A program made the translations under genes and the position numbers. The notes beneath the pieces were generated by a model that saw nothing but the letters and a program-made list of their open reading frames with translations, had not been told where the DNA came from and did no database searches. Positions 1-64,000 of a DNA stretch of 64,000 bases are shown here, one piece after another. Positions within the stretch are counted from its first letter, which is position 1. Every line of letters starts with the position of its first letter. The stretch is taken from IMG/VR virus record IMGVR_UViG_3300037572_000374, positions 1 through 64,000 of that record; one strand, given 5' to 3'. Origin of the DNA: a virus.

Positions 1-33
1 TAATTTTACTCTGTTAAGTATCAGAGGATTAGT

Positions 34-53
34 TAACCTTCATATAATAGAAG
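34..53 (+). promoter_or_regulatory. 20-bp phage-specific motif TAACCTTCATATAATAGAAG, putative late/middle promoter (copy 1 of 4)
   Basis: Identical 20-mer at 34, 20035, 21213 and 42839; three copies head long operons; contains TATAAT. Confidence 0.7.
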
Positions 54-114
54 ATAAAGTCGTTTTGATAAAACAAATGACCGTTTATCAAATAGTTTTT
101 TTATCTTAAAAATT

Positions 115-139
115 CTTAGAGCAATAGTGCTCGAACAAT
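115..139 (+). repeat. 25-bp imperfect direct repeat with a hairpin (GAGCA-N4-TGCTC), left flank of the OMP-GT2 module
   Basis: CTTAGAGCAATAGTGCTCGAACAAT, versus CTTAGAGCAATATTGCTCGCACAAT at 1898-1922. Confidence 0.8.
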
Positions 140-154
140 ATTGAAAATAAAATT

Positions 155-526
155 ATGTCATACAAAGACAAGTTAAAATTAATAATTGTTGTAGGAGTTA
201 TGCTGTTGAGTTTAACTAGCATCTCTGCACAAAGTAAGTTTAGTATGTATACTCAATCAAGTGTACTAAATTTTAATAGAGCAAGTTTTGCTCTGGATGT
301 TAAATACAAATTGAATCCCAAATATACTATATCAAGTTGGTCAGCAATGACTCTTGGCAATACTATACAGATGGGTGGAGATTATAAAACTACAAATGTT
401 TTGTTGAACTATTCTTCAAACAATAATAAAACAACTCTTAGTAGTGGAGTATCTCATTTGAATGTACCTCAATGGAATAGAGGAAGAACTGAATTTGTAA
501 TTAAGTACAGAGTAAAATTATTTTAA
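155..526 (+). CDS. Secreted, putative small outer-membrane beta-barrel protein
   Basis: N-terminal signal peptide (ISA-Q cleavage), alternating beta-strand pattern, C-terminal YRVKLF ending in Phe. Confidence 0.55.
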   Translation: MSYKDKLKLIIVVGVMLLSLTSISAQSKFSMYTQSSVLNFNRASFALDVKYKLNPKYTISSWSAMTLGNTIQMGGDYKTTNVLLNYSSNNNKTTLSSGVSHLNVPQWNRGRTEFVIKYRVKLF

Positions 527-527
527 T

Positions 528-1895
528 ATGGCATACACAAGAAGTCAATATAAATTTGCAACATCAGTTAATCTGAAACAAACTTGCAATAATTTATTCA
601 AAGGTAATCATATTTTGAATCTAGGATTACTTTTAGCAAGTGCCTTATATCTAATTGCTTTTGGATATGATGGATTAGTATTTGCTTTAAACATTGGATC
701 ATTTACATTCTTCTTATATAGATTTGTACTTTCGTTAGTAGGTCTAAGAGGAGATACAGAATCAGATCTTAAAGTAGAATATTCAAAAGATCTTCCAAAG
801 TATTGTGTATTACTTCCAATGAGGAATGAACCTATTCCAGTAGTACAAGCATTAGTAAAAAATATGCAGAAGCTAAATTATCCAACTGACAAATTAGATA
901 TAGTCATGTTGGTTGATATAGACGATGATTACTTGGATAGCATTAAACAATTAGATATACCTAGTCACTTTAGAATACTATCTAGCGAAGCTACGTTTCC
1001 ATTTACTAAGCCAAAGGTTTGTAACTTGGGATTGATAACTACAGATGCTGAATTTGTTACAGTATACGATGCAGAGGATGCTCCTGATCCAGATCAGTTG
1101 TTGAAGGTGCTTTATAAATTTAAAGATGAGTCTGTGTCATGTGTTCAGTGTAGATTGAATTACAATAACAAAAGACCTAATTGGTTAGCTAAATTCTTTA
1201 ACCTAGAATATCTAACTTGGTTCTCTATGACAATAGTTGGACTCGATAAGGTACAAGGACAGAATGCAGTTATTCCTTTAGGAGGAACTAGTCAACACCT
1301 AAGAGTTAAAGAGCTCATTGAGATGGGAGGATGGGATGCAGTTAATGTAACTGAAGATTGTGACTTAGGAATAAGATTAGCAAGACAAGGAAAGAGAACT
1401 GTAATAAGTGACTCAGTAACTCAAGAGATTGCTGTAGAACAATTAAAACATTTTATTCCTCAGAGAACAAGATGGCAAATGGGATTCATGGTAACTTACA
1501 TCAATCAATGTAAGACTCCTATCAAGTTGATGAAGGAGTTAGGATTTATGGGTATGATCCATTTCTACTTTAGTATCTTTGGAAACTTTATTAATCCATT
1601 GATCACTCCTTTACTATTTATTATATTCATTAGAAGTTACTTCTTTGGATATAGTGGAGAGACATTTTTAGAAGTGCTTCCTTGGATAACATTAGTAGGT
1701 AACTTTATATTGATAGTAGCAAGTCACTTGATAGCTTCACTCAAATATCAGAATGGAAAGTTTTGGTACATGAGTATTCTACAGCCTTTCTATTATTTAA
1801 TTCAAGTAGTAACTGTTCACAGAGTAGTATATAAATTAATCACAGCTCCTTACAAATGGGAGAAGACAGCTCACGTAGCTGAAGAAGAAGAATAA
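528..1895 (+). CDS. Membrane-embedded processive GT2 glycosyltransferase (cellulose synthase-like superfamily)
   Basis: D,D,D,QxxRW signature (YDAED, TEDCD, QRTRW); TKPK and PLGGTS motifs; N- and C-terminal TM helices; WEKT end motif. Confidence 0.9.
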   Translation: MAYTRSQYKFATSVNLKQTCNNLFKGNHILNLGLLLASALYLIAFGYDGLVFALNIGSFTFFLYRFVLSLVGLRGDTESDLKVEYSKDLPKYCVLLPMRNEPIPVVQALVKNMQKLNYPTDKLDIVMLVDIDDDYLDSIKQLDIPSHFRILSSEATFPFTKPKVCNLGLITTDAEFVTVYDAEDAPDPDQLLKVLYKFKDESVSCVQCRLNYNNKRPNWLAKFFNLEYLTWFSMTIVGLDKVQGQNAVIPLGGTSQHLRVKELIEMGGWDAVNVTEDCDLGIRLARQGKRTVISDSVTQEIAVEQLKHFIPQRTRWQMGFMVTYINQCKTPIKLMKELGFMGMIHFYFSIFGNFINPLITPLLFIIFIRSYFFGYSGETFLEVLPWITLVGNFILIVASHLIASLKYQNGKFWYMSILQPFYYLIQVVTVHRVVYKLITAPYKWEKTAHVAEEEE

Positions 1896-1897
1896 AA

Positions 1898-1922
1898 CTT
1901 AGAGCAATATTGCTCGCACAAT
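1898..1922 (+). repeat. 25-bp imperfect direct repeat, right flank of the OMP-GT2 module
   Basis: Two mismatches to 115-139. Confidence 0.8.
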
Positions 1923-1939
1923 CCATTTAAAACTAAACA

Positions 1940-2182
1940 ATGGAAAATAGTAAACCAGTAAAAAAGACAGTAGTAAAAAGAAAACCAAGAAAAAGATTCA
2001 TTGCAGTGAATGTTTGGCAGAAGAAGTTTGGACCAGTATCAGAGAGAGCTGTGTATGATGTCTATGCTCAGAAGTTCAATGTAGAGCTTCACAACATGAA
2101 GAAGTATTCTTTTACACATTGTGTTACTGCACTAAGAAAATTAGAAACAGATCTATTAGATTCACAAGAGGAGTCTATTTAA
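1940..2182 (+). CDS. Hypothetical basic protein
   Basis: ORF with A-rich leader inside the operon. Confidence 0.7.
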   Translation: MENSKPVKKTVVKRKPRKRFIAVNVWQKKFGPVSERAVYDVYAQKFNVELHNMKKYSFTHCVTALRKLETDLLDSQEESI

Positions 2183-2203
2183 CATTAACTAAATAAAATA
2201 AAT

Positions 2204-3388
2204 ATGTCATTCAATATTCAAACTCATCGAGAGTTGACACAAATAGAGACAAGGCAAGATGTCGGATTAGGGATCATGCGTTGGGGAAAGGATAATACTT
2301 TCCCACAGACATTAATTAATGTCATCCAACAATCTCCATCAGCAAAGACAGCTATAAGTAGAACTGCAAAGTTTTATAAAGGAGCAGGCTTTGATGGAGA
2401 GAATGAAATAATTAATGCATATGGATTGACTTTGAAAAAGTTAGTAGGGATCCTTGCAGATGATTATGCAAACTTTGAAGCATTTGCACTTCAATTGAAT
2501 TATAATCTAAAAGGACAAGTTACTTCAATGAATCCAATTAGAATAGCTACATTAAGATTTAATGAGTTTGATGAATTGAACTATGCATCGAAGGTTGGGT
2601 ATCATCCTAACTTTGGAAGAAATAGTGAAGTAGTCAAAAGTATTGATTCAACTGTAGCAGCTGGAGATATCAAATGGTTTAATAGATTCAATCCTAAAGC
2701 TGTTGAAGCTCAGATTGAAAAAACCAAAGGAGGTATTTCAAATTACTTAGGACAAGTACTTTACTTTAGTGAAGCAGGACATTCATCTTATCCTATTCCA
2801 CCATTGCAATCAGGAATCAATTATGTACTTTCAGATGTAGAGAATTCTATATTAGTAAGAAAAGAAACATCAACTGGATTCATTAACACTTATATGTTAA
2901 AGACTACAATGGACTCAGAAGACTCAACTTTGATAGCTTTAGAAAGAGCAATCGAAGAAGCACAAGGTGCAAGAGGAACTGGGAAAGTAATTACATTCTC
3001 AGGATTAAGTCCTGAAGAAGTATCAACTACACTACTTGAAGAAATGGGTGGTGGTGGAGCTGGATCGAAAGCAATTATCGAATCAGCAAGAATGGCATTT
3101 GAATTAGACAGAGAAGTAATTACTGGAGCATATTTGATCCCACCAGCATTGGCAGGTATTGATCAAAAGACTGGTCTTAGTGGAGCTGATCTACAAGAAG
3201 CATATTATGTGTTCAATGCAATTACTCAAGGTGGTAGAGATGCTATCGAAAGTGAATTGAATAATGTACTAGCTAATTCTATATTCAAAACCCAAGATGT
3301 ATCAATCAAGAAATTATCTTTAGACGTTCAAGAAGAACGAATGGAGGGAGAAGATAATGAGGAGATGTTAACTAATAAATCAGAATAA
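2204..3388 (+). CDS. Portal protein
   Basis: WGKDNTFPQ start and YPIP / ITGAYLIPP motifs typical of Bacteroidota phage portals; next to terminase. Confidence 0.75.
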   Translation: MSFNIQTHRELTQIETRQDVGLGIMRWGKDNTFPQTLINVIQQSPSAKTAISRTAKFYKGAGFDGENEIINAYGLTLKKLVGILADDYANFEAFALQLNYNLKGQVTSMNPIRIATLRFNEFDELNYASKVGYHPNFGRNSEVVKSIDSTVAAGDIKWFNRFNPKAVEAQIEKTKGGISNYLGQVLYFSEAGHSSYPIPPLQSGINYVLSDVENSILVRKETSTGFINTYMLKTTMDSEDSTLIALERAIEEAQGARGTGKVITFSGLSPEEVSTTLLEEMGGGGAGSKAIIESARMAFELDREVITGAYLIPPALAGIDQKTGLSGADLQEAYYVFNAITQGGRDAIESELNNVLANSIFKTQDVSIKKLSLDVQEERMEGEDNEEMLTNKSE

Positions 3389-3390
3389 CT

Positions 3391-3897
3391 ATGTATGATG
3401 TAAGTTTAGAAAGTAGATTGATATCTTCTGACATTGCTGACATGATGCAAGATTATGTTTCGATTCAGTTAGATATAGACAACACAAAGATTAAAGCAGC
3501 AGCTCTAGTAGCTCAAGAAATAGATATAGCAAGAGTAATTACAAAAGCCAACTTGGATAGAGTAATTGATTTAGATATTTATGATGAGACTATTCCAGAT
3601 GCTGATTTAAGTCTTAGAGCATTGTTGGTGGCACCTTGGTGTTACTATACATATGCAAGATGTCTTACAATGTTCCAAGGAACATTCACAGACTCAGGTT
3701 ATGCTGTTGAAGCAGAAGCCACAGATAAAGATGCTGCTAAGGCTGTAGCACAAGAAATGAAAAGTATAGGTGACAGTTTTATGTTACTTGTTACTGAATT
3801 CCTCACAGCAGAGGATGAAAGTACTTTAGCCGATGATAGCAAACTAGCTCCAAGAATCCGAGTAATGGGAGGAAAGGAGAATAGGGCATCTAATTAG
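3391..3897 (+). CDS. Putative head-tail adaptor/connector
   Basis: Position after the portal, size, helical content. Confidence 0.45.
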   Translation: MYDVSLESRLISSDIADMMQDYVSIQLDIDNTKIKAAALVAQEIDIARVITKANLDRVIDLDIYDETIPDADLSLRALLVAPWCYYTYARCLTMFQGTFTDSGYAVEAEATDKDAAKAVAQEMKSIGDSFMLLVTEFLTAEDESTLADDSKLAPRIRVMGGKENRASN

Positions 3898-3906
3898 TAT
3901 TCTACT

Positions 3907-3973
3907 CAGTAGCATGGTTGGCACATTGACATCATCCGATGCATGTGTGGAGGTTCGATTCCTCCACTACTAA
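3907..3973 (+). ncRNA. tRNA-like element (acceptor stem plus T-arm, no D stem)
   Basis: GGAGG-TTCGATT-CCTCC T-arm; CAGTAGC/ACTACTA acceptor-like stem (5 of 7 pairs); central hairpin GCACAT..CATC-ATCC-GATG..ATGTGT. Confidence 0.45.
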
Positions 3974-4019
3974 CTAAATGCAAAGTAATAGTACTTTGCA
4001 TAATTTAATTTTAATTATT

Positions 4020-4193
4020 ATGAGAGAAACAGAAGCTCTTTTAAAACTAGTGGTATCAATATTGACAGCCATTATTCTTTTCCCACTTACATTAGTTGTA
4101 GGAGTGTTGAGAATAATCAAATCAATCTTATCCATAATAGAAAAAACAATCTTAGCATTCATAAAGAATGTAAGACAAGAACTAATAAAATAA
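4020..4193 (+). CDS. Small membrane protein
   Basis: Hydrophobic N-terminal half; ATG at 4020 has an A/T-rich leader. Confidence 0.55.
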   Translation: MRETEALLKLVVSILTAIILFPLTLVVGVLRIIKSILSIIEKTILAFIKNVRQELIK

Positions 4194-4198
4194 TAACA

Positions 4199-4612
4199 AT
4201 GGCAAGATCAATGAAAAATAGCAAACGAAAGGAAGCTAAGCTTTTGGAAACGAGAGCAGAATTTGTTAGAGCAGCTTTGGATGCAGGACACATATCGAGA
4301 AAGGATATATGTAAGGCAACTGGAATACAACTTCATGAGTTAGCTAATCTATTTACACTAGACAGAAAAGTGTATGGAGAGTATGTAGTGAGAAGAAAGA
4401 CTATTTCAGATATAGCATCTGATAATATTCTTGACATAATAAATGATCCAACTCACCCACAACACTTTCAGGCATCTAAGTACATTTTAACAACATACAA
4501 ATCAGATTTGGATGAAGTACTTGAGAGTCAAGATTCAGAGGCTATGAACGTATCTATAGGAGGAGCAAGTAAAGCATCCCCAATAGTAATTAAGTTCGGA
4601 GATAGCGAGTAG
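4199..4612 (+). CDS. terS: Terminase small subunit (putative)
   Basis: N-terminal HTH-like segment, C-terminal beta strand (PIVIKFG), directly upstream of TerL. Confidence 0.65.
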   Translation: MARSMKNSKRKEAKLLETRAEFVRAALDAGHISRKDICKATGIQLHELANLFTLDRKVYGEYVVRRKTISDIASDNILDIINDPTHPQHFQASKYILTTYKSDLDEVLESQDSEAMNVSIGGASKASPIVIKFGDSE

Positions 4613-4631
4613 TAATTATTAAAACACAAAG

Positions 4632-5900
4632 ATGGGAAGACCTAGAAAAGTAGAAGCGGCACCAATCGAATTAAATATCAATCCAACATTCAAACCATTA
4701 TTTATGGATGAAATGGATATGCCTAGATACTATCAATTATTTGGTGGAAGGGGATCTGGTAAATCGTTTGTAGCTGCTTTGGCTATGGTTCAATTAACCT
4801 ACAGTAAATATGAACACAAGATACTTTATCTAAGACAGACAATGGCATCTTCAGATGATTCGGTTGTAGCTGATATAAAAGCTGCAATAAGATTAATGAA
4901 TGCAGAAGCTGACTTCAGAGAAAGTAAAGGAACGATCACAAACATTACAACTGGAGCAACAATTTCTTTTAAGGGAATAAGATCAAGTGGATCAGCAACT
5001 GCAAAGTTGAAATCTTTATCTGGAATCACAACTCTAGTAGTTGAGGAAGCAGAGGAGGTAGAATCGTTTGAAGAATTCTCTAAGGTGGATGAATCAATTA
5101 GGATTGCAGGAAAGCCATTAAAGGTTATTCTTATTTACAATCCAACATCTGCATTACAATCTTGGATCCACAAAGAATGGTTCATAGATGGAAGACCGAT
5201 GGAAGGAAGGAGTGATACAATTTACATGCACTCAACTTATTTAGATAACGTTACCAATCTGAATCCATCTGTAGTAAAAAGATATCAAGATCTTCAGGAA
5301 AGTAATCCAACTTACTATCTTAATACAATTATGGCTGAGTGGACTTTAGAGACTGCTGGTAGAATGTATGCTGGATGGGGAATGTATCCTGAGCTAGAAC
5401 AAGAAGGAGATACTTGGTATGGATTAGATTTTGGTTATGGTGGTAAAGATAGAACCTCAATGATTAAGATTACTTGGATTGATGAAGTGTACTATGTTGA
5501 ACAAATGTTCAGTGAGTCCAAACTTTCAATTAGAAGAACTCTTACTAAGATGAGAGAATGTCAGATACCATTCAATGCAAAGATATATGCCGATAGTGCT
5601 ATGCCATTACTTATTGATGAGATAAGAAGAGGTGGTTACAGAACAGTAAGAAAAGCTACTAAAGGAAATGTTGAAGCAGGGATTAAGAAGATTCAGAATA
5701 AGGACATAGTATTAATAGGAGATCAGTCAACACATTTGTTTCATGCTTACATGACATTTGCTAGAGACAAGAATGGAAAACTTCCTCACGAGCCAGATGA
5801 ATTGGCTGCAATGAGATATGGAATTAATTCTAAGACTCCAACTAAGAATCCTGGAAAGAATAGACCAGTAAGAGCAAGAAGAAGAAAAGGCTTCTTATAA
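4632..5900 (+). CDS. terL: Terminase large subunit, PBSX-like
   Basis: Walker A GGRGSGKS, Walker B LVVEEA, YNP coupling motif, nuclease motifs GLDFGY and YADSA. Confidence 0.93.
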   Translation: MGRPRKVEAAPIELNINPTFKPLFMDEMDMPRYYQLFGGRGSGKSFVAALAMVQLTYSKYEHKILYLRQTMASSDDSVVADIKAAIRLMNAEADFRESKGTITNITTGATISFKGIRSSGSATAKLKSLSGITTLVVEEAEEVESFEEFSKVDESIRIAGKPLKVILIYNPTSALQSWIHKEWFIDGRPMEGRSDTIYMHSTYLDNVTNLNPSVVKRYQDLQESNPTYYLNTIMAEWTLETAGRMYAGWGMYPELEQEGDTWYGLDFGYGGKDRTSMIKITWIDEVYYVEQMFSESKLSIRRTLTKMRECQIPFNAKIYADSAMPLLIDEIRRGGYRTVRKATKGNVEAGIKKIQNKDIVLIGDQSTHLFHAYMTFARDKNGKLPHEPDELAAMRYGINSKTPTKNPGKNRPVRARRRKGFL

Positions 5901-5912
5901 ACATATCAAAAC

Positions 5913-5950
5913 AAAAAAGACTTAACCATTAAACGTTAGGTCTTTTTTTT
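5913..5950 (+). terminator. Intrinsic terminator
   Basis: GACTTAAC/GTTAGGTC hairpin followed by a T-run. Confidence 0.75.
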
Positions 5951-5980
5951 GTTTACATTAATTTTAAAAACAAATAAAGA

Positions 5981-6175
5981 ATGGGAAAGATTAGATTAAA
6001 CACAGTAAAGCACTATACTGGAACATTTGCTGAATTACCAGCAAAGCTCCCATATGGTGACACTTACTTCTCCACAGATGATCAAAGACCTGTTCTTACT
6101 GGTTACACAACAATGGATATGCAAAATATGGTATCTAACGATATTGAGAATGTAACAATTCCAGGATTAAGTTAA
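5981..6175 (+). CDS. Hypothetical protein
   Basis: ORF between two terminators with A-rich leader. Confidence 0.55.
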   Translation: MGKIRLNTVKHYTGTFAELPAKLPYGDTYFSTDDQRPVLTGYTTMDMQNMVSNDIENVTIPGLS

Positions 6176-6213
6176 TAAAGTAATACTGCAGTGATGCACT
6201 ATGAATGTAAATT

Positions 6214-6244
6214 AAGGGAATGGCTTCGGCTGTTCCCTTTTTTT
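6214..6244 (+). terminator. Intrinsic terminator
   Basis: AGGGAATGGC-TTCG-GCTGTTCCCT followed by a T-run. Confidence 0.85.
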
Positions 6245-6278
6245 ATTTGTAAAAAATTTCGTTTTTTTTTAATTAAAA

Positions 6279-6311
6279 GTTGCCTCGTATGTTTGAAAAA
6301 GAGTATCTTTA
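6279..6311 (+). promoter_or_regulatory. Host-RNAP (Bacteroidota sigma-A type) early promoter, GTTGC-N19/20-TATCTTT(A/G); representative of about 27 copies
   Basis: + copies at 6279, 6720, 9995, 10079, 10627, 10979, 11288, 11420, 11559, 11719, 12442, 12591, 13051, 41904, 43843, 46371, 49392, 53607, 62062 and a partial one at 63287; - copies at 10738, 11635, 12518, 14985, 17385, 19576, 19920, 20982, 21088; matches the TTG (-33) / TAnnTTTG (-7) consensus. Confidence 0.85.
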
Positions 6312-6354
6312 TCTTGTCAAACAAATAGAATATTAAAACTTAAAAATTAAAATT

Positions 6355-6708
6355 ATGTTATCAAACGAATTAAGAGTAGGTCAAGAGTTAAGAGAAGATT
6401 TAGAATCAAAAGGGATTAACATCTCAACAGAATTTGTAATCAAAGTATGGGAGAACCAAGCAGAGTTTATCTTAACTGATAAAGATGGTAAAAGAGTGTT
6501 TGGAGGGAATGTAGATGTAAATGGATTTGCAGATTGGAATACTGGAGTAAGAGAAATCAAGATTGGTAAAGGTTCAATGGGAGCTTTTGATATGACTTGT
6601 AAGGCATCAGTAGAGTCTACTTTATTAATGGCTGAGTTAATTAACAACTTTGAAGAGTTTTCTGAGTCAGTAGAGTTTGCAATGGATAGAATTGCTAATC
6701 AAAAATAA
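6355..6708 (+). CDS. Early hypothetical protein
   Basis: Directly after an early promoter; phage-like codon usage. Confidence 0.75.
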   Translation: MLSNELRVGQELREDLESKGINISTEFVIKVWENQAEFILTDKDGKRVFGGNVDVNGFADWNTGVREIKIGKGSMGAFDMTCKASVESTLLMAELINNFEEFSESVEFAMDRIANQK

Positions 6709-6766
6709 ATCAATTAAATGTTGCTCAGTCAGAAATGGCTGAGTATCTTTATCAAAAATAATAATC

Positions 6767-9331
6767 ATGGAGACAATAGCAATAGAATTTTTAACACAAG
6801 ATCAAGTAACATTAACTGAAGGATTGCTTCAGATGTTAGACACACAAGTAAGTAGTAACACTTTTATATTCGTAGTAGAGTTTGAAGAGTTAGAAATGCT
6901 TCTAGATGAATTAGACACAGAGATGAACTTAGATTTTGTAGTAACTAAATTAGACTAACGATATGAATAACTTAAAGAAAAAAGTATTAGAAGTAAAGGT
7001 AGGAGATACCTTTAAGTGTATAAAGGAAGGAGACTTCTTTACAGTAGGGAGCGACTATAAAGTTCAAACTTGTGACTATAAGATAGGAACAGAATCTACA
7101 GATGTAGAGTTTCGAGATGACGAATATGATCTTCATATGGTAACAGAATCATTTTTATTAACTAATTTTAAAAAACAATAAACTATGTCAAGAATAGCAC
7201 AGTACATTTTATTACTAAAACAACAACCACAAACATTAGAGGTGAAAAAAGAGATTCAGAACCTACAACAACAATTCGACATTAAGGAAGAGAAAAAATA
7301 TCCTGAAGGATCTTTACTTAATAATTTAACTCCTTCAGATTATCAATTAGACAATTAATATGGAAGCAAACGTAACATTCAATGGAGTACCTCTAGTAAT
7401 AATTTATGACTATCATGAAGGAGAAGAAGGTACATGGGACTATCCAGGTAGTGCAGCAGAGGTAGAACTTGAGGCAGTATTCCCAGAAGATAGTGAAACA
7501 GATATCTTAGACATCTTTACATGGAATCAACAAACTGAACTAGAAGATATAATTCTAGAACTTAAAAGAGACTACTAATGAAGAACAGAGAATTCAAGTG
7601 GATAGTAGGAGTGATCAAGAGTTGCAAGACTTTCCCACAAATACAGAATGCAGGTAACTTAGTAGACATATACTTTAAAAAGTATGATGATCAATTGGAT
7701 CGCTTTATGTTGAATAAGTGTATGGGAGATACAATGAACAAAGTAATAATGGATAAATATAATTAACATGAAAATATTAAATTTAGTAGAAGAGGCTGAG
7801 ATAGCAATCATCCAGCAAAAAGTAATTACAAAGGCAATGGTAGAGTTATCAGTTGAGATTCAAGCTCAGCATGAGATAGATTTAAAGCATGCTTTCAATA
7901 GAGGTAAGGCTAGTATGATGGGAGCATTTATGATGAATGCAGATCAATACTATGCTAAGTTCTATACAGATGAGATTTAGATTATGGATAAAAATAAAGA
8001 GAAGAAGGATCCAAAGATGGAGGTCCTTAGTTGGATGGGTACAGCTTGTATGCTAGGCAGTCCATACTTATTAAGTTATCCAATAGGATATGTGTTAGGA
8101 GCAATGGGAGTAGTATTAATAACTCCACCTTGCTATAAAAATAAACAATGGAATCTGGTATTGCTAAATGCAAGTAGCTTTATAGGATACACATTACAAT
8201 TCTTAGAATTAATTTAAAACAATAATAAAATGGAACTAGTAAGATATGAAGTAAGAGTAGGAATGTTCAAAGGAGTGCTGTTTGGCATGAGGGAATATGA
8301 ATTCATGAATAAAGATGTGAGAGAGAAGGACATTGTATTCTACTTTGGTATCTTTCAATTAGTAATAACTTTAATATATAATTAATATGACAGCAATACA
8401 ATTAATAGCTCTGTATACAATCTATGTAGATATGGTAAAGCAGAACAGAATGACAATAGAGGAAGCAATAAGTAATTTAGCAGCAGCTGGATTAACAACA
8501 ACTGATTATGATACATGGTATGATGAAGAAGGAAAGAGATTCAACTTCCCATTAGAGATACCATTCCCAAAACAAGATACTAATCAATTAAAACTAGAAC
8601 TATAATTGAGACTAACTAAAAAAATATAACATATATGGAGACGAATGATATACCTAAGGGTTGGTGGTTGAATGTTACCCTAATGGCTAGAAAGGAGAAC
8701 CCTAGTTGGATAGTTGGAGTACTAAGAGAAGGAAAGACTACTTGGATAACAGAGTATGTTAGAGGCGACTTAAATAACTCTAGAGAGGCATACAAAGTAG
8801 GAGTGGCTTTCATACAAAAGTGGAGAGCTAAGAGAGGATTAACTATAGACCCTAAATGGGAACGACAAATGGAAGAAGGTAAATTCTAATATAAAAAAAG
8901 AAAAAGAAATGTTGATAGAAACAAAGAAAGCATTACATAGAGTACTAGATGAAATGATAGGACGACTATCTTCAAAGCCAAGTGAGATAGGACTATGTAA
9001 GAGCTACATCTACTTAGACGAGGTGATGTACCTCACAAGAGAATACAAGGGAATGGAGTTAAACTATTTCGCTGAATGGTTTGCTCAAGGTAGGATTATA
9101 ATAAGATAGAAAGAAATTATGGTACACATAGAATTAGTAACTGGAAAAAAGATTACAGTAAAAGGAACACTGCATGATGTAGTTGGGACGTCTGGACCAA
9201 TCTTTAGATTAACCATGGTAACATTTGAAAGAGTATGGAACATGGATGGGAAACGTTATGTTGTAGAATCAGAAGAACAACAGATATTTTTACATGAAGA
9301 TAAAATAGTTTATATGTATGAATCACAATAA
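6767..9331 (+). other. Cluster of about 12 short early ORFs of unknown function (6767, 6963, 7360, 7578, 7768, 7984 membrane, 8230, 8387, 8635, 8909, 9119 and others)
   Basis: Tightly packed, co-oriented ORFs of 55-85 aa with A-rich leaders. Confidence 0.7.
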
Positions 9332-9924
9332 AAACTTCAGCTAGCTAAAAAAAAAATAAAGGAAGAGAATAACCACAACTGGAAGAACTACATAGAAGAC
9401 ATATAAGAAGGAGGGGGAAGAAAGAAGAGAGAGGTCTGTTGATTCATTGAGCCAACATAAACGGTCATTCACTTTTTTTAATGTACTTTGTAGACTAATA
9501 AACATCGTTTCTAAACAATTAACTATCAAAAGTGGTATAGTTTATCGTTTTTTACTTTATAGTTTATTATACGCCTTTAGAATAAGTCTCTGAGGAAGTG
9601 AGTGTTAAAGGAAATAGTTAAAATCTAGTGATTTTTATACAACACAACTTTTGTAAAAAGGGACGTTACAAAAAAGTAGTAAAACAGACCGGAATAAAGT
9701 GAGCGATTTTTTTCGATCTGAGGCAACAAAAATCCAATTTATTTTTAAAATAGTTATGAACCGAGCGAGAAACCTGGTGTTGATAACTTTTCTAGTCAAA
9801 AGTTGCTAGTTTAGAAAATAGTTGAACAGCAAAAATGGAGTAGGGGTCACTTTTTTGAACTTCCCACTATTGGTGCACAAAAGTGTTTTATTCTCTGGGG
9901 GAGGGGGGAGGTGTTTCAAAGCTA

Positions 9925-10071
9925 TACCGGAGTCAAACTCCTTATTTATAATCGTTATAAATAAGGAAATTATTCATAAAAAGATTGTTTTATTGTTGCT
10001 AGCTAGAAAAGAAGTCCGTATCTTTATAGTACCGTAGTCAAACTCCTTATTTGTAATGAGTATAAATAAGG
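9925..10071 (+). repeat. 42-bp imperfect direct repeat (9925-9966, 10030-10071), each copy containing a CCTTATTT-N11-AAATAAGG palindrome
   Basis: Read directly; related palindromes at 11676-11698 and 12559-12581. Confidence 0.8.
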
Positions 10072-10146
10072 CCCTGCTGTTGCACCATTGAAAACTATTT
10101 AGTATCTTTGTGCTGATGCTTTACATATATATATAAAACAAAACAC

Positions 10147-10599
10147 ATGAAAGAACAATTCAAAACCATACCAGGCTTCAGTCTGTATGAAGTAAGTGAC
10201 CAAGGAAGAGTGAAGAGCTTCCAACGATGTGGTAAGGAACCTTATAGGATCCTCAAACCTGGAACCAATAAAGGAGGTTACAAAGTAGTTATCATAAAGA
10301 ATGATGAAGGAAAGCTGAGAGGAATGAACATTCATGTACTAGTAGCTATCACCTTCCTCTCCCATGTACCTGAGAGGGGAGTAGTTGTTGTAGATCATAT
10401 TGATAATAATCCTTCTAATAATTTTTTGAATAACTTACAAATAATCTCATGTAGAGAGAATAGTAGTAAGGATCGAAAGAGCTTAGGGATCTATCATAAG
10501 AAGGATGTAGACAAGTATGTAGCTTCTTGGCAAGGTAAGTACATAGGTATCTACAATACAGAGGAGGAGGCTAGGAACGAACAGAGAAAATTTATTTAA
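10147..10599 (+). CDS. NUMOD4-HNH homing endonuclease
   Basis: IPGFSLYEVSDQGRVKS (NUMOD4), HVLVAITF, VDHIDNNPSNNFLNNL (HNH). Confidence 0.92.
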   Translation: MKEQFKTIPGFSLYEVSDQGRVKSFQRCGKEPYRILKPGTNKGGYKVVIIKNDEGKLRGMNIHVLVAITFLSHVPERGVVVVDHIDNNPSNNFLNNLQIISCRENSSKDRKSLGIYHKKDVDKYVASWQGKYIGIYNTEEEARNEQRKFI

Positions 10600-10799
10600 A
10601 AAAAAACAAAAATAATTCATTTTATTGTTGCACGGGTGGAAACTATGGGGTATCTTTATACTGATATTCCAGAAACAGATGATTTAAAAAAAAGAATACA
10701 CTCCCCCTCACTCTTTGTTTACCCCCTCCGGACAGTATAAAGATACTACTATTATATATACTATGCAACAGTTAACAAGAAAAATATTAAAAAAGATTT

Positions 10800-10950
10800 G
10801 TGCAGTAAAAAGTCTGTACTAAAAAAAAAGAGCATACTAAGTACAGACAGTCCAGGCAAAAGCCTGCACAGTACAGAATGTCCAGACAGTACAGGATAAT
10901 AGTATGCACTAAGTATGCTGGTACAGACAGTGCAGTAAAAAGTATGGACA
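10800..10950. repeat. Degenerate short tandem repeats (AGT[A/C]CAG[A/G]C-like units) bounded by GCAGTAAAAAGT
   Basis: Repeated AGTACAGAC / AGTCCAGGC / AGTACAGAA / TGTCCAGAC / AGTACAGGA units in a non-coding stretch. Confidence 0.55.
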
Positions 10951-11038
10951 AAAATAATTTAAAATAAATGAAATAAATGTTGCCTGGTGTTTGTAAAAGC
11001 ATTATCTTTATCTTGTCAAACAATAACAAATAGAAATT

Positions 11039-11266
11039 ATGAAAAACGATTGGGCAATTATCAAATCAGATTTAACATCAAGTCAAAAGGATGCAGCAGA
11101 ATATTTAGTAGATGAGTATAGAAATCAAAAAGGAAGTAGTATTTTAAAAGCTATCAAAACTTGTAGAAAGAATATGTTAGCTCAAGGGTGGGATATCACG
11201 GAGAGAGATTTACAAGATGCTTGTGCATTCCATAATGTATTGAACGAGTACGCATCAACAATTTAA
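11039..11266 (+). CDS. Early hypothetical protein
   Basis: Has its own early promoter at 10979. Confidence 0.75.
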   Translation: MKNDWAIIKSDLTSSQKDAAEYLVDEYRNQKGSSILKAIKTCRKNMLAQGWDITERDLQDACAFHNVLNEYASTI

Positions 11267-11319
11267 TTAAAAATAAATCAAATAAAAGTTGCCTGGTAAG
11301 TATAAGTAGAGTATCTTTA

Positions 11320-11388
11320 CATCGTCAGGCAAAGGCCTAGGGCATCAGGAAAACAGAGCTACATTTAATTATGTGGCTCTTTCCTTTT
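11320..11388 (+). ncRNA. Putative small RNA unit 1 (promoter, about 65 nt, terminator hairpin)
   Basis: No ORF; shares CATCAGGA..ACAGAGCTA-loop-T[GA]GCTCTTTCCTTTT with unit 2. Confidence 0.45.
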
Positions 11389-11451
11389 ACAAAAGTTTTT
11401 TAAAATAAATGAAATAAAAGTTGCCTAGTGTTTGAAAAAGACTTATCTTTA

Positions 11452-11527
11452 CCATGTGAATGGGACATATGAACTCAAAGACATCAGGAGCACAGAGCTA
11501 ATCAGAAATGGTTAGCTCTTTCCTTTT
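11452..11527 (+). ncRNA. Putative small RNA unit 2
   Basis: Paralogue of 11320-11388 with its own promoter at 11420. Confidence 0.45.
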
Positions 11528-11774
11528 GCAAAAACTTTTGAAAATAATTCATTTAACTGTTGCTAGTATGAAAACTATGGAGTATCTTTATCAGTACCAT
11601 TCGACCCCATTTGATTTGACACCAAAGGGAGTGACAAAGATCCTCCTTATCTTTCTATCTGACAACAGCAAGCGCTTATTTATATTCATTCTGGATAACA
11701 AAAGTTTTTTAAATAATTGTTGCCTGGTAGTTGCTTATGGAGTATCTTTGTCATGTCAAACAGATATAGATATT

Positions 11775-12059
11775 ATGAAAAATCAAGCAAAAGTACAACA
11801 AGTAGAAAACGGATTAAGAGCATTAGGTTTAAACTTCCCAGTAGGAGTAGAGAAGATAGATCATGAAACAGTAATCTTCATTACACACACTCCTAAGAAA
11901 GGGAATGCATTTGGAGTAGATGTAGAGACTTTAGATAGATACTTCAGTGCAGATGTAATGTTAAACAAGTACCATGACATGATCAAGTACTGGAGGTTAA
12001 CTGAGGATGAGAGAATGGCTATACAAGGTCACCCAATGCAGTGGTGTTTAAATAACTAA
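11775..12059 (+). CDS. Early hypothetical protein (start reassigned to 11775)
   Basis: Promoter at 11719 and leader point to MKNQAK as the start. Confidence 0.75.
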   Translation: MKNQAKVQQVENGLRALGLNFPVGVEKIDHETVIFITHTPKKGNAFGVDVETLDRYFSADVMLNKYHDMIKYWRLTEDERMAIQGHPMQWCLNN

Positions 12060-12073
12060 TTCATATAGACAAG

Positions 12074-12355
12074 ATGAAAAAACAAATAAGTAAGACATAT
12101 AAGTGGCAGTGGGTAGATGTAGATGGAAGATGGTGTGGCTGGAATTGGACAACAGCCTTCAGTAAAGCTGAAGCAAGGAGAGCAGCTAAGAAGATGCAAT
12201 CTCCAGTAAGAGAAATTGTATATGATGTTAGAGTAGAGGGAAGGATAGAGCAAAGGACAGAGACGTACAAAGGTATGTTCTTAGATGAGAGTTCTCTTAG
12301 GAGAGTAACCAATAAGGAGTTCACAGATACATGGAATAGATCATATCAAGATTAG
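12074..12355 (+). CDS. Early hypothetical protein
   Basis: Co-oriented ORF followed by a hairpin terminator at about 12376-12402. Confidence 0.7.
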   Translation: MKKQISKTYKWQWVDVDGRWCGWNWTTAFSKAEARRAAKKMQSPVREIVYDVRVEGRIEQRTETYKGMFLDESSLRRVTNKEFTDTWNRSYQD

Positions 12356-12647
12356 ATTTGTTTGACGATTAATCTAGGAGGGGACCATTATGGTCCTCTC
12401 TACTTGTGTCCAAAATCTTTTTAAAACTTTTTTGGTTTACTGTTGCATAGTAAAAAGATAAGGGTGATCTTTATGATACTGTTCAGTGTTAAATGATTTG
12501 ACAACAGATTGTATCTACAAAGATACTATAATGGTTTCAACTAGACAACAAGAAAGTGTTATTTATATTCAAACTAAATAACAAACAAATGTTGTGAGAT
12601 CGTTTGATTGGTAGTATCTTTATATCAAAGAAATAAATATAAGTATT

Positions 12648-12860
12648 ATGAAAATTCAAGTATTAGATTTAATTAAAGACCTACAAGCTCAGATAGCTGT
12701 ACTCGAACCTATGTTAGGGGAAGAGGTAGATGTACATTATTCTTCAGATGACATTAATGGTTATGGAGGAGACATTACTCAAGTACAATATTGTTCAACT
12801 GACATTCATGTTGTAGAGGAAGGAGTAATACATATTGCAACTAACTTTGAAAAGATATAG
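12648..12860 (+). CDS. Early hypothetical protein
   Basis: After the promoter at 12591. Confidence 0.7.
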   Translation: MKIQVLDLIKDLQAQIAVLEPMLGEEVDVHYSSDDINGYGGDITQVQYCSTDIHVVEEGVIHIATNFEKI

Positions 12861-13101
12861 GTATGGAAAGATATGATGTGGAATACAGAGATGTAGAAGG
12901 AGACAATTATGAACAGAGCTTTGATACAGAGAGAGAGGCTTGGGAGTTCATTAGAAGGCTTCAAAAGGAGGACTGCACAGTAGTTCAAACTTGGGTTTAT
13001 ATTGATGATGAATATAAGGGAGGATTTTATTAAAAATAATTTAGGTAGCTGTTGTGTAGTAAATATATAATGGCTATCTTTATATCAAAGAAATAAATAT
13101 T

Positions 13102-13251
13102 ATGACAGTAGAAACAACTTATTTTGTAAAGAACAAATCAACAAACGAACTTTTACTTTCAACTGGAATCAAATCTAGAGCAATACTAAATTGTGACACT
13201 AGAACTGAGTACATAGAGGAGAGAGTAACAACAATAAAAACCATATACTAA
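13102..13251 (+). CDS. 49-aa early protein ending in the first attC-like half-site
   Basis: MTVETTYFVK...TIKTIY, downstream of promoter 13051. Confidence 0.55.
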   Translation: MTVETTYFVKNKSTNELLLSTGIKSRAILNCDTRTEYIEERVTTIKTIY

Positions 13252-13272
13252 TACGTTATAAACTGAAAAATT

Positions 13273-13428
13273 ATGAATTGGATAACTAAAAAGTTGATGC
13301 AGTACCAACTTAAAAAAGCAAAGAAACAATTAACAAAGCAAGAATATTCATTTACAAAACGTGCCTTTGGTGATATGGTGAAAAGTTATGAAAGTGCAAT
13401 ACGCTTTCTTGAAGCAAATAGTAGATAA
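13273..13428 (+). CDS. 51-aa cassette-borne protein
   Basis: MNWITKKLMQ...LEANSR, between inverted core sites. Confidence 0.6.
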   Translation: MNWITKKLMQYQLKKAKKQLTKQEYSFTKRAFGDMVKSYESAIRFLEANSR

Positions 13429-13494
13429 TTTTATTGTTTATAACTTATATGGTTATGATTAGTTGAGATTTATTAAAACTTAAAATTAAATAAA

Positions 13495-13899
13495 ATGAAA
13501 AATTTAGAAAAACAAGCAATAGGAATAGTAGCACAACTCTTTGATTTAGCAGAAGTGCCAGTAGATAAGAGGCAACAAATAAATGATGTTGCTTATGACT
13601 ACGTAACTGAACAATTAATTATAACCGATGTTAGCAAATGTAACTGCGATGTCATAAATTTAAAAACGATGATTGATAAAGGACAAAAGATTAAAATTAA
13701 AGACAATGTAGTGGTCGAATTAATGAAATTAGGTTTTGAAAAAGGTTCGGCTGAAAGTATGAAAGTGTTTGAAAATACAGAACAGATTGCTCACGATATT
13801 TACGAAGATGAAGGCACTACATATGTAACTGTTGAAATGTGTTGTGAAATACCACTACAATGTTGTGAAGCGTTGGAAGAAAAAGAAGCTACATCTTAA
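13495..13899 (+). CDS. Hypothetical protein reading through an attC-like crossover (QLIITDVS)
   Basis: Starts in the hairpin loop; GTT at 13630 is an in-frame Val codon. Confidence 0.75.
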   Translation: MKNLEKQAIGIVAQLFDLAEVPVDKRQQINDVAYDYVTEQLIITDVSKCNCDVINLKTMIDKGQKIKIKDNVVVELMKLGFEKGSAESMKVFENTEQIAHDIYEDEGTTYVTVEMCCEIPLQCCEALEEKEATS

Positions 13900-14009
13900 A
13901 CATTGATTAAAAGAACGAAATCTAGCATAGTTTTTATACTGTGTTAGCTTTCGTTTTAATGTTTGCTAACGTATTTGTATAACCGCAGTTGCGATAAATT
14001 AAAAACAAA

Positions 14010-14276
14010 ATGAGTAAAGAAGCAGAAGAATTTTTTAGACAAAAGACAATAGAAAATGCTAAAAGACCAAGGATGAAGAAATTCCTTGCATTAGTAAACA
14101 GAGAAGCGGAAGGAAAGATTATGCAAGAATACGCTGACCAGCAATTCCGGCTATACGATGTTAGCCAACAACGTGAACTGTTATTAGCTTATCACAGATA
14201 TTTAACAAAAGAACTTAGTTTAGATTTAAACGAGTTGTGGGTAGATGAACATTTAAAAGCTAATAATTATTACTAA
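14010..14276 (+). CDS. Hypothetical protein reading through an attC-like crossover (QFRLYDVSQQRELL)
   Basis: Starts in the hairpin loop; GTT at 14160 is in frame; stop codon lies within TAAC. Confidence 0.75.
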   Translation: MSKEAEEFFRQKTIENAKRPRMKKFLALVNREAEGKIMQEYADQQFRLYDVSQQRELLLAYHRYLTKELSLDLNELWVDEHLKANNYY

Positions 14277-14525
14277 CCAATACATAAAGATAAATAACAT
14301 GAAGATAAAAATTACATTTGAACCTGGGATAGATTTCAAACCTATGGAAGGATGTGACAGTTGTATGACAATATATAATCCTGAGATACTAGACGATCCA
14401 AGTGTGAAAGAATACTTGAGGAGAACTAGTAAGAATAACGAATAAGTAATTTGTTTTTAATTTGTTTGATAGAGAGGTGGGACTTGTTATCCCACCTTTC
14501 GACATACACAAAAACTAATAAAGAT

Positions 14526-14987
14526 ATGACACTAAATGAGAAAAGAAAACTTTGGAGAGATGCTAACCCTGATAAGGTTAAAGCATCTAGAGATAAATGG
14601 AATCAATCTAACAAAGATAAGCTAGCAGGCTACAATAAGAAATGGAATGAGGATAATAAGGAAGCTAACAGAGCCATTAACTTAGAGAGACAGAGAGCCT
14701 ACAGAAAGACAAAGGTTGGTGTAGTTACTTGCATATATGGAGGTATGAAGGTTAGTAGTAAGAGAAGACAACACCCTGCACCAAACTTTTCTTCAAAAGA
14801 ATTGAGGGAGTGGATATTCTCTCAACCAAACTTTGAACAACTCTATACTGATTGGGTAGCTTCTGATTACAGCAGATGGATGAAACCTTCTTGTGACAGA
14901 ATAGACAGTTCTCTACCCTACACATTTGATAATCTTCAGCTAATGACTTGGAGAGAGAATGACAAAAAAGAGAAGTCTAACCTATAA
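14526..14987 (+). CDS. HNH-type endonuclease (start reassigned to 14526)
   Basis: C-terminal SCDRIDSSLPYTFDNLQLMTWREN His-Me finger variant; basic N-terminal repeats. Confidence 0.8.
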   Translation: MTLNEKRKLWRDANPDKVKASRDKWNQSNKDKLAGYNKKWNEDNKEANRAINLERQRAYRKTKVGVVTCIYGGMKVSSKRRQHPAPNFSSKELREWIFSQPNFEQLYTDWVASDYSRWMKPSCDRIDSSLPYTFDNLQLMTWRENDKKEKSNL

Positions 14988-15151
14988 AGATCACCTATTA
15001 CTTTCAACCATGCAACAGTTAATATCATAAAGTAATAGCATAATCACTAATGGACATAACCAAAAGTGAATAGAGATAGAGAGGACCTCTGAGGATTGAA
15101 CACAGGTAAATAAACAAGGAAAGGACCTTTGTTCAATCAAACATAGGTAAC

Positions 15152-15199
15152 AAAAAAAAAGACCCTAGAGATTAATTACTTCTCTAGAGTCTTAGTTTT
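15152..15199. terminator. Bidirectional terminator between the converging early units
   Basis: A-run, GACCCTAGAGA/TCTCTAGAGTC hairpin, T-rich tail. Confidence 0.7.
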
Positions 15200-15432
15200 A
15201 TTAAGTGAGGCTGTGCCTTAGGAGATCTCTTTTGAGATACAGAGCTGATACTCTTTCATCCTCCTCTCCTATCAGAGAGAGTTATTTTGTTACACAGTTA
15301 TGAGAAACTTCTTCTCGTCCTTTGCTCAAGTTCATTATCTTGTCCTATTATTATAGATGCTCTACTTTAAGCTAACCTCCGTCTGGAGACTTGGTAGTAA
15401 TGTTACCCCAAGACCTTCTATAAACAATTAAA

Positions 15433-15600
15433 TTAATCATTTCCGTTAGGGCAACACCAGCCGTTTACCTTTATAGTTTTACCATCACCATATTTTTCAA
15501 TTATCTTAATTGCTTTTTTCATAGCTTTACCGTCTAACGGCTTACCGTCTGTTTGTGTAGGACACCCACACCACCCACATCTAAATAAGTTTGCATTCAT
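15433..15600 (-). CDS. 55-aa Cys-rich cassette protein
   Basis: MNANLFRCGWCGCP...GWCCPNGND, translated by hand. Confidence 0.55.
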   Translation of the reverse strand: MNANLFRCGWCGCPTQTDGKPLDGKAMKKAIKIIEKYGDGKTIKVNGWCCPNGND

Positions 15601-15642
15601 AATTATTAATTTAAAAGTTCATATACAATTCGTTGTAGGCAA

Positions 15643-15891
15643 TTAAAGCCTTTCCATTATTTCCGAAAGCCTATCACTATTATGCGGTTGGCAGTTATCA
15701 TAAGCAAAGTCTTTTAAATCTTCTAAAGCTTTTAACTGTTCGCTTCGCCCCACAACATCGGTTAAAGTTAATTGCTCAGTTTTGTACTCGTTTAAATAAG
15801 CATCCATTGCTTTATGTATTTCATCCCATTGCATAGGCGTTAATCTACCTATCATTGGGTGTAATTTTAAAATGTCTTGTTTGTTTTTCAT
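15643..15891 (-). CDS. Hypothetical protein reading through an attC-like crossover (QLTLTDVVGRSEQL)
   Basis: ATG at 15891 lies in the loop; core GTT at 15756 is in frame. Confidence 0.7.
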   Translation of the reverse strand: MKNKQDILKLHPMIGRLTPMQWDEIHKAMDAYLNEYKTEQLTLTDVVGRSEQLKALEDLKDFAYDNCQPHNSDRLSEIMERL

Positions 15892-15956
15892 TTTATGTTT
15901 ATTTAATTCTGTTAATATCCCACGCAACTAACCATATACTAATACGTTATAAACAA

Positions 15957-16097
15957 TTAAAAATAACCGCTTTCGTGCAATCTAATATAAGCCTCGCAAT
16001 TTGCAAGGTTGCTTTGGTACGCAACACTATCATCATCTGCATTTAATACTTGGTAAGTATCGTTCATAAGTAATTGTACTCTAAAATTTCGTTCCAT
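15957..16097 (-). CDS. 46-aa cassette protein
   Basis: MERNFRVQLL...HESGYF, between core sites 15946 and 16125. Confidence 0.55.
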   Translation of the reverse strand: MERNFRVQLLMNDTYQVLNADDDSVAYQSNLANCEAYIRLHESGYF

Positions 16098-16188
16098 AAT
16101 TCATTTATTTTTAAAAGTTAATAACACCGCATATAATTCATTTGCAACTTGTCTGTGCGGTAAGGCAAACAAATCATATTCGTTTCCG

Positions 16189-16392
16189 TTATAAACAATT
16201 TAATACTAAACTTTTACCTTTCAATATAGCATAGTCTTGTATCTGTGTCATAAAAAGCACAACTCCACTATTATTAGGTCTGTGCTTACTGTACATTAAA
16301 AGCATACCAAAAGAATTATTGTATTGTTCAATAGTTTTACTGCTTTTTAAACACTTGTAAATTTTGTCTAATTTTTTAAATTCTGTTTTCAT
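16189..16392 (-). CDS. 67-aa cassette protein
   Basis: Stop codon lies within the inverse core site. Confidence 0.65.
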   Translation of the reverse strand: MKTEFKKLDKIYKCLKSSKTIEQYNNSFGMLLMYSKHRPNNSGVVLFMTQIQDYAILKGKSLVLNCL

Positions 16393-16509
16393 ATTTCCGT
16401 ATTAAAAAGTTAATAACAACGTATAAAATTAATACGCTATGATGGTCAGTACTTTAATTTAAACTTCTGTAATAGGCGTACTAACCTTATACCTATCAGT
16501 TGGTGATAA

Positions 16510-16734
16510 TTAGGGCTTATCTCCTAAAAAAGAAAGTCCTTCAAACAACTCTACATATTTGCCAAATACGTTCTTAACTCCAAGTATATTAAATATAATA
16601 AGGCTTATAAGCATAGGTACATATAGCAAGGCTACTACAAACAAAACCCTAACTATAACCAACACCCTATATAAAATATTAAATAGTATTGTTTCTTTAA
16701 AAGGCTTGTCGTTTACTTTTAATTGTATTTTCAT
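16510..16734 (-). CDS. Membrane protein reading through an attC-like crossover
   Basis: Starts in the loop of site 16655-16793; hydrophobic C-terminal half. Confidence 0.6.
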   Translation of the reverse strand: MKIQLKVNDKPFKETILFNILYRVLVIVRVLFVVALLYVPMLISLIIFNILGVKNVFGKYVELFEGLSFLGDKP

Positions 16735-16785
16735 TTTTATAAAATTTAAGTTATTATTAATTTAACATTCCATATATGCGAAACG

Positions 16786-16929
16786 TTATATGCAATTAAA
16801 CATTCGTTGTATATCTTCGTTTGGTACATCTTTCCAAAACATCTGTCTAAACATACAATAGTATTTATTTGTTTTCTCTTGTTTTTCTGTTGGCGTTAAG
16901 TTATTCCACCATATATTAAAGTTCTTCAT
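16786..16929 (-). CDS. 47-aa cassette protein
   Basis: MKNFNIWWNN...MFNCI; flanked by perfect 9-bp inverted cores GTTATATGC/GCATATAAC. Confidence 0.6.
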   Translation of the reverse strand: MKNFNIWWNNLTPTEKQEKTNKYYCMFRQMFWKDVPNEDIQRMFNCI

Positions 16930-17434
16930 CTCTCAAAGTATTAAAAGCATATAACAAAGGCTAAAATTAATAGCCTAAATACGCTTAGTTTTTTAATTGA
17001 TTAGTTCATTACTTAGGCTACTAATCTTAGCCAAACCGTTAGGCAGAACATTAAAACGATTTGCCAACAATGTATATAAACAATTTCTCAAATGATTGGA
17101 TCCTCTTTCAACCCATTTCACTCTTTTATTTAACTACATCCCTTAGGGATGTAAGCAATTGTCCTTAATGTATTGAAGTTTGTTAGTGGGATTGCAATGC
17201 CATCTTTGAATAGCTAGCCTATTATTTAACGTGACTTACACACGGTAGTATTACTATAGCTTGACAAGCCTATTAACATGTTACTTCAAAATTTTCAATG
17301 AACTTATGTCTTGGTAGGCTAGTGAGAGACTTGCTCTGCTTCTTCGAGAACCTTTCCTAAAAAGGCTGCCTTCTTTCGACATGATAAAGATACTCTTATT
17401 TAAACATACGGGGCAACAAAAAGTTTAATTATTT

Positions 17435-17680
17435 TTAATTATTTTTTTGAGGCAAAGTTAAAATTAACACTACCACCTTTACTAGTGTGGCTCCCATGAT
17501 TGAAAAAGCTATATGTTTATTTGGCATATCTGCAAACTCTTTAAAGCCATACACAAGCATGCCATCCATTACTAACATAAGTATTAAAGGTAACATTGCA
17601 AATTCTTGAGGTAGTAATCTACCTATTCTCTGAGATACTAATGCTATCAAAAGCATCCCTACTATTAGTCCTATTATCAT
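17435..17680 (-). CDS. Small 3-TM membrane protein
   Basis: Three hydrophobic segments. Confidence 0.7.
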   Translation of the reverse strand: MIIGLIVGMLLIALVSQRIGRLLPQEFAMLPLILMLVMDGMLVYGFKEFADMPNKHIAFSIMGATLVKVVVLILTLPQKNN

Positions 17681-18351
17681 TTTTTTATTGCTATTGCGAT
17701 TTGTGCAGCCATAATCCTGGCTCCTTGGTCATTATTGTGTACATGATCGTGATAGTTGTTTAAATTGATGCTACCATCTGCATTTAACATTGGGGTTCTT
17801 AAATCAATGATTTCAAACCCTGGTGTGCTGTCAAACATTTGACTTATGATCTCAGTCCTTGCTATGTGATTGCCATCACCATTGTCTGTTCTTGGTATCT
17901 CAGCACAATAGAATACTTTGGATCCTTGAGCTAGCTTCTGTGTTATGATAAAAGATATTGTGTCAACTGATGTTTGTAAATCTCTATCATTCGTTCCAAA
18001 CATGATAACATAAATGTCAGCCAAAGGAATATCATCATACCTATCCATCAAGTTCTGAGAATTGGATCCACCTACAGCATCATGACCAAAGTTGTATTGG
18101 TCTGTTAATGATCCCACAAAGACAAATCTATTCTTTGCCTTGTGGTTGATATAATATCTCAGCTTTGAACTTCCGTGGCTGATGAATCTGCTATCTCCAA
18201 TTGTCGATACAGTTTGAACTGGAGGGGGTGTTGGAATTATCTCAACCTCGTCAAACATTTTTTGTTCAGAATATAATTCTAACTGCTCATTGTCTTGACA
18301 ACTTGTAAACAATACAAGTGCTACTAAAAAATTTCTTATACTACTTATCAT
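17677..18351 (-). CDS. SGNH/GDSL hydrolase lipoprotein
   Basis: Lipobox LFTS-C; blocks IGDSR, FGTND and DHVH. Confidence 0.85.
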   Translation of the reverse strand: MISSIRNFLVALVLFTSCQDNEQLELYSEQKMFDEVEIIPTPPPVQTVSTIGDSRFISHGSSKLRYYINHKAKNRFVFVGSLTDQYNFGHDAVGGSNSQNLMDRYDDIPLADIYVIMFGTNDRDLQTSVDTISFIITQKLAQGSKVFYCAEIPRTDNGDGNHIARTEIISQMFDSTPGFEIIDLRTPMLNADGSINLNNYHDHVHNNDQGARIMAAQIAIAIKK

Positions 18352-19904
18352 AATAATTGATTTGGTTTTTATGTTGTTTTGCAATTGGAGTATTAAAGAG
18401 TGGTCCCACATTAACAATATTGTTATCCATTACATAATCAAATGCAGCTGGGCACCCCTCTATCTCCCAAACACGTCCAGTGCTGTCTTCAGTTACTACA
18501 AATATGTTTACATCATACTGCTCTTGCATTATATCATACTCTATGTAGTAATCGTTACCTTCTATTTTAAATTCGTGCACAGCTCCTCTTAGCAAAGCAT
18601 CTACCGATATTACTCCTTCACGCATTGTCATTTTTTTATATTTTTTAAAATTTGTGTAATTGATAATGGCATTACATCTTCCATTGTTGGATTCTCATCC
18701 CATTCTACTATTGCATCCGCCGGGTATCCTTTCAGGATTCTTTCACACTCCTTGTCTTGGACAAAGTCTGTTACTGACGTATTGATAAGGTGTCTCTTAC
18801 CGTTTATGACTAGTACCTCCATTAGATTATTGCTTTTAAGATTTTAATAGCTACCATTTGTTCTTCCTTAGTCATAGACATAAACTTTTCATTGAACTGT
18901 TCGTTGTCTACTAAGAACTGTGCTATCTTTTTATTCTGTTGTTTAGTTATAAATTTTTTCATAATTAATATTTTAAATTTGTTCCAAATGTTTTGTTGAA
19001 GTCTTCACATCCTATCTGAATAGGTCTCTCCTCAACAATGTACTCTCCTTTTCTAAGAATCGTTTCATACCCATCGAACCAATCGTTAAGCTCCTTTTGC
19101 CATTGTGCCTTTTGCTGCTCAGTACTGAGACATGCTCTTACTTGTGTCAATTGTAATTGACTTAAAATTAAATCCATTTATCTTTTGTATTTTGTGTTAT
19201 GATCTCTCCTTGGGTACTATAAAAAGTTTCTACAATTTGATTACCAGCATCTACAAATGCATACATTACATTTCCGCACGTACCATATAATGTTAAATCT
19301 TTTGTGTGTCCTAATATATTTTTCATATCTATAAATTGAATACTTCAGCAACTGTTAAGGCAACTACCCCTAGTACAATTATCTGCACTATGAAGATTAC
19401 TGTTTGTTTGGTTTCAGCTTTCATTATGCTCTTGGTATAACTTGTTTGTTAGCAAAATGGTCTATCTTTAAACCATTGCTTAGTGTAACTGTGTACAAAG
19501 GTTTTGTACTTGTAATCTTCTTGTAATTAAAAATGTAATTTAATAATGCCCTCATAATATTTATTTTAATTTTGGTAAAGATACTCTATCTAGAAACATC
19601 TAGCAACTTTTATTTGATTTATTTTTAAAACTTATTTGAAAGGCTTCTAAGCGATCCAAATAAGTTTTTGATATATCTTATCGTTTAGCAAACATTAAAG
19701 CTCTATAAACAAGTCATATGGAGTCTGAGCAAAGTACATTGGCATCAGTCCTTTAAGGTCTATAACAAATCCATATCTCATGTTGATAAGAAAATCATTG
19801 TTAGTTAATTCTTCAACTAGGGCTTCTCCACAAGTTGGGTACTTTATTGCATATGCATTTAGTGCTTCAAGTACTTGAGGTTTCAATTTTTGTAATAAGT
19901 TCAT
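18341..19904 (-). other. Cluster of short early ORFs (18341-18631, 18628-18822, 18965-19177, 19695-19904 and several under 60 aa)
   Basis: Driven by minus-strand promoters at 19576 and 19920. Confidence 0.65.
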
Positions 19905-20034
19905 AATTTCTATTTTTGGTAAAGATACTCTAAATGAAAACACTAGGCAACATTTATCTTATTTATTTTCAATTATTTATTAATTTTCTCATTTTTTCTA
20001 CTCTCCTGAGGACCACTTTTTAAAGGGTCTAACT

Positions 20035-20054
20035 TAACCTTCATATAATAGAAG
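20035..20054 (+). promoter_or_regulatory. 20-bp motif copy 2 (no downstream ORF)
   Basis: Exact copy of TAACCTTCATATAATAGAAG. Confidence 0.65.
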
Positions 20055-20207
20055 AAATAAAAATAAGAAGAAAAAAAAACAGTTTTATTTAAAGGGGTTT
20101 TTACAAGGTATATTAAAGAGAAGAAGAGGGATAAAAAAAAACGCGATTTCAATAATGCGCGCTTGAGATAAATTCGCCGCTTAAAATATTCCTCTATTTC
20201 ATAAAGA

Positions 20208-20241
20208 CAATAGAGGGATCCAATTACAGATCCCTCTATTT
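20208..20241. terminator. Hairpin terminator
   Basis: AATAGAGGGATC/GATCCCTCTATT inverted repeat. Confidence 0.75.
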
Positions 20242-20244
20242 GAA

Positions 20245-20940
20245 TTATTTGTTAGTTCTTATTATATTTCTAATGTAAGAAATGTGACCTCCTATTAGCA
20301 TTTGAATGTCTTTAGTTGACTTCCCTGCATTGAAAAGAATCATGATTTGTTCTTTCTTGCTTTGCTTGGTATCAACTTCAACTGCTTTTTCTTGAGTAGG
20401 ATTGTTAACTGTACCTGGCTTATCTCTTAATGTACAAATGAATCTCCAGTGAGAAGCTTTTTCAGTACAATTAACCCAAATTAATCTTGCGTGAGCTGTT
20501 CCTAAGAAGTCATTATCACCTCTTTGGTAAATTTCTCCAGTAATTAAGAAAGACATCTCTTGAGCTGACTCAATCCAAGTATCTTTTACTGTCAAATATC
20601 CTTTAGTTAATCCAAATCCTACTAATTTTTGAGATACATTAGCGATTTTTGCATCAAAATTCTCTTTAGCATCAGCTACCCAATCTAATTGGTTGGTGAA
20701 TTTTCTATCTAATTGACCTTGGATACGTCTAATTGACTGATCTAAATCCTTAATTTGACGAGAATCTGTAGTTTCACCTCTCTTATCCCACAATAAATCT
20801 ACTCTATTCTGTAATTGTTTAGTGTGAAAATGAACAACTGCACCATAAAATCTCTCTCTTAATGCGATTGTACTAGAATTCATTGTTCTGTAAGCCTTGT
20901 TATACTCATCTTTTGCTCTTTTTTCTGCTGCTTTTGACAT
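20245..20940 (-). CDS. Early protein with C-terminal HTH-like motif (start reassigned to 20940)
   Basis: Promoter at 20982; C-terminal GKSTKDIQMLIGGHISYIRNII. Confidence 0.65.
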   Translation of the reverse strand: MSKAAEKRAKDEYNKAYRTMNSSTIALRERFYGAVVHFHTKQLQNRVDLLWDKRGETTDSRQIKDLDQSIRRIQGQLDRKFTNQLDWVADAKENFDAKIANVSQKLVGFGLTKGYLTVKDTWIESAQEMSFLITGEIYQRGDNDFLGTAHARLIWVNCTEKASHWRFICTLRDKPGTVNNPTQEKAVEVDTKQSKKEQIMILFNAGKSTKDIQMLIGGHISYIRNIIRTNK

Positions 20941-21212
20941 AATTTTGTTGTTTTTTTGTTTGATTGTCCTTATTGACATCATAAAGATACTCTTTTTTAG
21001 ATATACAAAGCAACTTTTTGCTAAAAAAAGTGCCCTTTTTTTTAAAATAATTTTAAAATACCTATAATTACACTCCCAAACAACCCACAAAGATCCTTTT
21101 TTTTTTAAAGCGAGGCAACTTTTTTGTTATTTTTTTTAGATAATCGTCTATTTTTCACAGTATTTAGCTATAATTTTGCCAACATTAACACCCTGATACT
21201 GAGAATAATAGT

Positions 21213-21232
21213 TAACCTTCATATAATAGAAG
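21213..21232 (+). promoter_or_regulatory. 20-bp motif copy 3, heading the virion structural operon
   Basis: Exact copy of the motif. Confidence 0.7.
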
Positions 21233-21298
21233 GAAAAGTCGTTCTGTTTTACTGTAACATATTTTTCTTTAATAGTATTAATTTAAAATAATAGAATT

Positions 21299-21748
21299 AT
21301 GAGCAAAAGTATAGTAGTATCAGAACAGGAATTAAAAGAAGTGAAGTATCATGACTTATTAGCTAAGTTTACTGAGCTTGGTATTCCTCAAGTTTGGAAG
21401 GCTGGAAAGAAAAAGGCTACAATGATTGAAAAGGCCATTGAAGAATTAAAGATTAAAAAATCTTTAGAAGCTAAAGGGTTAAGTGAAAAAGAAGTTGAAG
21501 TAGAACTTGAAGCAATCAAAGAAAAGAAAGTTGAACTACAGCAGGCTGAAAAGCTTGAGGTAGCAATACAAGCAGAATTAGAAGAAAAGAAAGAAGTTAA
21601 GAAAGTAGTAGATGCAGATCTCTCGAGAGAAGTAATTGAAGCTAACTTAGTAAACATTAAGAAGCAGATGATACAATGTGTACCAGCTCACAGAATGATT
21701 CTTATCAAGAAGAGAGATTTATTATTAGATCTTCTTTCTAAAATATAA
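21299..21748 (+). CDS. Coiled-coil hypothetical protein
   Basis: E/K-rich ORF. Confidence 0.7.
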   Translation: MSKSIVVSEQELKEVKYHDLLAKFTELGIPQVWKAGKKKATMIEKAIEELKIKKSLEAKGLSEKEVEVELEAIKEKKVELQQAEKLEVAIQAELEEKKEVKKVVDADLSREVIEANLVNIKKQMIQCVPAHRMILIKKRDLLLDLLSKI

Positions 21749-21816
21749 TACATTGGGGAGGCCATGCATGTAAAAGCCCTGTCTCCCTTTTATGTATCTG
21801 CTTAAAAGACAAATAC

Positions 21817-22575
21817 ATGAAAAAGATAAAAGTATTACCAAGCATAAAGTTAAAGCATCTTGATAGTATATCTCAAGAGACTCCAGAGTATGCTACAATA
21901 ATGAAAGAGGAGTTGGGTTTTAAAAATAATTGGTTCAAAAGAAAGTTTCACTTTATAAATAATTTCAAAACAGCTTTCTTGCTTGTTAATGAAATTAGAG
22001 GAATTGATCCAACAGAATTAACTTGGACAGAAGAGTGTCCAATTTTAAAGCCAGACAATATTGACTTCATTACGTTTCAAGCAATGATGGAATTACAAGC
22101 ATTATTAAATGGAGCTAAAGATGTAAAAGATATTACAGATCTAATTGCACAGTCAATTACAATTGCATGCTTCTCAGCTAATCATAAAGAGTTAGATTAT
22201 GATAGTGAGGGTGAAGTATTTGAAAAATTTAAAAATAAAATACTTAACTATAAGTATGTCGACATGATGGGTCTTTACAATTGGATTGTAAAGAGTTTGA
22301 CTCAATCGGCAGATGATTGGAATCAAAGATTCTTTTCAGTTGAGGTTAAAGATGTAGATTATGATTTAGCTGGAGGACATAGAATGTTTCAGTTTAATGT
22401 AATCATGACAATCAAAACAATATGTGAGGACTTCAATCTTCCATTTAAAGAAGCATGGCAGTTGAGTTATAATCTAGTACAGACAAACTCATATGCAAAA
22501 GCAACACAAGCACACATCCAAGATCAAATGAGAATTTTGAAAGAAGGAAAGATGAATGCTAAAAGAGGAAACTAA
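21817..22575 (+). CDS. Putative tail assembly chaperone
   Basis: Position in the morphogenesis operon; helical. Confidence 0.4.
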   Translation: MKKIKVLPSIKLKHLDSISQETPEYATIMKEELGFKNNWFKRKFHFINNFKTAFLLVNEIRGIDPTELTWTEECPILKPDNIDFITFQAMMELQALLNGAKDVKDITDLIAQSITIACFSANHKELDYDSEGEVFEKFKNKILNYKYVDMMGLYNWIVKSLTQSADDWNQRFFSVEVKDVDYDLAGGHRMFQFNVIMTIKTICEDFNLPFKEAWQLSYNLVQTNSYAKATQAHIQDQMRILKEGKMNAKRGN

Positions 22576-22683
22576 ATTGGCAAGCAATATTACAGTCAGA
22601 AATATATTTCGCAAGTTATAAATTGGAGATATACGTCACGGACGAATTGGCTACTTGCTTGCTTTAATTTAAAAATAAACATC

Positions 22684-23136
22684 ATGGATGATAAGAAAAA
22701 AAAGAAAACTAGAATAGGTAGATTTTTACAATCGATCAATTTTAAGAAGGCTGCTGGTGTAGTTGGTAACTTGGTTACCGGAGACATTAAGGGAGCTTTG
22801 GATATCATATCTGACAAGGATAATGGAATGACTGATGCTGAAAGAGATTTTGCATTAACAGTTATGAAATTAGATATCCAAGAAATGGAATCAGTTACTC
22901 AGAGATGGGATTCAGATATGAAGTCTGATTCTTGGTTGAGTAAGAATGTAAGACCTATGAGTTTAGTTTTTCTAACAATATCAACTATGGTATTAATATA
23001 TTTAGATTTCTATCATGGAGTTGAATTAGATGTACCAGGAGAGTGGATTGAGTTACTCAAGTCATTATTGTTAGGAGTATACATTGCATACTTTGGTTCA
23101 AGAGGAGTTGAAAAATATAAATCAATAAGTAAATAA
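22684..23136 (+). CDS. Holin, 3TM-holin family
   Basis: RWDSDMKSDSWLSKNVRP followed by TM helices and YFGSRG. Confidence 0.8.
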   Translation: MDDKKKKKTRIGRFLQSINFKKAAGVVGNLVTGDIKGALDIISDKDNGMTDAERDFALTVMKLDIQEMESVTQRWDSDMKSDSWLSKNVRPMSLVFLTISTMVLIYLDFYHGVELDVPGEWIELLKSLLLGVYIAYFGSRGVEKYKSISK

Positions 23137-23142
23137 AAAAAT

Positions 23143-23592
23143 ATGATAGCAGATATAACAATTGCTGCACAAGCAGTAGGAATTACTGCTGTTGTAACAA
23201 ACAGTAGAGAAAAAATTGAAACTCAATTAAATCGAATTACTGGAATTGAAAATTTACCTTTAATGTTGGTCTCTTGGGATATGGAGTCAACTATTGCGTT
23301 TGATGACAATGGCTTCCTAACTAACCCAGTTACAAATGTAGTTGCTTTATTAATGGATAAAGCAGAAGACACATCGAAAGATGAAGCAGAGGCAACAGCT
23401 GAAGCAATGGGATTATTATATCAAAGATTTTTAATTGAATTAAGAAAGCAATTGATACAATATCAAAAAGTGCAGGGTGCAGATATTCTTTCAGAGATAT
23501 CTTATACCTTAGTGCCAAAGCATGGGCTTGGAAAGCATTCAGGGATCCTTGGAAGATTTACAATGCAATCTCAGATTGTAGATAACTGTTAA
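23143..23592 (+). CDS. Putative tail terminator/completion protein
   Basis: Size and position only. Confidence 0.4.
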   Translation: MIADITIAAQAVGITAVVTNSREKIETQLNRITGIENLPLMLVSWDMESTIAFDDNGFLTNPVTNVVALLMDKAEDTSKDEAEATAEAMGLLYQRFLIELRKQLIQYQKVQGADILSEISYTLVPKHGLGKHSGILGRFTMQSQIVDNC

Positions 23593-23604
23593 AATTAAAA
23601 AGAT

Positions 23605-24048
23605 ATGAGTTTTGTTTCAATAGCAAAAGATTTCTTATTACTTGTGAAGGGAGAATTGGATCCTTACACAACACAGAAATCTGAAATTAAGGTGGCAAAC
23701 TTTTTATCAGTTTCAATCTTTACACCAGCACACGTACAATTTGCTGCTTATGGAAGAGGACCAGGAAAACAACCACCACTGGATCCATTAATTGAATGGG
23801 TTAGAAAAAAGGGAATTGTTACTGGAGAAAAGAATATTAGAGGTGCTGCATTTGCAATAGCCAAAAGTATTGGAAAGAAAGGAACAAAGAATTATGTATC
23901 CAATGCTCCCAATGTAATAGAGGAAGCATTAGAAAAGCATTTGCACTTCTATGCAAATAAGCTGAATGACAATCACATAAAGAAAACTATAGAAAAACTT
24001 GATAGTAAGTATAAGAGTGATCTTAAACAAATCAAAGTTAGTTTATAA
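23605..24048 (+). CDS. Putative neck/tail-completion protein
   Basis: GRGPGKQPP...WVRKKG...AFAIAKSIGKKG motif common in phage neck proteins. Confidence 0.6.
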   Translation: MSFVSIAKDFLLLVKGELDPYTTQKSEIKVANFLSVSIFTPAHVQFAAYGRGPGKQPPLDPLIEWVRKKGIVTGEKNIRGAAFAIAKSIGKKGTKNYVSNAPNVIEEALEKHLHFYANKLNDNHIKKTIEKLDSKYKSDLKQIKVSL

Positions 24049-24119
24049 AAAATAGCTAGTTGTAAATTAGAATTTACCCAGTCGAAGCAAAATCGAAATT
24101 AGCAACAAAAAATAAAAAT

Positions 24120-24287
24120 ATGAAATCAGAAGGATTAGGAGATTCAATAGAGAAGTTCACTAAGGCTACTGGTATCAAAAAAGCAGTAGAAATGGTCTTG
24201 GGGAAAGATTGTGGATGTGAAGAAAGAAAAGAAATTTTGAATAAGAAGTTTCCATATAGAAATAAAAACGGAAACATAAAAAGATAG
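24120..24287 (+). CDS. 55-aa conserved phage protein (GLGDSIEKFTKATGIK...CGCEERK)
   Basis: Translated by hand; recognisable small phage family of unknown function. Confidence 0.7.
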   Translation: MKSEGLGDSIEKFTKATGIKKAVEMVLGKDCGCEERKEILNKKFPYRNKNGNIKR

Positions 24288-24319
24288 GCTTAGGCCATGA
24301 ATTTAAAAACAAAATAAAC

Positions 24320-25327
24320 ATGGCATTAACTATACAGACTGAAATCTTAGGTCAAGAGGCTACAAGTGCAAATACTTATTGTTACTTATATGAGCCTTTA
24401 AGAGTTGTAATTACTGAAAGTGATGCAACAGCAACAAAAATATTTATTGAATTAGAAATTTTAGAAACTTCTAATCACACTACTGTGGTTGAGAATTTAG
24501 TTAACTATGGAGAGTATGATATTAATTCAGGACAATCTCTTTCTGTAGATTTAATGAAACTAGCTCAACAGCATCATGATGCAAGAGTATATAAATATTC
24601 TACAGTTAGTGAAATTACAGACAATACAATTGGATGGCACTCTGTGGTATCTAGATATGTATATAAGTTTAAAATAACTTCAGATATTACTACTACAGCA
24701 ACCAATGTTTTAAAGCAGCCAATTATTGGTGGAAGAGCTTTTCCAGACTTTGTAGCTACAGTAGATTCAACTCAAGATTTAACTGAGGGATATATAGAGA
24801 ATGTTGATATGGTTGGTAGGTTTAAACTATTCCCATCATTCGCATGCTCTCTAGTTTCTCCAACACTTCAAGATTCAAGTCCAAGTATAACTTCTTTCAC
24901 CTCTGGTGTAGGAGCTGATGTATGTGGAGGTTTTCTAATTTGGAAAAGTAGATTTGGAGGATGGATGTCTTGGGGATTCAAGCTGAAGGTAGAAACTCAA
25001 GCAAGACAATACTCAGGAAACATTGAGGGTGGAATGTTTGATTCAACCTTAGATGTGGGAGGTAATCCTTACATAGGAGTTGACTATACTGGAATTACTA
25101 CATCTTATGGAGTAAAGTTAAAAGAACTCAATTTAACGAGCGAAGAATTAAGAGCAGTGGCAGGCTTACAAGCCTCACCAGCTGTTTATTATATGAAAAC
25201 TGCTACAAGTTCATTAGAACTTATGAGAGTGTCTTCAGTTAGTGCACCAATAGATAACAAAGCTAATGGTGGAGACTTTTCTGTAACACTAAAAAGCATT
25301 TCTCAGTCATCACAAAAGACAAGATAA
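24320..25327 (+). CDS. Tail tip/distal tail structural protein
   Basis: WKSRFGGW motif, beta-rich, in the tail region. Confidence 0.55.
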   Translation: MALTIQTEILGQEATSANTYCYLYEPLRVVITESDATATKIFIELEILETSNHTTVVENLVNYGEYDINSGQSLSVDLMKLAQQHHDARVYKYSTVSEITDNTIGWHSVVSRYVYKFKITSDITTTATNVLKQPIIGGRAFPDFVATVDSTQDLTEGYIENVDMVGRFKLFPSFACSLVSPTLQDSSPSITSFTSGVGADVCGGFLIWKSRFGGWMSWGFKLKVETQARQYSGNIEGGMFDSTLDVGGNPYIGVDYTGITTSYGVKLKELNLTSEELRAVAGLQASPAVYYMKTATSSLELMRVSSVSAPIDNKANGGDFSVTLKSISQSSQKTR

Positions 25328-25330
25328 AGA

Positions 25331-28162
25331 ATGGGAACGAGAATTGAAATATATAAAAATGAAGAGTGGCAAGCTCTTCAGCTGTCTAACAAGACTGCTA
25401 TAAAGTACAATGCTGTTATAAACAAAATTGGAAAAGTTGCATCAAGGGAGATTAGTCACACCAATACTTTCGATCTCCCACCAACACATCAAAATATAAA
25501 GACATTAGGATTGAACGTTTTCAATCCTTCTGATCTTGCAAAAGCAATGAATGCAAAATATGTCGCAAGATATTATGTAGAAGATAAACTTCTACAAAAA
25601 GGATTCATTGTAATTAATAATACAAATGGTGGATCAATTAAAGTAAATTTAATTGACGAAGCCTTAGATTTAACAACCAAGTGGGGATCAATGTCTTATC
25701 AAGACTTACTAATGAGTGAGTCAATAGATATCCCAGCCGATTATGTAACAGCCATTGATGAGTTGAAAGCATACGACATGGACAAGACAGATGTGTTAGA
25801 TCTATTAAGTGAAGTAGGAACAAGAGGATATAATTTATGTTTGTTCCCTCACAACTTAAACATCATTGGAGATGATTTTCAAATCGACGACAATGGAGTA
25901 AGAGTTGACAATGCATTTAATCCATATCAGTCAAGACCAATTTTTAGTGCAAAGGCATTGTTTGATCTTGCAACTGAATCGTTTGGATATACTCCAACGT
26001 ATGATGACACAATAGATTGGGATGTAGTCGATAAGACTTTCATCGTCAATAATGGATTAGAGAAAAATGCAAAAGGAGAAAATGGAATACAGACTAAGGT
26101 TGGAGCTAACATAGCATTCAATGGACCTTACAATGTAGACTATGCAGGAGCTGAATCAAACTTCCATAGTGGATATACATTATTCAATTACCCATCAACA
26201 AGTTCATTGAAACCAAATGACGTTGCAGGTTGGGTCAATCCAACATCGTTGGTATATTACAATTACTTTTTCGATGTTCCAAATTTGGATCCATGGATGA
26301 GTGAGAATTCAATATATGTACCAGATGTTGCAGCAGGAAATGTTGGAACAATAACTATGAGGGGTGTTTATGGAGAATCAGTTGGTACTGAGAATCAAAT
26401 CGTTCATATGATTTGGAAGAATGCCACTCCTGGAGGAAATATAATTACAAGTGAATCTACTACAATAGATGTTACACCAATGGCTTCAAATGCCATAGAG
26501 GTAGTTATAAATAAAACGTTATTTGATACTGTGCCAGCTGGAGCAGATTCTTTAATTGGAATCATGTTTTCATATGGAAGAAGTCAATTACAAGTTGGTC
26601 TGTCTCAGATTAGAAACATGACTGTAACTGAAACGTTTTTACCAGAAGGTGTAGTTGCTTTTGATGAGCAAGGACAATACTTACCTGATGAAGTAGATCT
26701 TAGATATGCAGCACCAAGTAAAAGTATTAAAGACATACTATCTGGTGTGATGCATAAAGAAGGAATCTTGATGAATGTCAATTCGTTTGACAAAACAATT
26801 AAGTTCTTTGCTTATGGAGAATATCAAACGCAAAAAGAAAGTGGAAACTATTATGACTGGTCAGATTATTTGATTAGAGACGGATCCTTTTTACACAATA
26901 CAGATTATGGAAAGAGTTTTGGTAGATCAAATGTCATAGGACTATCTTCTCCATATCCAGGAAATACATTTATCTACTCCTTAGAAAATCAAGGAGAGGA
27001 TTCTAAATATAAAGAATCTGTAAATAATTTTGTATCTCAATTTAGTGATATAATAAATGTTCAAGAAATAAATAATTCACTAGTACCTTATTTTGAATAC
27101 GAACACAAGGGATTTGGATTGGTAGAACAAGAAGGAACTTTGGGTACATTAAGTCAACAAAGATTTAATGGAGTAACTCAAGGAAGTTTAGTAGGATTAC
27201 CCAAGCTAGCAAATGTCAACTATGCAATACTTCCAAGTGGAGTTAGGCAGTGGTATGATCTTGTTGATAAGGCTGTTAGGGTGAATGCTAAATTTCTTCT
27301 ACCAGTTGATGTTGTAAAGAACATTGATCTAAGTCAACCAGTATATGTTGAAGAATTAGGAGGGTTTTATATTATAGAGGAGATTGCAGAATATGTAAAT
27401 GGTCAGCAACAAGTAACTGTTAAGTTGATAAAACTTATAGATAACTTGTTAGGAGATTATGATACTGGAGGAGCAATTGATATAGCTGCTGGAGTAACAT
27501 TAGTTTCAACAGCTTATGCACCCAACAATCTTGTTGGACCATTTAATTATGGAGTGTACAATGTTGTGAATTTTGCAAACTATACTCCAATATCAGCAGA
27601 AATATCTTATCAAAAGTTAACTGATAATATCGATAATGGAGGAGTAGCTACTGGCTCTCCATCTGTTGTAGACTTTACAGCTAATTTAGGATCACCTTAT
27701 ACAAACATCAATATAAATCTTGCGGCATCAATACCAATTACAGCTGCAGAGGAAGGATGGTATGAAATTCAGGTGAGTGCTGATAATGCAGCAAGTGAAG
27801 CATTATCTTCAAATATAGAATATGCTTATTTAGGTGATTCGTCGCCACCACCAGCTCCAAGTGTGAGTGTGTATGTGGATTTATTCCCTACAATTACACC
27901 AGCAAGTGGATCTGAGTATATGGTCTTTTCATACGATAATCATACAGCTCTACCAACAAGTTCAGTACTTACTTGGCAGAAGTGGGGTTATTTAACACAA
28001 GTTCCTTTAGGAATAGAAAGAACAACTACATTCCCAACGAATGTAAGTTCTGGAACACAGTTAGTAGACTTTATAGATGGAGCAGGGTTTTACCATGTAA
28101 CTTTAACAACCAATGAAGGAGAATCTGAAGAATTATTCATAGGAGGACATTTCATAACTTAA
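25331..28162 (+). CDS. Large tail tip/hub protein
   Basis: SHTNTFDLPPT-type N-terminus, beta-rich C-terminal domains, next to the tape measure gene. Confidence 0.65.
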   Translation: MGTRIEIYKNEEWQALQLSNKTAIKYNAVINKIGKVASREISHTNTFDLPPTHQNIKTLGLNVFNPSDLAKAMNAKYVARYYVEDKLLQKGFIVINNTNGGSIKVNLIDEALDLTTKWGSMSYQDLLMSESIDIPADYVTAIDELKAYDMDKTDVLDLLSEVGTRGYNLCLFPHNLNIIGDDFQIDDNGVRVDNAFNPYQSRPIFSAKALFDLATESFGYTPTYDDTIDWDVVDKTFIVNNGLEKNAKGENGIQTKVGANIAFNGPYNVDYAGAESNFHSGYTLFNYPSTSSLKPNDVAGWVNPTSLVYYNYFFDVPNLDPWMSENSIYVPDVAAGNVGTITMRGVYGESVGTENQIVHMIWKNATPGGNIITSESTTIDVTPMASNAIEVVINKTLFDTVPAGADSLIGIMFSYGRSQLQVGLSQIRNMTVTETFLPEGVVAFDEQGQYLPDEVDLRYAAPSKSIKDILSGVMHKEGILMNVNSFDKTIKFFAYGEYQTQKESGNYYDWSDYLIRDGSFLHNTDYGKSFGRSNVIGLSSPYPGNTFIYSLENQGEDSKYKESVNNFVSQFSDIINVQEINNSLVPYFEYEHKGFGLVEQEGTLGTLSQQRFNGVTQGSLVGLPKLANVNYAILPSGVRQWYDLVDKAVRVNAKFLLPVDVVKNIDLSQPVYVEELGGFYIIEEIAEYVNGQQQVTVKLIKLIDNLLGDYDTGGAIDIAAGVTLVSTAYAPNNLVGPFNYGVYNVVNFANYTPISAEISYQKLTDNIDNGGVATGSPSVVDFTANLGSPYTNININLAASIPITAAEEGWYEIQVSADNAASEALSSNIEYAYLGDSSPPPAPSVSVYVDLFPTITPASGSEYMVFSYDNHTALPTSSVLTWQKWGYLTQVPLGIERTTTFPTNVSSGTQLVDFIDGAGFYHVTLTTNEGESEELFIGGHFIT

Positions 28163-28172
28163 AAAAAATGAC

Positions 28173-30824
28173 ATGGCAATAAATAAAAAGAACAGTATTC
28201 GTACTGACATATCAATCAACTCAAGTGGTGCTCAAGCAAGCATCACTAAGTTGTTTGATAAAATAAAGAGAGGACAATCGGACGTTTCGAAAGGAACGAA
28301 GAAAGCCACAACTGGCTTAGGAAAGATGGGATCCACAGCTGCCACTGCCGGAAAAAAGGGTGGTGCTGGAATGGGATTCTTATCAAAAGGATTGAAAGGA
28401 GCTAAGGCAGCAGTATTGTCTATGATCCCAGCATTGGGAGGATTGACTACAGCATTTGCAGCTACTGGAATTGGTGCAATTGTTATTGCAGCAGTAGCTT
28501 TAGGAGCAGCATTTATTGGTGCCATTAAAACTGGAGCAAAGTTTGGAAAAGCACTTAGTGCCTTAAAGGGTATCTCTGGTGCAACAAACGAAGAGATGTC
28601 AGCTTTGTCGACTCAGGCAAAAAACTTAGGAGCTAGTACTGCTTTTACAGCATCTGAAGTAGTTAAGCTACAAACAGAATTGGCAAAATTAGGTTTTGAG
28701 GCAGGGCAAATTCAACAAGCTACACCATCAATCTTAGACTTAGCAGCTTCTTTGGAAGTAGATTTAGCATCAGCAGCAGAATTCGCTGGATCGGTAGTTA
28801 GATCGTTTGGACTTGATGCATCAGAAACTCAAAGAGTAGTTGATGTAATGGCAGCATCTGCAACTGGATCTGCTCAATCATTTGGTTCATTAGTTGAGTC
28901 ATTTAAACTAGCAGCACCAACAGCAAGAGCTTTGGGTGTGTCTGTAGAAGAGACTGGAGCACTATTAGGAGCATTAGCAAATAATGGTTTAAAGGGATCT
29001 ATTGCAGGTACTGGTTTATCTAAAGTATTCATACAGTTAGCAAAAGAAGGATTAACTCTAGATCAAGGTTTAGATAAAGTAAGAAACTCTTCTGACAAAC
29101 TAAACACAGCTATTGATTTAGTAGGTGTGATTGGATCCAAGTCATTATTGACATTGGCAGAATCAGGAGATGATATAGATCGACTGACTGGACAATTATT
29201 AGCAGCAGAAGGAGCTGCACAAGCATTAGCAGAAACAAAGTTAGACAACCTTAGTGGAGACGTAACTAAATTAGGATCTGCATGGGAAGGATTTATCTTA
29301 GGTATCGAAGATGGAAGTGGAGCATTGAATTCACTTGCAAGAGGAGCAATTCAACTTCTAACTGGAGCGATTACTGGAATGACAGACCTATTTTTCTATT
29401 TAGGATTTGCATGGGACGATGGATGGAATCAAATAAAGCTAAGAGCTGAGGGTGGAGCTAAATATATTTCAGGACAGTTTAGTCTTTTAGGAGGAGCTAT
29501 TAAGCTATTTGCAAATGAGGCAATGTTAATGCTTTCTAAAATTCCTATCATAGGAGAAGCTATTGATGAATCAGCAGTAAGAGCTAATATCGATGCAGCC
29601 AAAGAACAATTAATATCTGCAGCAGCACAAATTAGGCAAGCTCAAGCTAAACTTGATAAGGCGAATCTTAATGATGCAACCTTTATGGCTCGACTTATCG
29701 AAGCTAAAAAAGGTGAAGCAATAGCAATTCAAAAGGCTCAAGATCAAAAGGCAGCTGATAAAAAGATTGAGGAAGATCAAGAAGCCTTAATTAAGAGACA
29801 GGAAAAAGATGCTAAAACTTTAGCAGGTATTAAGGAGAAGATAGCAAAGCAAACTGCAGATCAAGAAGCAGTGACTGATGAAGAAAAGTTAGCACTGAAG
29901 AGAGAAAGACAGTTAGCAGAGCTAGATGATCTTTATATTTCGGCAGCAGAAAAGCAAGCAGTAGAGAAAGAGATAAACGATCTTTATGATGCTAAGAAGG
30001 CTGAATTAGACGAAAAGAAAAAAGTCGAAAAGGAGGAAAAAGAAGCAGCAGCTGAAGCCTTACGTTTGGAAAAGCAATTAGAATTAGATGCTTTAGAATT
30101 AGAAAGATTATTACAGAACGATCAATTAACTTATGATGAGAGAGAGAGGCTACAATTAGATTATCTCGAAAAGAAAAGGTTACATGAAGTAAGTAATGAA
30201 AAGCTAACTAAGGAGCAAATTGAATTAATTGACAAGAAGGCTGAAAAAGCCAAGAAGAAAGTACAAGATGCAGAAGCAAAAGCTTCTAAGGATCTTCAAG
30301 ATAAAGTAGTGAATGATGCTCTGAATGGAGCAGCTGAAGCATTTGGTATTGCACAAGAAGTTGCAGTAGCTAAAATGATTATGGCAGCACCTGAAGCAAT
30401 TTCGGGATCATTTAAGAATGCAGCAATGGCATATGCACCACCAATGTCTCAGATAATGGGAGCGCTGGGAGCAGCTGGAGTTGTTGCACCAATAATAAAA
30501 GGACTAGGAGATATAAAGAAGGCTAGATTTGGAAAGAAAGGAAAATCATCAGGTGGTGGTGGTGGAGGTGGAAACATCTCAATGCCACAAGTTGGTGGAG
30601 GAGGAGACATGGCTGGAATAGCATCAAGTGCAATTTCAGATATAGCAGCAAATAATGCAGCTAGAGTAGGAGTAGATCCAAGTATTGGAGGAGCAGCTGG
30701 AGCATCAGCAGCCAACAATGTAATGGGTGGTAGCTCAAACAATGTTACTTTCTCAGAAGGACAATATTCTGACTTCACAAATCAAATAGCATTCAGAGAA
30801 TCGTTAACATCAATAGGAGGATAA
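28173..30824 (+). CDS. Tail tape measure protein (TP901-like core)
   Basis: LGASTAFTASEV, LANNGLKGSIAGT and DNLSGDVTKLGSAWEG motifs; Ala/Gly-rich with coiled coil. Confidence 0.92.
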   Translation: MAINKKNSIRTDISINSSGAQASITKLFDKIKRGQSDVSKGTKKATTGLGKMGSTAATAGKKGGAGMGFLSKGLKGAKAAVLSMIPALGGLTTAFAATGIGAIVIAAVALGAAFIGAIKTGAKFGKALSALKGISGATNEEMSALSTQAKNLGASTAFTASEVVKLQTELAKLGFEAGQIQQATPSILDLAASLEVDLASAAEFAGSVVRSFGLDASETQRVVDVMAASATGSAQSFGSLVESFKLAAPTARALGVSVEETGALLGALANNGLKGSIAGTGLSKVFIQLAKEGLTLDQGLDKVRNSSDKLNTAIDLVGVIGSKSLLTLAESGDDIDRLTGQLLAAEGAAQALAETKLDNLSGDVTKLGSAWEGFILGIEDGSGALNSLARGAIQLLTGAITGMTDLFFYLGFAWDDGWNQIKLRAEGGAKYISGQFSLLGGAIKLFANEAMLMLSKIPIIGEAIDESAVRANIDAAKEQLISAAAQIRQAQAKLDKANLNDATFMARLIEAKKGEAIAIQKAQDQKAADKKIEEDQEALIKRQEKDAKTLAGIKEKIAKQTADQEAVTDEEKLALKRERQLAELDDLYISAAEKQAVEKEINDLYDAKKAELDEKKKVEKEEKEAAAEALRLEKQLELDALELERLLQNDQLTYDERERLQLDYLEKKRLHEVSNEKLTKEQIELIDKKAEKAKKKVQDAEAKASKDLQDKVVNDALNGAAEAFGIAQEVAVAKMIMAAPEAISGSFKNAAMAYAPPMSQIMGALGAAGVVAPIIKGLGDIKKARFGKKGKSSGGGGGGGNISMPQVGGGGDMAGIASSAISDIAANNAARVGVDPSIGGAAGASAANNVMGGSSNNVTFSEGQYSDFTNQIAFRESLTSIGG

Positions 30825-30826
30825 TC

Positions 30827-32266
30827 ATGGATAAAGAAACAAAGCAAGTAATTAAAAATGCAGGTGGAGAAATTATCAAAGTCATAAAGATGCATGGTGA
30901 AGTTTTAGATGAGGTTACATTAGCTGATCTTAAAGGACAGACTGGAAAAGTTAGTAATTTTGATACACTTGTTGTAGAGATTGCTAGTCCAGGTGGTTCA
31001 GTATCTGAAGGTTTAGATATCATGGTATGGCTAGATAAGCTATCCCAAGAGGGAAAACAAATTGTAACAGTAGTAACTGCAAACAGTTACTCTATTGCAT
31101 CATTGATAATGTTAGTGGCTGATATAAAATTAATCAGCACACATGGAAAAGTAATGGTCCATAACCCGATGGTTCCATTGTTAGAATATGTGAATGCTAA
31201 CGACTTACAACAATATATAGATAACTTGAGGCAACTTGAGAATACGATGTATGAATTGTATGAATTTTTTACAGGGTTAAAACAAGAGCAGATCAAAATG
31301 CTTATGGATAAAGAGAGTTATCTAACACCACAAGAAGCAGTTGACTTAGGTTTTGCTGACATGGTGGTGGATATCAAACCAAAGTCATATGAAATGACTG
31401 CAAATAATAAAAAACCAATAAATATGTCTAAGACACTAAACATCCTAAACAAAGTGATAGGAATGGTAAACAAGTCTGAGTTCATTAATCAAATTTATTC
31501 TGACCTCGAAGGAGGTGAGGTTGAGATCTTTCAAAGTGATGCTGCAACGTATCAAGTTGGAGATAGAACTTCAATGGAAGAAGGAGAAGTTGTTTTATCT
31601 GATGGTAGTAAATTAACTATCGTTGAGGGTAAAATTTCTGAGATTAGTAGATCAGCAGAAGGTGAAGTAGCTCCAGAAGCTGCTGAATTCAACGAAGGTG
31701 AAGCACCTAAAGAAATCCTAACAGAGGAAATGGTAGAAGAAGAGGCTCCAGCAATGGAACAAGCTGACGAGATCATGGCTGAGGATGAAGTTATCGAAGA
31801 AGCAGCTCCTGCTGTAGAAGAGGTAGTTGAGGCTGCACCTAAATCAATCATCGAAACCAAAAAAGAAACTGTATCGACTAAAGAAATCATCAACGAAGAG
31901 GTTGAGATGAAAGAAGAAGAAATGGTAGCTGAAGAGGTTGAAATGAAAGAAGAAGAAATGATTGAGGAAGAAATGGCTCAAGATGGTTCTGAAGAAGCTC
32001 TAGAAGTAACTGAAGATCATATGGCTGACATGCATGCTACAATCGAAGCTTTGGAATCTAGAATTGCACAACTTGAAGATATGATCTTAGGTTATGATTC
32101 TAAATTTGAAGCACTTTCTAAATTCGAAAACATTGCAACTGAAGCTATTGATACTTTAGCATCTAACACTGTTTCAAACTTTAAACCAGAAGCTAGAGTA
32201 GCAACTACTCCAGTGAAGTCTAAAGGAAGTATATTTTCACAATTAAAAACAAAAAGAGGACTTTAA
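30827..32266 (+). CDS. ClpP-like prohead protease fused to an acidic scaffold domain
   Basis: IASPGGSV, SYSIAS (Ser), MVHNP (His); Glu-rich C-terminal half. Confidence 0.88.
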   Translation: MDKETKQVIKNAGGEIIKVIKMHGEVLDEVTLADLKGQTGKVSNFDTLVVEIASPGGSVSEGLDIMVWLDKLSQEGKQIVTVVTANSYSIASLIMLVADIKLISTHGKVMVHNPMVPLLEYVNANDLQQYIDNLRQLENTMYELYEFFTGLKQEQIKMLMDKESYLTPQEAVDLGFADMVVDIKPKSYEMTANNKKPINMSKTLNILNKVIGMVNKSEFINQIYSDLEGGEVEIFQSDAATYQVGDRTSMEEGEVVLSDGSKLTIVEGKISEISRSAEGEVAPEAAEFNEGEAPKEILTEEMVEEEAPAMEQADEIMAEDEVIEEAAPAVEEVVEAAPKSIIETKKETVSTKEIINEEVEMKEEEMVAEEVEMKEEEMIEEEMAQDGSEEALEVTEDHMADMHATIEALESRIAQLEDMILGYDSKFEALSKFENIATEAIDTLASNTVSNFKPEARVATTPVKSKGSIFSQLKTKRGL

Positions 32267-32355
32267 TTAGATCCGATTAAAACCGGATCTCCTGATCCAA
32301 AATAAACAATCGAGTAAAAGATTACTCAAAAATTTAATATTAAAAATAAAATAAA

Positions 32356-33342
32356 ATGGCATTTAACGTAGGACAAGCTCCAGCAGGAGTATTAGCAAAA
32401 GCATTAACTGGAAACATTTTCGTTGAGCAAAGTTTAGCTTACATGAACGAAGGAGACAAAGATGGATACAATGCTTACAAGCATGACATCAAGAACGTAT
32501 TGAGATCAAGAAGCGACAATCCAGCTTCAGTGGTAGCAAATACTTCTAAAAAACAAAACTATAAGAGAAGTTTGGCAGTAGTTGAGTCTTTTGAGACTTT
32601 CGACCCATCTGACTACTATACTCATTGGAAAGATTACCAACCAGCTGGAGAGTTTCAGTGGGAGGAATTACCAGTAGAAGTAAAGAATGTTCTTGAAGAA
32701 TTATTCTTAGGAAACGCTGCTGAAGCAGTAGAAGATGAATTAACTAACGGAACTTCAGGTTTAGTTGGTGGACTTATCGCTCAGTTAGAGTCTAGCTCAT
32801 TAACATCTTTAGATGGTGCTGAAGCAACTCCAACTCAAAACGTAGATAACACTGCTATCGCTTTTAGAGCATCTGCAGGTTTAGCTGGAGACAGCGAAGG
32901 AGTAGCACTTACAACTTCTAACATCTTCCAAACTTTAGAGAAATTGATCAAGAATCAAACTAAAGCAATGAGAAAAAGAGCTGGTAGAAAATTCATGGTA
33001 TCTCACGGTACTGCTGACTTACTTAGAGAAGCTCAGAGATTAGAATTAAACTTCAAAGGAGTTGATACTACAGAAGAAGGAATCATGAGATATGCAGGTT
33101 ACGATATTATCGAAAACCCAAGTTTCCCAGATGATACTATCTTATTCTGTTCAATGACTGGAGATATGAAAACTGATGCTATCCAATTAGGTACATCTAT
33201 GTCTTCTGACTTCAACAACTTAGAAGTAAACAGAGTTTCTCCATTCGGAAGAACTTATGGAATGCTTTTAACTTTTGCTATCGATATTTTCGTAGTAAGA
33301 CCAGAAGAAGTATGTTTCTATACTACTGCAACTATAGCTTAA
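32356..33342 (+). CDS. Major capsid protein
   Basis: Directly after the protease, 328 aa, highly biased codons, followed by a hairpin. Confidence 0.75.
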   Translation: MAFNVGQAPAGVLAKALTGNIFVEQSLAYMNEGDKDGYNAYKHDIKNVLRSRSDNPASVVANTSKKQNYKRSLAVVESFETFDPSDYYTHWKDYQPAGEFQWEELPVEVKNVLEELFLGNAAEAVEDELTNGTSGLVGGLIAQLESSSLTSLDGAEATPTQNVDNTAIAFRASAGLAGDSEGVALTTSNIFQTLEKLIKNQTKAMRKRAGRKFMVSHGTADLLREAQRLELNFKGVDTTEEGIMRYAGYDIIENPSFPDDTILFCSMTGDMKTDAIQLGTSMSSDFNNLEVNRVSPFGRTYGMLLTFAIDIFVVRPEEVCFYTTATIA

Positions 33343-33440
33343 TTTTAATCAATTAGACTAAGTAATTTAATAATAAATATGGATCCCTATTCTTCATTGA
33401 GTAGGGATATCATATAATCTAATTTTAAAAATTAACAATT

Positions 33441-34010
33441 ATGGCAATATGTGATGGATTAATCGCAGCTGGTATCGCAAGAGATTGTGATACAGTAAAT
33501 GCTGCAGTTGGTGTAGACAAGGATTTAATCTTGGTAAACTATGATGATTTCGATAAGACTTTATCATTGGCTACAAGAGAAGCTGACGACACTAACAACA
33601 ATATAGGAGGATTATCAAACATCGAATTAAAACTAGATACAGTACAATATGTATTCGCTGGTACTGATTATTCAGTAATTCCAAACATTACTTCAGAAGT
33701 GAAGGATGATGGAGATTCAATGTTTGTACACTCAATAGCTTTTACTGTTTACAGTAAGGCAGCTGCTGATAGAAAAACTCTTGAAGCTTTAGCTGGAGCT
33801 AGAGTAATAGCAATCGCTGTAGACCGTTCAACTGGTTTATACGAACTTTTTGGTGCAGACCAAGGATTGAAATTAAGTGGACTTGAAAGAGCTTACACTG
33901 GTTCTCAATCTTCAAACTTTTACACAGTAACAATAGCTACTCCAGACATCGCGGTTATTCGTGAGTCTAGTATGGGAGAATTAGCTGTAGGAATTAACAC
34001 TGCAGTATAA
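33441..34010 (+). CDS. Major tail tube protein
   Basis: MAIC..L..GI...C start typical of Bacteroidota siphovirus tube proteins; biased codons; strong terminator downstream. Confidence 0.7.
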   Translation: MAICDGLIAAGIARDCDTVNAAVGVDKDLILVNYDDFDKTLSLATREADDTNNNIGGLSNIELKLDTVQYVFAGTDYSVIPNITSEVKDDGDSMFVHSIAFTVYSKAAADRKTLEALAGARVIAIAVDRSTGLYELFGADQGLKLSGLERAYTGSQSSNFYTVTIATPDIAVIRESSMGELAVGINTAV

Positions 34011-34033
34011 TTACAGCTTAACAATAGTATTTG

Positions 34034-34067
34034 AAAAAAGCATAGGTTTACCTCTATGCTTTTTTTT
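34034..34067 (+). terminator. Intrinsic terminator
   Basis: AAAAAAGCATAG/CTATGCTTTTTTTT. Confidence 0.8.
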
Positions 34068-34238
34068 AATATTACAACTAAAACTTATTTTTAAGAGCTC
34101 TAATGCACTTAAAAAACTTTATCGATACAATACCTCGATATACACTTAACCTAGCTTAGGGCTTATTAGAATCGCAATCTAAAGGTTATCTAAAGAACAA
34201 CACACATAAAACAATAACCTCTCAAACAGCAATACAAG

Positions 34239-35372
34239 ATGAGTAATAAGGTACAGAAAATAAAAAATCTTCGCACGTTGAAGGCTTTAAGAGGTCAATC
34301 TCTAACAATTGATTTAGGAAAAGCATTCACTGGAACATTGACGGCTTGGATGAAAAGAAAGCCAACTGACTCCACATACAGATCCTTTACGATTGTAGAT
34401 GGAAGATATTTATTTCTTCCAAAAGAAAAGGCACAAGATTTATCAGCTACTGATTTGGTAGAGGGTAAGTGGTACTTTGACGTTAGACAACTTCCAGTTG
34501 GAAGTACAGATCCTAACGACGAAGAAATAATTTATACTGGAACAATTGATTTCAGTAATCAAATTACAGATTCCAGTGGAATAGAAGTAGCTACAACTCC
34601 AGAAGTAGAAAGTGGAATGATAAATCTATCAAACACTTCCTCTGTATATGGAACAGTAGGGCAAGTAGTAAAAGCAAAAGAATTAATAAAAGATATTGCT
34701 GAAGTAAAAACAATTAAGGCAATGAGGGGAACCTCTTTGTCAATTGATTTAGGAAAAGATTGGAGTGGATATAAGTTAGAAGCATGGATGAAGAAGGATC
34801 CAAATTCAGCTACCTACAGATCTTTTACAATAGTAGATGATAGATTTTTATTCTTACCAAAAGAAAAAACTCAAGATTATCATAATGCTGATACTGGAGT
34901 TCTTTTAGAGGACATTCAAGGCAAGTGGCATTTTGATGTAAGAGCAGTTCCAGATGCAGCAGTAAATGCTGATGATGAGCAAATTGTATTAAGAGGCGTA
35001 ATATACTTCGAAGAAAATATTACAGACTCAGTAGGAGTTGAGTTGGTATATGATCCAACGAACACAAACTTATTTATCGATAATGCAGATACACCATTGT
35101 CGTACAATGGAGATGCAGGTAAGTTTCTTGTAGTAAACTCTACAGAGACTGCTATAGAATTTGCTACAATAGTACAAGATAAACATTATACACACGACCA
35201 AGGTATACCTAGTCAAGTGTGGACTATAAATCATGGGTTAAATAAATACCCAACAGCAGTAGCTGTAGATACGGCAAAAAGCGTAGTTGTGGGTATGATT
35301 GACTACATAGACTTAAACAATATAACAATAACATTTAATGCTTCTTTTAGTGGAGAGACTTACTTAAACTAA
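34239..35372 (+). CDS. Virion accessory/baseplate protein with a tandem duplicated domain
   Basis: KALRGQSLTIDLGK..TYRSFTIVD..GKWYFDVR occurs twice; C-terminal WTINHGLNKYP fibre domain. Confidence 0.65.
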   Translation: MSNKVQKIKNLRTLKALRGQSLTIDLGKAFTGTLTAWMKRKPTDSTYRSFTIVDGRYLFLPKEKAQDLSATDLVEGKWYFDVRQLPVGSTDPNDEEIIYTGTIDFSNQITDSSGIEVATTPEVESGMINLSNTSSVYGTVGQVVKAKELIKDIAEVKTIKAMRGTSLSIDLGKDWSGYKLEAWMKKDPNSATYRSFTIVDDRFLFLPKEKTQDYHNADTGVLLEDIQGKWHFDVRAVPDAAVNADDEQIVLRGVIYFEENITDSVGVELVYDPTNTNLFIDNADTPLSYNGDAGKFLVVNSTETAIEFATIVQDKHYTHDQGIPSQVWTINHGLNKYPTAVAVDTAKSVVVGMIDYIDLNNITITFNASFSGETYLN

Positions 35373-35391
35373 TAAAATAAAATAAATAATT

Positions 35392-37305
35392 ATGGCAGTA
35401 ATAAAACACTTAGTAGATTTAGATTTATCAAAAAATCAATTACTAAACGCAGTTATTCAAAACTTAGCTGTAGCTCCAACTTCACCAAACGTAGGTCAAG
35501 TTTATTATGATACCGTAGATGATACAGTATACACATGGAATGGCTCTAGTTGGTTAGACTTAGGAAATCAAGGAACTGGTGGTACAGATTTATCTTACAC
35601 TCCAGCAACGAACCAAGGTACAGTAAATAATACCACAGGAACGAATGCAACTATTCCATTAGCAGATGGAACTAATGCTGGTCTTATGACTGCGTCAGAA
35701 AAAACAATAGTTGGAAATCAAAGTGGAACAAACACAGGAGATAATGCAACTAACTCACAGTATAGTGGATTAGTAAGTAACGTTTCTACAAATTTAAGTG
35801 AAGGAACAACTACAACTACAACTGTAGATGTAAACTCTTCTGATGGTACAAATGCAACTTTGGCTGCAGCATCTACAAGTAGAGCAGGTGTAATGTCATC
35901 AGCTAAATTTGATGAAGTAGAAGCAAACACAACTGCAATAGCAGGATTGGATACAAACACAGTAACTAACATTACTATTGTAGAAGCTCCAACTAATGTG
36001 TCTGTTCAATCTTCGGATGGTTCAAATGATACAATAGCCGCAGCAAATACAACAAATGCTGGGGTTATGACCAAAGCTATGTTTGATGAGCATACGGCAA
36101 ACAACAACAAAGTAAGTGATATCAATCATAACGTTAGTACTAACTTAGGAATAACTAAGAGTGCAACTACAAACATAATCACTTCAAGTGATGGTACGGA
36201 TGCAACTATAACTGCAGCTACTACATCGAATGCTGGTCTTATGACTAAAGCAATCTTTGACGAGCATACTGCAAACAACGCCAAAGTGTCTAACGTAGAC
36301 GAAACATTAACTTCATTGGGTCTCAGTGCAAACATTCTTACATATACTGATGAGGATGGTACAGAAACTGACTTAGATTTATCTCTTTATTTAGATGACT
36401 CTAACTTAGCTAGATTAACTAGTGGTTCTTTAAATAGTACAACTGGATTAGCAACTTTCACAAGAGATGATGCTTCTACTTTTACTATTGATATGTCTGC
36501 ATTCTTAGATGCAATCACATTAAATAATACATTGACTTCAACTTCTACTACGGAAGGTTTAACTGCAGCTCAAGGTAAGGCTTTAAAAGACTTAATTGAC
36601 ACTATCAATACTAACAATACAGGAACTAACACTGGTGACCAAGATTTAAGTGGACTTTTACTTAATACTTCAGATACCCTTACGGGAAATCTATTAGTTG
36701 ATGGTGAAGTACATATTGGTACTGCAGATAACTTTATTAAAGTAGATAGTGGTACTGACCAATTACTCATTAATGCTGATAGTGGTATTAAGATAGAGAG
36801 TGATGATGGAGTTAGCTTATCTATAACAGATGTTGTAGAAATAGCGGGTACTGGTGGAATTTCTGATGGAACTAATAGTTTTGGCTTTCCAGCTTCAAGT
36901 GGTACAATAGCTTTAACAAGTGACTTTAGTGGAACTAACACTGGTGATGAAACTAGTGCCTCTCTTACGAATGAAGGTATAGCATTCTTAGCTTCTCAAG
37001 CAGAAGTTAATGCTGGAACAAATACAACTAAAATTGTAACTCCAAGTAGATTAAGAAGTACTTTAGGAATTACAGCTACACTTTCAACTACACTTACATA
37101 TAGTGAATTGATAGGAGATGGTAGTGCTACTTCAATAGTAGTTACTCATGGTATAGGAAACCAATTCGTACAAGCGCAAGTGTATGAGGTTGCAGGAATG
37201 GATAAGGTAGAGTGTGAAATAGAATTAACTTCTACTACAACTACAACTTTCAAATTCAATGTAGCTCCAGCATCTAATGCCTTAAGGGTAGTAATAATAG
37301 GATAA
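35392..37305 (+). CDS. Tail fibre protein
   Basis: Thr/Asn-rich with AT..NAGLM and SGTNTGD repeats. Confidence 0.8.
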
Positions 37306-37398
37306 GAAAATAAATCATATTATTATTTAAACAATAAGAAATTAATAGGGGTGACTTTGGTCGCTCCTATTTTTTACAAAATAAAAAATAAAAATAAT

Positions 37399-40050
37399 AT
37401 GGCGAATAAAAAAATATTAACAGATTTAAATATTGGTGGTGACGTTCAAGCTAATTCATTTGTTAAAGATGATGGAATAAGTTCTCAATTCTTAAAAGCA
37501 GATGGTAGTGTAGATTCAACAAGTTATTCTACTTTCGATGGTGCTTACTCTAGTTTAACGGGAGCGCCAAGTATCCCAACAAACACTAGTTTTGTAGATT
37601 TAACCACTGCTCAAACAATAGCGGGAAATAAGACTTTTACGGACGATATATATTTTGATGTTTCAGACAACTCTATTGGAACAAATGCTGAGGACCTTTT
37701 ACATTTCAATGGTGATAGTGGAATTAGATTCGATACTGGTGATGGAATTTCTTTAGAGATGACGGATGCAGTAGTTTTTGGTGGTGCACCAGCAATGTCT
37801 ATTGGTAATGGAAATCTAGCTTTTGGAAATCTTAATGCAGATAGAACCTTTACTTTCCCAGACGCAAGTGGAACTATAGCTTTAACAAGTAACATTCCAA
37901 CAGATTTTGTATCAGGAAGTAATGGTGGAACTTTTGAGGATAATGTTACTTTTGAAGGTGATGTTAGATTGCATGAAGGTAGTAAAGTTATATTTGATAA
38001 CGATGGTGATTCTTTTGCTAATATATTTTACGATGTAGATGGTACTGGTAAAATGATTTACAACTCAGTAGATGAACACCACTTTAAAAATGGTGATGAT
38101 GGTCAATATGATAATGTTAAAGCAAATTCATTTGTTAAAGATGGTGGAACAAGTTCTCAATTCTTAAAAGCAGATGGAACTACGGATTCAAATACATACC
38201 TTACATCTAGTTCAACTCAAAGTAAATACTTAAGAAGTGATGCTGATGATACAACTACTGGTAGTATAACTGCTAAGAGATTTTATGTAGCTAATAATGA
38301 AAGTGCTAATAACTGGGGACTACAACTTAGAAATAATGCAGGTACAGCAGATAGTGGAATATATTTTAATGGTGATAGTTCAGAGCTTTATTTAAGAGAT
38401 AGCTCTAATGCTATTGGCGCAAGAATTAGAAGTAATTCTACTAGTTATTTCAATGGCGGTAACGTTGGTATAGGAACAGATAGCCCTAGCGAGAAGTTAG
38501 AAGTAGATGGAAATATAAAATTAACAGGAAGCCTTAATGTAGGCGGGGATATTTATCCAAACGATGAGTCTGGTAATTTATCTATTTATGGTGGTAATGA
38601 CAATACTAATGATGCTCAAATATTATTACATGGAAATAGTAATCTTTGGGGTTCTTTGGAATTCAACTATGGTTATGATGCTGTAAATAGCTTCTTAAAG
38701 GTTAGCCAAGGTGCTACTGAACACTTACGTGTAACGAATGGTGGTAAAGTAGGTATAGGGACAGATAGCCCATCGTCACAGTTTGATGTGATAGGTGGTA
38801 ATGATTATGAAACTATGTCTTTAGGTAAAAGTTTAACGGACAATGGAGTAAAGAGGTCTGGTATATCATTTAAACATTACGATACAGATGAACAAAATGT
38901 AGCTATGATTAATAGTTATATAGATTCTGGAATAAGTTATGTTTCTATTGGTGGTAGTGCCGCAGCTTTAAACTCTGTTGAGGTTGTTAGATTTTACACA
39001 TCCTCTAACACGACTACTCTTAGTGGTACTGAGAGGATGAGAATTCAAAACAATGGTAGAGTAGGTATTGGTACAAATGCACCAACTCAAATGCTTCATG
39101 TAGATGGAAACATTCTAGCTAATGAAGATGTGTTTTGTGATAATGTAGGAGTTGGTTCAACTGACGTAACATCCAATTTTAATTCATTTACAGTAGTTAA
39201 ATTGAAAAGTGCTGGTAACAATGAGTTGATATTAGACCATACTGATGGTGGTGCTGGTTCCGACCTTGGATTAATTTCATTTGAAAGGAATGGAGACCAT
39301 TTGGCTCACATAAGAGCAGCTCATCAAACAGCTACAGATGATGCTTTAATATCTTTTCACACTCAATCAACTGGTGGAAGTTTTAGTAACGCAGCTTCTA
39401 ATGAGAGGATGAGAATTGATTCTACTGGAAACGTTGGAATAGGGGAAGATGACCCTTCATTTAAACTAGATATAGTTAGTGGGTCTAACAATGGTATTAA
39501 GATTTCTCAACAATCTAGTACAAACACTTGGAATGGTTTAGGAATGTTGAGCTATGTTTCTGAGGCGCAGGCAAATGCCTTGGCAGATTCTAGTTATATA
39601 TTTACAACAAACCCAAGTTCACAAACAGAAACAGCATTTTCTAAATTTGGTGGATTAGTTATTCAAGGAAGAGACGATGGAAACTCTAGTTTTGCTATTA
39701 GATTAGGAAGTGGAAGTGGACACTCTACACGTATGTTTATGAGCGCAACTGGTGTTACAACCTTTAGTAATACAGTTACTGCAACAAACTTTATATTATC
39801 TTCGGATAGTAGACTTAAGGAAAATGTTGAAAAGGTTGACAACAAATCTATTGACGTAGATTGGAAGACTTTTGAAATGAAATCTGACAAGGGTCAAAAG
39901 AGATATGGAGTAATAGCTCAAGAGTTAGAAGAGGCTCATCCAGAGTTTGTGAGAACAGATGATGAAGGAATGAAGTCTGTAGCTTATATAGACTTACTAA
40001 TTGCTAAGATAGCTGAATTAGAAGCTAGATTAAAAAAAGCTGGTATATAA
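37399..40050 (+). CDS. Tail fibre/spike with C-terminal S74 intramolecular chaperone
   Basis: GNVGIGT repeats; SSDSRLKENV cleavage motif, GVIAQE, terminal coiled coil. Confidence 0.9.
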   Translation: MANKKILTDLNIGGDVQANSFVKDDGISSQFLKADGSVDSTSYSTFDGAYSSLTGAPSIPTNTSFVDLTTAQTIAGNKTFTDDIYFDVSDNSIGTNAEDLLHFNGDSGIRFDTGDGISLEMTDAVVFGGAPAMSIGNGNLAFGNLNADRTFTFPDASGTIALTSNIPTDFVSGSNGGTFEDNVTFEGDVRLHEGSKVIFDNDGDSFANIFYDVDGTGKMIYNSVDEHHFKNGDDGQYDNVKANSFVKDGGTSSQFLKADGTTDSNTYLTSSSTQSKYLRSDADDTTTGSITAKRFYVANNESANNWGLQLRNNAGTADSGIYFNGDSSELYLRDSSNAIGARIRSNSTSYFNGGNVGIGTDSPSEKLEVDGNIKLTGSLNVGGDIYPNDESGNLSIYGGNDNTNDAQILLHGNSNLWGSLEFNYGYDAVNSFLKVSQGATEHLRVTNGGKVGIGTDSPSSQFDVIGGNDYETMSLGKSLTDNGVKRSGISFKHYDTDEQNVAMINSYIDSGISYVSIGGSAAALNSVEVVRFYTSSNTTTLSGTERMRIQNNGRVGIGTNAPTQMLHVDGNILANEDVFCDNVGVGSTDVTSNFNSFTVVKLKSAGNNELILDHTDGGAGSDLGLISFERNGDHLAHIRAAHQTATDDALISFHTQSTGGSFSNAASNERMRIDSTGNVGIGEDDPSFKLDIVSGSNNGIKISQQSSTNTWNGLGMLSYVSEAQANALADSSYIFTTNPSSQTETAFSKFGGLVIQGRDDGNSSFAIRLGSGSGHSTRMFMSATGVTTFSNTVTATNFILSSDSRLKENVEKVDNKSIDVDWKTFEMKSDKGQKRYGVIAQELEEAHPEFVRTDDEGMKSVAYIDLLIAKIAELEARLKKAGI

Positions 40051-40592
40051 TGGCAGTACCAGATACAACTACTTTTTCACTACAAGACGTAGTGAGTGAG
40101 ATTAATCCAACGACGGATGATTTGTTAGATTGTGTTTCAGATGCATCTTCTGGAAGCTATGATGGAACGTATTATACTAATCCAGCAACTAGCTTATTAG
40201 AATTTAGAAATTATGGAGCAAGTGCTGCGACAATAGTGGTAGCTGTTTCTGGAAATAATTTCTTAGTAAATGGAGCTACGGCTTTTCAAGGATTTCAAAT
40301 AGAGTTTGAGTTTGTAAGTCAAACAGACAATCTTGATTTTGGTGGTACACCAGCAGTAGTAAAGAAGGGTGGAAGTACCGTTTCCGTAGGAGCTACCGAT
40401 ACTATAAACACAGTTGGTGGTCCAGGCAATTTGTGGAATGCTGACCCTGGAGCTGGTAGTCCATTTACCGTTACTTTACCTCTTGGTGGTCAATCTACAA
40501 TAGTTTGGGGAGTTAAAATTAATTCAACAACAGTAGACACTTTTCCAACTGGACAAGTAACTATGACAAGAGTGTATCAAGGTATAGATTAA
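40050..40592 (+). CDS. Small virion/fibre-associated protein
   Basis: MAVPDTTTFSLQDV N-terminus; coupled to the S74 fibre gene. Confidence 0.55.
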   Translation: MAVPDTTTFSLQDVVSEINPTTDDLLDCVSDASSGSYDGTYYTNPATSLLEFRNYGASAATIVVAVSGNNFLVNGATAFQGFQIEFEFVSQTDNLDFGGTPAVVKKGGSTVSVGATDTINTVGGPGNLWNADPGAGSPFTVTLPLGGQSTIVWGVKINSTTVDTFPTGQVTMTRVYQGID

Positions 40593-40684
40593 CAAACAAC
40601 AAAAAATAATAAATCTATATAACTCCTCTCTTAATTGAGGGGAGTATATATAATGACAAGCCGATAACAACTAACAATACAACA

Positions 40685-41374
40685 ATGAACGAGAAAAGCA
40701 TATTTTCCATTTTGGAAACAATTGAAAATCCTTATTTAATTACATTGATCTTTCTCATCATCTCGCTTGCGGTGATATATAAAGAAGCAATTATTAAGAA
40801 TGTAATAGGTAAGTTTTTCAAAAAGAAAAAACCAGTACAAAAGATTCAAGATCTACTTCTGCATGATGTATTTGCTACATTAGAAAGAGCTACACATGAA
40901 GTTAAGATAATGAAATTTTATACGAACAAAAAGTACGACAAAGTTAAGTCTAAGATGTGTTATGATTTTACAAAAAGCAAATCAAGGACTTGTGCTATGC
41001 ATATGAAAAATCTTGCAAGATATCCTAAAATGGAGACAATGTCTAATGCAGAGTTGAAAAACTTTATTATAGATGCTCAAAACAAGATGCATAAGGATTA
41101 TGTAGATAACACCAGAAATCTTTGGTTAGCGAAAGGAATATTGGAAGAAGATGTTGATCATGTGATACATCTATTTGAGACATTTAGATACGATGTAGTA
41201 AACTCTTTTGAACATAGAATAGAATCTATCTTTGGAAGTAGTTTTCATTCAACAAATTTTGACAAGACTTTAGCTGTTTTTAATATGTGGGCAATGGGAA
41301 TAGATTTACTACCTAGAGATATGCAAATAACTTTTGAAGGATTAAATGGTAAATTTAAGAACATCAAGTACTGA
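40685..41374 (+). CDS. N-terminally membrane-anchored protein, possible lysis regulator
   Basis: Single TM helix; directly upstream of the endolysin. Confidence 0.45.
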   Translation: MNEKSIFSILETIENPYLITLIFLIISLAVIYKEAIIKNVIGKFFKKKKPVQKIQDLLLHDVFATLERATHEVKIMKFYTNKKYDKVKSKMCYDFTKSKSRTCAMHMKNLARYPKMETMSNAELKNFIIDAQNKMHKDYVDNTRNLWLAKGILEEDVDHVIHLFETFRYDVVNSFEHRIESIFGSSFHSTNFDKTLAVFNMWAMGIDLLPRDMQITFEGLNGKFKNIKY

Positions 41375-41394
41375 TTAACTAAAAACAAAAAATT

Positions 41395-41814
41395 ATGGAA
41401 TTCAAATTAAGTAGAAACTCAAAGAAGAATATTAAAGATATTGACAAACGATTAATCAAGTTAGTGAATAGAGTACTTAAAAAATCAGAAATTGATTTTG
41501 GCATACCAAGCAATGGAGGAATGAGAACTGCACAACAGCAGAACAACTTATTTCATCAAAGACCTAAGGTGACACAAATAGATGGATTTAAAAGAACCTC
41601 ATATCATCAAACGGGAAAGGCTTTTGATATATTTGTTTATGACGAACATGGTGCATGTTGGGATTGTAAAGAAAAATATGTTTCATTAAGTATTTTATTT
41701 AAGGAAGAATTTGCAATAATGCAAAACGAATGTATCTTTGAAGAAGAAGAAGAATTACAATGGGGTGGTGATTGGATTAGATTTAAGGATCTTCCACACT
41801 TCCAACTTGTTTAA
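41395..41814 (+). CDS. Endolysin, M15 family L-Ala-D-Glu peptidase
   Basis: GMRTAQQQ, SYHQTGKAFD, WGGDW...DLPHFQ. Confidence 0.92.
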   Translation: MEFKLSRNSKKNIKDIDKRLIKLVNRVLKKSEIDFGIPSNGGMRTAQQQNNLFHQRPKVTQIDGFKRTSYHQTGKAFDIFVYDEHGACWDCKEKYVSLSILFKEEFAIMQNECIFEEEEELQWGGDWIRFKDLPHFQLV

Positions 41815-41837
41815 TACAAGTAAAATAAATAATAAAT

Positions 41838-41877
41838 AAACTAGCAACTCAAGTACAAGAGCTGCTAGTTTTTTTTA
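41838..41877 (+). terminator. Intrinsic terminator
   Basis: AACTAGCAACTC/GAGCTGCTAGTT followed by a T-run. Confidence 0.75.
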
Positions 41878-42302
41878 TTTTTTGTAAAAAATTTCGTTTT
41901 AATGTTGCTTCGTATATTTTAAAAGGAGTATCTTTACCAAAAATTAATATTATGAACATTATAGAATTAAAATTTGCAATTGAATTAACAAAGAAGATTG
42001 AGTCAAATGAAGTAACTTGTTTACAGGATGCTTTTGACTTTGGAAAAGGAAAGTCTTTGATCAATAGAAAATTTGTTAATCAAGTTTATACATTAAATCA
42101 AAAATAAACACCTCTAAGAGGTTTAAATAATTAAAACGATATATTATGATAGAAGTAGTTAAACATGCCTTAGGACTTTGTGGAGAGCATTATCATCCTA
42201 ACTTATGGACTCTTTTGATTGGAGGATTTGGAATAGGAACAACTATTAAGTTTGCAATATCATATTGTAGATGTAAAATAAAGAGTATCTTTAACGAAAA
42301 AA

Positions 42303-42806
42303 ATGAACTGTAAAAATTGTAACACAGAAAAGAATATAGTTAATAAACACTTTGGCTTATGTCAAGAGTGTAATAACGAACGATTACATGGATCTAAATA
42401 TGGTAAGACATATACTATGTCCAAGAAAGAAATTAAACCTCTTAGAAGTCGTAAGAATAAGGCAAAGAAGAGTTTATTTAGTAACGTAGAAGCTACACCT
42501 AAAAAGAATATAAAGAGATTAGCTGAAGATGAAGCATTTTATCAAGAGTGTTTCGATCTATCTAATCACAAATGTGAGGAGTGTGGAGTACAATTACCTA
42601 CAGAATTTAGAAATGATGAAGGAAAGGTAAATGCAAGATGGAGATATAGTCATATAGTAGCTAAAAGCATAGCACCAGAGTTAAGACACGATACAAATAA
42701 TATCAATCATTTATGTCTTAAACATCATACACAATGGGATCATGGTGATAAGAAAAGTATGAAGATATATGATGGCAACAAAGGCCGTTTATCAAGGTAC
42801 TTTTAG
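42303..42806 (+). CDS. Zn-binding HNH/NinG-like endonuclease
   Basis: CxxC pairs; SHIVAKS...NINHLCLKHH. Confidence 0.7.
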   Translation: MNCKNCNTEKNIVNKHFGLCQECNNERLHGSKYGKTYTMSKKEIKPLRSRKNKAKKSLFSNVEATPKKNIKRLAEDEAFYQECFDLSNHKCEECGVQLPTEFRNDEGKVNARWRYSHIVAKSIAPELRHDTNNINHLCLKHHTQWDHGDKKSMKIYDGNKGRLSRYF

Positions 42807-42838
42807 GTCAATAGCTTATTGAGTATCAGAGGATTAGC

Positions 42839-42858
42839 TAACCTTCATATAATAGAAG
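42839..42858 (+). promoter_or_regulatory. 20-bp motif copy 4, heading the DNA metabolism region
   Basis: Exact copy; flanks are also nearly identical to copy 1. Confidence 0.7.
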
Positions 42859-42922
42859 ACAAAGTAGTTTTGAAACAACGGTTATTTGAAAAGAAATTAA
42901 TAATAAATAAAGTAAATATAAT

Positions 42923-43810
42923 ATGCAATCACCTTATAAGAAAGTAATAGTCTATGATTTAGAGACTGGTGGATTAAAACACGATCATAATGCAGTAACA
43001 GAAATTGCTATGGTTGTAATTGATTTAGAAACTTTAAAGATAGAAGATAAGTTTTCATGTATCATAAAGCCAACCTTTGACTTAGAGAACCTAGAAGTAG
43101 ATTCTACAAAAGAAGCTAGAGCAATTTTCAAGTTAGTAGCTGAGAAGGATCCAGAAACAAAAGTAGCTTCTATAATGTATGGAGGGAAGAGGTTAACAAT
43201 TAAGGATCTTGAGTCAGTAGAAGCTGGTATACAAGAGATGGAGATGTTAATTGAAAGAAAGGGTACTCAGTTTGATTCAAAGCAAGTAGCTTTGTTAGAG
43301 AGTAGTGAGAAATATGGAAACATAGCTAAGTTATATTTTGATAAAACTTATAATCCACAAGCAATGAGTGTAACTCATATGTCAAAGGAGATGTTAATTA
43401 ATGAAGGAATTGAACAAGATGAAGCAATTGATCTTATTACAGCTTTCATTGAGAAGTATACAATAGGAAATGCTAAGCCAATACTTGCAGGACACAATAT
43501 AAAGAAGTTTGACAATCCATTCTTAGAGAAATTGTTAAGAAGAAAGGGTCATGACATTTATAAGTTGACAAATGACACTCAAATGATTGATACATTAGAG
43601 TGGGCTAGATTAAGATGGTTTGAATTACCAAGTTATTCTTTAGGAGTTTGTGCTAATGCATCAGGATTAACATTAAAAGAAGCTCATCGTGCAGAAAGTG
43701 ACACAATGGCCAATGCAGAATTCTTAATTGTAATGCTAAAAGGATTGAGATCTAATGGATCTAACTCTGAAGAAAAGTACGAACGTAGGAAGTTTAAATT
43801 TAATTTTTGA
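42923..43810 (+). CDS. dnaQ: DEDDh 3'-5' exonuclease (Pol III epsilon-like) with an internal insertion
   Basis: YDLETGG, GHNIKKFD, AHRAESD. Confidence 0.88.
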   Translation: MQSPYKKVIVYDLETGGLKHDHNAVTEIAMVVIDLETLKIEDKFSCIIKPTFDLENLEVDSTKEARAIFKLVAEKDPETKVASIMYGGKRLTIKDLESVEAGIQEMEMLIERKGTQFDSKQVALLESSEKYGNIAKLYFDKTYNPQAMSVTHMSKEMLINEGIEQDEAIDLITAFIEKYTIGNAKPILAGHNIKKFDNPFLEKLLRRKGHDIYKLTNDTQMIDTLEWARLRWFELPSYSLGVCANASGLTLKEAHRAESDTMANAEFLIVMLKGLRSNGSNSEEKYERRKFKFNF

Positions 43811-43890
43811 TATGAGAGACTATAAAAATAATTAAAATAATTGTTGCTTCGTATGTTTGTTTAACAGTATCTTTGTGGAAAGAAATAATT

Positions 43891-44449
43891 ATGACAGCAA
43901 TTTATCAAAATAAAGCGACAAAAGAAACTTACAAATTAGGAGGAGTGAGTGGAATCGAACAAGCATGGAATATGGCAAACTTTGTTTGCAATAGAAACAA
44001 TTGGAATATCGAAATGTTTCATACAGACGTAAGAGTATCTATAAAACAAGAAACAATTTAAAAAACAAAATTATGATAGCAACAATTTTAATAGTATTTA
44101 TGATGACATTAAGAATAGGTATTCACCTTGCAAAGCATGGAGAGGAAATGGATACAAAGTTTAATTTCCCTCAACAAGTTTTATTTTTCTTATTATGGAT
44201 GGGGATGTTTTATGCAGCGGGTTTATTCGATAAATTTATTTAATTATGACAGCAAAAGAAAAAGCAAAAGAGTTAGTAGATATGTTTTGTTGGCATCAAA
44301 GCGATGACTATCCAAATAGTGATGAAGATTATCACGCCAAACAATGTGCATTAATTTGTGTAGATGAGATATTAGATGCAGTTACTACTATAGCAGATAA
44401 GAAATTTGAATTTTATACAGAAGTTAAACAAGAAATAAATAAATTATGA
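43891..44449 (+). other. Three short ORFs (43891-44061, 44073-44243 membrane, 44246-44449 MTAKEKAKEL family)
   Basis: After the promoter at 43843. Confidence 0.65.
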
Positions 44450-44503
44450 AAAACATTTTAGGAACACAGGAAATTTTAAATTAATCAAATAAAACAATAA
44501 ATT

Positions 44504-44974
44504 ATGAGTAACGCAAAGTTTACTTCATCAAAAGTATTTGATGGATTCAGTACAGTATTCAGACAACATTCAGCTGGAGATACACACTGTAGATTCTTAC
44601 ATGGATATGGTATATCTTTCAAAGTATATTTTGAAGGAGAATTAGATCATAGAAATTGGGTATGGGATTTTGGAGGAATGAAAAGAGCCAAAACCAAGAT
44701 TGATGGAATGTCAGCTAAGCAGTGGATGGACTATATGTTCGACCACACACTTGTTATGGCAATAGATGATCCAGCTTTAGAAGACTTTAAAAAGTTAGAT
44801 GATAAAGGACTTGTTCAATTAAGAATAATTCCAGCTACTGGAGCAGAGAAATTTGCAGAGTTCATTTACAATAAGTTAAATGACTTTGTAATTACAGAAA
44901 CAGAAGGAAGAGTTCGTGTAACTAAAGTTGACTTTAGAGAGCATGCTAAGAACGAAGCTTCGTTTGGAGAGTAA
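44504..44974 (+). CDS. queD: 6-carboxy-5,6,7,8-tetrahydropterin synthase
   Basis: CRFLHGY, WVWDFGG, FDH and GAE motifs. Confidence 0.9.
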   Translation: MSNAKFTSSKVFDGFSTVFRQHSAGDTHCRFLHGYGISFKVYFEGELDHRNWVWDFGGMKRAKTKIDGMSAKQWMDYMFDHTLVMAIDDPALEDFKKLDDKGLVQLRIIPATGAEKFAEFIYNKLNDFVITETEGRVRVTKVDFREHAKNEASFGE

Positions 44975-44999
44975 ATAACGTAAAATAAATTATAGTATT

Positions 45000-45854
45000 A
45001 TGAGTGAATTTAAAAAAGTGAATCTATCTAAGTTGATAGTTGCTGACAGAAAAGAGCCTAAAGCTCCTGAAGTAAAACAATTGAAGAGGATTAAAGATAA
45101 AGATAAAACTTTACCAATTGCTGAGATTTATACTGCAGTACAGTCAGAAGGAAGTAGAGCAGGAATGCCTACAGTAGTAATTAGAACGACTGGATGTACA
45201 CATAGATGTTATTTCGGTGAAGGAGGATGGTGTGATTCTTGGTACACAAGTATTCATCCAGACAAGGGAAGTTATAGTTTCAATGATATCATAAAAGCAT
45301 ATGATGATAATCCACATATATCAGAAATGATGTTGACTGGAGGAAGTCCATCAATGCATAGTGCATTAGTAAATGAACTAACACACTTTGCAAATGAACG
45401 CAACATTGTAATTACAATGGAAACAGAAGGTTCTCACTTCTTAGCAACTGATTATCCAATAGGATTATTAAGTATCAGTCCTAAGTTTAGTAATTCAGTA
45501 CCAGTTTTAGGTGTAGAAACTCCTTTAGGTGCAATTACAGATGAGAGAATGATTAAGCAACACAATAAGTTGAGAATTAACACTCCAGCAATATTAGCTT
45601 CAATCGATTATCATACAGACTATCACATTAAACCAGTATGGGGTGGAAGTAATTATGAAGACTTGAAAGAGATTACTGACTATTTAGAAGAGTTAGGAGT
45701 TGAAGAGAGTAAAGTATACTTTATGCCAGCAGGAGATTCAAGAGAGTCATTACAAGTTTCATATCCTTTAGTATTTGATTGGGTAAGAGATAATGGATAC
45801 AGAATGACTTGGAGACCTCACATCATTGCATTTGAAGACCAAAGGGAAGTATAA
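45000..45854 (+). CDS. queE: 7-carboxy-7-deazaguanine synthase (radical SAM)
   Basis: QSEG, RTTGCTHRC...WCDS, LTGGSP, ETEG, SISPK. Confidence 0.92.
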   Translation: MSEFKKVNLSKLIVADRKEPKAPEVKQLKRIKDKDKTLPIAEIYTAVQSEGSRAGMPTVVIRTTGCTHRCYFGEGGWCDSWYTSIHPDKGSYSFNDIIKAYDDNPHISEMMLTGGSPSMHSALVNELTHFANERNIVITMETEGSHFLATDYPIGLLSISPKFSNSVPVLGVETPLGAITDERMIKQHNKLRINTPAILASIDYHTDYHIKPVWGGSNYEDLKEITDYLEELGVEESKVYFMPAGDSRESLQVSYPLVFDWVRDNGYRMTWRPHIIAFEDQREV

Positions 45855-46357
45855 TGAATATGAAATTAATATATGGATCAGATACAGGAAAGACTGAAGA
45901 GGTATGTGAAATTGTCGAGAGAGAATTTGATCGTATTGATGAAGTAGTTGAAGTGTCTGAGATGGAAGGAGATGATTGGACTAGTCATGATTTTTATATG
46001 ATTGGTCTTTCAACTTGGTACGATGGAGACTTAGTATCGGCTTGGGAAGATTACTTTGATGAATTTAAAACAAAAGATTTTAGAAATAAGACGTTTTGTT
46101 TATTTGGATTAGGAGATCAAGAGGGCTATGGAGAATATTTTATAGATGGAGTAGGAATGTTGGCTGAGGTTATTGTTGAGAATGGTGGAACAATTATTGG
46201 TAATTGGAGTACTGAAGGATATGATTACGAACAGAGCAAGGCTGAAATAAATAAAGAAATGTTTTATGGATTGGCTTTAGATGAAGACAATCAAGACGAA
46301 CTATCTGAAGAGAGAATTTCTCAATGGATTATTCAACTACAAAAAGAATTAGAATAA
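45854..46357 (+). CDS. fldA: Long-chain flavodoxin
   Basis: YGSDTGKTE, STWYDGD, FGLGDQEGY, GLALDEDNQ. Confidence 0.93.
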   Translation: MNMKLIYGSDTGKTEEVCEIVEREFDRIDEVVEVSEMEGDDWTSHDFYMIGLSTWYDGDLVSAWEDYFDEFKTKDFRNKTFCLFGLGDQEGYGEYFIDGVGMLAEVIVENGGTIIGNWSTEGYDYEQSKAEINKEMFYGLALDEDNQDELSEERISQWIIQLQKELE

Positions 46358-46430
46358 AGCGAGAGATAAAGTTGCTAGATTGAAATAATTTAGTATCTTT
46401 ATCAAAATTATAAACTAAAAACGTAAAATT

Positions 46431-47138
46431 ATGAGTAACAAAACATTCGTAGATAACTTAGAGCTAGCTGAGGCTGGTCATGCTAATGGTATATCTACAC
46501 AATTAGAAATTGCAAGACAGACGTTTGGTCCTGAGGCTGAATTAACTGTAGAGCAAAAACAAGTGATCATCGACAATGCTGCAAAAGCATATGGAGATTT
46601 CTTAACTGCTCTTGGAGTAGATTATAAGAATGATCCTAATTCAAATGACACTCCAAATAGAGTTGCAAAAGCATATGTGAACGACTTATGGGCAGGAAGA
46701 TATAATGCAATGAGTAAGATTACTGGATTTCCATCTGATGGATATGATGGTATTGTACAAGAGTCTCACATTCCAGTAGTGTCTATGTGTTCTCACCACC
46801 ACCAAGCAATTGGAGGTTCTGTAAGTATTGCTTACATTGCATCTCTTGATGGTAAAGTAGTTGGACTTTCTAAATTAAATAGAATAGTTGAATTGTTTGG
46901 AAGAAGAGGTGCTATTCAAGAACAACTTACAGTTGCAATACATAATGCAGTAGATAAGATTTGTGAAGGTAATCAAGGAGTAGCTGTTAATATTTCTGCA
47001 ACACACAACTGTGTATCTTGTAGAGGAGTTAAACATCAGGGAGCTTCAATGCAAACTGCAAAGTTATCTGGATTCTTTAAGGATGATCCAGCAGCTAGAA
47101 ACGAATTTTATACTAACATTTCATTAAGCGCTAAATAA
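46431..47138 (+). CDS. folE: GTP cyclohydrolase I
   Basis: TPNRVAKA, SMCSHHH, GLSKLNR, IQEQLT, HNCVSCRG. Confidence 0.95.
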   Translation: MSNKTFVDNLELAEAGHANGISTQLEIARQTFGPEAELTVEQKQVIIDNAAKAYGDFLTALGVDYKNDPNSNDTPNRVAKAYVNDLWAGRYNAMSKITGFPSDGYDGIVQESHIPVVSMCSHHHQAIGGSVSIAYIASLDGKVVGLSKLNRIVELFGRRGAIQEQLTVAIHNAVDKICEGNQGVAVNISATHNCVSCRGVKHQGASMQTAKLSGFFKDDPAARNEFYTNISLSAK

Positions 47139-47705
47139 ATGAACTTAAATCAATACCAAAAGCAAGCCATAACGACTAAGATATATGCTGATGAAGCTGC
47201 TCTTAGTTATTTGGCCCTTGGTTTGGGAGGGGAGTCTTCTGAACTATTCGAAAAGATAAAAGAAAGTAGAAAGGAGATCACTACTTTAGAAGGTGATAAA
47301 TTACAATTACTTGCAAAAGAGATTGGTGATGTATATTGGTACTTGGCTGGATTGGCTCAAGAGACTGATCAGAAATTAGGTGATATCTATTTTGATTACT
47401 CTAAAGATTTGCCAGTAGATAGTAAATTTGATAATGTAGTTGACATGCTAGTTGTTGAAACTGGAGCAGTATTGGAAGTATTCAAGAAGGCTTTGAGAGA
47501 TGATTACACACTATTTGTTGATAAGAAATTAGTACCAGGTAAATTTATGAAGATGAATGTAGCGATTGCTAATTTGTTAACCATATGTGAATACCTAGCT
47601 AACTTCTTTGGAGTAGAAGTAAGTACAATCTTACAGCAAAATGTAGATAAGTTAGCATCAAGAGCTAAAAGAGGAACTTTAAGTGGATCAGGAGATGTTA
47701 GATAA
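47139..47705 (+). CDS. MazG-like (d)NTP pyrophosphohydrolase, tandem domain
   Basis: LGLGGESSE, KEIGDVYWY, NVDKLASRAKRG..SGSGD. Confidence 0.85.
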   Translation: MNLNQYQKQAITTKIYADEAALSYLALGLGGESSELFEKIKESRKEITTLEGDKLQLLAKEIGDVYWYLAGLAQETDQKLGDIYFDYSKDLPVDSKFDNVVDMLVVETGAVLEVFKKALRDDYTLFVDKKLVPGKFMKMNVAIANLLTICEYLANFFGVEVSTILQQNVDKLASRAKRGTLSGSGDVR

Positions 47706-48060
47706 GGTAATTAAAACAATAGGTGTGAAGACTTCGGTAGAAGGGTTTCATGCATTCGCTAAAGCAGTTGAAATGTTTGGACAAGATGTAGATTTTCTTG
47801 CAGTAAGACATAGACATAATTTTGGTGTAGAGATGGAGATTATTGTGAATCACAATGACAGAGATCAAGAGTTTATTCTTGTTCAGAGAAGAGTGCAAAA
47901 GTATTTATATGACAAATATGGTTTTCCAGCTGAGTTTGGAAACTTGAGTTGTGAAGCTATTGCTGAAGAATTAATGAATAAGTTTAATGCAATTGTTGTA
48001 AAGGTAGATGAAGATGGAGAAAACTTTGCAAGAATTAGAAAACAAAATTATTGTTCATGA
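47695..48060 (+). CDS. dpdL: QueD-like T-fold paralogue, probable CDG decarboxylase (DpdL-like)
   Basis: LAVRHRHNF fits the LxxxHRHxF pattern recalled for DpdL; SCE motif; in a cluster lacking queC. Confidence 0.65.
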   Translation: MLDKVIKTIGVKTSVEGFHAFAKAVEMFGQDVDFLAVRHRHNFGVEMEIIVNHNDRDQEFILVQRRVQKYLYDKYGFPAEFGNLSCEAIAEELMNKFNAIVVKVDEDGENFARIRKQNYCS

Positions 48061-48518
48061 GTAGAAGAGTAATATTTATTTCAGGAGAGATTTGTAGTGG
48101 AAAAGATACTATGATTGAAAATACATATTCAGGAGTTCAATATCAACAGATTGATTTAGGACAGTTAGTTAGAGAGAAGTTTCAAACAACTGAAAGGATC
48201 TTTGATAACAACTTAGAGGACTACTTTGAAGAAAGGATTAACGATATCATTAATGAGAATCAGCACATATATATTATCACTGGACTAAGACAACCTACAT
48301 TGGCAAGAAAACTTGAGAAGCTATTTGATGTTGTAGAACACAAATACTTAGTTGTGCCAAGAGATATTTTAAAAGAGAGGTATCTTAACAGAGGAGATGA
48401 GAAAGATGCTAAGATCTTATTTGAAGATGCAATTAAGGGAGATCAGTCTTTGGGTATGAAGGAATTGCAATACTATTTATTAACAGAAGTTGAATGTGAC
48501 TTCATAAAGAATTATTAA
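48057..48518 (+). CDS. P-loop nucleotide monophosphate kinase-like protein
   Basis: ISGEICSGKDT, ITGLRQ, lid motif RYLNR. Confidence 0.75.
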   Translation: MSRRVIFISGEICSGKDTMIENTYSGVQYQQIDLGQLVREKFQTTERIFDNNLEDYFEERINDIINENQHIYIITGLRQPTLARKLEKLFDVVEHKYLVVPRDILKERYLNRGDEKDAKILFEDAIKGDQSLGMKELQYYLLTEVECDFIKNY

Positions 48519-48519
48519 T

Positions 48520-49296
48520 ATGGACTTTTATGTAATACCACCTAACTCTCAGATGGAGTTAATGAAGAAAGGAGATAGATACTTTTGTTTATCTCAGATA
48601 TATTTAAGGAATGCAGAATACAGAGCATTCTTTAAAGCAAGAGTAGCTGAAGGAGCATGGGTAACACTAGACAATGGAGCTGGTGATCATGAAACTGTAA
48701 CAAAGGAACAAGTACTTGAGATAGCAAGAGAGTTGCAACCAAGTGAATTGATACCTTTAGACATACTATTCAATAGTAAAGAGACTTATAAAAATCTTTT
48801 ATGGACTATTGAAGAAATGAAAAAGGATCCATTGTTAAAAGACATTGAAGTATTTGCATGTCCACAAGGAGAAGATTTAGACTCATGGTTAGAGTTGTAT
48901 GAAACCTTATTGGGTATGCCAGAAGTAAATACAATTGGAATGAGTAAACTAGCAATACCATTTGTTATCTCTGGAGTTAAATTTGGAGATGTAGGAATTG
49001 CACAAGATAGAAACGATATGTTTAAGATCTTAAAGAATCAAGGTTTATTAGGTAAGCCTTTACATTTCTTAGGAGCTGGAGAAGCATGGGAGTTTGAATT
49101 ATATAAAGGTGAGGAGTTTGTAAGATCAACAGATAGTTGTTTTACAGTTTGGTCAGGAATGAACGATCAGAAGTTTGGTACTGAAGAGTATACAAGAATC
49201 CCAACACCACATGATTACTTTGATAGAATCATGACAGAAGAACAAATACAATTGGCTTTACATAACATAGAGTATATGGCAAAAGTCACAAGTTAA
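48520..49296 (+). CDS. dpdA: TGT-like 7-deazaguanine transferase (DpdA family)
   Basis: TLDNGA, LHFLGAG and STDS motifs of the TGT TIM barrel; genomic context. Confidence 0.75.
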   Translation: MDFYVIPPNSQMELMKKGDRYFCLSQIYLRNAEYRAFFKARVAEGAWVTLDNGAGDHETVTKEQVLEIARELQPSELIPLDILFNSKETYKNLLWTIEEMKKDPLLKDIEVFACPQGEDLDSWLELYETLLGMPEVNTIGMSKLAIPFVISGVKFGDVGIAQDRNDMFKILKNQGLLGKPLHFLGAGEAWEFELYKGEEFVRSTDSCFTVWSGMNDQKFGTEEYTRIPTPHDYFDRIMTEEQIQLALHNIEYMAKVTS

Positions 49297-49445
49297 TACT
49301 GTAATTTACGTTACATAGATGGATTGGCCTCTACTTTAATTAGTAGGGGTTATTCCTAATTTTAAAAATAATTAATCTTTTTTTAATAAAAGTAGCTTCG
49401 TATATTCTAAAAGGAGTATCTTTATATCAAAGAAAAACATATATT

Positions 49446-49958
49446 ATGAAATTATCAAACAAAGATGCAAAAAAAGTTTACGGATTGACACAGTTTGTAG
49501 GTGGTGCGGGGTTAAGTACAGCAGGATATACTAGGGGTATTGGATGGGCTTATGTTTTTGATGTAAACGGTTATAAAGTTACTAAGAATGTTTATGATAG
49601 CGGACATGAGTCTTACTCTATAATTGGTAAGAATATACTTCAAAACATCTCTATGGAGGTTTTAGATATGTCTTTAGTAGAGGCTACTAACGAATCTTTA
49701 AGAGTTGAATTATTGTCTACCATTATGGATGCAGATTTAACAAGAGTTATAAAAGTAATGACAGATAATAAAGAAGGATTTACTTTTTTTATGGGTAATA
49801 TAGATAGTTCTAAAGACTTATCTTTTGCTAGTGTAGTTAAAGATTACTACTCTAAAAATTTTCATTTTCCAACTGACACAAACGCAATTATTAAGGTGAT
49901 GGTAAAATATGGTTATGAGTTTACTACTATGGCAAACGCTAATAAATTAATAAGATAA
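49446..49958 (+). CDS. Hypothetical protein with its own early promoter
   Basis: Promoter at 49392. Confidence 0.7.
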   Translation: MKLSNKDAKKVYGLTQFVGGAGLSTAGYTRGIGWAYVFDVNGYKVTKNVYDSGHESYSIIGKNILQNISMEVLDMSLVEATNESLRVELLSTIMDADLTRVIKVMTDNKEGFTFFMGNIDSSKDLSFASVVKDYYSKNFHFPTDTNAIIKVMVKYGYEFTTMANANKLIR

Positions 49959-49961
49959 TAT

Positions 49962-51515
49962 ATGAATAAGGAACAAAATAAATTATACAATTACTGTAAA
50001 GCAATGCTTCTAGATTTTACGATCGAAGGAGAATTCTTGCTTATAGATGGTAATAAGTATATGATCTTAAATGATGAAATTAATCTTATAGATGAAGATG
50101 GAGATTTTGAACCTGATTCAGTTTTTAAACTAACTGACGATGTAGATGGATTTGTATATGAATTTGGAGGAAGATTCTATACACAAAATAAAGAACAAGA
50201 TTTAACTTTAACTGAGTTAAATTATATTGGTAAAGCAAAAGAGAAATTACCAACAAAATCTTTTCTAGGAATAAGATCAGGATATGAACTTATGAATGGA
50301 ATGGGATTATATAAGTCATGGATATCAAAAGCAAAGTTCTTAGGAGCTGAGGCTTTAGGAATCTGTGAGAAGAATACTCTTGGTGGAGTGCTAAACTTTC
50401 AGAACGAATGTAAGAATGCAAACATCAAGTCAATAATTGGAATGACTATTTCTGTTGAAGGATCCAAAACATATGATGTAAAATTATATGCAAAGAACTT
50501 TCAAGGATGGTTAAACTTATTGAAGTTCAATACTATAATTAATGTAGATTTGAATTTCAGTGTTCCAATTTCAACATTAGAAAATAACAAAGAAGGATTA
50601 TTCATTGTTGCAGATCCTAAAAGTATGGATTATCACAATGTTAATGAATTAGATGTAGACTTTTATCAATTAGATACTGTAAACTTTTTGAATGCAGATA
50701 GAGATGAGAAGTACATCAATAATTTAGAGCTATTTATTACGAGCGATATTGAACCAATTAGTATTACAGATGCATTTTATTTAGAATCACAAGACTTTCA
50801 GACTAGAGAATCTTTGTGGACTATCAATAAAGCATTTGACGATAAGACTGACAATCAATATTTCAAGTCTAAGTCACAATATGCTGGTGAATTATTAACT
50901 ATGTTTGATTCACAAGATAAGAGTTGGATTGAATTGTATAAAAGAGCAATAAGTAATGAGGTAGTGTTGGTTGAGAATTGTAACTTTAGTTATGATACAG
51001 ATACAAGACACTTGCCAAGATATATAATGACTGAAGAAGAGTCTGAAAACTTTGATACAAATGAACTATTGTTCATGAATATAGTTAAGAAAGGATTTAA
51101 AGATAGAGAAGTTAAGGATGCAGAAAAATATGTAGCAAGATTAAAAAAAGAGATTGCTGTATTGAAGATGGGTGATGTAATAGATTACTTTTTAAGTCTT
51201 CATGATATTATTAGATATGCAAAAAGCAAAAAGATGTTAACTGGAATTGGTCGAGGATCAGCTGGTGGAAGTTTAGTTGCTTATTTGATGGGAATTATTC
51301 AAGTGGATCCTTTAAGATTCGATTTATTATTTGAAAGATTTTTGAATAGTGGAAGGATGGGTAAATTTGAAGAAAGACCTTCTTACATTATTGAAGCAGA
51401 TGGTGAAACTTTAGAATTTGAAGAGGGATCCTTAGTAAGAATAAAAAGAGATAGTAAAGAAACAGTTGTCTTTGTACATGAAGTTGTAGAAGGTGATGAA
51501 ATAATAAGATACTAA
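49962..51515 (+). CDS. dnaE: DNA polymerase III alpha, N-terminal part (PHP domain and start of palm)
   Basis: GRGSAGGSLVAYLMGI, LLFERFLN. Confidence 0.9.
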   Translation: MNKEQNKLYNYCKAMLLDFTIEGEFLLIDGNKYMILNDEINLIDEDGDFEPDSVFKLTDDVDGFVYEFGGRFYTQNKEQDLTLTELNYIGKAKEKLPTKSFLGIRSGYELMNGMGLYKSWISKAKFLGAEALGICEKNTLGGVLNFQNECKNANIKSIIGMTISVEGSKTYDVKLYAKNFQGWLNLLKFNTIINVDLNFSVPISTLENNKEGLFIVADPKSMDYHNVNELDVDFYQLDTVNFLNADRDEKYINNLELFITSDIEPISITDAFYLESQDFQTRESLWTINKAFDDKTDNQYFKSKSQYAGELLTMFDSQDKSWIELYKRAISNEVVLVENCNFSYDTDTRHLPRYIMTEEESENFDTNELLFMNIVKKGFKDREVKDAEKYVARLKKEIAVLKMGDVIDYFLSLHDIIRYAKSKKMLTGIGRGSAGGSLVAYLMGIIQVDPLRFDLLFERFLNSGRMGKFEERPSYIIEADGETLEFEEGSLVRIKRDSKETVVFVHEVVEGDEIIRY

Positions 51516-51518
51516 AAT

Positions 51519-53540
51519 ATGAAAGTAACTAAGATAACACAAAACACCTCTATGAAGTTGGTAGATGGAACGCTTCCAGATATTGATACAGATTTTGCTG
51601 GTAGAAATAGAGCTGAGATTAAACAATACATGGAAGATAGATTTGGTCAAGAACAAGTGTGTTCAGTAGGATCTTATTCTACTATGAAATTGAAAGGCTT
51701 GGTAAAAGATTTTGCAAGAATATCTTCAGTTGACTTTAAAGAAGCTAATCTAATTACTTCAATAATTGATGCAGGAGATTTAACTATGTTAGATTTAATT
51801 AAAAGAGCTAGTAGTGAGCCAAGATTAAAGTCTTTCATTCAAAGGAACAGTGACATATTCTATATGTTGCCTACTTTGTTAGATCAGCCTAAGACACAAT
51901 CAATTCATCCATGTGCTGTAATTATATTCCCAAGTGTAATGAGTGCATCAGAATGGGTGCCAACAAGGTTACAACAAGGATTAGTAGTTTCAGAATGGGG
52001 AGGTAATGAAATGGATGATGCTGGATTCTTAAAGGATGATATTTTAGGTATTAAGCAATTAGATAAGTTTACAGATATCTTAGATCTCATAAAGATTAAT
52101 GATAAAGAAGTACCTAACATATATGATCTACCACACGATCCAGAAGTATTCAGATACTTTGGTAATGGATGGAATGGAGATGTGTTTCAATTAGGATCCA
52201 CTGGACTTACAGAATATAGTAAAGCACTAAAGCCTCAAAGAATTGAAGATTTAATTGCTGCAACTGCTGTATATAGACCTGGACCAATGGAGAATCACTA
52301 TCATGAGATTTATGTAAAGTGTAAGAATGAAGGTAGAGAGCCTAAATACTTATGGGGTACAGAAGAGATTGCAAAGGATACATTTGGACTTTTGATATAT
52401 CAGGAACAAGTAATGCAAGTGTTCCAATTAGTTGGAGGACTGAGTATGAAAGAAGCTGATGATGTTAGGAGAGCAATGGGTAAAAAGAAGTTATCTGCAT
52501 TGTTAAAGTGGAAAGAGAAAGTAGCTCAGGGATTCTTAGATAAAGGAGCAACACAAGCTCAGTTTGATGAAGTGTGGGTAGCAGTAATGGAGTTTGCAAA
52601 GTATGGATTCAATAAGAGTCACTCTGCTGCATATGCTATGACTGGTTATGCTTCTCAATGGTTAAAAGTTCATTATCCAATTGAATATTGGACAGTGGCT
52701 TTAGATTATGCAAATGAAGAAGATACTTTAAAGTATTTATCTGAAATTATGCAAGCCAAAGCAATTAGTGTGAAGGCTCCAGATATTAATCACTCAGCAA
52801 TGAGTATGATATCTGATCAAGAATCAAGTACAATCTTTTGGGGATTAGGATCCATCAAAGGTATTGGAGAAGATACAGCTAATCAAATTATTCAAGATAG
52901 AATTGAAAAAGGAGATTATAAGTCTTTTGCAGATTTTGTATTCAGACATAACTTCAAAGGTAGTAAAGTAAAGAAACAAACATATGAAGCACTAATTGCA
53001 TCAGGATGTTTTGATGATTTATACAATCTTGAAGGTAGAGAAGAAAGAAGACATCTGTTAATAAAGAGATATAGAAAGTATAAAAAAGTAAAGATAGCCA
53101 ATCCTAAAAGAGATGTTTATACAATAGGACAGACAGATCAAAGATGGTGGTGGTCATTACAGCAAAAGAGATTAACTGGTTTAGCATTCTTAGACTATAA
53201 AGGAATAGCAGAAGACTATGGAGTAGAATCTCAATTTGCTACATTAAGTGAAGTTAGTGGAAAGCAAGAGAAATCTATCTTTAGAAGTTTTGGTGGATAC
53301 ATAGTAGAAGCTAAAGTTGCAAGATCAGCTAAAGGTGAATATTGTAGAATAACAATAGAACATAATTACAAGTTATTTAAGATTATGGTTTGGTCAGAAG
53401 AGTTTGAAAACTTTAAGACTCAACTAAAAGGATCTGAAAAGAATCTGATAATATTTGAGGGTGAATTAAGATATGATGCCAAGTGGGCTAGAGCAAATCA
53501 GTTTACAATCAAAGAAAATTCAAAATTAATTGTTCTCTAG
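51519..53540 (+). CDS. dnaE: DNA polymerase III alpha, C-terminal part (catalytic palm, fingers, HhH, OB)
   Basis: PDIDTDF, KDDILG, YRPGPM, YQEQVM, YGFNKSHSAAY. Confidence 0.93.
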   Translation: MKVTKITQNTSMKLVDGTLPDIDTDFAGRNRAEIKQYMEDRFGQEQVCSVGSYSTMKLKGLVKDFARISSVDFKEANLITSIIDAGDLTMLDLIKRASSEPRLKSFIQRNSDIFYMLPTLLDQPKTQSIHPCAVIIFPSVMSASEWVPTRLQQGLVVSEWGGNEMDDAGFLKDDILGIKQLDKFTDILDLIKINDKEVPNIYDLPHDPEVFRYFGNGWNGDVFQLGSTGLTEYSKALKPQRIEDLIAATAVYRPGPMENHYHEIYVKCKNEGREPKYLWGTEEIAKDTFGLLIYQEQVMQVFQLVGGLSMKEADDVRRAMGKKKLSALLKWKEKVAQGFLDKGATQAQFDEVWVAVMEFAKYGFNKSHSAAYAMTGYASQWLKVHYPIEYWTVALDYANEEDTLKYLSEIMQAKAISVKAPDINHSAMSMISDQESSTIFWGLGSIKGIGEDTANQIIQDRIEKGDYKSFADFVFRHNFKGSKVKKQTYEALIASGCFDDLYNLEGREERRHLLIKRYRKYKKVKIANPKRDVYTIGQTDQRWWWSLQQKRLTGLAFLDYKGIAEDYGVESQFATLSEVSGKQEKSIFRSFGGYIVEAKVARSAKGEYCRITIEHNYKLFKIMVWSEEFENFKTQLKGSEKNLIIFEGELRYDAKWARANQFTIKENSKLIVL

Positions 53541-53555
53541 AAAGAGCTTAGATTG

Positions 53556-53582
53556 GGCACCTGAGGGTGCCTTTTCTTTTTT
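53556..53582 (+). terminator. Intrinsic terminator
   Basis: GGCACC-TGAG-GGTGCC followed by a T-run. Confidence 0.8.
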
Positions 53583-53851
53583 ATTTTAAAAATAAATGAA
53601 ATAAATGTTGCTTCGTATATTTAATTAGGAGTATCTTTATGGCAAGGAAAAAATATAATATATAAATTTAAAAATAAGTAAGATGAAAACAGTTAAAAAA
53701 GTAAGAGTAAACACAAAATTAGTAAAGAGGTCATTTTTAAGATTGGATGGGGCTGATAAATTTGGAGTACTATTTGGAGTACTATTTTTATTACCATGTG
53801 TTTCAGCAGTAATGATTGATGTAATTCAGAATGGGTCTGGAATGTGGTAAT

Positions 53852-54385
53852 ATGAAGTATACTATACACATTGGTGATAAACCTATCGTTTTAGAACATG
53901 ATGATTTAGATTCTTCTATTAATGTAGATGAGCTTACAAAGATTGATGTTGGAAATGTTTATGGAGATGCTGTAACTATATCAGCTGCTGTAAATAGAAT
54001 TGGACTGCTCAAAGCAGAAGTAGAAGCTTTGATGGCAACTACCAAGTTAGAATATAAGATATATGAAGGAGAGTATAAAGCCAAGTTAAGAAAGCAGGCT
54101 GCAAACAACTCTGGATTCTATTTGGTGAGAGTAGATAACGAAGATGTCAGAGTAAAATTATCTGAGACTTCATTAAGTAGCTCATTTGAGATTGATCCTA
54201 AATGGATTGAACTAAAGAAAGCATTCATTACTGCAGAGAAGAATTTCAATGCACTAAGTAGTTTGTATTGGGCTTGTCAAGATAAAAGTAGAAAATTAAA
54301 TTCATTAGTAAATGGAGTAACTCCAACTGAATTCGTTGAAGAGATGATTCAAGGAAAAGTTAATGGAATATTAATTACAAAATAA
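53852..54385 (+). CDS. Helical protein, possibly a UvsY-like recombination mediator
   Basis: Coiled-coil pattern, upstream of SSB and RecA. Confidence 0.4.
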   Translation: MKYTIHIGDKPIVLEHDDLDSSINVDELTKIDVGNVYGDAVTISAAVNRIGLLKAEVEALMATTKLEYKIYEGEYKAKLRKQAANNSGFYLVRVDNEDVRVKLSETSLSSSFEIDPKWIELKKAFITAEKNFNALSSLYWACQDKSRKLNSLVNGVTPTEFVEEMIQGKVNGILITK

Positions 54386-54478
54386 AAGAAAAGAATGTAC
54401 CCAAGGCATACATTCTGAAAACTAGAAGACCTTCAGTATTAATCGTGGCATAAGTAAGTCCACAAAAAACTATATATT

Positions 54479-55162
54479 ATGGGATTAGGATCAGTAAATG
54501 ACAACAAAAGATCAACATTTTTAACTATTGCAGGTGGGTACATCTGGGATAGAAAAGCTGACTCAAGTAATGCAAACTTTGCAACACAAGAGTTTAACAG
54601 AGCTGATGGAACAGTAGGTGAAAGAGCAGGAGCTCGTTACGCAGACTTGACTGGATTAGTTACAAAAGTAGAATTTAGAACTCATCCACAGTACGGAGAG
54701 AACTTAAATGTTACAATCGAATCAGAAGGTGAGGCTTTTATCTTATCAATATCTACAAATAATAGATATTCACAAGATATGATGAAGTGTTTATTAGTTG
54801 CAGATTTAAGACAACCGATTTATGTTAAGCCTTACGACTTTGTAGGGAATGACAAAAGAAGAGCAATGGGTATTTCATTCAGACAGAATGGAGAGAAGTT
54901 AACTCTTAGAGTGGAAGGAACTCCAACTCAAGACAGTGCTTGGTTCAAGACTGCAGGATCTAAGAATATCAAAAGATTCTTCGAAGATTTGAATGAGTGG
55001 TTTGTAAATGAGGTAACTGCTCAGGTAGTAGGAAATCTTGATGCTTTAAAGCCAGCACCAGTTGCAAAACCAAAACCAGTAGCTAAAGTAGCAGAAGCTG
55101 CTCCAGTTGCTAAAGTAGAAGAGGGAGATTTAGATTCTCAACTTGATGCTTTATTAGGATAA
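54479..55162 (+). CDS. Putative single-stranded DNA-binding protein
   Basis: OB-like core, Pro/Ala linker, acidic tail GDLDSQLDALLG. Confidence 0.6.
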   Translation: MGLGSVNDNKRSTFLTIAGGYIWDRKADSSNANFATQEFNRADGTVGERAGARYADLTGLVTKVEFRTHPQYGENLNVTIESEGEAFILSISTNNRYSQDMMKCLLVADLRQPIYVKPYDFVGNDKRRAMGISFRQNGEKLTLRVEGTPTQDSAWFKTAGSKNIKRFFEDLNEWFVNEVTAQVVGNLDALKPAPVAKPKPVAKVAEAAPVAKVEEGDLDSQLDALLG

Positions 55163-55222
55163 TTATAATAAGGGGATTGTTAATTCAGTCCCCTATATTA
55201 TTTAACATTAAAATTATACACC

Positions 55223-55498
55223 ATGGAAAAAAGATACTACGTATTGAAAGCTGGTAATTTTAAGCAAGAAAAGAAGTCAGGTCTAAAAGATAAATGGACT
55301 GATGGAAGATGGGCTAGATTGCTAAGTGCTGGAGGAGCTAAGAAAAGCTTCACAGAAAACAGAGGAGAAGTTATTGTGCATGTTCAAGATGGAACTAAGA
55401 TCCTATATCAAAAAGGATGGGGATCAAAAGTAGATAAGGAGCAAGTATGGATAGCCGATTTCAAGAAAGATAAAGGAAGATTTTTTAAATTCAAATAA
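55223..55498 (+). CDS. Hypothetical basic protein
   Basis: In-operon ORF. Confidence 0.65.
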   Translation: MEKRYYVLKAGNFKQEKKSGLKDKWTDGRWARLLSAGGAKKSFTENRGEVIVHVQDGTKILYQKGWGSKVDKEQVWIADFKKDKGRFFKFK

Positions 55499-56524
55499 AT
55501 GAAAGATAAATTAGCAATAATATTTAATGATGCACATCTCAAGACTGGGAATGAGCAAGATGTAATACACTCTGTAAAGCATATGTTAAAGTATGCCAAG
55601 AAAGAAGGTATTGCTAATTTGATATTTGCTGGAGATTTATTTGATAGTAGATCGTTTCAAAGACAAAGTGTTTTACATGCTTTTGATGAAATATTAGATC
55701 TAATAAATAAAGCTGGATGCACTTTGTATATATTTCCAGGAAACCACGATAAGACAGTTTATGCTTCTTATGATAGTTTCTTAGATGTATACAGACATTA
55801 TCCAAGTGTAGTTTTCAACAGAGAATTATCTGTTATCGAATTAGATGGAGTTACAATTACATTGTTGCCATTCTTTTCAGATGATATGTTGATTCCAATG
55901 TTGGAAGAAGCAAAGCCTACAGATGTGTTGATTAGCCATTTTGAAATGGCAGGATCTACTCACTTAGGAAAAGTTTCTGTAAAAAGTACAATTAATAAAA
56001 AACTTTTGAGTAAGTTTACCAAAACTTATTTAGGACATTATCACAATCATCATGAAATAAGTAAAGACATCGTTCATCTACCTTCATTAAGACAAAGTAA
56101 CTTTGGTGAAGACGAGAACAAAGGATTTGCAGTATTGAATAAAGATTTGTCGTATGAACTAATTAAGGGTGATTTTAAGAGCTTTAAGAAAGTAACTATT
56201 GATATTAATAAAACTACAGCAAAGCAATTAAAAGAATTGATTACAACTTATGAAAATAGCTCAAACACTATTCGTTTTGAATTTGTAGGAGATGAAAGTA
56301 AGTTAAAGGCTCTGGATAAGAGTTTGTTTAATGGATCCGGAATTGATGTGAAGATTAAGTATGATGTTAAGTATGACTATAAAGATGATCAACTAGCATT
56401 ACCAACTGTGATTGAACATTATGGAGAGGAGCAAGTTAAAGATGCTTTTAAGAGTTTTTGTAATGAAAAGGGATATGAATATCAAGAAGGTATTGTATTA
56501 TTAAATGAATATTTAAAGAGATAA
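55499..56524 (+). CDS. SbcD/Mre11-like nuclease
   Basis: DAH, GDLFD, GNHD, SH and GHYH metallophosphoesterase motifs. Confidence 0.9.
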   Translation: MKDKLAIIFNDAHLKTGNEQDVIHSVKHMLKYAKKEGIANLIFAGDLFDSRSFQRQSVLHAFDEILDLINKAGCTLYIFPGNHDKTVYASYDSFLDVYRHYPSVVFNRELSVIELDGVTITLLPFFSDDMLIPMLEEAKPTDVLISHFEMAGSTHLGKVSVKSTINKKLLSKFTKTYLGHYHNHHEISKDIVHLPSLRQSNFGEDENKGFAVLNKDLSYELIKGDFKSFKKVTIDINKTTAKQLKELITTYENSSNTIRFEFVGDESKLKALDKSLFNGSGIDVKIKYDVKYDYKDDQLALPTVIEHYGEEQVKDAFKSFCNEKGYEYQEGIVLLNEYLKR

Positions 56525-56528
56525 ATAT

Positions 56529-57491
56529 ATGAGCAAAGGAATAAAAAATGCACTAGCTGCCTTAGAGAAAAGATTTGGAGAATCAGTTGTAATGAAAATG
56601 AATGAAGCAAACACTTCAATAGAAACATTTTCATCTGGAAGACCAAGTTTAGATTCTAAGTTGGGTGGTGGATATGGAGTAGGTAAGATCGTTGAGATTT
56701 ATGCTGAATCGGGATGTGGAAAGACTGGACTAGCTTTAGAAGCAATTGCAAGTATGCAATCAAGTGGAGGAATTTGTGCAATCATTGATGCTGAGCATGC
56801 TTTGAATACAGAGTACTGTGAACAAATTGGTGTTGATATTGATGCACTTTATATTTCACAACCTACTTATGGAGAGCAAGCATTTGAAGCTATTAGAGCA
56901 TTAGTTAACACTGGTGAAGTAAATTTGATAGTAATAGATTCAGTTGCAGCTATGATTCCAAAAGCAGAATTAGAAGGTGAAAGTGGAGAAGCTAAAATTG
57001 CATTGCAGGCTAGAATGATGTCTCAAGGTATGAAGTTAATTACTGGAGCAGCATCTGATAACAAATGTACGATCATATTCATTAATCAATTGAGAAAAAC
57101 TATTGCAATGTATGGACCAAGTGAAACCACAGCTGGTGGTAAGGCTTTAAAATTCTATGCAACACAAAGGTTAGAGATTAAGAATAGAGGACAGATCAAA
57201 CAAGGAGATGAAACTATTGGATTCAAACAACAAATCAAAATAGTTAAGAATAAAGTTGCAGCACCATTTCAAGTGTATGCAGAAGATATCATATATGGAA
57301 AAGGAGTAGACAATACACAAGGTTTTGTTGATGCTTTAGTATATGAAGAAATACTTTTAAAGGCAGGAGCTTGGTATAAGTATGATGGAACTAATATTGC
57401 AAAAGGGATGAAAAATCTTAGAGCAGCATTAGAAGATAATCCTGATTTGCAGGATGAACTACAAAGCAAGTTAGATGCTTTAAGAAAATAA
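56529..57491 (+). CDS. recA: RecA recombinase
   Basis: ESGCGKT, IDAEHAL, DSVAAMIPKAE, ARMMSQ, GGKALKFYA, KNKVAAPF. Confidence 0.96.
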   Translation: MSKGIKNALAALEKRFGESVVMKMNEANTSIETFSSGRPSLDSKLGGGYGVGKIVEIYAESGCGKTGLALEAIASMQSSGGICAIIDAEHALNTEYCEQIGVDIDALYISQPTYGEQAFEAIRALVNTGEVNLIVIDSVAAMIPKAELEGESGEAKIALQARMMSQGMKLITGAASDNKCTIIFINQLRKTIAMYGPSETTAGGKALKFYATQRLEIKNRGQIKQGDETIGFKQQIKIVKNKVAAPFQVYAEDIIYGKGVDNTQGFVDALVYEEILLKAGAWYKYDGTNIAKGMKNLRAALEDNPDLQDELQSKLDALRK

Positions 57492-57544
57492 GTATAAAGA
57501 TCGGACCCAGACGAACTGGGGATTAAAATTAAAATAGAGTAAAA

Positions 57545-57763
57545 ATGAAAAATTTAGTATTAGTATTAGTATTAGTGTTTACATTCGGATTAACATCATG
57601 TGAACAAGACGTAATTGAATCTCCACAAAGTGAGTGTTCACAAATCAATGGATATTACGAAAACCTAACTGCAGGATTAACTCCTCAAGAGGCTTCGTTA
57701 TATATTCAAGAATGGCAAGATGCTTTGAATGCAGCAGGATGTCCAAGTTTGGATACAATATAA
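57545..57763 (+). CDS. Small lipoprotein
   Basis: Lipobox LTS-C. Confidence 0.7.
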   Translation: MKNLVLVLVLVFTFGLTSCEQDVIESPQSECSQINGYYENLTAGLTPQEASLYIQEWQDALNAAGCPSLDTI

Positions 57764-57840
57764 TTAAAAAGAATTGGGTGAGTCTTAGAGCTTAGGCATT
57801 TGATTGCTACACCCAACTAAGAGTACCAAAAAATATACAT

Positions 57841-59772
57841 ATGAGATTAGATAGAGCAGTAGTAAAAAACTTTTTAACTTATGAGAATCTGGATTATAAC
57901 TTTTCCAGAAATCCTCTATTAGTACAAGGTAGAAATTTAACAGAAGAAGATCAGGAATCAAACGGATCCGGAAAGTCTGGTTTGTTTACAGCAATTGAGT
58001 TTTGTATTACAGCTAGTAATTCTAGAGATGTAAGAGATAACGAATTAGTTATGTTTGGAGAGAAACAAGCAAATGCTGAATTGTATGCCTCATGTGATAT
58101 TAGAAAAGAACAATTACATATAGCTTGGCTAATTAAAGTAAAAGGATCCAATGTACTAACACTTAAAAAGAAATCGTACGATGGAGAATGGGAAGAGATA
58201 AGTTTCTCAAATGTAAATGATGGTAAGAAGTATATCATGAATTGGTTTGATATTGAAAAAGAAGACCTATTCAACTATTACATTATTAACAAGAGTAGAT
58301 TTAAAACTTTCTTTAAAGCTAGTAATAAGGAAAAAGTAGAGTTGATAAACAGATTTAGTGATGCATCGATTATTGATGGACTAGATAAAGTTGACAATTC
58401 TGAGTTACAGTTAGAATATGATACTATCAAATCTAATATAGATAAAGTAGTTGGAAAGGTAGAATTCATTACTCAACAACTAACTCAAGAGGAAGAAGTA
58501 ATTGATGAGAGTCAATTAGTAAAAGACATTCAAGATAAGATCTCACAAGTAAATGACGATAAGTTAGATGTACAAGATGAGATTAAAGAGTTTGACCAAA
58601 AGAAGTCAGATGATGCTAAATTGTTAAAAGATGCTGAAGGTAAATTAGCAGCAATAGACGTTAAGGTATCTATGGCTCAAAAGGCATTTGATAATTACAA
58701 AACACAATTAATAAGTACAACAGATCAAGAAGATCAAATTGACACATTGTCTACAAAGCAATTGAAGGTAGATAAGTTACTCAATGAATTAGATATAGAA
58801 TTATCTGGATCCATTGAATGTCCTAAATGTTCTTATGAATTTGTATTAGATTCTAAACATGGATCCATTGAACAAGCTAAACAAAAACAGAGTCAAGCGT
58901 GTGAGATAAGAAAAACTATTTCAAGTAAGATTGACCAGTTAGATGTTGAGATTTCAAATATACAATCTTCTAATAAAGAACAAGAAGATAAGAGACAGAA
59001 GTTAAGAGATGATCTAAACCAAGCTTCAACTCAATCTCAATCTTCATCAAGACAAGTACTAAGATATGAAAAACTTATTGCTGAGCACGATAAAGATATA
59101 GCAGACTGTAATAATGATCTAAAACAATTTGATCTAGATATCAAGCAATTGAATATAGATATTAAGAATGTAGGATCCACAAAGCCAAACAATAAAGAAA
59201 ACTTTGAAGAGCAGTTATCAAAACTCTCAACAGAGCAGAAGGATCTTGAAGAGGAGTTATCTACAAAAGGAGATGAGATCTATAAGAGGAATCAATGGGC
59301 CAATAACTTTAAACAGTTTAGAGCTCATCTTGCAAACCAATCATTGGAAGCAATAGAATTTCACATGAATAGATATTTAGATGGAATGGATTCAGATTTG
59401 AAAGTTAAGATGGAAGGATTTAAACTTCTTGCAAATGGAACATTCAAAGATGAGATTACAGCTAAAATTATTAGAACAGTTGAAAGATCGTTCAGTAGCT
59501 TCTCAGGAGGTGAACAAGGAAGACTTTTATTTGCAGCAATACTTGCAAATAGACATATGTTAAATAGTACTCACAAATATGGTGGTTTAGATTTCTTATC
59601 TATTGACGAAGTATTTGAAGGAGTAGATTCTTTAGGATTGAAAAAATTAGTAAAGAGTGCTAAACAATTAGATATTTCTGTTATGATTATTACTCACGTT
59701 ACAGATGAAGAAGTAAGTGATGATATATTATTAATTGAAAAAATAAATGGAATAAGTTATGTCAAAAAATAA
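57841..59772 (+). CDS. SbcC/Rad50-like SMC ATPase
   Basis: NGSGKS, CPKC zinc hook, FSGGE, IDEVFEGVD, ITH. Confidence 0.93.
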   Translation: MRLDRAVVKNFLTYENLDYNFSRNPLLVQGRNLTEEDQESNGSGKSGLFTAIEFCITASNSRDVRDNELVMFGEKQANAELYASCDIRKEQLHIAWLIKVKGSNVLTLKKKSYDGEWEEISFSNVNDGKKYIMNWFDIEKEDLFNYYIINKSRFKTFFKASNKEKVELINRFSDASIIDGLDKVDNSELQLEYDTIKSNIDKVVGKVEFITQQLTQEEEVIDESQLVKDIQDKISQVNDDKLDVQDEIKEFDQKKSDDAKLLKDAEGKLAAIDVKVSMAQKAFDNYKTQLISTTDQEDQIDTLSTKQLKVDKLLNELDIELSGSIECPKCSYEFVLDSKHGSIEQAKQKQSQACEIRKTISSKIDQLDVEISNIQSSNKEQEDKRQKLRDDLNQASTQSQSSSRQVLRYEKLIAEHDKDIADCNNDLKQFDLDIKQLNIDIKNVGSTKPNNKENFEEQLSKLSTEQKDLEEELSTKGDEIYKRNQWANNFKQFRAHLANQSLEAIEFHMNRYLDGMDSDLKVKMEGFKLLANGTFKDEITAKIIRTVERSFSSFSGGEQGRLLFAAILANRHMLNSTHKYGGLDFLSIDEVFEGVDSLGLKKLVKSAKQLDISVMIITHVTDEEVSDDILLIEKINGISYVKK

Positions 59773-60307
59773 AACTATATACATAGGAATAGATCCTGGA
59801 AAGCAAGGTTTCATAGCCATAATAAAGGACGAAGAGAACATCTTTTTCCCTATGCCATATGAAAGACTAGAAGGCAAGTCAGTATTCTGTGAGAAGTGTT
59901 TAAAACCTCTTGTAGAAGAGATTAAAGACTTGTGTGAAGGATATGAGATTAAAGTAGGTATTGAGCAAGTAGGTGGTAGAGGAGGTTGGAGTGCAACAAA
60001 TAACTTCAACTTTGGATACACAGCTGGATTGCAAAAACTTATGATGATTATGATTGATGCTGACATATTAATGGTTAGACCTGCAAAATGGCAATCAGTA
60101 ATGAGAAAGGGCTACGACAACATAAAGAAAGCTAGCTCTACTGGAAAGACTATGGTTAATGATTCAAAAGCAATAGCAGAGTTTATTGCACTAACAGAAT
60201 GGCCAGAGATAGACTTTAGGAAAAGTACAAGAGCTAGAAAGAATGATGACAATAAAATTGATGCATTTTTAATTGCTCAATATTTAAAAAGAATAGATGG
60301 AAAATAG
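59759..60307 (+). CDS. RuvC-like Holliday junction resolvase
   Basis: IGIDPGKQG, IEQV, RPAKWQ, DAFLIA. Confidence 0.85.
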   Translation: MSKNKTIYIGIDPGKQGFIAIIKDEENIFFPMPYERLEGKSVFCEKCLKPLVEEIKDLCEGYEIKVGIEQVGGRGGWSATNNFNFGYTAGLQKLMMIMIDADILMVRPAKWQSVMRKGYDNIKKASSTGKTMVNDSKAIAEFIALTEWPEIDFRKSTRARKNDDNKIDAFLIAQYLKRIDGK

Positions 60308-61988
60308 AACATTCTATATCGACAAGGTCAATAAGACTATTAACTTAACTTTTGATTTCGATCACAGTATAGTTAATAGGATTAAGGCTTGTGATTATAA
60401 TACTAGATTCAATCCAGAATTTAAACAATGGATCATTCCAATTACTGAATATTCTAAATCAAGAGCTTTGCAATTGATTAGAGATTTTGACTTTAAACAA
60501 GTTGAACAGATAATAGAAGAAGATGTAGTAGTTGATTACAAACAGACTGAAGTTGATTATGCTTATTTAAGAGGACTATGTGACTCAAGAGGATTTACAT
60601 ATGAACCAAGAGATTATCAAATTGAAGCATTAGGTTATGCATTAGAGAAAGGAAACATCATTAATGGAGATGATGTAGGACTTGGTAAGACATTTGAAAG
60701 TATAATGTATGCTGAGACTACAAATTCATTTCCATGTTTAGTTGTTGTTCCTGCTTCTGTAAAATACAATTGGCAAGAAAAGTGGTTAGAGATTACTGGT
60801 AACAAAAGAAGTGTTGCAGTAATAGAATCTAAAGAAACTAAGAAAAGAGTAAATGATTGGAATGCAGATGTAGTAGTTATTAATTATGACATCATTGGTA
60901 AGAAGCAAGGAAAAGGAGCTACAGTTAAGTTTGCTGAATTAGCCGATACTGAATGGTCGATGATTATATTTGATGAAGCACATTTCTTAAAAGAGAAGAC
61001 TTCTCAAAGAGCAAGGGCTGCTAAGAAGATTACACAAGGAGATATGAAGATCCAAATGTTAACTGGAACTGCTGTAATGAGTAGACCAGTTGAGCTTTGG
61101 AATTTATTAGTTTTAGCTAAACAAGAAAAGAAGATAGCAAAAGACTGGATGCACTTCATAACTAGATACTGTGGTGGATATAGAGGTAAATTTGGATGGG
61201 TTACAGATGGAGCTACAAATACATTAGAACTGAATAGAAAGCTCAGAGAGGTGTGTTATATACGTAGAGAGAAGAGAGATGTACTCTCTGAATTACCTGA
61301 TGTAACAAAACAAGTTATTCAAATGCCAATTACAAATCTTGCAAAGATCAAAAGAGCTTTGACAGACTTCATAGCTTTTGTTAAAGAGACTAAAGGAGAA
61401 GAGAGTGCTGAGAAAGCTCAAGAGGCTGAACACTTAGTTGCTTTAGGAACTATGAGAAAATTAGCTATTGAAGGAAAGCTAAAAGCTGTTGATTTATATC
61501 TTAGGGATTGGAAACAAGCTGAGAAAGGTAAATTATTAATCTTTGGAATTCATAGAGAAGGACTTGATTATCTATCTGAAAAATTCAAAAGCAAATTAAT
61601 TGCTGGTGGAATGAGCAGTAAGGTAAAACAAGAAACAGTTAAGGAGTGGGTAGAGAATGATAATATGTTTCTATTTGCAAATATGCAATCAGCAGGAACT
61701 GGAGTAGATGGATTACAACATGCATGTTCAAATATGCTAATTCTAGAACTACCTTGGAGACCGAGTGATTTAACTCAAGCAATTGGAAGATTGGATAGGA
61801 GTGGACAGAAAGAACCAGTTACAGTTTCTTTTATGTTAAATGATGATACAATAGATAAAGAGATGTTTGAAATGATCTCAGATAAGGAGCTAGTAACTGA
61901 AGCAGTAAACAAAGGTGTTGATATTCGAAAGAATAAGTCAGGATTAAAGTCTGTGATGAGAAAGTTGTTAAAAAGGGGAAAAAAATAA
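60297..61988 (+). CDS. SNF2-family helicase
   Basis: DDVGLGKT, DEAH, LTGT, QAIGRLDRSGQ. Confidence 0.92.
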   Translation: MENRTFYIDKVNKTINLTFDFDHSIVNRIKACDYNTRFNPEFKQWIIPITEYSKSRALQLIRDFDFKQVEQIIEEDVVVDYKQTEVDYAYLRGLCDSRGFTYEPRDYQIEALGYALEKGNIINGDDVGLGKTFESIMYAETTNSFPCLVVVPASVKYNWQEKWLEITGNKRSVAVIESKETKKRVNDWNADVVVINYDIIGKKQGKGATVKFAELADTEWSMIIFDEAHFLKEKTSQRARAAKKITQGDMKIQMLTGTAVMSRPVELWNLLVLAKQEKKIAKDWMHFITRYCGGYRGKFGWVTDGATNTLELNRKLREVCYIRREKRDVLSELPDVTKQVIQMPITNLAKIKRALTDFIAFVKETKGEESAEKAQEAEHLVALGTMRKLAIEGKLKAVDLYLRDWKQAEKGKLLIFGIHREGLDYLSEKFKSKLIAGGMSSKVKQETVKEWVENDNMFLFANMQSAGTGVDGLQHACSNMLILELPWRPSDLTQAIGRLDRSGQKEPVTVSFMLNDDTIDKEMFEMISDKELVTEAVNKGVDIRKNKSGLKSVMRKLLKRGKK

Positions 61989-62124
61989 AAAATATTTTAT
62001 TGCATGAATAGGAGCCTTAGGGCTCCTTTCTTTGTTTTGTTAAAAAATAAATGAAATAAATGTTGCTTTGAACTTTGGTTTAGGAGTATCTTTATCTCAT
62101 CAAACAAATAAAAAAATAGAAATT

Positions 62125-62487
62125 ATGTTATCAAACAACACTTTAGAAGTATTAGAACAAAAATTAGCTTACGTAAAATCTCAGTTAAAAACTGAAGGAA
62201 AGTATTTAAATCCACAAGGGATGGTAATTATCAACAGAGAATTATCTTCTCTTAAAGGTAAGATTAATGAAGCTAAACTTAGACACTTTGTTGGAAAAAC
62301 AACAAAAGGAGCTTTAGTTTACACAGCAGTTAATCCTTATGGATCTACATCAGCTGATAAAGTACTTTATATAGAGGGTCTTCCAAGTGGATGGGATGCT
62401 GCTGCATTTGATCAAACAAGTGGAGCTGAACAAGAAGTTATGATTGATGGAGGTCAAGAGTGGTCAGAAACAATTATCTTCAACTAG
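62125..62487 (+). CDS. Early hypothetical protein (start 62125)
   Basis: Promoter at 62062. Confidence 0.7.
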   Translation: MLSNNTLEVLEQKLAYVKSQLKTEGKYLNPQGMVIINRELSSLKGKINEAKLRHFVGKTTKGALVYTAVNPYGSTSADKVLYIEGLPSGWDAAAFDQTSGAEQEVMIDGGQEWSETIIFN

Positions 62488-62547
62488 AAAAATACAAAGA
62501 GGGATATGGACCACTCTCTAACTGGTCCTATTACGAATAAATACAAT

Positions 62548-62913
62548 ATGAGAATATTAACAATTTTATTATTTGTGATTTCATTAAGTTGTAAGTCACA
62601 AGAGCCACAAAAAGTTCATGCTACAGTTTACAATGCTGTACCAGAACAAACTAATTCAGATCCTGGTCACACAGCATTTATGTTTGAGTTAGATTTACAA
62701 AATCCTTACAAGCACAAAATTATTGCAGTGAGTAGAGATTTATTAAAAAAGTATCCTAAAGGAACCAAAGTACAAGTACAAGGTACTACCTATGATGGGA
62801 TTTTTATTGTAATGGATAAAATGAATAAGAGATATACAAATCGTATTGATCTGTTGATTAATCAAGAAATGCAGATTGGCAATTGGCCAGATGCAACAAT
62901 AACTAAAATCTAG
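62548..62913 (+). CDS. 3D-domain (MltA-like) lipoprotein
   Basis: Lipobox LS-C; ATVYN..QTNSDP, IAVSRDL, DKMNKR..RIDLL. Confidence 0.8.
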   Translation: MRILTILLFVISLSCKSQEPQKVHATVYNAVPEQTNSDPGHTAFMFELDLQNPYKHKIIAVSRDLLKKYPKGTKVQVQGTTYDGIFIVMDKMNKRYTNRIDLLINQEMQIGNWPDATITKI

Positions 62914-62917
62914 TAAT

Positions 62918-63280
62918 ATGAAAAAGTTTATTTTAGCGATCGATTTTGATGGCACAATAGCAACAGATAGTTTTCCAGAAGTAGGAAAGCTAATCAAAGA
63001 TGCAGATAGAATTATACAAAAGCTGTATGAAGATGGTCATGACATAATCATTAACACATGCAGAACAGGAAAGTATGAAGGATTGGCTGAGTACTTCTTA
63101 AAGAAGAATGATATACCATATCATTACATCAATAGTAATTTACCAAGAGTGATTGAATTCTTTAAACAAGATTGTAGAAAGATTTCAGCAGACTATTATA
63201 TAGATAATAGAAGTATTGGTAGATTACCAAGTTGGACAGAAATTTATAAAATAATTAAAAAAGATAGCTTAGGCAAATAA
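62918..63280 (+). CDS. HAD-family hydrolase
   Basis: IDFDGTI, TCR, K..ADYYID. Confidence 0.88.
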   Translation: MKKFILAIDFDGTIATDSFPEVGKLIKDADRIIQKLYEDGHDIIINTCRTGKYEGLAEYFLKKNDIPYHYINSNLPRVIEFFKQDCRKISADYYIDNRSIGRLPSWTEIYKIIKKDSLGK

Positions 63281-63308
63281 TTTTAGTATCTTTACCAAAA
63301 ATACAATT

Positions 63309-63584
63309 ATGGCAGAAAGGTTTAATGTAAGTGAAAATAGGTTTGAATGTCTCAAACAGCTAATGGCAGATGCCAAGGCTGGGAGGAAGAAAATCTCAGC
63401 AAAGCAACACAGAGAGTTGTTGAACTTAAAGGCAGCTTATAATGGATTCTCCAAAGACTTCGATCTACAAACTACACTGAGAGTAATTTCTCACTTAGAA
63501 GATATGAAGGCAGGAGAGGCAGCTACAAGTAGCGACTTAATTAGATTAGAGATATTAAAAGATAAAATCTTAGGACATGAATAA
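63309..63584 (+). CDS. Hypothetical protein
   Basis: ORF after a partial promoter at 63287. Confidence 0.65.
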   Translation: MAERFNVSENRFECLKQLMADAKAGRKKISAKQHRELLNLKAAYNGFSKDFDLQTTLRVISHLEDMKAGEAATSSDLIRLEILKDKILGHE

Positions 63585-64000
63585 GATTATAGCATACACA
63601 GATGGAAGTGCAGTAGTTAGAGGAGTGGCTAAGGGTAATGGAGGTTTTGGAACTTATTTTCCAGATCTGTATGGATCCAAAGCTGCCTTTAGTTTAGGTT
63701 TTAAAACAACTAAGACTGGACGTATGGAAGTGTCTGCTTTATTCTATGCAATCAATGCTATCAAAAAAGATAGTGCAGTAGAACTTGTTATTTACAGTGA
63801 TTCAGAATATGTAGTCAAATCCTTTACAGAGAATAGATTACAAAAGTGGATTGCTAATGGATGGAGAAATTCTGGTGGCAGTATTGCAAACATAGATTTA
63901 TGGAAGCCAATTATACAAGCATTGGAGGATAGACCTTTGATGAAGCTAACAATGATTCATATTAGATCTCATCAAGTCGAAAAGGAGAAGGATCCATATA
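63577..64000 (+). CDS. rnhA: Ribonuclease HI (runs off the window end)
   Basis: Hand translation: YTDGS, RME, YSDSEYV, NIDLW, IRSH. Confidence 0.9.
   Translation, partial: MNKIIAYTDGSAVVRGVAKGNGGFGTYFPDLYGSKAAFSLGFKTTKTGRMEVSALFYAINAIKKDSAVELVIYSDSEYVVKSFTENRLQKWIANGWRNSGGSIANIDLWKPIIQALEDRPLMKLTMIHIRSHQVEKEKDPY

Follow-up and report, generated by a model that had tools for sequence, protein, structure and literature searches.

An iterated GGATCC palindrome in the core genes of an uncultured phage related to Cellulophaga phage phiST

Introduction

Why does an AT-rich phage genome carry a restriction-type palindrome far more often than its composition predicts? Phages normally avoid such words (Rusinov et al. 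2018, PMC6286503), and hypermodified bases such as 7-deazaguanine (dDG) relieve this avoidance (PMC10516641). The genome considered here, IMG/VR record IMGVR_UViG_3300037572_000374 (G000), is 78,505 bp long and is that of a marine relative of Cellulophaga phage phiST; the window is the stretch analysed at the outset, positions 1 to 64,000. An earlier note on this window had listed 32 GGATCC sites and proposed that they may be positively selected, for instance as a target of DNA modification, repair or a DNA-binding protein. The word class and the arms race are those of restriction avoidance, but the sign is opposite, and restriction relief accounts for a return to expectation, not for an eight-fold excess.

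Results

GGATCC exceeds compositional and codon-usage expectations

Each of the 32 coordinates listed in the earlier note proved to be exact. The GGATCC sites between 2.4 and 34.8 kb are:

2448-2453, portal-like gene 2204-3388, frame NGG-ATC-CNN
5164-5169, large terminase gene 4632-5900, TGG ATC CAC (phiST and Larrie TGG ATT CAT, same amino acids)
8007-8012, small accessory ORF 7984-8217, frame NNG-GAT-CCN
10247-10252, HNH/NUMOD4 endonuclease gene 10147-10599
17098-17103, intergenic, or within a 42-aa ORF
17920-17925 and 18064-18069, SGNH-hydrolase-like gene 17677-18417 (minus strand), both GGA TCC
20216-20221, intergenic
23543-23548, structural gene 23143-23592
23658-23663, structural gene 23605-24048, TTG GAT CCT
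23781-23786, same gene, CTG GAT CCA
26287-26292, large structural gene 25331-28162
26882-26887, same gene; Gly-Ser here, Glu-Gln or Glu-Asp in relatives
28329-28334 and 29133-29138, structural gene 28173-30824
33381-33386, intergenic, directly after a capsid-like gene
34796-34801, gene 34239-35372; final site ahead of an 8.35-kb site-free stretch

The whole genome holds 44 copies against about 5 expected under a Markov-1 model or 10 under Markov-3, and the word stands about 8-fold above predictions from chance, codon usage or protein sequence. In the window it ranks first among the 4096 hexamers, with expectations of 4.2 (Markov-1) and 6.8 (Markov-3), and dinucleotide-preserving shuffles averaged 4.1 copies and never exceeded 10. 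When synonymous codons were permuted within genes, 5.9 ± 2.1 sites were obtained against 29 real genic sites in the window, and 8.1 ± 2.4 against 41 in the whole genome. The excess thus survived codon and Markov correction; its disappearance under such correction was what the earlier note had named as fatal to its claim.

Genes contain the word in all frames, and its presence there is mainly a matter of synonymous codon choice. In the window, 16 sites are read GGA-TCC, 9 NNG-GAT-CCN and 4 NGG-ATC-CNN, and 3 are intergenic. Gly-Ser and Asp-Pro dipeptide counts are unchanged, and 29% of the Gly-Ser pairs of core genes are written GGATCC, though TCC is a 3.4% codon. Of the codon contexts that could hold the word, only some 20-30% do so, and any selection is therefore weak. 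Flanking bases add almost nothing to the hexamer signal, and one-mismatch neighbours are not depleted. Total GATC is at expectation (283 against 272-335), with 239 copies outside GGATCC. Among GATC contexts, the A/T-flanked palindromes AGATCT and TGATCA stand at 0.62 and 0.48 of expectation; the common non-palindromic flank classes lie at 0.91-1.28 and the rare CGATCC/GGATCG at 2.17.

Could the excess reflect chance, codon-pair bias or an artefact of sequencing or assembly, such as miscalled modified bases? On some platforms, base modifications can lead to systematic miscalls, and a Markov-4 model shrinks the excess to 32 against 19.3 in the window. The latter expectation is high and circular, however, because the pentamers GGATC and GATCC are inflated by these very sites. 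Moreover, all frames are affected, z remains at 11-17 after codon or dinucleotide controls, and no neighbouring word is frequent enough to supply 39 extra sites by miscalls. Independent Illumina (Nextera) contigs from other samples match the site-bearing stretches with zero differences, and the excess recurs in relatives from other assemblies. This reading is refuted for practical purposes: the excess is genuine and acts at the DNA level.

Sites are concentrated in long-resident genes

Core genes carry 37 sites in 44.3 kb and accessory genes 5 in 28.2 kb (p=2e-4), an approximately 4.7-fold difference in density, with about 0.8 site per kb in the core. The contrast persists when context is controlled, since the share of Gly-Ser pairs written GGATCC is 19 of 66 in the core and 3 of 46 among accessory genes (p=0.0035). 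One block is completely devoid of sites:

35392-42806, plus strand, tail-fibre and lysis block without GGATCC; neither phiST nor Larrie has orthologues of its tail-fibre genes

At core density 6.2 sites would be expected there (P(0)=0.002), which bears out the earlier remark that site-free stretches coincide with imported-looking modules; the largest single site-free gap, taken alone, is not significant (p=0.28). GGATCC density thus depends on the residence time of a gene in the phage, and lately exchanged modules have yet to acquire the word.

The excess is restricted to some relatives

GGATCC is also enriched in five uncultured marine relatives (L082, L065, L063, L060 and L067), and enriched relatives can be only 50-59% identical at four-fold sites. 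Cultured relatives do not show it, and no excess was found in phiST, Larrie, four near-complete relatives (G402-G405), L061, L086 or L059; phiST, Larrie and G402-G405 hold 0-11 sites each. The pressure toward GGATCC is persistent and lineage-specific. In many relatives GATC has been completely purged, among them Larrie (1 against 171-184), G404 (2 against 204), and L068, L076 and L084 (0-1).

Sites are gained independently and turn over at about the neutral rate

The sites between 43 and 64 kb, with their states in relatives, are:

43147-43152, DEDDh exonuclease gene 42923-43810
48825-48830, within the DpdA3 orthologue
50460-50465, first DnaE (PolIII alpha) ORF; common to the near-twin L082
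51305-51310, first DnaE ORF; common to L082 and L065, TGATCC in L002 and L061
51426-51431, first DnaE ORF; common to L082; a gain, since three outgroups have GGATCT
52194-52199, second DnaE ORF; a gain of the G000 branch (L082 GGATCA, outgroups GGCTCC or GGTAGT)
52848-52853, second DnaE ORF; common to L082 and L002
56333-56338, SbcD-like phosphoesterase gene; path inferred from relatives GGTTCT to GGATCT to GGATCC
57964-57969, P-loop (Gly-Ser-Gly-Lys) of SbcC-like gene 57841-59772; L065, L063 and L062 likewise have GGATCC here
58144-58149, same gene; the sole site in common with phiST
58807-58812, same gene; common to L067
58861-58866, same gene; two-step gain from GGAACT, including Thr-to-Ser
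59173-59178, same gene; common to L067
63673-63678, RNase H-like gene 63577-64116; common to L065 and L063
63990-63995, same gene; common to L060

The RNase H-like gene has a third GGATCC at genome position 64020, just beyond the window.

Comparison with outgroups revealed that the differences are nearly all gains, several of them multi-step, in separate lineages. Between the sites and their nearest non-site orthologues, differences occur at all six positions (A>C 12, T>C 12, plus A>G, A>T and G>C), and some gains needed two or three substitutions, amino-acid changes among them. Sites thus arise by many independent point substitutions. A single context-specific mutation or deamination-repair reaction was rejected as their source, as it cannot give changes at six positions with A>C equal to T>C. 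The two outer positions flanking GATC account for 25 of the 43 differences (58%); such clustering is expected from a ratchet on a methylated GATC core, but codon phase explains it too.

Taken one by one, the sites have a turnover close to the neutral rate, and their positions are conserved no more than neutrality predicts. Indeed, the near-twin L082, 93% identical, has 5 of 9 sites in common against 5.8 expected, and divergent relatives carrying the trait retain 11 of 27 against 7.8, which is not significant. Within each lineage the core density is upheld while positions change.

A probably permissive 7-deazaguanine system without a causal link to the excess

G000 carries a 7-deazaguanine cluster, which is context and is not linked to the excess as a cause:

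44504-49296, plus strand, 7-deazaguanine cluster, composed of:
44504-44974, QueD
45000-45854, QueE
45854-46357, flavodoxin
46431-47138, FolE
47139-47705, MazG
47683-48060, DpdL orthologue
48051-48518, kinase-like ATPase
48520-49296, DpdA3 orthologue

The description of G000 as DpdA-encoding was right, its DpdA3 and DpdL being orthologues of the phiST proteins (63% and 58% identity). In phiST, the FolE, QueD, QueE, DpdL and DpdA3 genes lead to replacement of every G by dDG (Cui et al. 2023, PMC10516641), and phiST DNA is resistant to restriction enzymes that have G in their sites (PMC10516641). By analogy with phiST, all G in G000 DNA is very probably 7-deazaguanine. Larrie, which is devoid of the cluster, purges many palindromes, as G404 and others purge many hexamers besides GATC, whereas dDG-type genomes mostly do not. 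As a cause of the excess the deazaguanine system is not supported, because the same DpdA3/DpdL type is present in phiST and G405, whose GGATCC counts sit at expectation; the bias, which the earlier note had suggested looking for in other DpdA-encoding Flavobacteriia phages, is consequently not general among them. We infer that dDG substitution is permissive for GGATCC.

Search for a reader of GGATCC

The search of G000 returned no N6/N4, Dam or C5 methyltransferase gene, no BamHI-like nuclease, Vsr, MutH-like or DndC-like gene, and no MutS/L-type function, and its phage-specific proteins of no assigned role gave no lead to a GGATCC reader. The idea of a modification, repair or DNA-binding target thus found no site-specific methyltransferase, nuclease or DNA-binding protein to match it in the phage. 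None of 401 Flavobacteriales species genomes displays a GGATCC bias; the densest are richer in G+C (41-58%) and show no Markov-corrected excess. A MAG carrying a related phage contig has 0.05 GGATCC per kb.

Discussion

We tentatively favour, with a probability of about 0.42, the view that one uncultured marine phiST-like clade has GGATCC as a highly iterated palindrome whose copy number is under weak positive selection. A dimeric sequence-specific protein that acts on the phage double-stranded DNA would recognise the palindrome; every extra site would bring a small benefit, and dDG in place of G would remove the usual cost of a restriction-type palindrome. Splitting roughly among candidate readers, a modification enzyme with BamHI specificity, such as a methyltransferase, is unlikely, though the least so, and would probably be host-encoded, as the phage has none; phage machinery for recombination, replication or a 'self'-marking function is somewhat less likely, and other binding proteins are less likely again. 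As regards the positive selection proposed earlier, a directional DNA-level pressure stands, given the Markov and codon controls, the gains at six positions and the lack of sites in imported-looking modules, but the near-neutral turnover of individual sites does not tell selection from a biased-repair ratchet.

Such a ratchet, possible at odds well below even, would act without benefit to the phage: biased repair tied to a host or phage enzyme recognising GGATCC or its GATC core would turn near-sites into sites. This is Elhai's methylation-dependent mismatch repair model for cyanobacterial highly iterated palindromes (HIPs), and biased heteroduplex correction during recombination would act alike. 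Neutral-rate turnover fits a neutral replenishing process equally well, and the conversion of only a minority of compatible contexts, a core density near Elhai's 'saturation' of about 1 per kb, the excess of differences at the outer positions and the patchy spread among close relatives, as expected from a mobile R-M-type driver, all agree with it. The missing methyltransferase, Vsr, MutH and MutS/L-type functions in the phage, the undepleted one-mismatch neighbours and the multi-substitution gains with amino-acid changes argue the other way; classical T:G very-short-patch repair is excluded, as six positions change and A>C transversions equal T>C transitions, and a repair system of the required type has never been demonstrated, HIP1 included.

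Two further readings seem very improbable. A host GATC cutter could strip every GATC not shielded by a GGATCC-specific methylase, in which case the excess would be relative only. Complete GATC purging in many relatives and the deficit of AGATCT and TGATCA point in this direction, but ample GATC remains outside GGATCC, its loss elsewhere cannot account for an absolute 44 copies where 7-10 are expected, and comparison with outgroups reveals genuine gains from words without GATC. Equally improbable is that the phage has drifted toward the signature of a GGATCC-rich host. A bias present in the core and not in recent acquisitions is indeed the pattern of amelioration, but the surveyed Flavobacteriales genomes and the MAG offer no such signature, which is indirect evidence on the host.

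Among known systems, Chi sites and DNA uptake sequences resemble GGATCC in being frequent in long-resident core DNA, rare in new DNA and present as many small-effect copies. They are asymmetric, orientation-dependent and shared with the host genome, whereas GGATCC is palindromic and in excess in no sampled Flavobacteriales genome. We know of no model for the accumulation of DpdA targets. Motif-specific DpdA modification has been described at GA and GGC in CAjan (PMC7544227) and at GA in iggy (PMC10484667); G000 likewise has a DpdA-family gene, and GGATCC has GA on both strands, but the G000 gene is a DpdA3, a type that in phiST acts on every G irrespective of motif.

In subcluster B3 mycobacteriophages, GATC and GGATCC are over-represented, which contradicts restriction avoidance and was left without explanation (Siranosian et al. 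2015, PMC4841201). As in G000, the same hexamer is enriched genome-wide in one sub-lineage and not in its sisters. Our recomputation for the B3 phage Phaedrus gave 105 GGATCC against 37 expected (Markov-1) but only 1.6-fold above Markov-3, and its annotation lists no deazaguanine genes. In B3, whose genomes have 68% G+C, the tetramer GATC itself is strongly enriched, while in G000 it is at expectation and the hexamer lies 4-6 fold above Markov-3.

The closest parallels are the cyanobacterial HIPs, namely HIP1 (GCGATCGC) and alternate words such as GGGATCCC of Yellowstone Synechococcus strains (Elhai 2015, PMC4390886; Xu, Lawrence and Durand 2018, PMC5861425). They share with the G000 word a short G+C-rich restriction-type palindrome with a GATC core, far above Markov or codon expectation, present in all frames and between genes, spread by point substitution rather than as a mobile repeat at about 1 per kb, and lineage-specific, other lineages having alternate words; the same two models, selection and biased-repair ratchet, compete for both. 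The G000 word differs in being a hexamer in a virus and not an octamer in a cellular genome, in its lower enrichment (about 6-8 fold against 15-300 fold for HIP1), in the lack of a cognate methyltransferase in the genome and in DNA that is probably fully 7-deazaguanine-substituted. HIP1 sites are moreover conserved in position, which was the argument for selection on them (PMC5861425, PMC4390886), while those of G000 turn over about neutrally. The HIP variant GGGATCCC itself contains GGATCC.

Over-representation of GGATCC in the phage genome

A pattern search of the window returned exactly 32 GGATCC sites, all at the coordinates that the earlier note had listed by eye, whereas dinucleotide-preserving shuffles of the window gave a mean of 4.1 and a maximum of 10. 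The whole genome of 78,505 bp (the window plus its further stretch L001; estimated completeness of the virus record, 98%) carries 44 sites, compared with 5.2 expected under a Markov-1 and 10.4 under a Markov-3 model, and GGATCC ranks first of the 4096 hexamers by over-representation under both. The Markov-4 expectation is higher (19-25) but circular, since all surplus copies of the pentamers GGATC and GATCC are themselves GGATCC sites. The neighbouring words GGATCA, GGATCG and GGATCT are found at expectation, as is the tetramer GATC genome-wide (283 vs 272 under Markov-1 or 335 under Markov-2). The next most over-represented hexamers of the whole genome, TGGTGG (48 vs 9.8) and GGTGGT (38 vs 7.4), show a strand-specific excess and look like runs of Gly-Gly codons; GGTGG-type words are also among the top hexamers of phiST, L004 and L005.

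With genes taken as simple longest-ORF calls, the window sites fall into all three frames, with 16 GGA-TCC (Gly-Ser), 9 NNG-GAT-CCN and 4 NGG-ATC-CNN, the other 3 being intergenic. The 29 genic sites compare with 4.8 expected from the protein sequences and the genome codon usage, with an excess in each frame. Synonymous-codon permutation within genes yielded 5.9 ± 2.1 sites for the window and 8.1 ± 2.4 for the whole genome, where 41 sites are genic. The excess thus persists under the Markov and codon controls that had been named beforehand as its test, and a Markov or codon artefact is ruled out. Since the sites use all frames, the effect of a single codon pair is also rejected. Gly-Ser and Asp-Pro dipeptides do not exceed their frequency in orthologues or the level given by residue shuffling, and yet GGATCC is the commonest encoding of Gly-Ser in core genes, although TCC is elsewhere a 3.4% codon. 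The excess is, therefore, a matter of codon choice and not of protein composition.

The sequences flanking the sites are unrelated to one another, and extension of the word past six bases is marginal at best (p=0.048). No significant spatial structure was detected for the 44 sites over 78.5 kb, their spacing being as random (CV p=0.16). Contigs assembled independently from other samples matched the site-bearing stretches without difference, in a comparison with other-sample contigs and reads that listed the best-supported 40 of ~1,000 differences. The loose ends of these contigs are Nextera adaptors, which indicates Illumina libraries. Furthermore, no neighbouring word is common enough to yield 39 extra sites by miscalling. 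Together, the independent Illumina contigs and the lack of a sufficiently abundant source word rule out a sequencing or assembly artefact.

Contrast between core and imported genes

The closest named relatives of this phage are the Cellulophaga phages phiST, phi19:2 and phi13:1 (genus Cbastvirus), with 70% amino-acid identity in DnaE; the value for the Tenacibaculum phage Larrie is 61%. DnaE (PolIII alpha) lies in two adjacent ORFs, 49962-51515 and 51519-53540, and this split is annotated likewise in phiST and Larrie, hence ancestral to the group.

Genes with phiST or Larrie orthologues contain 0.83 GGATCC per kb, as compared to 0.18 per kb in accessory genes (p=2e-4; Markov-1 expected counts, 4.4 and 2.3, respectively) and 0.56 per kb over the whole genome. 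Likewise, GGATCC encodes 19/66 Gly-Ser contexts in core genes versus 3/46 in accessory genes (p=0.0035). The 7.4-kb tail-fibre and lysis block has no GGATCC where 6.2 are expected (P=0.002). These data bear out the earlier impression that modules of imported appearance are poor in the word.

Two HNH-type homing endonuclease genes lie among the small accessory ORFs, and a glycosyltransferase gene has no orthologue in phiST or Larrie:

10147-10599, NUMOD4+HNH_3 homing endonuclease gene
14451-14987, endonuclease VII/HNH-like gene
528-1895, family-2 glycosyltransferase gene, 455 aa

No close relative of this glycosyltransferase was found in 185,579 species genomes, and it looks like a moron, that is, a host-derived extra gene.

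The 7-deazaguanine cluster

The window and phiST have a common gene order, composed of QueD, QueE, FolE, MazG, a T-fold protein, a kinase-like ATPase and a 258-aa protein; Pfam matches in the cluster are FolE, PTPS and radical SAM. The small T-fold protein is 58% identical to phiST gp040 and the 258-aa protein 63% identical to gp042, which are assigned as DpdL and DpdA3, respectively, on the basis of the gene order in Cui et al. 2023 (PMC10516641). The window thus has the phiST-type set of FolE, QueD and QueE with putative DpdL and DpdA3 orthologues; no QueC was seen in the phage. The Pfam TGT model did not match the DpdA3 orthologue, as expected for a divergent subfamily. [quoted passage not shown] By homology, the DNA of this phage would also be fully dDG-substituted. 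A flavodoxin gene (45854-46357) without phiST counterpart is located inside the cluster, between QueE and FolE, and its product could plausibly serve QueE, a radical-SAM enzyme, as a dedicated reductant.

Distribution of the excess among relatives

Comparison with relatives revealed 9 GGATCC in phiST (5-7 expected), none in Larrie, and 0, 6, 0 and 11 in four near-complete IMG/VR relatives. The same bias, which the earlier note had proposed to look for in other DpdA-encoding phages, is thus not present in phiST, nor in G405, one of these four. Since both carry the same DpdA3/DpdL type without the excess, dDG modification is not its cause; the predicted complete 7-deazaguanine substitution of this phage would be compatible with it. 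The idea that dDG phages in general are rich in palindromes was also rejected: ATCGAT, GATATC and CAGCTG in relatives fall to expectation under the Markov-3 model, which leaves the GGATCC excess in this genome (44 vs 10.4).

A metagenome scan with the SbcC-like protein gave 51 related loci, five of which with a GGATCC excess are listed below.

Genic GGATCC in related loci, observed and expected (codon-aware)
L082, near-twin, mosaic, 96-99% amino-acid identity from DnaE to RecA: 7 observed, 0.8 expected
L065: 9 observed, 2.3 expected
L063: 6 observed, 1.4 expected
L060: 3 observed, 0.45 expected
L067: 2 observed, 0.08 expected

No excess was found in the related loci L061, L086 and L059. The excess is, therefore, a trait of a clade of uncultured marine phages, patchy among near relatives. 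A candidate parallel, AGGATC in L002 (11 vs 1.6), was discarded, being confined to one strand and just Gly-Ser codons. Further relatives, 80-98% identical, are present on contigs of up to 58 kb (P0002-P0007). The near-twin is only 61% identical to the window in the SbcC-like gene, which adjoins its 96-99% stretch from DnaE to RecA; this sharp mosaicism (49962-59772) indicates a recent module swap at ~57.5-57.8 kb.

Gain and turnover of sites

Only 1 GGATCC site is common to this phage and phiST. At conserved-residue positions, relatives use synonymous sequences such as GGA TCT, GGT TCA, TGG ATT CAT and AAA GAC CCA. To polarize the changes, 13 relatives were aligned to this genome and outgroups were used. 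Nearly all polarisable site differences are gains, several of them multi-step and in separate lineages.

Multi-step gains of GGATCC
L082: AGATGC to GGATGC to GGATCC
L063: GGTAAC to GGATCC
L065: GAATWC to GGATCC
L065: GGAGAY to GGATCT to GGATCC
This genome: GGAACT to GGATCC

Over 25 orthologous columns, the nearest non-site state is 1 base away in 19 columns, 2 bases away in 5 and 3 bases away in 1. The substitutions hit all six positions and are of diverse types, with A>C and T>C at 12 each, plus A>G, A>T and G>C.

At 93% nucleotide identity, the near-twin has 5 sites in common with this genome, which has 4 further sites of its own, as the twin has 2; under neutral decay, 5.8 common sites are expected against 5/9 observed, a small sample. 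In divergent trait-carrying relatives, the site is kept in 11/27 cases, which in so small a sample does not differ significantly from the 7.8 expected from the retention of any synonymous hexamer (26-36%). Thus, no positional conservation beyond neutral expectation was found in the near-twin or the divergent relatives, in tests where numbers are small and the relatives are not independent of each other. The picture is one of a weak, persistent, genome-wide pressure that holds density high as positions turn over.

Search for a reader of the word

No match to the methyltransferase families PF01555, PF02086 and PF00145 was found anywhere in the phage, nor were BamHI-like, MutH/Sau3AI-like, Vsr (PF03852) or DndC-like proteins. 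A very weak MTase_II match at L001:5386-5955 (E=9e-4 over 58 residues) had no support from other tools. Screening of the unannotated proteins brought up the two HNH-type homing endonucleases and nothing able to read a 6-bp palindrome. Examples of clade-specific ORFs are 62068-62487 and 63309-63584. Altogether, Pfam, PHROGs and PADLOC on ~60 proteins, genome-wide family searches, a PDB sequence search and two Atlas look-ups gave no phage-encoded GGATCC reader.

Very-short-patch repair was rejected, as the T-for-C neighbours are undepleted (GGATTC 24 vs 15-19 expected, GGATCT 22 vs 16-20), A>C changes equal T>C in number and the phage lacks a vsr gene. The possibility that GATC survives only within GGATCC was also dismissed: 239 GATC copies are not part of a GGATCC, and their non-palindromic flank classes are as frequent as expected. 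Host mimicry gained no support from 401 Flavobacteriales species genomes, as the seven densest of those sampled (G033 and six others) are simply GC-rich (41-58%) and normal after Markov correction. A search for the host with RecA matched only a phage-like contig binned in a Flavobacteriales MAG. In G033 (L015-L019; 49% G+C), GATC is ~1.5-2 fold over-represented (877 vs 414-589 in 100 kb) and CCTAGG is almost missing (1 vs 14-21).

Possible origins of the excess

The diverse types and positions of substitution, the multi-step convergent gains and the persistence of the trait in lineages with 50-59% identity at four-fold sites point to a force acting on the finished GGATCC word. Since the word is palindromic, its reader is likely a dimeric protein, which would act on double-stranded DNA. 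We tentatively favour weak positive selection on the number of sites (probability about 0.4), for which full dDG substitution could provide a permissive background, because it would remove the restriction cost. Of the earlier proposal that GGATCC may be positively selected, for example as a target of modification, repair or a binding protein, we thus tentatively retain the selection; no phage-encoded reader came to light. The main rival, a neutral ratchet of the type that Elhai proposed for highly iterated palindromes (HIPs), is favoured by the neutral rate of site turnover and by the clustering of differences at both outer positions (25/43), though codon phase also accounts for the latter; we consider it rather unlikely.

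A bolder and quite improbable idea is that GGATCC serves as a virus-specific 'self' word, Chi-like in role and palindromic, whose density is sensed by the phage machinery. Its density in the phage is ~10-15 times that of Flavobacteriales DNA. The sensor could be the SbcCD/RecA recombination-replication apparatus, a nuclease degrading word-poor host DNA or a loader of the DpdA3 base-exchange complex; every additional site would then be slightly advantageous, and modules of recent import would become 'naturalised' by degrees.

Restriction-site avoidance in the group

Phages are expected to purge restriction-type palindromes, and the sign of the GGATCC bias is opposite to such avoidance. Other palindromes are avoided in this genome, namely ACATGT (1 vs 26), CTTAAG (3 vs 35), AAGCTT (11 vs 44) and AGGCCT (1 vs 9); CTTAAG is also avoided in phiST and in the near-complete relatives G405 and G402. 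Some G-containing palindromes are still strongly avoided here despite the presumed dDG substitution. It may be that new, not yet modified DNA can be restricted, or that the enzymes concerned tolerate 7-deazaguanine.

GATC is almost gone from Larrie (L010+L011; 1 vs 171-184) and the near-complete relative G404 (L051-L054; 2 vs 204), as well as from L068, L076, L084, L091, L092 and L096. In Larrie, CCGG, GGCC, GAATTC, GATATC, GAGCTC and CTCGAG are also at or near zero. This is extreme restriction avoidance. The phiST-type dDG cluster is absent from Larrie and G404, the two full genomes checked.

Comparison with known systems

The GGATCC case is not new in kind, its closest class being HIPs. As in that class, a short G+C-rich palindrome stands genome-wide far above Markov and codon expectation, occurs in all frames and in non-coding DNA, is made by substitution and not by a repeat element, and reaches a density of the order of 1/kb (here 0.83/kb in the core and 0.56/kb overall). 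One HIP variant, GGGATCCC, even contains GGATCC. In described HIPs, the genome also encodes a cognate DNA methyltransferase (Elhai 2015); this phage has no PF01555, PF02086 or PF00145 match, but such an enzyme may be encoded by the host. Periodic spacing has been described for HIPs at a 10-90 kb scale, which would call for more than 44 sites in 78.5 kb. For HIP1, site conservation between genomes beyond neutral is the argument for selection (Xu et al. 2018, PMC5861425); since GGATCC sites turn over, this argument is not available here. Other differences from the HIPs described so far are that the word is a hexamer, that it occurs in a virus and that the guanine of this DNA is presumably substituted.

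Selection and a neutral ratchet are also the models under debate for cyanobacterial HIP1, a puzzle of some 30 years' standing. A clade that multiplies a restriction-type palindrome implies that infected cells contain something that rewards the word or creates it mechanically. These phages offer a compact comparative system, with ~78-kb genomes, near-twins, sisters with and without the trait, a clear gain polarity and a contrast of core and imported genes. Marine metagenomes that already exist, with this phage present in at least 10 studies, put a gene-association search or a population-genetic test of selection versus biased repair within reach.

Among viruses, the nearest precedent is an unexplained excess of GATC/GGATCC in B3 mycobacteriophages (PMC4841201), likewise several-fold, genome-wide and restricted to one sub-lineage. 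However, GATC itself is there ~four-fold over-represented, whereas here it is at expectation. We reproduced the B3 excess in the mycobacteriophage Phaedrus, where it is weaker and tetramer-driven. A deazaguanine link for the B3 excess was rejected, as no such genes are annotated in Phaedrus. At its start (L012, 73-2040), the Phaedrus genome has genes for a ParB-like nuclease and a PAPS-reductase-like (DndC-like) protein, which may belong to a DNA modification system and might have a bearing on the word bias.

Follow-up and report, generated by a model that had tools for sequence, protein, structure and literature searches.

Phage-borne arrays of folded sites and mini-genes that probably belong to an integron-like system of the Flavobacteriaceae

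Region 13239-17085 of the window (the whole 64,000-nucleotide stretch analysed here, positions 1 to 64,000 of IMG/VR record IMGVR_UViG_3300037572_000374) is probably organised as two convergent arrays, in which about ten mini-gene cassettes are set apart by folded recombination sites that belong to an integron-like system specific to the Flavobacteriaceae. The genome is that of a marine Flavobacteriaceae-type phage, is 98% complete, and carries some ten tiny early genes as cassettes. The same sites are found in the phage and behind a dedicated recombinase in most of the sampled Flavobacteriaceae chromosomes, so the gene-capture system seems to be common to phage and host, and it was missed by standard integron surveys. 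The initial annotation, made from the sequence alone, had described phage-borne cassette arrays of this kind and proposed that genes are captured by a host or distant tyrosine recombinase; the observation as a whole is confirmed and the proposal is supported, with recombination and cassette activity in this phage itself remaining inferred.

Folded sites and the cassettes between them

The site family and its structure are directly observed. From an AAC that never varies, a spacer of 5-6 nt leads into covarying arms that enclose a loop of between 11 and ~170 nt, and a further 2-3 nt separate the second arm from an equally constant GTT; all seven of the sites first recognised (at least seven had been claimed), together with two partial sites, fit this layout on the gene-sense strand. 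A pattern scan gives 23/25, 18/20, 18/19, 17/19, 16/17 and 16/18 arm pairs at sites 1, 2, 3, 4, 6 and 7, and a hand count gives 13/16 at site 5. There are 6-7 sites with at least 16 arm pairs in these 3.8 kb, versus about 7 in the other 75 kb with both strands counted. A covariance model built from the sites (R1) scores those of the window at 73-113 bits.

The minus-strand array holds six cassette ORFs on the folding strand (15433..16929). Site 1 (16953..17040) is composed of GCCTAAC, a GGTTT spacer, 23-bp arms, a 28-nt loop, a TTT spacer and GTTATATGC, and precedes a 47-aa ORF (16786-16929; R1 score 87.6 bits). Site 2 (16661..16787) has a long loop containing the ATG (16734) and first ~16 codons of a 74-aa ORF (16510-16734), and its 3' arm and GTT are coding. 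Site 3 (16415..16501; 112.9 bits) consists of CACCAAC, a TGATAG spacer, the arm GTATAAGGTTAGTACGC with its partner, a GTT spacer and GTTATTAAC, and is followed by a 67-aa ORF (16189-16392). Site 4 (16123..16190; 73.2 bits), made up of TTTATAAC, a GGAAAC spacer, 17-bp arms, a GGT spacer and GTTATTAAC, takes the stop codon of the upstream ORF into its TAAC and precedes a 46-aa ORF (15957-16097). At site 5 (15755..15948) the long loop contains the ATG (15891) and 45 codons of an 82-aa ORF (15643-15891), while the 3' arm and GTT encode ..EQLTLTDVV, a stretch that shares 93.5% identity over 46 nt with Cellulophaga phage phi19:3. A partial site at 15610..15647, upstream of a Cys-rich 55-aa ORF (15433-15600), comprises box ATTGCCTACAAC and the start of a 5' arm, for which no convincing 3' arm was found. 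The array is edged upstream by a degenerate box, AATTGTTTATA.. (17064..17085, minus strand), and downstream by a matching copy at 15408-15429.

The plus-strand array contains four cassette ORFs (13273..14445), of which the first, encoding 51 aa (13273-13428), is bracketed by inverted boxes: those of site 6 and of an inverted partial copy on the minus strand (13239..13262), a box and 5' arm start identical at 24/24 nt to the start of site 5. Sites 6 (13442..13632) and 7 (13968..14162) are both of the long-loop type, with the ATG (13495) and 46 codons of a 134-aa ORF (13495-13899) in the first and the ATG (14010) and ~50 codons of an 88-aa ORF (14010-14276) in the second; a 48-aa ORF follows (14299-14445). 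Four of the seven sites (2, 5, 6 and 7) therefore enclose a start codon and the first 16 to ~50 codons of the next gene in their loops. None of the six minus-strand or four plus-strand ORFs could be assigned to a family. The suggestion that stop codons often fall in the TAAC core is only partly borne out, holding for three of nine ORFs, with the others stopping 8-15 nt upstream of it.

Arms that vary between sites and stay complementary within a site, as the initial annotation had it, are borne out by 49 distinct family members, whose arms are 97% paired, with compensatory changes at 13 of 17 arm pairs and a covariation score reached by none of 500 shuffles. All 49 carry AAC and GTT unchanged, and two G·U(T) pairs persist in 46-47 of them. 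The expectation that the hairpins should be more stable than shuffled controls is met by the RNA folds of the three short-loop sites (z -4.9, -3.2 and -2.05 for sites 1, 3 and 4) and not by the whole fold of the long-loop site at 16655-16793 (z -1.45, not significant). As single-stranded DNA, the gene-sense strand of the three short-loop sites is the more stable (-12.1 vs -9.8, -8.8 vs -5.7 and -9.3 vs -6.9 kcal/mol); the stability of the hairpins as DNA is only modest (z -1.5 to -2.1), which counts against our reading.

Cassette ends, relatives and host recombinases

The inverted 9-mers reported at the cassette ends are real. When the six bases following a GTT are set against the six that precede the next AAC, the junctions of the window show 6/6, 5/6, 5/6, 5/6, 5/6 (with one wobble) and 6/6 paired bases, and 3/6 at the last junction, so that complementarity is counted at six of seven junctions; site 6 ends in GTTAGCAAA, to which the box of site 7, TTTGCTAAC, is exactly complementary. 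Perfect 6-nt pairing of a GTT flank with the next box occurs at 24/62 junctions, versus 7/62 for the same site's own box. Such pairing between the bases after GTT and those before the next site's AAC is an integron cassette signature. The ends are also seen to be exact: one chromosomal cassette of ~970 nt is present in three copies that are 100% identical, both ends lying at ..CAACG.

A scan with R1 finds the family in many Flavobacteriaceae phages as well as in host chromosomes, with copies in Tenacibaculum phage Gundel_1, four Baltivirus phages, Polaribacter phage P12002L, 18 IMG/VR contigs and many Flavobacteriaceae assemblies; near-identical copies of site 3 are present in the 18 contigs and in Gundel_1. 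The Baltivirus arrays differ by whole blocks ending at AAC, one of which occupies a changed position. For site 6, five metagenome contigs share homology from the AAC core to the last base of GTT and no further, and beyond it there are three different in-frame continuations. Copies of site 3 in other phages are conserved past GTT up to the ATG of unrelated genes, a pattern that counts against our reading and is better matched by a regulatory leader or homologous exchange than by a crossover at AAC only.

In chromosomes the sites make up long arrays of uniform orientation that lie immediately behind the gene of a XerA/IntI-like tyrosine recombinase (405 aa in G017, where it adjoins the array), homologues of which are present in 51 of 61 sampled Flavobacteriaceae genomes. 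This link is an observed one: of the 16 recombinase flanks in which 1.4 kb or more of sequence follows the gene, 14 contain R1 matches, 56 in total, and every match is downstream of the recombinase and in the opposite orientation to it; 11 control loci (133 kb) contain none. Many contigs end 130-210 nt past the recombinase gene.

The earlier remark that the window lacks an integrase holds for the 98%-complete phage genome, in which neither a tyrosine nor a serine recombinase was found, and 13 of the 15 other phage records that carry the element encode no recombinase either; this absence counts against our reading. An enzyme would therefore have to come from the host, the phage array would be an integrase-less, CALIN-like cluster, and the host or distant tyrosine recombinase first proposed is the natural reading. 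In the most probable reading, each site is an imperfect hairpin on one DNA strand with the invariant AAC/GTT pair at its base, the two conserved G·T pairs allowing only that strand to fold well. Cassettes in host chromosomes would move as units from one AAC core to the next, and those of the phage were presumably captured, and can be reshuffled, by the host enzyme working on phage DNA in single-stranded form; ordinary homologous recombination between similar sites of co-infecting phages may add to the shuffling. That the recombinase cuts at the AAC core and acts on this phage is inferred and has not been demonstrated.

The best-surviving alternative, which we regard as unlikely, is that the sites are regulatory linkers like the promoter-early stem-loops (PeSLs) of T4-type phages (Arbiol et al. 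2010, PMC2839356; Comeau et al. 2014, PMC4122927). In early transcripts these intergenic stem-loops would serve in termination, processing or stabilisation, together with a conserved translation leader, and genes would be shuffled solely by homologous recombination between similar copies without a site-specific enzyme. The precedent is a documented one. In both systems, lytic phages without a dedicated recombinase of their own have small orphan genes bordered by conserved stem-loop modules in a plastic early region, and insertions, deletions and swaps among relatives end at the modules; PeSLs are mobile regulatory cassettes that carry a sigma-70 promoter and a terminator and are exchanged by homologous recombination. 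The phage hairpins are, moreover, always in mRNA sense, 20-30 nt upstream of ATG; G·U pairs are fully valid in RNA, where the folds reach z -2 to -4.9; most copies have a T-run just after the base helix; and the site 3 copies keep their common leader. Against this, a simple RNA helix has no need of invariant AAC and GTT, the exact duplications terminate at AAC, the start and end of a cassette complement each other even though adjacent sites have unrelated arms, and the sites, unlike PeSLs, include no sequence resembling the promoters of the phage, fold strand-specifically and also occur in chromosomal arrays adjoining a tyrosine recombinase. In 34 of 41 chromosomal intervals the longest ORF is antisense to the strand that folds, with the strand-marking G·T pairs on the same strand as in phages; as far as sequence can tell, the fold is one that acts at the DNA and not the mRNA level. 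In phages the longest ORF shares the strand that folds; this inversion relative to chromosomal cassettes counts against the integron-like reading and remains unexplained.

It is more doubtful still that the sites are selfish miniature palindromes (MITE, ERIC or Correia-like), spread by an unidentified transposase into the intergenic spaces of phage and host with the intervening genes not being cargo. They are indeed long imperfect palindromes (80-200 nt) in many copies, truncated and half copies exist, and an element 85-95% identical can lie between unrelated genes of unrelated phages; but there is one orientation per array with a copy at almost every gene boundary, duplicated or moved units include the gene, the bases outside a site pair with the next site's box and not with its own, target-site duplications were not seen, and beside the arrays looked at we noticed a tyrosine recombinase and no transposase.

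Relation to integrons

The system of phage and host sites is not a canonical integron, and it is scarcely tenable that the sites are canonical attC sites recognised by a true IntI, with the array an ordinary integron fragment on a phage: the layout is attC-like (R''-like ..yAAC, spacer, arms, variable loop, arms, spacer, R'-like GTTr..), stops lie within TAAC and HattCI calls the sibling site P12002L_attC1 an attC, but the Infernal attC model misses that site and it failed an IntI1 x attI1 assay (PMC9892861), extrahelical bases are absent, and IntegronFinder 2.0 reported complete Bacteroidetes integrons only in Salinibacter ruber, beyond earlier In0 (cassette-less integrases) (PMC9024848). IntI1 recombined five of the six phage sites assayed, P12002L_attC1 being the exception (Qi et al. 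2023, PMC9892861), and the identity of this site as a family member was checked; the failure counts against our reading too. The associated recombinase scores 196.5 bits against TIGR02249, below the integron-integrase cut-off of 265, and aligns contiguously with XerA and in two separate stretches with the solved integron integrase IntI4. This score, the split match and the failed assay all speak against canonical attC identity.

Integrons and CALINs, including those of virulent phages, nonetheless remain close parallels to the integron-like system (Qi et al. 2023, PMC9892861; IntegronFinder, PMC4889954, PMC9024848). Shared features are promoter-less, one-orientation arrays of single small genes separated by folded single-strand sites, AAC/GTT cores at the base of an imperfect hairpin with a variable loop, better folding of one strand, cassettes whose start is complementary to the box that closes them, stops overlapping TAAC, and a host array beside a tyrosine recombinase with no integrase in the phage. 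Unlike in integrons, the recombinase is XerA-like with ~110 additional residues at its N-terminus and in hosts points the same way as the cassette ORFs instead of diverging from them, the inner part of the arms has a conserved sequence (GTRTAWGRTTAGT / AyTAAyTwTAYAC), two G·T pairs and not extrahelical bases mark the strand, loops can contain a gene start, and phage ORFs lie on the folding strand.

The Vibrio cholerae superintegron repeats (VCRs) are true attC sites, served by an IntI (IntIA). They resemble the present sites in being highly alike, in separating unrelated cassettes in very long chromosomal arrays and in homology that ends sharply at the site ends, and differ in host clade, site sequence and recombinase.

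Promoters, composition and terminators

Each array was said to have a single early promoter, and this proves correct. The plus-strand array is headed by TTG-N20-TATCTTTA (13052..13082) and the minus-strand array by TTGC-N20-GTATCTTTA (17385..17416, reading from 17416), which is followed by a ~290-nt non-coding leader. The promoter family, GTTGC-N18-GTATCTTTA, has ~28 copies in the genome and none inside either array. The CpG richness noted by eye is likewise upheld, and the foreign composition of the region is evident: observed/expected CpG is 0.71, the highest of all 3.8-kb windows, and reaches 1.12 in 15433-17085, with 0.32 genome-wide. A terminator-like hairpin with an A-run and a T-run lies between the two convergent arrays (15159..15193, z -3.0), and further terminator-like hairpins are present on the plus strand at 13912-13957 (z -6.5) and 14472-14500 (z -3.8).

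Hairpin sites in the early region of the phage

The window covers the first 64 kb of a 78.5-kb IMG/VR virus record judged 98% complete. In its terminase and portal region the DNA shares 69% identity with Cellulophaga phage phiST and its kin, and because of this resemblance we regard it as a Cbastvirus-like phage; it originates from marine metagenomes, with sequencing runs that contain 20-91% of this stretch. Between 13.1 and 17.1 kb, small ORFs form two convergent blocks, on the plus strand as far as 14987 and on the minus strand from 16929 down to 15433, with terminator-like hairpins between the blocks. The same module, read on the gene-sense strand, is present at every gene boundary of the region. 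It begins with a box, (ATTG)yyTAyAAC, and continues with a spacer of 5-6 nt usually starting GG, a 5' arm starting GTRTAWGRTTAGT, a loop, a 3' arm ending AyTAAyTwTAYAC, a 2-3 nt spacer, and GTTrTA. The AAC-spacer-arm-loop-arm-spacer-GTT architecture that the initial annotation had proposed for at least seven sites is found at all gene boundaries of the region.

Three sites, all on the minus strand, have short loops (16953-17040, 16415-16501 and 16123-16190). Folded as RNA they give z scores of -4.9, -3.2 and -2.05 against shuffled sequences, and to this extent, for these three sites as RNA, the hairpins exceed shuffled controls as anticipated; as single-stranded DNA, each of them is more stable on its gene-sense strand. 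The other four have long loops (16661-16787 and 15755-15948 on the minus strand, 13442-13632 and 13968-14162 on the plus strand), the loop taking in a start codon and the opening 16-46 codons of the next gene. The 3' arm and GTT of these sites are coding, which accounts both for a recurrent peptide (..EQL.L.DV..) and for 46 nt of 93.5% identity to the otherwise unrelated phage phi19:3. Partial copies are present at 15610-15647 and, inverted, at 13239-13262. The 3.8-kb region has 6-7 sites with at least 16 arm pairs, as against about seven on both strands of the other 75 kb. The claim that stop codons often fall in the TAAC core holds for only three of nine ORFs, and searches of Pfam and PHROG assigned the cassette ORFs to no family.

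We note that the GTT of the long-loop site at 15755-15948 is followed by GTTGTRGGGCGAAGCGAACAG (encoding VVGRSEQ), which is kept, including its synonymous positions, in three unrelated phages (window 15731-15776; locus L001 6001-6046; locus L002 about 5625-5650). It contains GCGAAGC, a very stable DNA mini-hairpin.

A site family in phages and Flavobacteriaceae chromosomes

An exact 17-mer from the short-loop site at 16415-16501 matched 19 IMG/VR contigs, 18 of which have the whole element of about 115 nt upstream of unrelated ORFs; Tenacibaculum phage Gundel_1 is among the matches. A covariance model (R1) built from 17 copies found diverged members: a second and third copy on the same contigs, oriented alike and 0.3-1.1 kb apart, as well as a pair of sites in each of four Baltivirus phages, five in Polaribacter phage P12002L and seven within a single 5.5-kb contig. 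The three short-loop sites of the window score 112.9, 87.6 and 73.2 bits on the minus strand and at most 23 bits on the plus strand, although these belonged to the seed alignment; independent members score 38-68 bits. The long-loop sites were fitted by a separate arm-pair scan. A degenerate pattern matched about 35 Flavobacteriaceae assemblies, and R1 found clustered copies there, such that scanning phages and Flavobacteriaceae genomes with a custom model, as the initial annotation had advised, recovers members in both.

The structure is supported by covariation. Across 49 distinct members, 97% of the arm helix is paired, 13 of 17 arm pairs show compensatory changes, and neither AAC nor GTT ever varies (49/49). 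Two G·U(T) pairs are nearly constant, being retained in 46 and 47 of these copies with a single G-C replacement, and both are present in all three short sites of the window. The covariation score is 0.50, compared with 0.05-0.09 for slid-partner controls, and was reached by none of 500 shuffles, so the covariation that had been predicted across aligned sites is met. The 49 members were aligned by fitting to R1, and an independent MAFFT alignment (A1) gives the same picture. Two additional pairings covary, one a spacer helix closing the 5' arm (5 of 6 pairs covary) and the other between the 5' arm and a mid-loop segment; both are real alternative pairings, whose role is unexplained. On the phage side, the family accompanies the orphan early genes of lytic marine phages, of which at least three lineages are represented (Cbastvirus-like, Pachyviridae and Incheonvirus).

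In one Flavobacteriaceae host genome, G017, an array extending over at least 30 kb is directly preceded by a gene for a 405-aa tyrosine recombinase. The protein scores 212.6 bits against NF040815 (XerA/integron integrase; cut-off 220) and 196.5 bits, in two stretches, against TIGR02249 (integron integrase; cut-off 265), with lower scores for XerC and XerD, and it aligns contiguously with archaeal XerA (5hxy) and in two stretches with IntI4 (2a3v). These results fit an enzyme of the Xer type that lacks the insertion specific to integron integrases. Of 61 sampled Flavobacteriaceae genomes, 51 have homologues, most of them full-length and in single copy, and strikingly many are only 130-210 nt from a contig end, as would be expected next to a repeat array. 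We compared 20 homologue flanks with 11 control regions from the same contigs (133 kb of controls): R1 has 56 matches, in 14 of the 16 flanks with at least 1.4 kb downstream, and none in the controls. All 56 are downstream of the recombinase gene and on the opposite strand.

An array next to a XerA/IntI-like recombinase is thus met in host chromosomes and not in the phage of the window. The 98%-complete phage genome has no match to PF00589 or PF00239, and hence neither a tyrosine nor a serine recombinase by these models, which bears out the reported lack of an integrase and makes the phage array a recombinase-less cluster. Among 15 other element-bearing phage records searched for a recombinase, 13 lack one. 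Action of the host recombinase in trans on the phage sites is inferred.

Cassette junctions and alternative readings

In G017 three units of about 970 nt are 100% identical, starting ..CAACGG and ending ..ACAACG, and the unit is therefore a site plus a gene, from one AAC core to the next. (This thrice-present cassette, within L081 11000-16400 of G017, has a 264-aa ORF resembling the cation diffusion facilitator family, at 75 bits against a cut-off of 82.) Complementary cassette ends, reflecting a once-circular unit opened within its site, are a hallmark of integrons. Across 62 consecutive site pairs, the 6 nt after GTT are fully complementary to the next site's box in 24 and to the box in front of their own site in 7 (a hand count from the junction table, where about 0.2 cases are expected by chance). 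The window has end complementarity at six of seven junctions: GTTATATGC with GCATATAAC, GTTGGTTAT with ATCACCAAC, GTTATTAAC with GTTTATAAC (twice), GTTGTGGGG with GCCTACAAC, and GTTAGCAAA with TTTGCTAAC. The inverted 9-mers previously noticed at cassette ends are real and correspond to these six.

Phage arrays also differ in cassette order and content. The Baltivirus arrays differ by whole blocks ending at AAC, including a relocated 371-nt block (99% identical) with AAC at both ends, and in four Baltivirus phages the variable part meets the conserved part between AAC and AATGTTATATAAC. In phiST (Cbastvirus) the syntenic region lacks both the sites and any homologues of the small genes, and is uninformative on gain or loss. 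The long-loop site at 13442-13632 recurs in five metagenome contigs at 89-94% identity, from the AAC core to exactly after GTT, and its homologues continue in-frame in three other ways; including that of the window, the N-terminal module is thereby seen in frame with four different continuations. One contig carries the C-terminal part of the encoded 134-aa protein without the N-terminal module.

The 134-aa protein itself (13495-13899; loci L090-L095) is modular, with residues 1-47 lying in the loop of the site and recurring with other C-termini, and residues 54-132 recurring without the N-terminal module; by eye, a Met codon in L090 that corresponds to residue 59 could begin a gene of its own.

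An RNA element akin to the promoter-early stem-loops (PeSLs) of T4-type phages, which provide a precedent for such stem-loop elements (PMC2839356, PMC4122927), was favoured at first from the phage copies, in which the strand that folds is also that of the mRNA. In most copies the base helix is followed by a T-run, a sequence feature that bears on a possible terminator role, and copies of the site at 16415-16501 are conserved past GTT up to the ATG of unrelated genes, consistent with PeSL-like homologous exchange. However, the host-type early promoter expected in a PeSL module is absent, in that GTTGC-N18-GTATCTTTA is never inside sites or arrays, and no convincing match to Bacteroidetes-type (TTG-N19-TAnnTTTG), sigma-54 or ECF promoters was seen inside the sites. 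In the chromosomal arrays the longest ORF is opposite to the folding strand in 34 of 41 intervals, whereas in phage arrays it is on the same strand; the conserved core and both G·T pairs are on the model strand in chromosomes and phages alike. Because the structure keeps its strand while the genes flip, the site is a DNA-level feature, and an mRNA role of the hairpin in phages is possible but would be secondary. The DNA to either side of sites such as that at 13442-13632 is unrelated. Besides any site-specific exchange, similar sites probably also recombine by homology, as PeSLs do. We have no explanation for why the phage genes are on the folding strand.

Integron attC sites have R'' (RYYYAAC) and R' (GTTRRRY) boxes paired at the base, an unpaired central spacer and a variable terminal loop. 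In the sites described here AAC, GTT, spacers of 5-6 nt and 2-3 nt, and a variable loop are present, but the RYYY/RRRY consensus is followed only partly: GCCTAAC fits, and TTATAAC and CACCAAC do not. The extrahelical bases that mark the bottom strand of attC are absent, there being no conserved bulges in the arm helix, and strand asymmetry comes instead from the two G·T pairs. For comparison with an attC length of 57-141 nt, the core-to-core span is 68-88 nt in the short sites, 127-195 nt in those with long loops and about 120-125 nt in chromosomes. The inner arms are conserved in sequence, unlike in the canonical integron reading, which we reject for this reason together with the lack of extrahelical bases and recombinase scores below the IntI cut-offs. 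One member has a published assay (Qi et al. 2023): P12002L_attC1, predicted by HattCI only, was the sole site of six not recombined by IntI1 (PMC9892861), and its published primer matches an R1 match exactly (L080:30005-30059). For Bacteroidetes, IntegronFinder 2.0 reported Salinibacter ruber as the only case of a complete integron, in addition to integrases without cassettes (In0) known from earlier work. A full-text search found no description of a flavobacterial hairpin-array/recombinase system, which is no proof that none exists. The initial observation is confirmed, and the core of its interpretation is supported: an integron-like cassette array without a recombinase, whose site family also occurs in host chromosomes. 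Details of that interpretation need correcting.

Three other candidates were set aside. An attenuator or riboswitch-like switch, suggested by the alternative pairings, was not adopted, the folding strand being antisense to the genes in chromosomes. The arrays of Baltivirus phages (L001, L024, L025 and L026) end at a minimal site without arms, yTAAC-AAT-GTTATATAAC, shortly before a conserved gene of 78 aa and a tyrosine integrase of the generic phage kind, a placement that recalls attI next to intI; with 24% identity (E 0.05) to the chromosomal enzyme, this integrase is unrelated to it and was rejected as the array enzyme. A reading of three sites of about 200 nt as merely paralogous N-terminal coding domains was dropped, as ..EQL.L.DV.. 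is the 3' arm plus GTT.

Integrons are considered marginal in phages, and in Flavobacteriaceae either rare or lacking. The distinct, structure-defined family described here joins orphan early genes of lytic phages, long host cassette arrays and a widespread recombinase. For the integron-like, DNA-level reading, a speculative scenario, to which we attach rather low confidence, is that the host XerA/IntI-like recombinase swaps cassettes between phage and chromosomal arrays during infection, making one shared pool, and that sites with a start codon in the loop act as a protein-shuffling device. A crossover at or within a long-loop site would fuse an N-terminal module of 16-46 residues in frame to a different C-terminal part. 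If the enzyme does act on these sites, it would explain how phages gain and swap small accessory genes, would give virulent phages and their hosts in the ocean a defined path for gene flow, and would imply that capture of the integron kind evolved, or diverged, around a simpler enzyme of the Xer type and another means of marking the active strand. The system would also explain the failure of one phage 'attC' in the published IntI1 assay, and one cloned recombinase with synthetic sites would suffice to test it directly.

Promoters, composition and neighbouring genes

A copy of the phage promoter heads each array and none is internal, in agreement with the single early promoter proposed for each. 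The family, (A/T)ATGTTGC-N18/19-(G)AGTATCTTTA, has about 28 copies in the genome, all intergenic, always oriented with the genes and none within sites or arrays; examples are at 6280, 6721, 9996, 10628, 10980, 12592, 13052, 41906, 46371 and 62064, and on the minus strand at 17416, 19606, 19950 and 21013. It fits the Bacteroidetes TTG / TAnnTTTG type plus a phage-specific extension. About ten such promoters lie within 3 kb at 9330-12650, those at 11289, 11421, 11560 and 11720 being about 130-160 nt apart, each followed by G+C-richer DNA without a credible ORF; a 183-aa ORF at 11508-12059 appears spurious. These units could be short non-coding RNAs or decoys.

The impression that the cassette region is rich in CpG is confirmed, with observed/expected ratios of 0.71 for the region and 1.12 for the minus-strand block compared with 0.32 for the genome, the highest of all 3.8-kb windows. 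The resident genome is otherwise CpG-depleted, down to 0.13 near 50 kb, which suggests that resident genes avoid a CG-containing restriction or methylation target. Two stretches of 290-430 nt without coding sequence (15000-15430 and 17100-17385) have a composition unlike the rest and no Rfam match, one of them being the leader of the minus-strand array directly behind its promoter; the window as a whole has no Rfam match at the gathering threshold, and no tRNAs were found in it.

Among the neighbouring genes, a 244-aa GDSL-like lipase/acylhydrolase (17677-18411, minus strand; Pfam score just under the cut-off) adjoins the array promoter, and neither this nor the flanking 252-aa protein has relatives among viral contigs. 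The plus-strand array ends with a 153-aa ORF (14526-14987) that matches PHROG 1035 'endonuclease VII' (E 6e-9) and has no Pfam match. Endonuclease VII is the T4 enzyme that cuts junctions and cruciforms, and the presence of such a gene beside an array of palindromic sites may be a coincidence. A free-standing homing endonuclease gene with NUMOD4 and HNH_3 domains is located at 10147-10599 on the plus strand, with non-coding DNA on either side.

Follow-up and report, generated by a model that had tools for sequence, protein, structure and literature searches.

How do four small open reading frames (ORFs) of a marine phage come to begin inside hairpin loops, and does recombination at these hairpins join their front halves to new back halves? 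The window analysed here is a 64,000-nucleotide stretch from a lytic marine phage of Flavobacteriia whose genome is 98% complete. A first-pass annotation had proposed that the ORFs start within enlarged attC-like loops and read through the second arm and the GTT core into the next cassette. All four ORFs are present as claimed, each with its start inside a hairpin (Table 1). The core GTT is an in-frame Val codon lying 135, 150 and 135 nt from the ATG in o13495, o14010 and o15891, whose junction peptides (QLIITDVS, QFRLYDVS and QLTLTDVV) had been read correctly and whose enlarged loops measure 146, 150 and 150 nt; the fourth ORF (ILYRVLV) indeed reads TGTT in a different frame. Searches of ten ORFs against Pfam and PHROGs returned no significant family except an HNH/endonuclease VII-like match at 14526-14987, tblastn of the o13495, o14010 and o15891 proteins against cultured phages gave nothing significant, and a tRNA search found none. 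The anti-defence or host-takeover role suggested in the first pass is conjectural. The HNH homing enzyme was rejected as a common partner of the hairpins, its homologue occurring on one other contig only (loci L001 and L027). AlphaFold predicted helices over the first ~40 residues of o13495 (pLDDT about 80), with the remainder at low confidence and a mean pLDDT of 60.

The hairpins share the grammar AAC-N6-arm1(15 nt)-loop-arm2(15 nt)-NNT-GTT, with a stem of 15-16 bp and unpaired 5' and 3' spacers of 6 and 3 nt, respectively, that vary in sequence. About half of the phage sites have a loop of ~146 nt containing the leader, the start codon and ~45 codons; the gene then reads out via the 3' arm, so that GTT becomes an in-frame Val codon. 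Such a loop-started ORF with GTT in frame is found in 47 of 63 long-loop hairpins, and 42 of the 47 run more than 25 codons past GTT. The short-loop copies are ~68-125 nt long and the four gene-start copies ~127-195 nt. A solo inverted copy of the hairpin left end (13242-13265) matches 15933-15956 at 22 of 24 positions (92%) and, together with 13434-13460, brackets ORF 13273-13428.

Table 1. Hairpins, hairpin fragments and loop-started ORFs in the window
Feature	Position	Strand	Pairs	Loop (nt)	Details
Solo inverted copy of hairpin left end	13242-13265	-			AAC, spacer, start of 5' arm; repeat families D7/D15, inverted pair I24
H1, long-loop attC-like hairpin	13442-13632	+	15/15, incl. 2 G.T	146	AAC 13442-13444; spacer 13445-13450; 5' arm 13451-13465; loop 13466-13611, with leader and ATG 13495 of o13495; 3' arm 13612-13626; GAT 13627-13629; GTT 13630-13632; arms GGTTATGATTAGTTG / CAATTAATTATAACC
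ORF o13495	13495-13899	+			134 aa; N-module 13495-13632 (46 aa, ends TDV); C-half 13633-13896
H2, long-loop hairpin	13968-14162	+	13/15	150	AAC 13968-13970; 5' arm 13977-13991 (GTATAACCGCAGTTG); 3' arm 14142-14156 (CAATTCCGGCTATAC); GAT GTT 14157-14162
ORF o14010	14010-14276	+			88 aa; N-module up to Val51; then linker SQQRELL
Possible degenerate hairpin, weak candidate	14275-14466	+	13/15		AT-rich; encloses whole 48-aa ORF 14299-14445
ORF o15891	15643-15891	-			82 aa; N-module up to Val46; then linker VGRSEQL
H4, long-loop hairpin	15754-15948	-	12/15	150	GTT 15754-15756; 3' arm 15760-15774 (CAATTAACTTTAACC); 5' arm 15925-15939, decayed; AAC 15946-15948
Short-loop hairpin	16123-16190	-	14/15	23	family motif; before ORF 15957-16097
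Short-loop hairpin	16415-16501	-	15/15	42	family motif; before ORF 16189-16392
Fourth loop-started ORF	16510-16734	-			74 aa; ATG at 16734; ILYRVLV; TGTT in other frame
H7	16661-16787	-	14/15	81	contains ATG 16734 of ORF 16510-16734
Short-loop hairpin	16953-17040	-	15/15	44	arms GGCTAAGATTAGTAG / CTATTAATTTTAGCC; before ORF 16786-16929

Several lines of evidence indicate that the stem is real. Among 55 aligned copies, 12 of 16 stem pairs carry compensatory changes and two G.T wobbles are conserved (48/55 and 54/55 copies); in this set the percentage of paired positions is partly circular because the hairpins were collected by a pairing filter, allele frequencies are biased by fetching the loci with arm patterns, and AAC and GTT are invariant by construction, having been required by the scan. 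The formal covariation score was 0.43, compared with 0.10 in shuffles (0/500 reaching it) and 0.02-0.09 when the partner was slid. Scanning the genome with the site geometry gave nine matches of at least 13 pairs, several of them register-shifted readings of the same hairpins, against one and none with displaced partner windows. Copies picked solely by the peptide linker downstream of GTT had at least 13 pairs at 140-153 nt in 16 of 22 cases, and their control windows never exceeded 11; both triplets were also present independently in copies found via one arm or the downstream linker only. In the window, the H1 stem occurs in both the MFE and the centroid fold of the sense strand, the H2 arms covary relative to H1, and the decayed H4 has intact counterparts (15/15 pairs) with the same N-module at three loci (L017, L028 and L061). 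Changes in the arms alter residues (T to A; IITD to RLHN) yet keep the pairing, and different stem alleles coexist within one genome, each with matched arms, which argues for base pairing over recognition by a single protein. On the other strand the two fixed G.T wobbles turn into A.C mismatches; the better-folding strand is thus the gene-sense strand, whose non-Watson-Crick pairs are G.T. That the three junction proteins merely form an ordinary paralogous family with the motif QLxLTDV, the upstream complementarity being chance in AT-rich DNA, is very improbable and already contradicted by the covariation and by non-coding copies of the hairpin in phages and bacteria: the motif does lie at about the same distance from the start in all three, and BLASTP similarity among them is otherwise insignificant, but compensatory changes, part of which cost an amino-acid substitution, extend over many alleles, synonymous variation is nearly absent from the arm codons, and control windows never reach the observed pairing.

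The hairpins belong to a family that extends into bacteria. At least 130 distinct copies occur on marine phage contigs, and cultured phages (Polaribacter phage P12002L and Cellulophaga phage phi19:3) have copies too. In Gaetbulibacter chromosomes, this site family builds cassette arrays with one site per gene. These arrays hold about 16 to 20 hairpins, with every ORF followed by one, and abut Xer-like tyrosine recombinases; they are integron-like and rAID-1-like. Bacterial and phage copies have an equal consensus position by position, including the G.T pairs at the same two positions. The attC-like identity assigned in the first pass is therefore borne out: by grammar, conserved positions and G.T match to the Gaetbulibacter repeats, the hairpins are true relatives of integron-type sites. 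The bacterial sites have a non-coding loop of ~78 nt, and their cassette ORFs lie opposite the G.T-bearing (folding) strand. The array recombinases scored 100-130 bits against an integron-integrase model with a cut-off of 265, leaving model positions 180-238 unmatched. On one viral contig (L002), a 32%-identical recombinase directly adjoins a long-loop hairpin gene; the phi19:3 integrase gp036 was considered as kin of the array recombinases and dropped, as it is not a close relative. Clusters of attC without an integrase have been reported in lytic phages including P12002L (PMC9892861). The published site P12002L_attC1, which is likewise built on the AAC-N6-stem-NNT-GTT grammar, yielded no verified junctions when IntI1 was used (PMC9892861). 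Each of the four ORFs is a gene cassette carrying at its 5' end a folded recombination-type site of this Bacteroidota integron-like family.

Sequence comparison shows in-frame protein shuffling at these sites to be a real pattern in nature. Searching the halves separately recovered the same N-halves with many C-halves and vice versa, and both DNA and protein homology stop at the D-V/GTT junction, as the fusion proposal anticipated. For o13495, 37 metagenome proteins match the N-module only, mostly at 79-98% identity, and carry 34 different continuations; most of these alignments stop at residues 46-48, and the C-half occurs alone (P0002 and P0004) or behind another N-terminus (P0003). The o14010 protein has 33 N-only homologues (12 break off precisely at residue 51) with 31 different continuations; a further 25 match the C-half only, which there stands behind other N-modules, and 28 match over the full length. 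For o15891, each of the 18 N-only homologues has its own continuation, and there are 20 C-only and nine full-length homologues; the o15891 N-module stands before other C-halves in L017 and L028. Across all three ORFs, the front halves come back at about 90-98% identity. L008 pairs an o13495-type N-module with downstream DNA that shares ~69% identity with the C-half region of o15891. The 196-bp H1 module is 93% identical in unrelated contigs, with identity stopping at 13632, and DNA identity stops exactly at GTT in four independent contexts. N-modules can be 96-98% identical where no other shared protein exceeds 55%.

Both hairpin ends behave as exchange hotspots among natural phages, judging by where related contigs diverge. 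High-identity breakpoints lie no more than 8 nt from a hairpin end in 41 of 96 cases (43%), compared with 2.2% expected. Looser thresholds place 60 breakpoints at left and 45 at right hairpin ends, with peaks at offset 0; the most recent ones (≥97% identity) number 16 at the upstream AAC end versus three at the GTT end. L056 and L099, for example, are 99.9% identical across 1541 bp and diverge right after GATGTTGTT, and the difference between L041 and L059 is one 280-nt hairpin-plus-ORF unit bounded AAC...AAC. The source phage genome contains no tyrosine recombinase, serine recombinase or Y1 transposase. The idea that recombination at G/TT creates the fusions thus stands in part: in-frame chimeras do break at GTT, but because recent events favour AAC and the phage has no recombinase of its own, site-specific crossover at the coding GTT is plausible and unproven. 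By classical attC logic the sense strand would be cut at the 5' AAC, upstream of the leader, so that the canonical event moves whole genes. Bacterial cassettes offered one informative pair only for locating the crossover end, complicated by an IS insertion at TGTT.

Taken as a whole, the data are best explained by integron-like cassettes exchanged at AAC and at the in-frame GTT with a host Xer-like catalyst, a reading to which we assign a probability of roughly 0.6. Exchange at the upstream AAC would move whole hairpin-plus-gene units, and this would be the canonical crossover provided that it is the G.T-bearing sense strand that folds. At the in-frame GTT, exchange would join any loop-encoded N-module to any downstream C-half and could have given rise to a combinatorial set of small proteins built from two modules. 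The catalyst would probably be a host Xer-like recombinase acting on folded single strands; in the rarer GTT events, either the opposite strand may be used or short stretches of homology in the conserved 3' arm may recombine. Translation starting within the loop may also open up the hairpin, which would impede expression if it stayed folded. Readings as a retron, a group I intron, a MITE or operator looping were discarded, since the loops consist of variable coding sequence and a single genome can hold different arm alleles, each of them matched. A stronger version, which we consider doubtful, would be that lytic phages of Flavobacteriia have programmed in-frame shuffling, in which host Xer-like integron-type recombinases act on either folded strand, whole early genes swap at AAC and N- and C-modules at GTT, continually supplying new small early proteins, e.g., for counter-defence.

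It is possible, if less probable, that the shuffling is homologous and resembles that of the PeSL cassettes of T4-type phages (PMC2839356, PMC4122927). The hairpin would then owe its conservation to something else, for example a regulatory or terminator-type role, and its 15-30 nt arms would serve as portable homology for the general recombination of phage or host, with no site-specific enzyme. All boundaries adjoin short conserved sequences, so homologous exchange could give the same sharp breaks. Most copies carry one arm allele, which provides 21-27 identical bases on the coding side (arm plus core), and the recurrent linkers after GTT (SQQRELL, VGQSEQL, GCSLP and SKCNCD) point to additional sites of exchange other than the hairpin ends. 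ERF-family annealing proteins are encoded in 15 related loci, but the source phage, which fits this account in having no recombinase, itself has neither ERF nor RecT. Homology is also a poorer fit to the L041/L059 indel, whose ends share AAC alone, to one linker class that follows at least five arm alleles sharing only TGTT to its left, to the breakpoint peaks at offset 0 of the triplets, and to the tyrosine recombinases that the site family adjoins in bacteria.

The hairpin might instead act mainly in mRNA, as a long-range helix around the translation start that controls translation, processing or stability, with G.U as an RNA feature and recombination as a by-product; we regard this as unlikely. 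The wobbles are fixed though a synonymous C is allowed at both arm positions, the structure always lies on the gene-sense strand, and the stem is present in the sense-strand RNA fold. The attC hairpins in integron transcripts are likewise reported to affect translation of the downstream cassette. However, the bacterial hairpin, with the same G.T positions, is antisense to its cassette genes, so its conservation cannot depend on that mRNA. Moreover, intrinsic-terminator-like hairpins often end less than 10 nt before AAC, which makes transcription of the 5' arm uncertain, fold z-scores are weak (-1.2), and neither the window nor the bacterial copies gave an Rfam match at gathering or E-value thresholds.

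Integron-type sites have been understood as movers of whole genes; here the site overlaps the start of a gene and one conserved triplet is a codon, and natural populations hold dozens of in-frame chimeras joined at the GTT codon. If the joins are driven by a recombinase, viruses would have a mechanism for assembling proteins from modules, and the hypervariable early regions of abundant marine phages would be tied directly to the integron-like arrays of hosts. Even under homologous exchange, a widespread and easily recognised boundary element is defined, which accounts for much of the mosaicism of these phages and helps to delimit their accessory genes.

The phage sites resemble integron attC sites in their imperfect hairpin, AAC/GTT triplets, unpaired spacer and variable terminal loop, and integron cassettes in having one site per cassette, co-oriented arrays and strand asymmetry of folding; in the bacterial relatives, as in integrons, cassette ORFs lie opposite the folding strand. 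Integron attC sites are about 57-141 bp long, a range that takes in the short-loop copies (~68-125 nt) and is exceeded by the long-loop phage sites (~190 nt). Like integrase-less attC clusters (CALINs, Qi et al. 2023, PMC9892861), they are found in virulent phages that lack an integrase. Unlike attC, the phage stem has no extrahelical bases or bulges and instead has two fixed G.T wobbles, its long loop (~146 nt) contains a gene start with one triplet as a codon, and the bacterial partner recombinase of the family is Xer-like, without the integron-integrase signature. Unlike an integron cassette, the phage gene is encoded on the folding strand and carries the site at its 5' end, and the sites yield chimeric proteins, whereas classical cassettes carry whole genes. 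The rAID-1 arrays of Bacteroidales (Ross et al. 2019, bioRxiv 10.1101/471110), which combine XerD-type recombinases with integron-like repeats, match the Gaetbulibacter arrays in layout: a XerD-family tyrosine recombinase stands at the 5' end, and the single-gene cassettes all point the same way and are separated by repetitive intergenic sequences. Those arrays are chromosomal, with non-coding sites and immunity-type or secreted-protein cargo; the phage version differs in its lack of a recombinase, reversed gene orientation and coding loops. PeSLs (Arbiol et al. 2010, PMC2839356; Comeau et al. 2014, PMC4122927) are also short conserved stem-loop cassettes that bound swapped modules in hyperplastic early regions, but they are intergenic promoter-terminator units exchanging whole genes by homology, whereas the phage hairpin overlaps coding sequence and its relatives adjoin tyrosine recombinases. 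By inspection, the hairpin site has no sigma-70 or Bacteroidetes-type (-33/-7) promoter box, on which ground a host promoter in the 5' element was rejected, and the early promoter repeat of the source phage is a different motif. Shufflons and invertible segments (R64 pilV/Rci, the Mu Gin and P1 Cin tail-fibre segments and phase-variable hsdS loci) likewise place in-frame sites within genes and join a constant part to alternative variable parts. They depend on a dedicated invertase or recombinase encoded at the locus, use short duplex sites and switch within one genome, whereas the phage genes vary from genome to genome and in both of their halves, with a folded hairpin as the site.

As judged from homologous sequences, the combinatorial shuffling of loop-encoded protein fronts is a real evolutionary pattern. 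The first-pass annotation described four small ORFs that start in the loop of an attC-like hairpin and read through its GTT, where the fronts were proposed to join different backs. All four ORFs agree with that description, as do the junction peptides and the spacing from ATG to GTT (135, 150 and 135 nt in the first three). Every one of the four ATGs falls within a loop whose flanking arms form an inverted repeat, arranged as AAC-N6-arm1(15)-loop-arm2(15)-NNT-GTT. The same two arrays hold four more family members with short or non-coding loops. A genome scan with the true geometry returned 9 matches, several of them arising when the same hairpins are read in a shifted register, versus 1 and 0 with displaced partner windows.

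Features of the hairpin region in the window and of related loci
Sequence	Feature	Position	Strand	Description
Window	Promoter-like repeat	10078-13083	plus	~50 nt; TTGTTGC, ~20 nt, TATCTTTAT/G
Window	Promoter-like repeat	19564-19972	minus	same element
Window	Inverted repeat	13239-13274 / 13425-13460		36 nt, 75% complementary
Window	Small ORF	13273-13428		51 aa
Window	Hairpin	13442-13632	plus	15/15 pairs, loop 146 nt
Window	ORF o13495	13495-13899	plus	
Window	Hairpin	13968-14162	plus	13/15 pairs, loop 150 nt
Window	ORF o14010	14010-14276	plus	
Window	HNH-like ORF	14526-14987		
Window	Reversed promoter-like repeat	14984-15022		
Window	Non-coding flanks of minus-strand array	15000-15430, 17090-17420		~0.4 kb each
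Window	ORF o15891	15643-15891	minus	
Window	Hairpin	15754-15948	minus	12/15 pairs, loop 150 nt, 5' arm decayed
Window	Fourth ORF	16510-16734	minus	
Window	Hairpin	16661-16787	minus	14/15 pairs, loop 81 nt, GTT in other frame
Polaribacter phage P12002L	Long-loop hairpins	31118-31313, 32492-32694, 39516-39709, 40762-40948		
Cellulophaga phage phi19:3	Three short-loop hairpins	3416-4900		amid small genes
Gaetbulibacter sp.	Recombinase and cassettes	3219-15012		
Gaetbulibacter aestuarii	Insertion	~7204-8396		321-aa ORF at 7404-8369

Homologues of each ORF in a set of 5.8 billion proteins were sorted into those matching only the loop-encoded N-half (up to the Val of GTT), only the C-half after it, or the full length. 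The counts were 37, 3 and 1 for o13495, 18, 20 and 9 for o15891, and 33, 25 and 28 for o14010, with 34, 18 and 31 different continuations, respectively, behind the N-only matches. The proposed split-halves check came out in favor of shuffling: the same N-half occurs with many C-halves, and the ends of N-only alignments cluster at the Val of GTT. In DNA comparisons, four unrelated contigs share a 196-bp module (13437-13632) at 93% identity, which breaks off at 13632. Between phages, N-modules are 96-98% identical versus at most 55% for other shared proteins. Among 132 distinct hairpins found on fetched phage loci by a generic scan, 63 have long loops, and 47 of these carry a loop-started ORF with GTT in frame; 42 of the 47 run on for more than 25 codons past GTT, far longer than chance read-through would give in AT-rich DNA. 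Pfam and PHROGs searches found no family match for the proteins, and the structure model of o13495 is weak. Many C-halves in phage loci are Cys-rich, with CxxC...CxxC spacing like that of small zinc ribbons. For o13495, the C-half is also found as a free-standing gene (74-79 aa) starting at the equivalent of Met58.

On comparative evidence, the hairpin is a selected structure. IMG/VR pattern scans yielded 61 and 57 loci. Stem alleles are many, the arms match in every allele, and several alleles occur together in one contig. In a 55-sequence alignment, 12 of the 16 stem pairs vary in both arms (149 cells), and G.U occupies two pairs, in 48 and 54 of the sequences. The covariation score is 0.43 versus 0.10 in shuffles (0/500) and 0.02-0.09 for slid partners. 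The aligned sequences were picked with a pairing filter, which makes the percentage paired, though not the variety of pair types, partly circular. Of 22 copies picked solely by the downstream peptide linker, 16 form at least 13 pairs, with a maximum of 11 in control windows. Pairing is kept while arm changes alter the encoded residues, and synonymous variation is almost absent in arm codons, so it is the nucleic acid that is under selection.

Hairpin ends are exchange hotspots. At identities of at least 95%, 41 of 96 internal alignment ends fall no more than 8 nt from a hairpin end (2.2% expected); the AAC end accounts for 33 and the GTT end for 8. At 90% or more, the numbers are 60 and 45, and both distributions have their peak at offset 0. 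For alignments with 97% identity over at least 400 bp, the corresponding numbers are 16 and 3. Loci L056 and L099 are 99.9% identical across 1541 bp and diverge directly after GATGTTGTT. One 280-nt hairpin-plus-ORF unit, whose ends have only AAC in common, separates L041 from L059 (99.6%).

Classical attC logic, as known from integrons, places the cut of the folded strand within its 5' AAC. In the present hairpins, it is the sense strand that folds better, since its non-Watson-Crick pairs are of the G.T type; on the other strand they become A.C. Since the AAC cut site lies upstream of the leader, the canonical exchange would move whole hairpin-plus-gene units, and such movement fits the left-end excess seen in the youngest breakpoints. 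On that view, chimeras joined at the coding GTT would result either when the opposite strand serves as substrate or when recombination takes place within the conserved 3' arm. An enzymatic crossover at the coding GTT may be one origin of the chimeras. Searches of this 98%-complete phage genome found no tyrosine or serine recombinase, Y1 transposase, ERF or RecT; ERF is common on related contigs.

The virus record spans 78.5 kb (CheckV completeness 98%), and the window is its first 64 kb. The window is AT-rich, and its weak DNA matches are limited to Cellulophaga and Tenacibaculum phages; the stretch is found in marine metagenomes. Bacteroidetes-type early promoter repeats lie on both sides of the hairpin region, fit the -33/-7 pattern and precede many small early ORFs on both strands. 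The reversed copy faces the HNH-like gene in the antisense direction and may have been left behind by an inversion. This gene, within the plus-strand array, has matches among the PHROG endonuclease VII/HNH families (E 6e-9); a homologue was found on only one other contig. The inverted repeat consists of two hairpin left ends bracketing the 51-aa ORF, a pattern resembling the trace of an inversion, or of an exchange, between sites in opposite orientation.

The family is also present in the cultured phages P12002L and phi19:3. Qi et al. (PMC9892861) predicted attC sites in P12002L, and attC1 with IntI1 gave no verified junction; this attC1 fits the hairpin grammar of the window family. The P12002L long-loop hairpins overlap the annotated starts of gp37, gp41, gp57 and gp60, and gp41 and gp57 stop at or just past GTT, giving loop-only mini-proteins. 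The phi19:3 hairpins lie 0.5-2 kb from gp036, a tyrosine recombinase that is no close relative of the bacterial array recombinase.

Homology supports an integron-like nature of the phage site. Across 185,579 species genomes scanned, the arm pattern turned up in many Bacteroidota, as part of a non-coding ~125-nt repeat in arrays (loop 78-82 nt, some 140-143), and bacterial and phage hairpins agree in consensus and in where the two G.T pairs lie. Two Gaetbulibacter genomes have one hairpin after every ORF, with about 16 to 20 at one locus, and many of the ORFs have lipoprotein or signal-peptide-like N-termini. Each array adjoins a tyrosine recombinase with Phage_integrase and SAM-like domains, the genome's top match to the integron-integrase model, yet under the cut-off. 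Directly adjoining a long-loop hairpin gene on one viral contig is a 32%-identical recombinase. In Gaetbulibacter sp., the recombinase gene at 3219-4136 is followed by ~20 co-directional single-ORF cassettes, each ending in a hairpin, with at least 8 stem alleles among them. The G. aestuarii insertion, probably an IS element, lies exactly between the 3' arm and TGTT, so the core may be a preferred insertion point. The rAID-1 arrays of Bacteroidales (bioRxiv 10.1101/471110) have the same layout as the Gaetbulibacter arrays, and the bacterial arrays differ from the phage ones in that the cassette genes lie on the opposite strand and the loops are non-coding.

Follow-up and report, generated by a model that had tools for sequence, protein, structure and literature searches.

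Split genes and Hint domains described so far

The two halves of a split intein are high-affinity partners. A Hint fold without full splicing is also found in the hedgehog autoprocessing domain and in the bacterial intein-like (BIL) domains, which keep their catalytic residues and perform cleavage or ligation chemistry. In 'fractured genes', three DnaE loci among them, the two gene halves lie next to each other, each with its part of a split intein, and a free-standing homing endonuclease gene lies between them (Dassa et al. 2009, PMC2677866). The same source places the cyanobacterial dnaE halves at distant loci, where their inteins trans-splice the products into one chain (PMC2677866). In the Aeromonas phage Aeh1, NrdA is split by the mobE endonuclease and assembled through terminal tails, which, as reported, are not needed for heterodimer formation but are needed for higher-order assembly (Crona et al. 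2011, PMC3045599).

The window analysed here, a stretch of 64,000 nucleotides (positions 1 to 64,000 of the IMG/VR record IMGVR_UViG_3300037572_000374), is part of the 78.5-kb genome of a marine phage that is a relative of the Cellulophaga phage phiST group. Its DnaE locus resembles the fractured genes in that an essential replication gene lies in two adjacent, co-oriented ORFs and is broken at the canonical split point of an intein and at a conserved catalytic motif of the host protein. As in those genes, relatives of the locus carry GIY-YIG genes in the gap, and complete inteins occur at the same DnaE site. However, all five splicing residues reported for the fractured-gene inteins are missing here, no homing endonuclease gene lies between the halves in the window (the gap is 3 nt), the Hint domain has shrunk to 69 residues, and the product would have to remain two chains. 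Like the cyanobacterial split DnaE intein (Ssp and Npu DnaE), this is a two-piece DnaE whose ends are, by prediction, two halves of a Hint fold, although the insertion site in DnaE differs.

Aeh1 NrdA is the closest functional precedent. It too is an essential phage enzyme fragmented at its active site, and at the break its pieces bear additional C- and N-terminal tails; a mobile endonuclease is reported to have caused the fragmentation, and the tails to be needed for the functional, non-covalently assembled enzyme (PMC3045599). That case concerns one phage, whereas a large, old and diverse clade is concerned here, and only for NrdA have experiments demonstrated activity. In our surveyed loci and in a search of longer proteins, the tails were found only in split forms, and they are conserved. 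We know of no intein origin or Hint fold for the Aeh1 NrdA tails. The hedgehog and BIL domains are both among the structural matches of our locus, but unlike them the putative remnant keeps no catalytic residues and is divided between two polypeptides. A literature search, which lacked most subscription journals and is weak evidence of novelty, turned up no published account of a split-intein remnant in DnaE that no longer splices.

The split dnaE gene and its relatives

An earlier note on this DNA, made from the letters alone, had reported a DnaE split just before the PDID motif, about 50 extra residues at the junction, and two ORFs in the same frame (TAC TAA AAT ATG). Our analysis agreed on all three points, and the features of the locus are as follows.

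49962..51515, plus strand: ORF-N, 517 aa, the DnaE N piece, with the PHP domain, the first part of the palm, the intein-derived tail and the TAA
51330..51356, plus strand: last N-extein residues, FERFLNSGR, conserved in fused and split DnaEs
51357..51512, plus strand: the tail, 52 aa (MGKFEE...EGDEIIRY), putative remnant of the C-terminal half of a split-intein N fragment
51513..51518, plus strand: TAA stop and AAT spacer, corresponding to the natural split point of the putative ancestral intein
51519..53540, plus strand: ORF-C, 673 aa, the DnaE C piece, with the remaining palm, the fingers, HHH_6 and the C-terminal domain
51519..51569, plus strand: the head, 17 aa (MKVTKITQNTSMKLVDG), putative remnant of the first strand of a split-intein C fragment
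51570..51596, plus strand: start of the C-extein, T-L-PDIDTDF, the former +1 Thr/Ser position and, after it, the palm's catalytic aspartate motif

ORF-N matched the Pfam families PHP (E 4e-11) and DNA_pol3_alpha (positions 5-98, E 6e-27), and ORF-C matched positions 100-260 of the latter, followed by the finger and HHH_6 domains. Both pieces thus have matches above the cut-off that jointly span positions 5-260 of PF07733, and PDIDTDF is present. ORF-N and ORF-C are one DnaE (Pol III alpha, the C-family replicative polymerase) in two parts. No other polymerase of family A, B or C was found in the genome, which is 98% complete.

The junction reads ...GAA ATA ATA AGA TAC TAA AAT ATG AAA GTA..., with the TAA at 51513-51515 and the next ATG at 51519, in the frame of ORF-N. 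The break falls two residues before PDIDTDF, inside a 69-residue insertion. FERFLN.GR and PDIDTDF are spaced by 5 residues in fused relatives, but here by the 52 residues of the tail, the stop, and then 17+2 residues (MKVTKITQNTSMKLVDG-TL). TAA AAT ATG was kept without indels in two independent metagenome assemblies, so that the stop, which the earlier note had wanted checked, is retained in both; one of them represents a strain that has diverged (551 nt with 14 differences). Reassignment of the stop codon was ruled out, since the remaining ORFs of the window are all intact under table 11. In the metatranscriptome run X24, no more than a part of ORF-C is covered, at about 6% divergence, and the run cannot serve as proof that this phage is transcribed.

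The break is found at the same residue in relatives. In phiST, phi19:2 and phi13:1, two annotated CDSs are joined as TAA-A-ATG, a +1 frame. Dozens of metagenomic relatives are broken at this DnaE residue as well, with their halves in other frames, overlapping, or separated by whole genes; the gaps run from -65 to +6 nt in all three frames (overlaps of 4-65 nt) or reach 0.2-3 kb with inserted genes. The inserted genes encode GIY-YIG endonucleases in L089, L092 and L096 (one of them also with NUMOD3), a DnaX-like AAA+ protein in L053 and a DNA methylase in L099. Among the IMG/VR loci with a classifiable junction, all of the approximately 41 that bear the insertion are split, while some 50 fused loci have only 5 residues at the site, except for one with a 21-residue spacer. 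Homologues of the N piece (about 515 aa) form 57 clusters, all with the same end, and the C pieces form 72 clusters with the same start; among longer proteins, the search turned up none in which the tail sits in a fused chain. These observations show a split that is both real and old. The tree made was a quick one with a midpoint root, and no order of gains and losses is drawn from it. Junction-only alignments were used, as a block alignment including fused DnaEs had misplaced the heads of several groups. A pattern search built from the N-piece alignment gave uninformative patterns and returned two fused relatives.

The junction peptides compared with inteins

Complete split inteins are present at the identical site in 28 phage DnaE loci. 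They begin with C-L, carry ..NH.. in block B, and end with [LTV]HN before S-x-PDxDxDF. When the tails were aligned by hhalign with these active N-inteins, the probability was 96.9 (E 1.3e-10), and tail residues 7-52 were placed on intein columns 48-94, the last of the N-intein, so that the two are co-terminal. Long tails of relatives also matched the same-site N-inteins (E 8.6e-9). As a control, the tails were aligned with real inteins that the same proteins carry at a different site, and the probability was 3.9. The heads did not match the active C-inteins significantly (Prob 32, hhalign), a head alone being too short for significant homology. Pfam searches with the tail, the head and the read-through junction of the window gave no Hint family, only chance-level CDC48_N and Hemocyanin_C, and the long tails matched Intein_splicing at only E 0.01-0.05. 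Intermediate forms of about 120 residues with block-F-like heads exist, and L030, a long-form relative, still has Cys as its first residue.

The AF2 model of the read-through insert (tail plus head) had a core pLDDT of 85-89, the modelled chain being an artificial read-through with a two-residue linker. The best 14 PDB matches to it by Foldseek were all Hint domains. VIA-align against 48,161 PDB representatives gave Hint folds, from inteins or hedgehog, in the top 26 places (Z 8.3 down to 3.8), and the first unrelated fold appeared at Z 3.8. The best local fits were to DnaB and DnaE inteins, at 1.5-2.3 A over 54-57 residues, and the fitted intein residues (about 45-119) span the natural split site; on Npu DnaE the model fitted residues 53-115 at 2.3 A over 57 residues. 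In the model the head forms a single long strand (model residues 64-77), which falls on the first strand of the C-intein when solved inteins are superposed, and it is from these superposition ranges that the pairing of tail and head strands is deduced. The predicted fold, which the earlier note had suggested looking for, is thus that of the central part of the Hint fold only. A longer relative of the insert, L029 (about 120 aa), had only intein matches, with E down to 3.5e-4, but was modelled confidently in only one of five AF2 models.

The splicing motifs have been lost. In place of block A, the first 45 or so intein residues including Cys1 are missing and MGKFEERP is found. At the block B position the hhalign alignment shows EEGSL where active inteins have SPNHL or TGNHI, with E488-G489 invariant among the tails and no His in the Thr-x-x-His pattern. 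The head ends with ...KLVDG before T-L-PDID, so that block G is absent, the His-Asn and the end of block F having been deleted. The Hint domain of about 130-150 residues has been reduced to 69, with about 60 residues of the fold missing. What remains is the M-K-I-K-x-I pattern that also starts active C-inteins, and Thr18 of ORF-C (97% Thr, otherwise Ser), which corresponds to the +1 Ser position of active relatives. This Thr is also conserved in fused DnaEs and is therefore an extein feature; P20-F26 of ORF-C are nearly invariant. As Cys1, the block B His and the terminal His-Asn are all absent, splicing by the remnant is very unlikely, judging from its residues. The earlier note had described the junction peptides as intein-like, degenerate, and devoid of Cys/Ser1 and His-Asn. 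The predicted fold, the complete inteins at the same site and the homology of the tails support the intein-derived nature of the insertion, and the block B His can be added to the residues that are gone.

The tail and head evolve about as fast as the PHP and C-terminal domains (mean pairwise identity 0.59 and 0.63) and have invariant positions, and their dN/dS is about 0.35. These values indicate that both are under purifying selection.

A probable non-covalent dock and its alternatives

We give a probability of about 0.75 to a two-chain polymerase in which an eroded, non-splicing split-intein remnant serves as a non-covalent dock between the palm halves. According to this explanation, a naturally split intein once sat at this DnaE site in a fractured-gene arrangement, of which the tail would be the second half of the N fragment and the head the first strand of the C fragment. 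In the model, tail and head would re-form the central beta-sheet of the Hint fold across the former split point. With Cys1, the block B Thr/His and the terminal His-Asn lost, the two chains would stay unligated, as the residues present suggest, and the remnant would be a permanent dock that brings both palm halves together. With only 3 nt between them, the two ORFs are probably translated in a coupled manner. That the remnant acts as a clasp between the chains is most likely, in view of the model fold, the purifying selection and the known association of split-intein halves.

The earlier note had offered stop readthrough and sequencing error as alternatives, and the relatives exclude both. A single 1192-residue polymerase made by reading through or recoding the TAA would fit the shared frame of the window, where only TAA AAT separates the ORFs; its probability is nevertheless extremely low, because the closest cultured relatives have the +1 frame and others have +2 frames, overlapping stop and start codons, or complete genes between the halves. 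A lone in-frame stop in an essential gene is the classic signature of an error, but there is virtually no chance of a sequencing or assembly error, or of a decaying pseudogene, at a junction kept in independent contigs, including the diverged strain, with ends shared by protein clusters from many studies, purifying selection on both pieces and on the junction peptides, and no second polymerase in the genome. The remnant might still ligate the chains by a non-canonical trans-splicing chemistry. In Ala1 inteins (classes 2 and 3) the first step can be bypassed, the +1 Thr/Ser is retained here, and L030 has its Cys; yet the window lacks the whole of block A, the His of block B, the last part of block F and the final His-Asn, along with some 60 residues of the fold, and no succinimide is possible since Gly precedes the +1 Thr. 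We regard ligation as very improbable.

It is also improbable, if slightly less so, that the insertion has no link to inteins and is instead a small beta domain (SH3-, KOW- or ATPase-A-domain-like) that has converged on the Hint shape. A PDB profile search did match P-type ATPase A-domains too (E 0.02), with the tail motif v-R-d-G-..-v-..-e-L-.-G-D shared, and common beta arrangements can produce Z scores of 6-8. On the other hand, the insertion point is identical to that of the complete split inteins and the break lies at the same point of the fold, the tails match same-site inteins and not those of another site, the intermediates have block-F-like heads, and Hint folds alone take the first 26 ranks. 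The domain of Pol III alpha in which the break lies has extensive native contacts, and a large palm interface may hold the chains together. The remnant, though intein-derived, would then have another role (higher-order assembly, partner binding or regulation) or be tolerated baggage. The Aeh1 NrdA tails, reported as dispensable for the heterodimer but essential for activity and tetramer assembly, speak for such a role (PMC3045599). The purifying selection seen in tail and head speaks against baggage, the insertion occurs only with the split in every surveyed locus and is thus tied to the break, and the high affinity known for split-intein halves favours docking; we consider another role unlikely.

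Beyond the docking explanation, we tentatively suggest, as a possibility that is rather less likely than not to hold, a domesticated minimal Hint-derived heterodimerisation module (52 + 17 residues), integral and essential to the polymerase. Its tolerated break would be a safe landing site where mobile or accessory genes (GIY-YIG endonucleases, the methylase, the clamp-loader-like gene and small ORFs) come and go without harm to the enzyme.

To our knowledge, the usual view of inteins is that they either splice or die out. Our results suggest a third fate, in which all chemistry is lost while the power to pair two polypeptides is kept and selected, at the active site of an essential polymerase; protein splicing looks to have decayed into plain non-covalent assembly. 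The complete split intein, the dead form of about 120 residues and the dead form of 69 residues make a natural series for the decay of splicing, in which the minimal part of the Hint fold sufficient for fragment association can also be studied. 'Broken' dnaE genes of this type should not be merged or discarded in annotation, and the small natural peptide pairs might serve as non-covalent protein-assembly tags. For the phages themselves, the locus suggests that a foreign domain permanently beside the catalytic aspartates is compatible with a working C-family replicase.

The divided DnaE gene and its relatives

The Pfam DNA_pol3_alpha model is divided between two ORFs sharing one reading frame, which indicates a single DnaE-type polymerase (DNA polymerase III alpha type) cut within its palm domain.

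49962-51515: ORF-N, the N piece, 517 aa; PHP and DNA_pol3_alpha positions 5-98 (Pfam)
51519-53540: ORF-C, the C piece, 673 aa; DNA_pol3_alpha positions 100-260, then finger and HHH_6 (Pfam)
42923-43810, 55499-59772, 56529-57491 and 60297-61988: replication/recombination module around the polymerase (PHROGs)

The junction (51510-51521) reads TAC TAA AAT ATG. Fused relatives, in which DnaE is uninterrupted here, carry FERFLN.GR, five residues and PDIDTDF. In place of those five residues the window has a 52-residue tail (MGKFEE...EGDEIIRY), which runs into the stop codon; beyond the stop, a head of 17 residues (MKVTKITQNTSMKLVDG) leads into T-L-PDIDTDF. The earlier note had described this accurately. 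In the source virus record (78,505 bp, estimated 98% complete), models of the A, B and C polymerase families matched ORF-N and ORF-C alone. PHROGs placed a separate DnaQ-like exonuclease subunit, SbcD- and SbcC-like proteins, a UvsX-like recombinase and a helicase around them. No recognisable ligase lies immediately downstream of the polymerase, in contrast to phage phiST.

The nearest public genomes, those of Cellulophaga phages phiST, phi19:2 and phi13:1 (~73% nucleotide identity), each carry a pair of CDSs annotated as "DNA polymerase III alpha subunit"; the break falls at the same residue as in the window, with a TAA-A-ATG junction in the +1 frame. Among IMG/VR loci fetched by the C piece and by the tail, where our scripts could class the junction, all of the ~41 insertion-bearing loci were split inside the insertion, while ~50 fused loci had merely the 5-residue spacer, with a single exception of 21 residues. 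The junctions of relatives occur in all three relative frames, with overlaps of 4 to 65 nt or gaps of 1-6 nt. In a large protein collection, 57 clusters of N pieces (~515 aa) all end in ...GD-x-I-x-x-[YF] and 72 clusters of C pieces (~673 aa) all begin M-K/I-[IV]-x-x-I...KLVDG; no fused protein bearing the tail was found in a search among longer proteins.

The earlier note had left stop readthrough and sequencing error as alternatives. TAA AAT ATG is intact, including the stop at 51513-51515 and without indel, in contigs of two further marine metagenome samples, one of which is a separate strain (14 differences in 551 nt). The cultured relatives, loci, clusters and independent contigs together therefore exclude sequencing error and pseudogene decay as general explanations; readthrough is likewise excluded by the varied frames, overlaps, gaps and intervening genes of the relatives. 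The split is almost certainly genuine.

Two side observations concern this region. The fused exception (L084:2587-2670) has 21 residues from FERFLN to PDIDVDF, compared with 12-14 from the F of FERF, and may carry a small scar or else an unrelated loop insertion. The C pieces of L097 (1104-1181) and L098 have PDIDQDL in place of PDIDTDF and retain both aspartates.

Whole genes separate the DnaE halves in many relatives.

L089, L092, L096: GIY-YIG homing endonucleases
L053:1661-2950: clamp-loader-like AAA+ gene, 429 aa (Pfam DNA_pol3_delta2, E 5e-14)
L099:1169-1924 and L100:1169-1933: N6/N4 DNA methyltransferase gene, just after a long-tailed N piece and overlapping its end (fetched DNA ends before the C piece)
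L119:933-1892 (-), L113:3665-4762 (-), L109:2912-3973, L122:1686-2756 (-): genes of 320-366 aa amid active split-intein halves
Other relatives: several small uncharacterised ORFs

L053 is a high-GC phage locus whose DnaE halves bear their own divergent tail and head. The 320-366-aa genes gave weak nuclease-like matches alone (Phage_endo_I, MTES_1575, DUF7487) and may be members of the Vsr-like homing endonuclease family of fractured genes.

Probable intein ancestry of the insertion

Three lines of evidence converge on an intein ancestry: the predicted fold, graded relatives and living relatives. Sequence-family searches of the window's own junction gave no significant match. We modelled the 89-residue junction read through TAA with AlphaFold2, supplying 23 tails and 18 heads as a block alignment. 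In this model (core pLDDT 85-89) the tail supplies four strands and the head one long strand. The best 14 Foldseek matches in the PDB were all Hint domains. VIA-align against 48,161 PDB representatives, run without Foldseek, placed Hint folds at ranks 1-26 (Z 8.3 down to 3.8), and the best-placed unrelated fold had Z 3.8. The model superposed on the M. smegmatis DnaB intein at 1.5 A (54 residues), on MchDnaB-1 at 1.8 A (55 residues) and on Npu DnaE at 2.3 A (57 residues). Since the tightest superpositions span intein residues ~45 to 119, the insert corresponds to the mid-part of the fold, across the natural split point; ~35-45 residues at the start of the fold and ~20-25 at its end are absent.

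In some phage DnaEs the same position is occupied by a longer insertion (tail ~85 residues, head ~34). Their tails matched Pfam Intein_splicing weakly (E 0.012 and 0.052), and their profile found the PI-PkoII intein as its best PDB match (E 0.0065, block B region). For L029, an in-frame locus of this long form, the top 50 Foldseek matches of the read-through model were inteins alone, down to E 3.5e-4; one of five models was confident.

We searched with a DNA pattern encoding H-N-[S/T/C]-x-P-D-x-D-x-D-F and obtained 29 viral loci, of which 28 are phage DnaE C pieces opening with a complete split-intein C fragment (...HN), then S-x-PDxDxDF. In loci reaching far enough, the upstream N piece has FERF...|C-L... 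and, in block B, an ..N-H.. motif; its end comes ~100 residues past |C-L, with 0.4-3 kb of other genes before the C piece. These active N fragments matched Pfam Intein_splicing and Hint (E 1.3e-6 and 1.6e-5). By profile comparison, tails of the window's group matched the active same-site N-inteins (Prob 96.9, E 1.3e-10), as did the long tails (E 8.6e-9). Tail residues 7-52 pair with the last 47 residues of the active N-intein, so the two share an end point. As a control, the tails did not match genuine inteins at the GFNK|SH site of the same proteins (Prob 3.9), whereas the active same-site inteins did (Prob 72.7). The likeness of the tail is therefore specific to same-site inteins, as would be expected under direct descent. 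Heads and active C-inteins have a common M-K-I-K-x-I first strand; the heads, being so short, do not reach significance.

Contiguous inteins that appear intact (C1 ... C/S-N|S) also interrupt a conserved motif of the C piece, GFNK|SH.

L036:4123-4947, L044:4099-4929, L038:4075-4917, L039:4123-4530: GFNK|SH inteins

Three of them span 275-281 aa and have an HNH-like middle section rich in Cys and His; the fourth, at 136 aa, is a mini-intein. L036, L039 and L044 combine this intein with a dead split remnant in one polymerase; L038 is a fused DnaE. The N piece of L095 (733-1101) has a genuine intein's C-terminal end (...GAIVHN|SAGGS) in its GRGSAGGS motif, and a normal dead-intein tail follows downstream. 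One cluster of N pieces (P0052, 647 aa, ~130 residues longer) has an extra precomputed match to Pfam PF14623, which we take to be a Hint-type family; this would suggest a further intein.

Loss of splicing residues and proposed role

Our alignments agree with the earlier claim that Cys/Ser1 and His-Asn are missing. In the window, block A (Cys1 and first strands), the last part of block F and the block G His-Asn are deleted, block B reads E-E-G-S-L against S-P-N-H-L or T-G-N-H-I in active relatives, and Gly precedes the former +1 Thr. We therefore do not expect the insert to splice by the canonical route. The +1 Thr/Ser is the sole splicing residue left, and this extein residue is conserved in fused DnaEs too. 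We put the probability that the insert is intein-derived and unable to splice at about 0.9.

Mean pairwise identity, taken over 56 N pieces and 69 C pieces, was 0.586 in the tail against 0.589 in the PHP region, and 0.626 in the head against 0.665 in the C-terminal domain. M466, G467, E488, G489, R496 and D512 of the tail and K13, L14 and G17 of the head are invariant. Nei-Gojobori dN/dS was ~0.34 (tail) and ~0.36 (head), values that are rough because synonymous sites are near saturation. In a quick extein tree, dead-intein and fused forms alternate across a clade with good support, and the well-supported branches require three or more state changes, which may run either way.

Dassa et al. (2009, PMC2677866) described "fractured genes" including three DnaE loci. 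These have the same architecture as the window locus, but their split inteins are catalytically complete. The nearest functional precedent is phage Aeh1 NrdA, in which mobE insertion made tails that are essential for assembling the active split enzyme (Crona et al. 2011, PMC3045599). Our literature search, of incomplete coverage, found no paper on a non-splicing split-intein remnant in DnaE.

The analysis supports the earlier proposal of a two-chain polymerase with a degenerate intein-derived clasp. ORF-N and ORF-C would probably be translated in a coupled manner, because stop and start lie 3 nt apart. Tail and head would then pair in the manner of split-intein halves, rebuilding the central Hint sheet, so that the strand with the catalytic aspartates is kept next to the N-terminal portion of the palm, and no peptide bond would form between the chains. 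Selection for less bulk beside the active site may explain the shrinkage of the insert from ~120 to 69 residues. Non-covalent docking is the likely role of the remnant.
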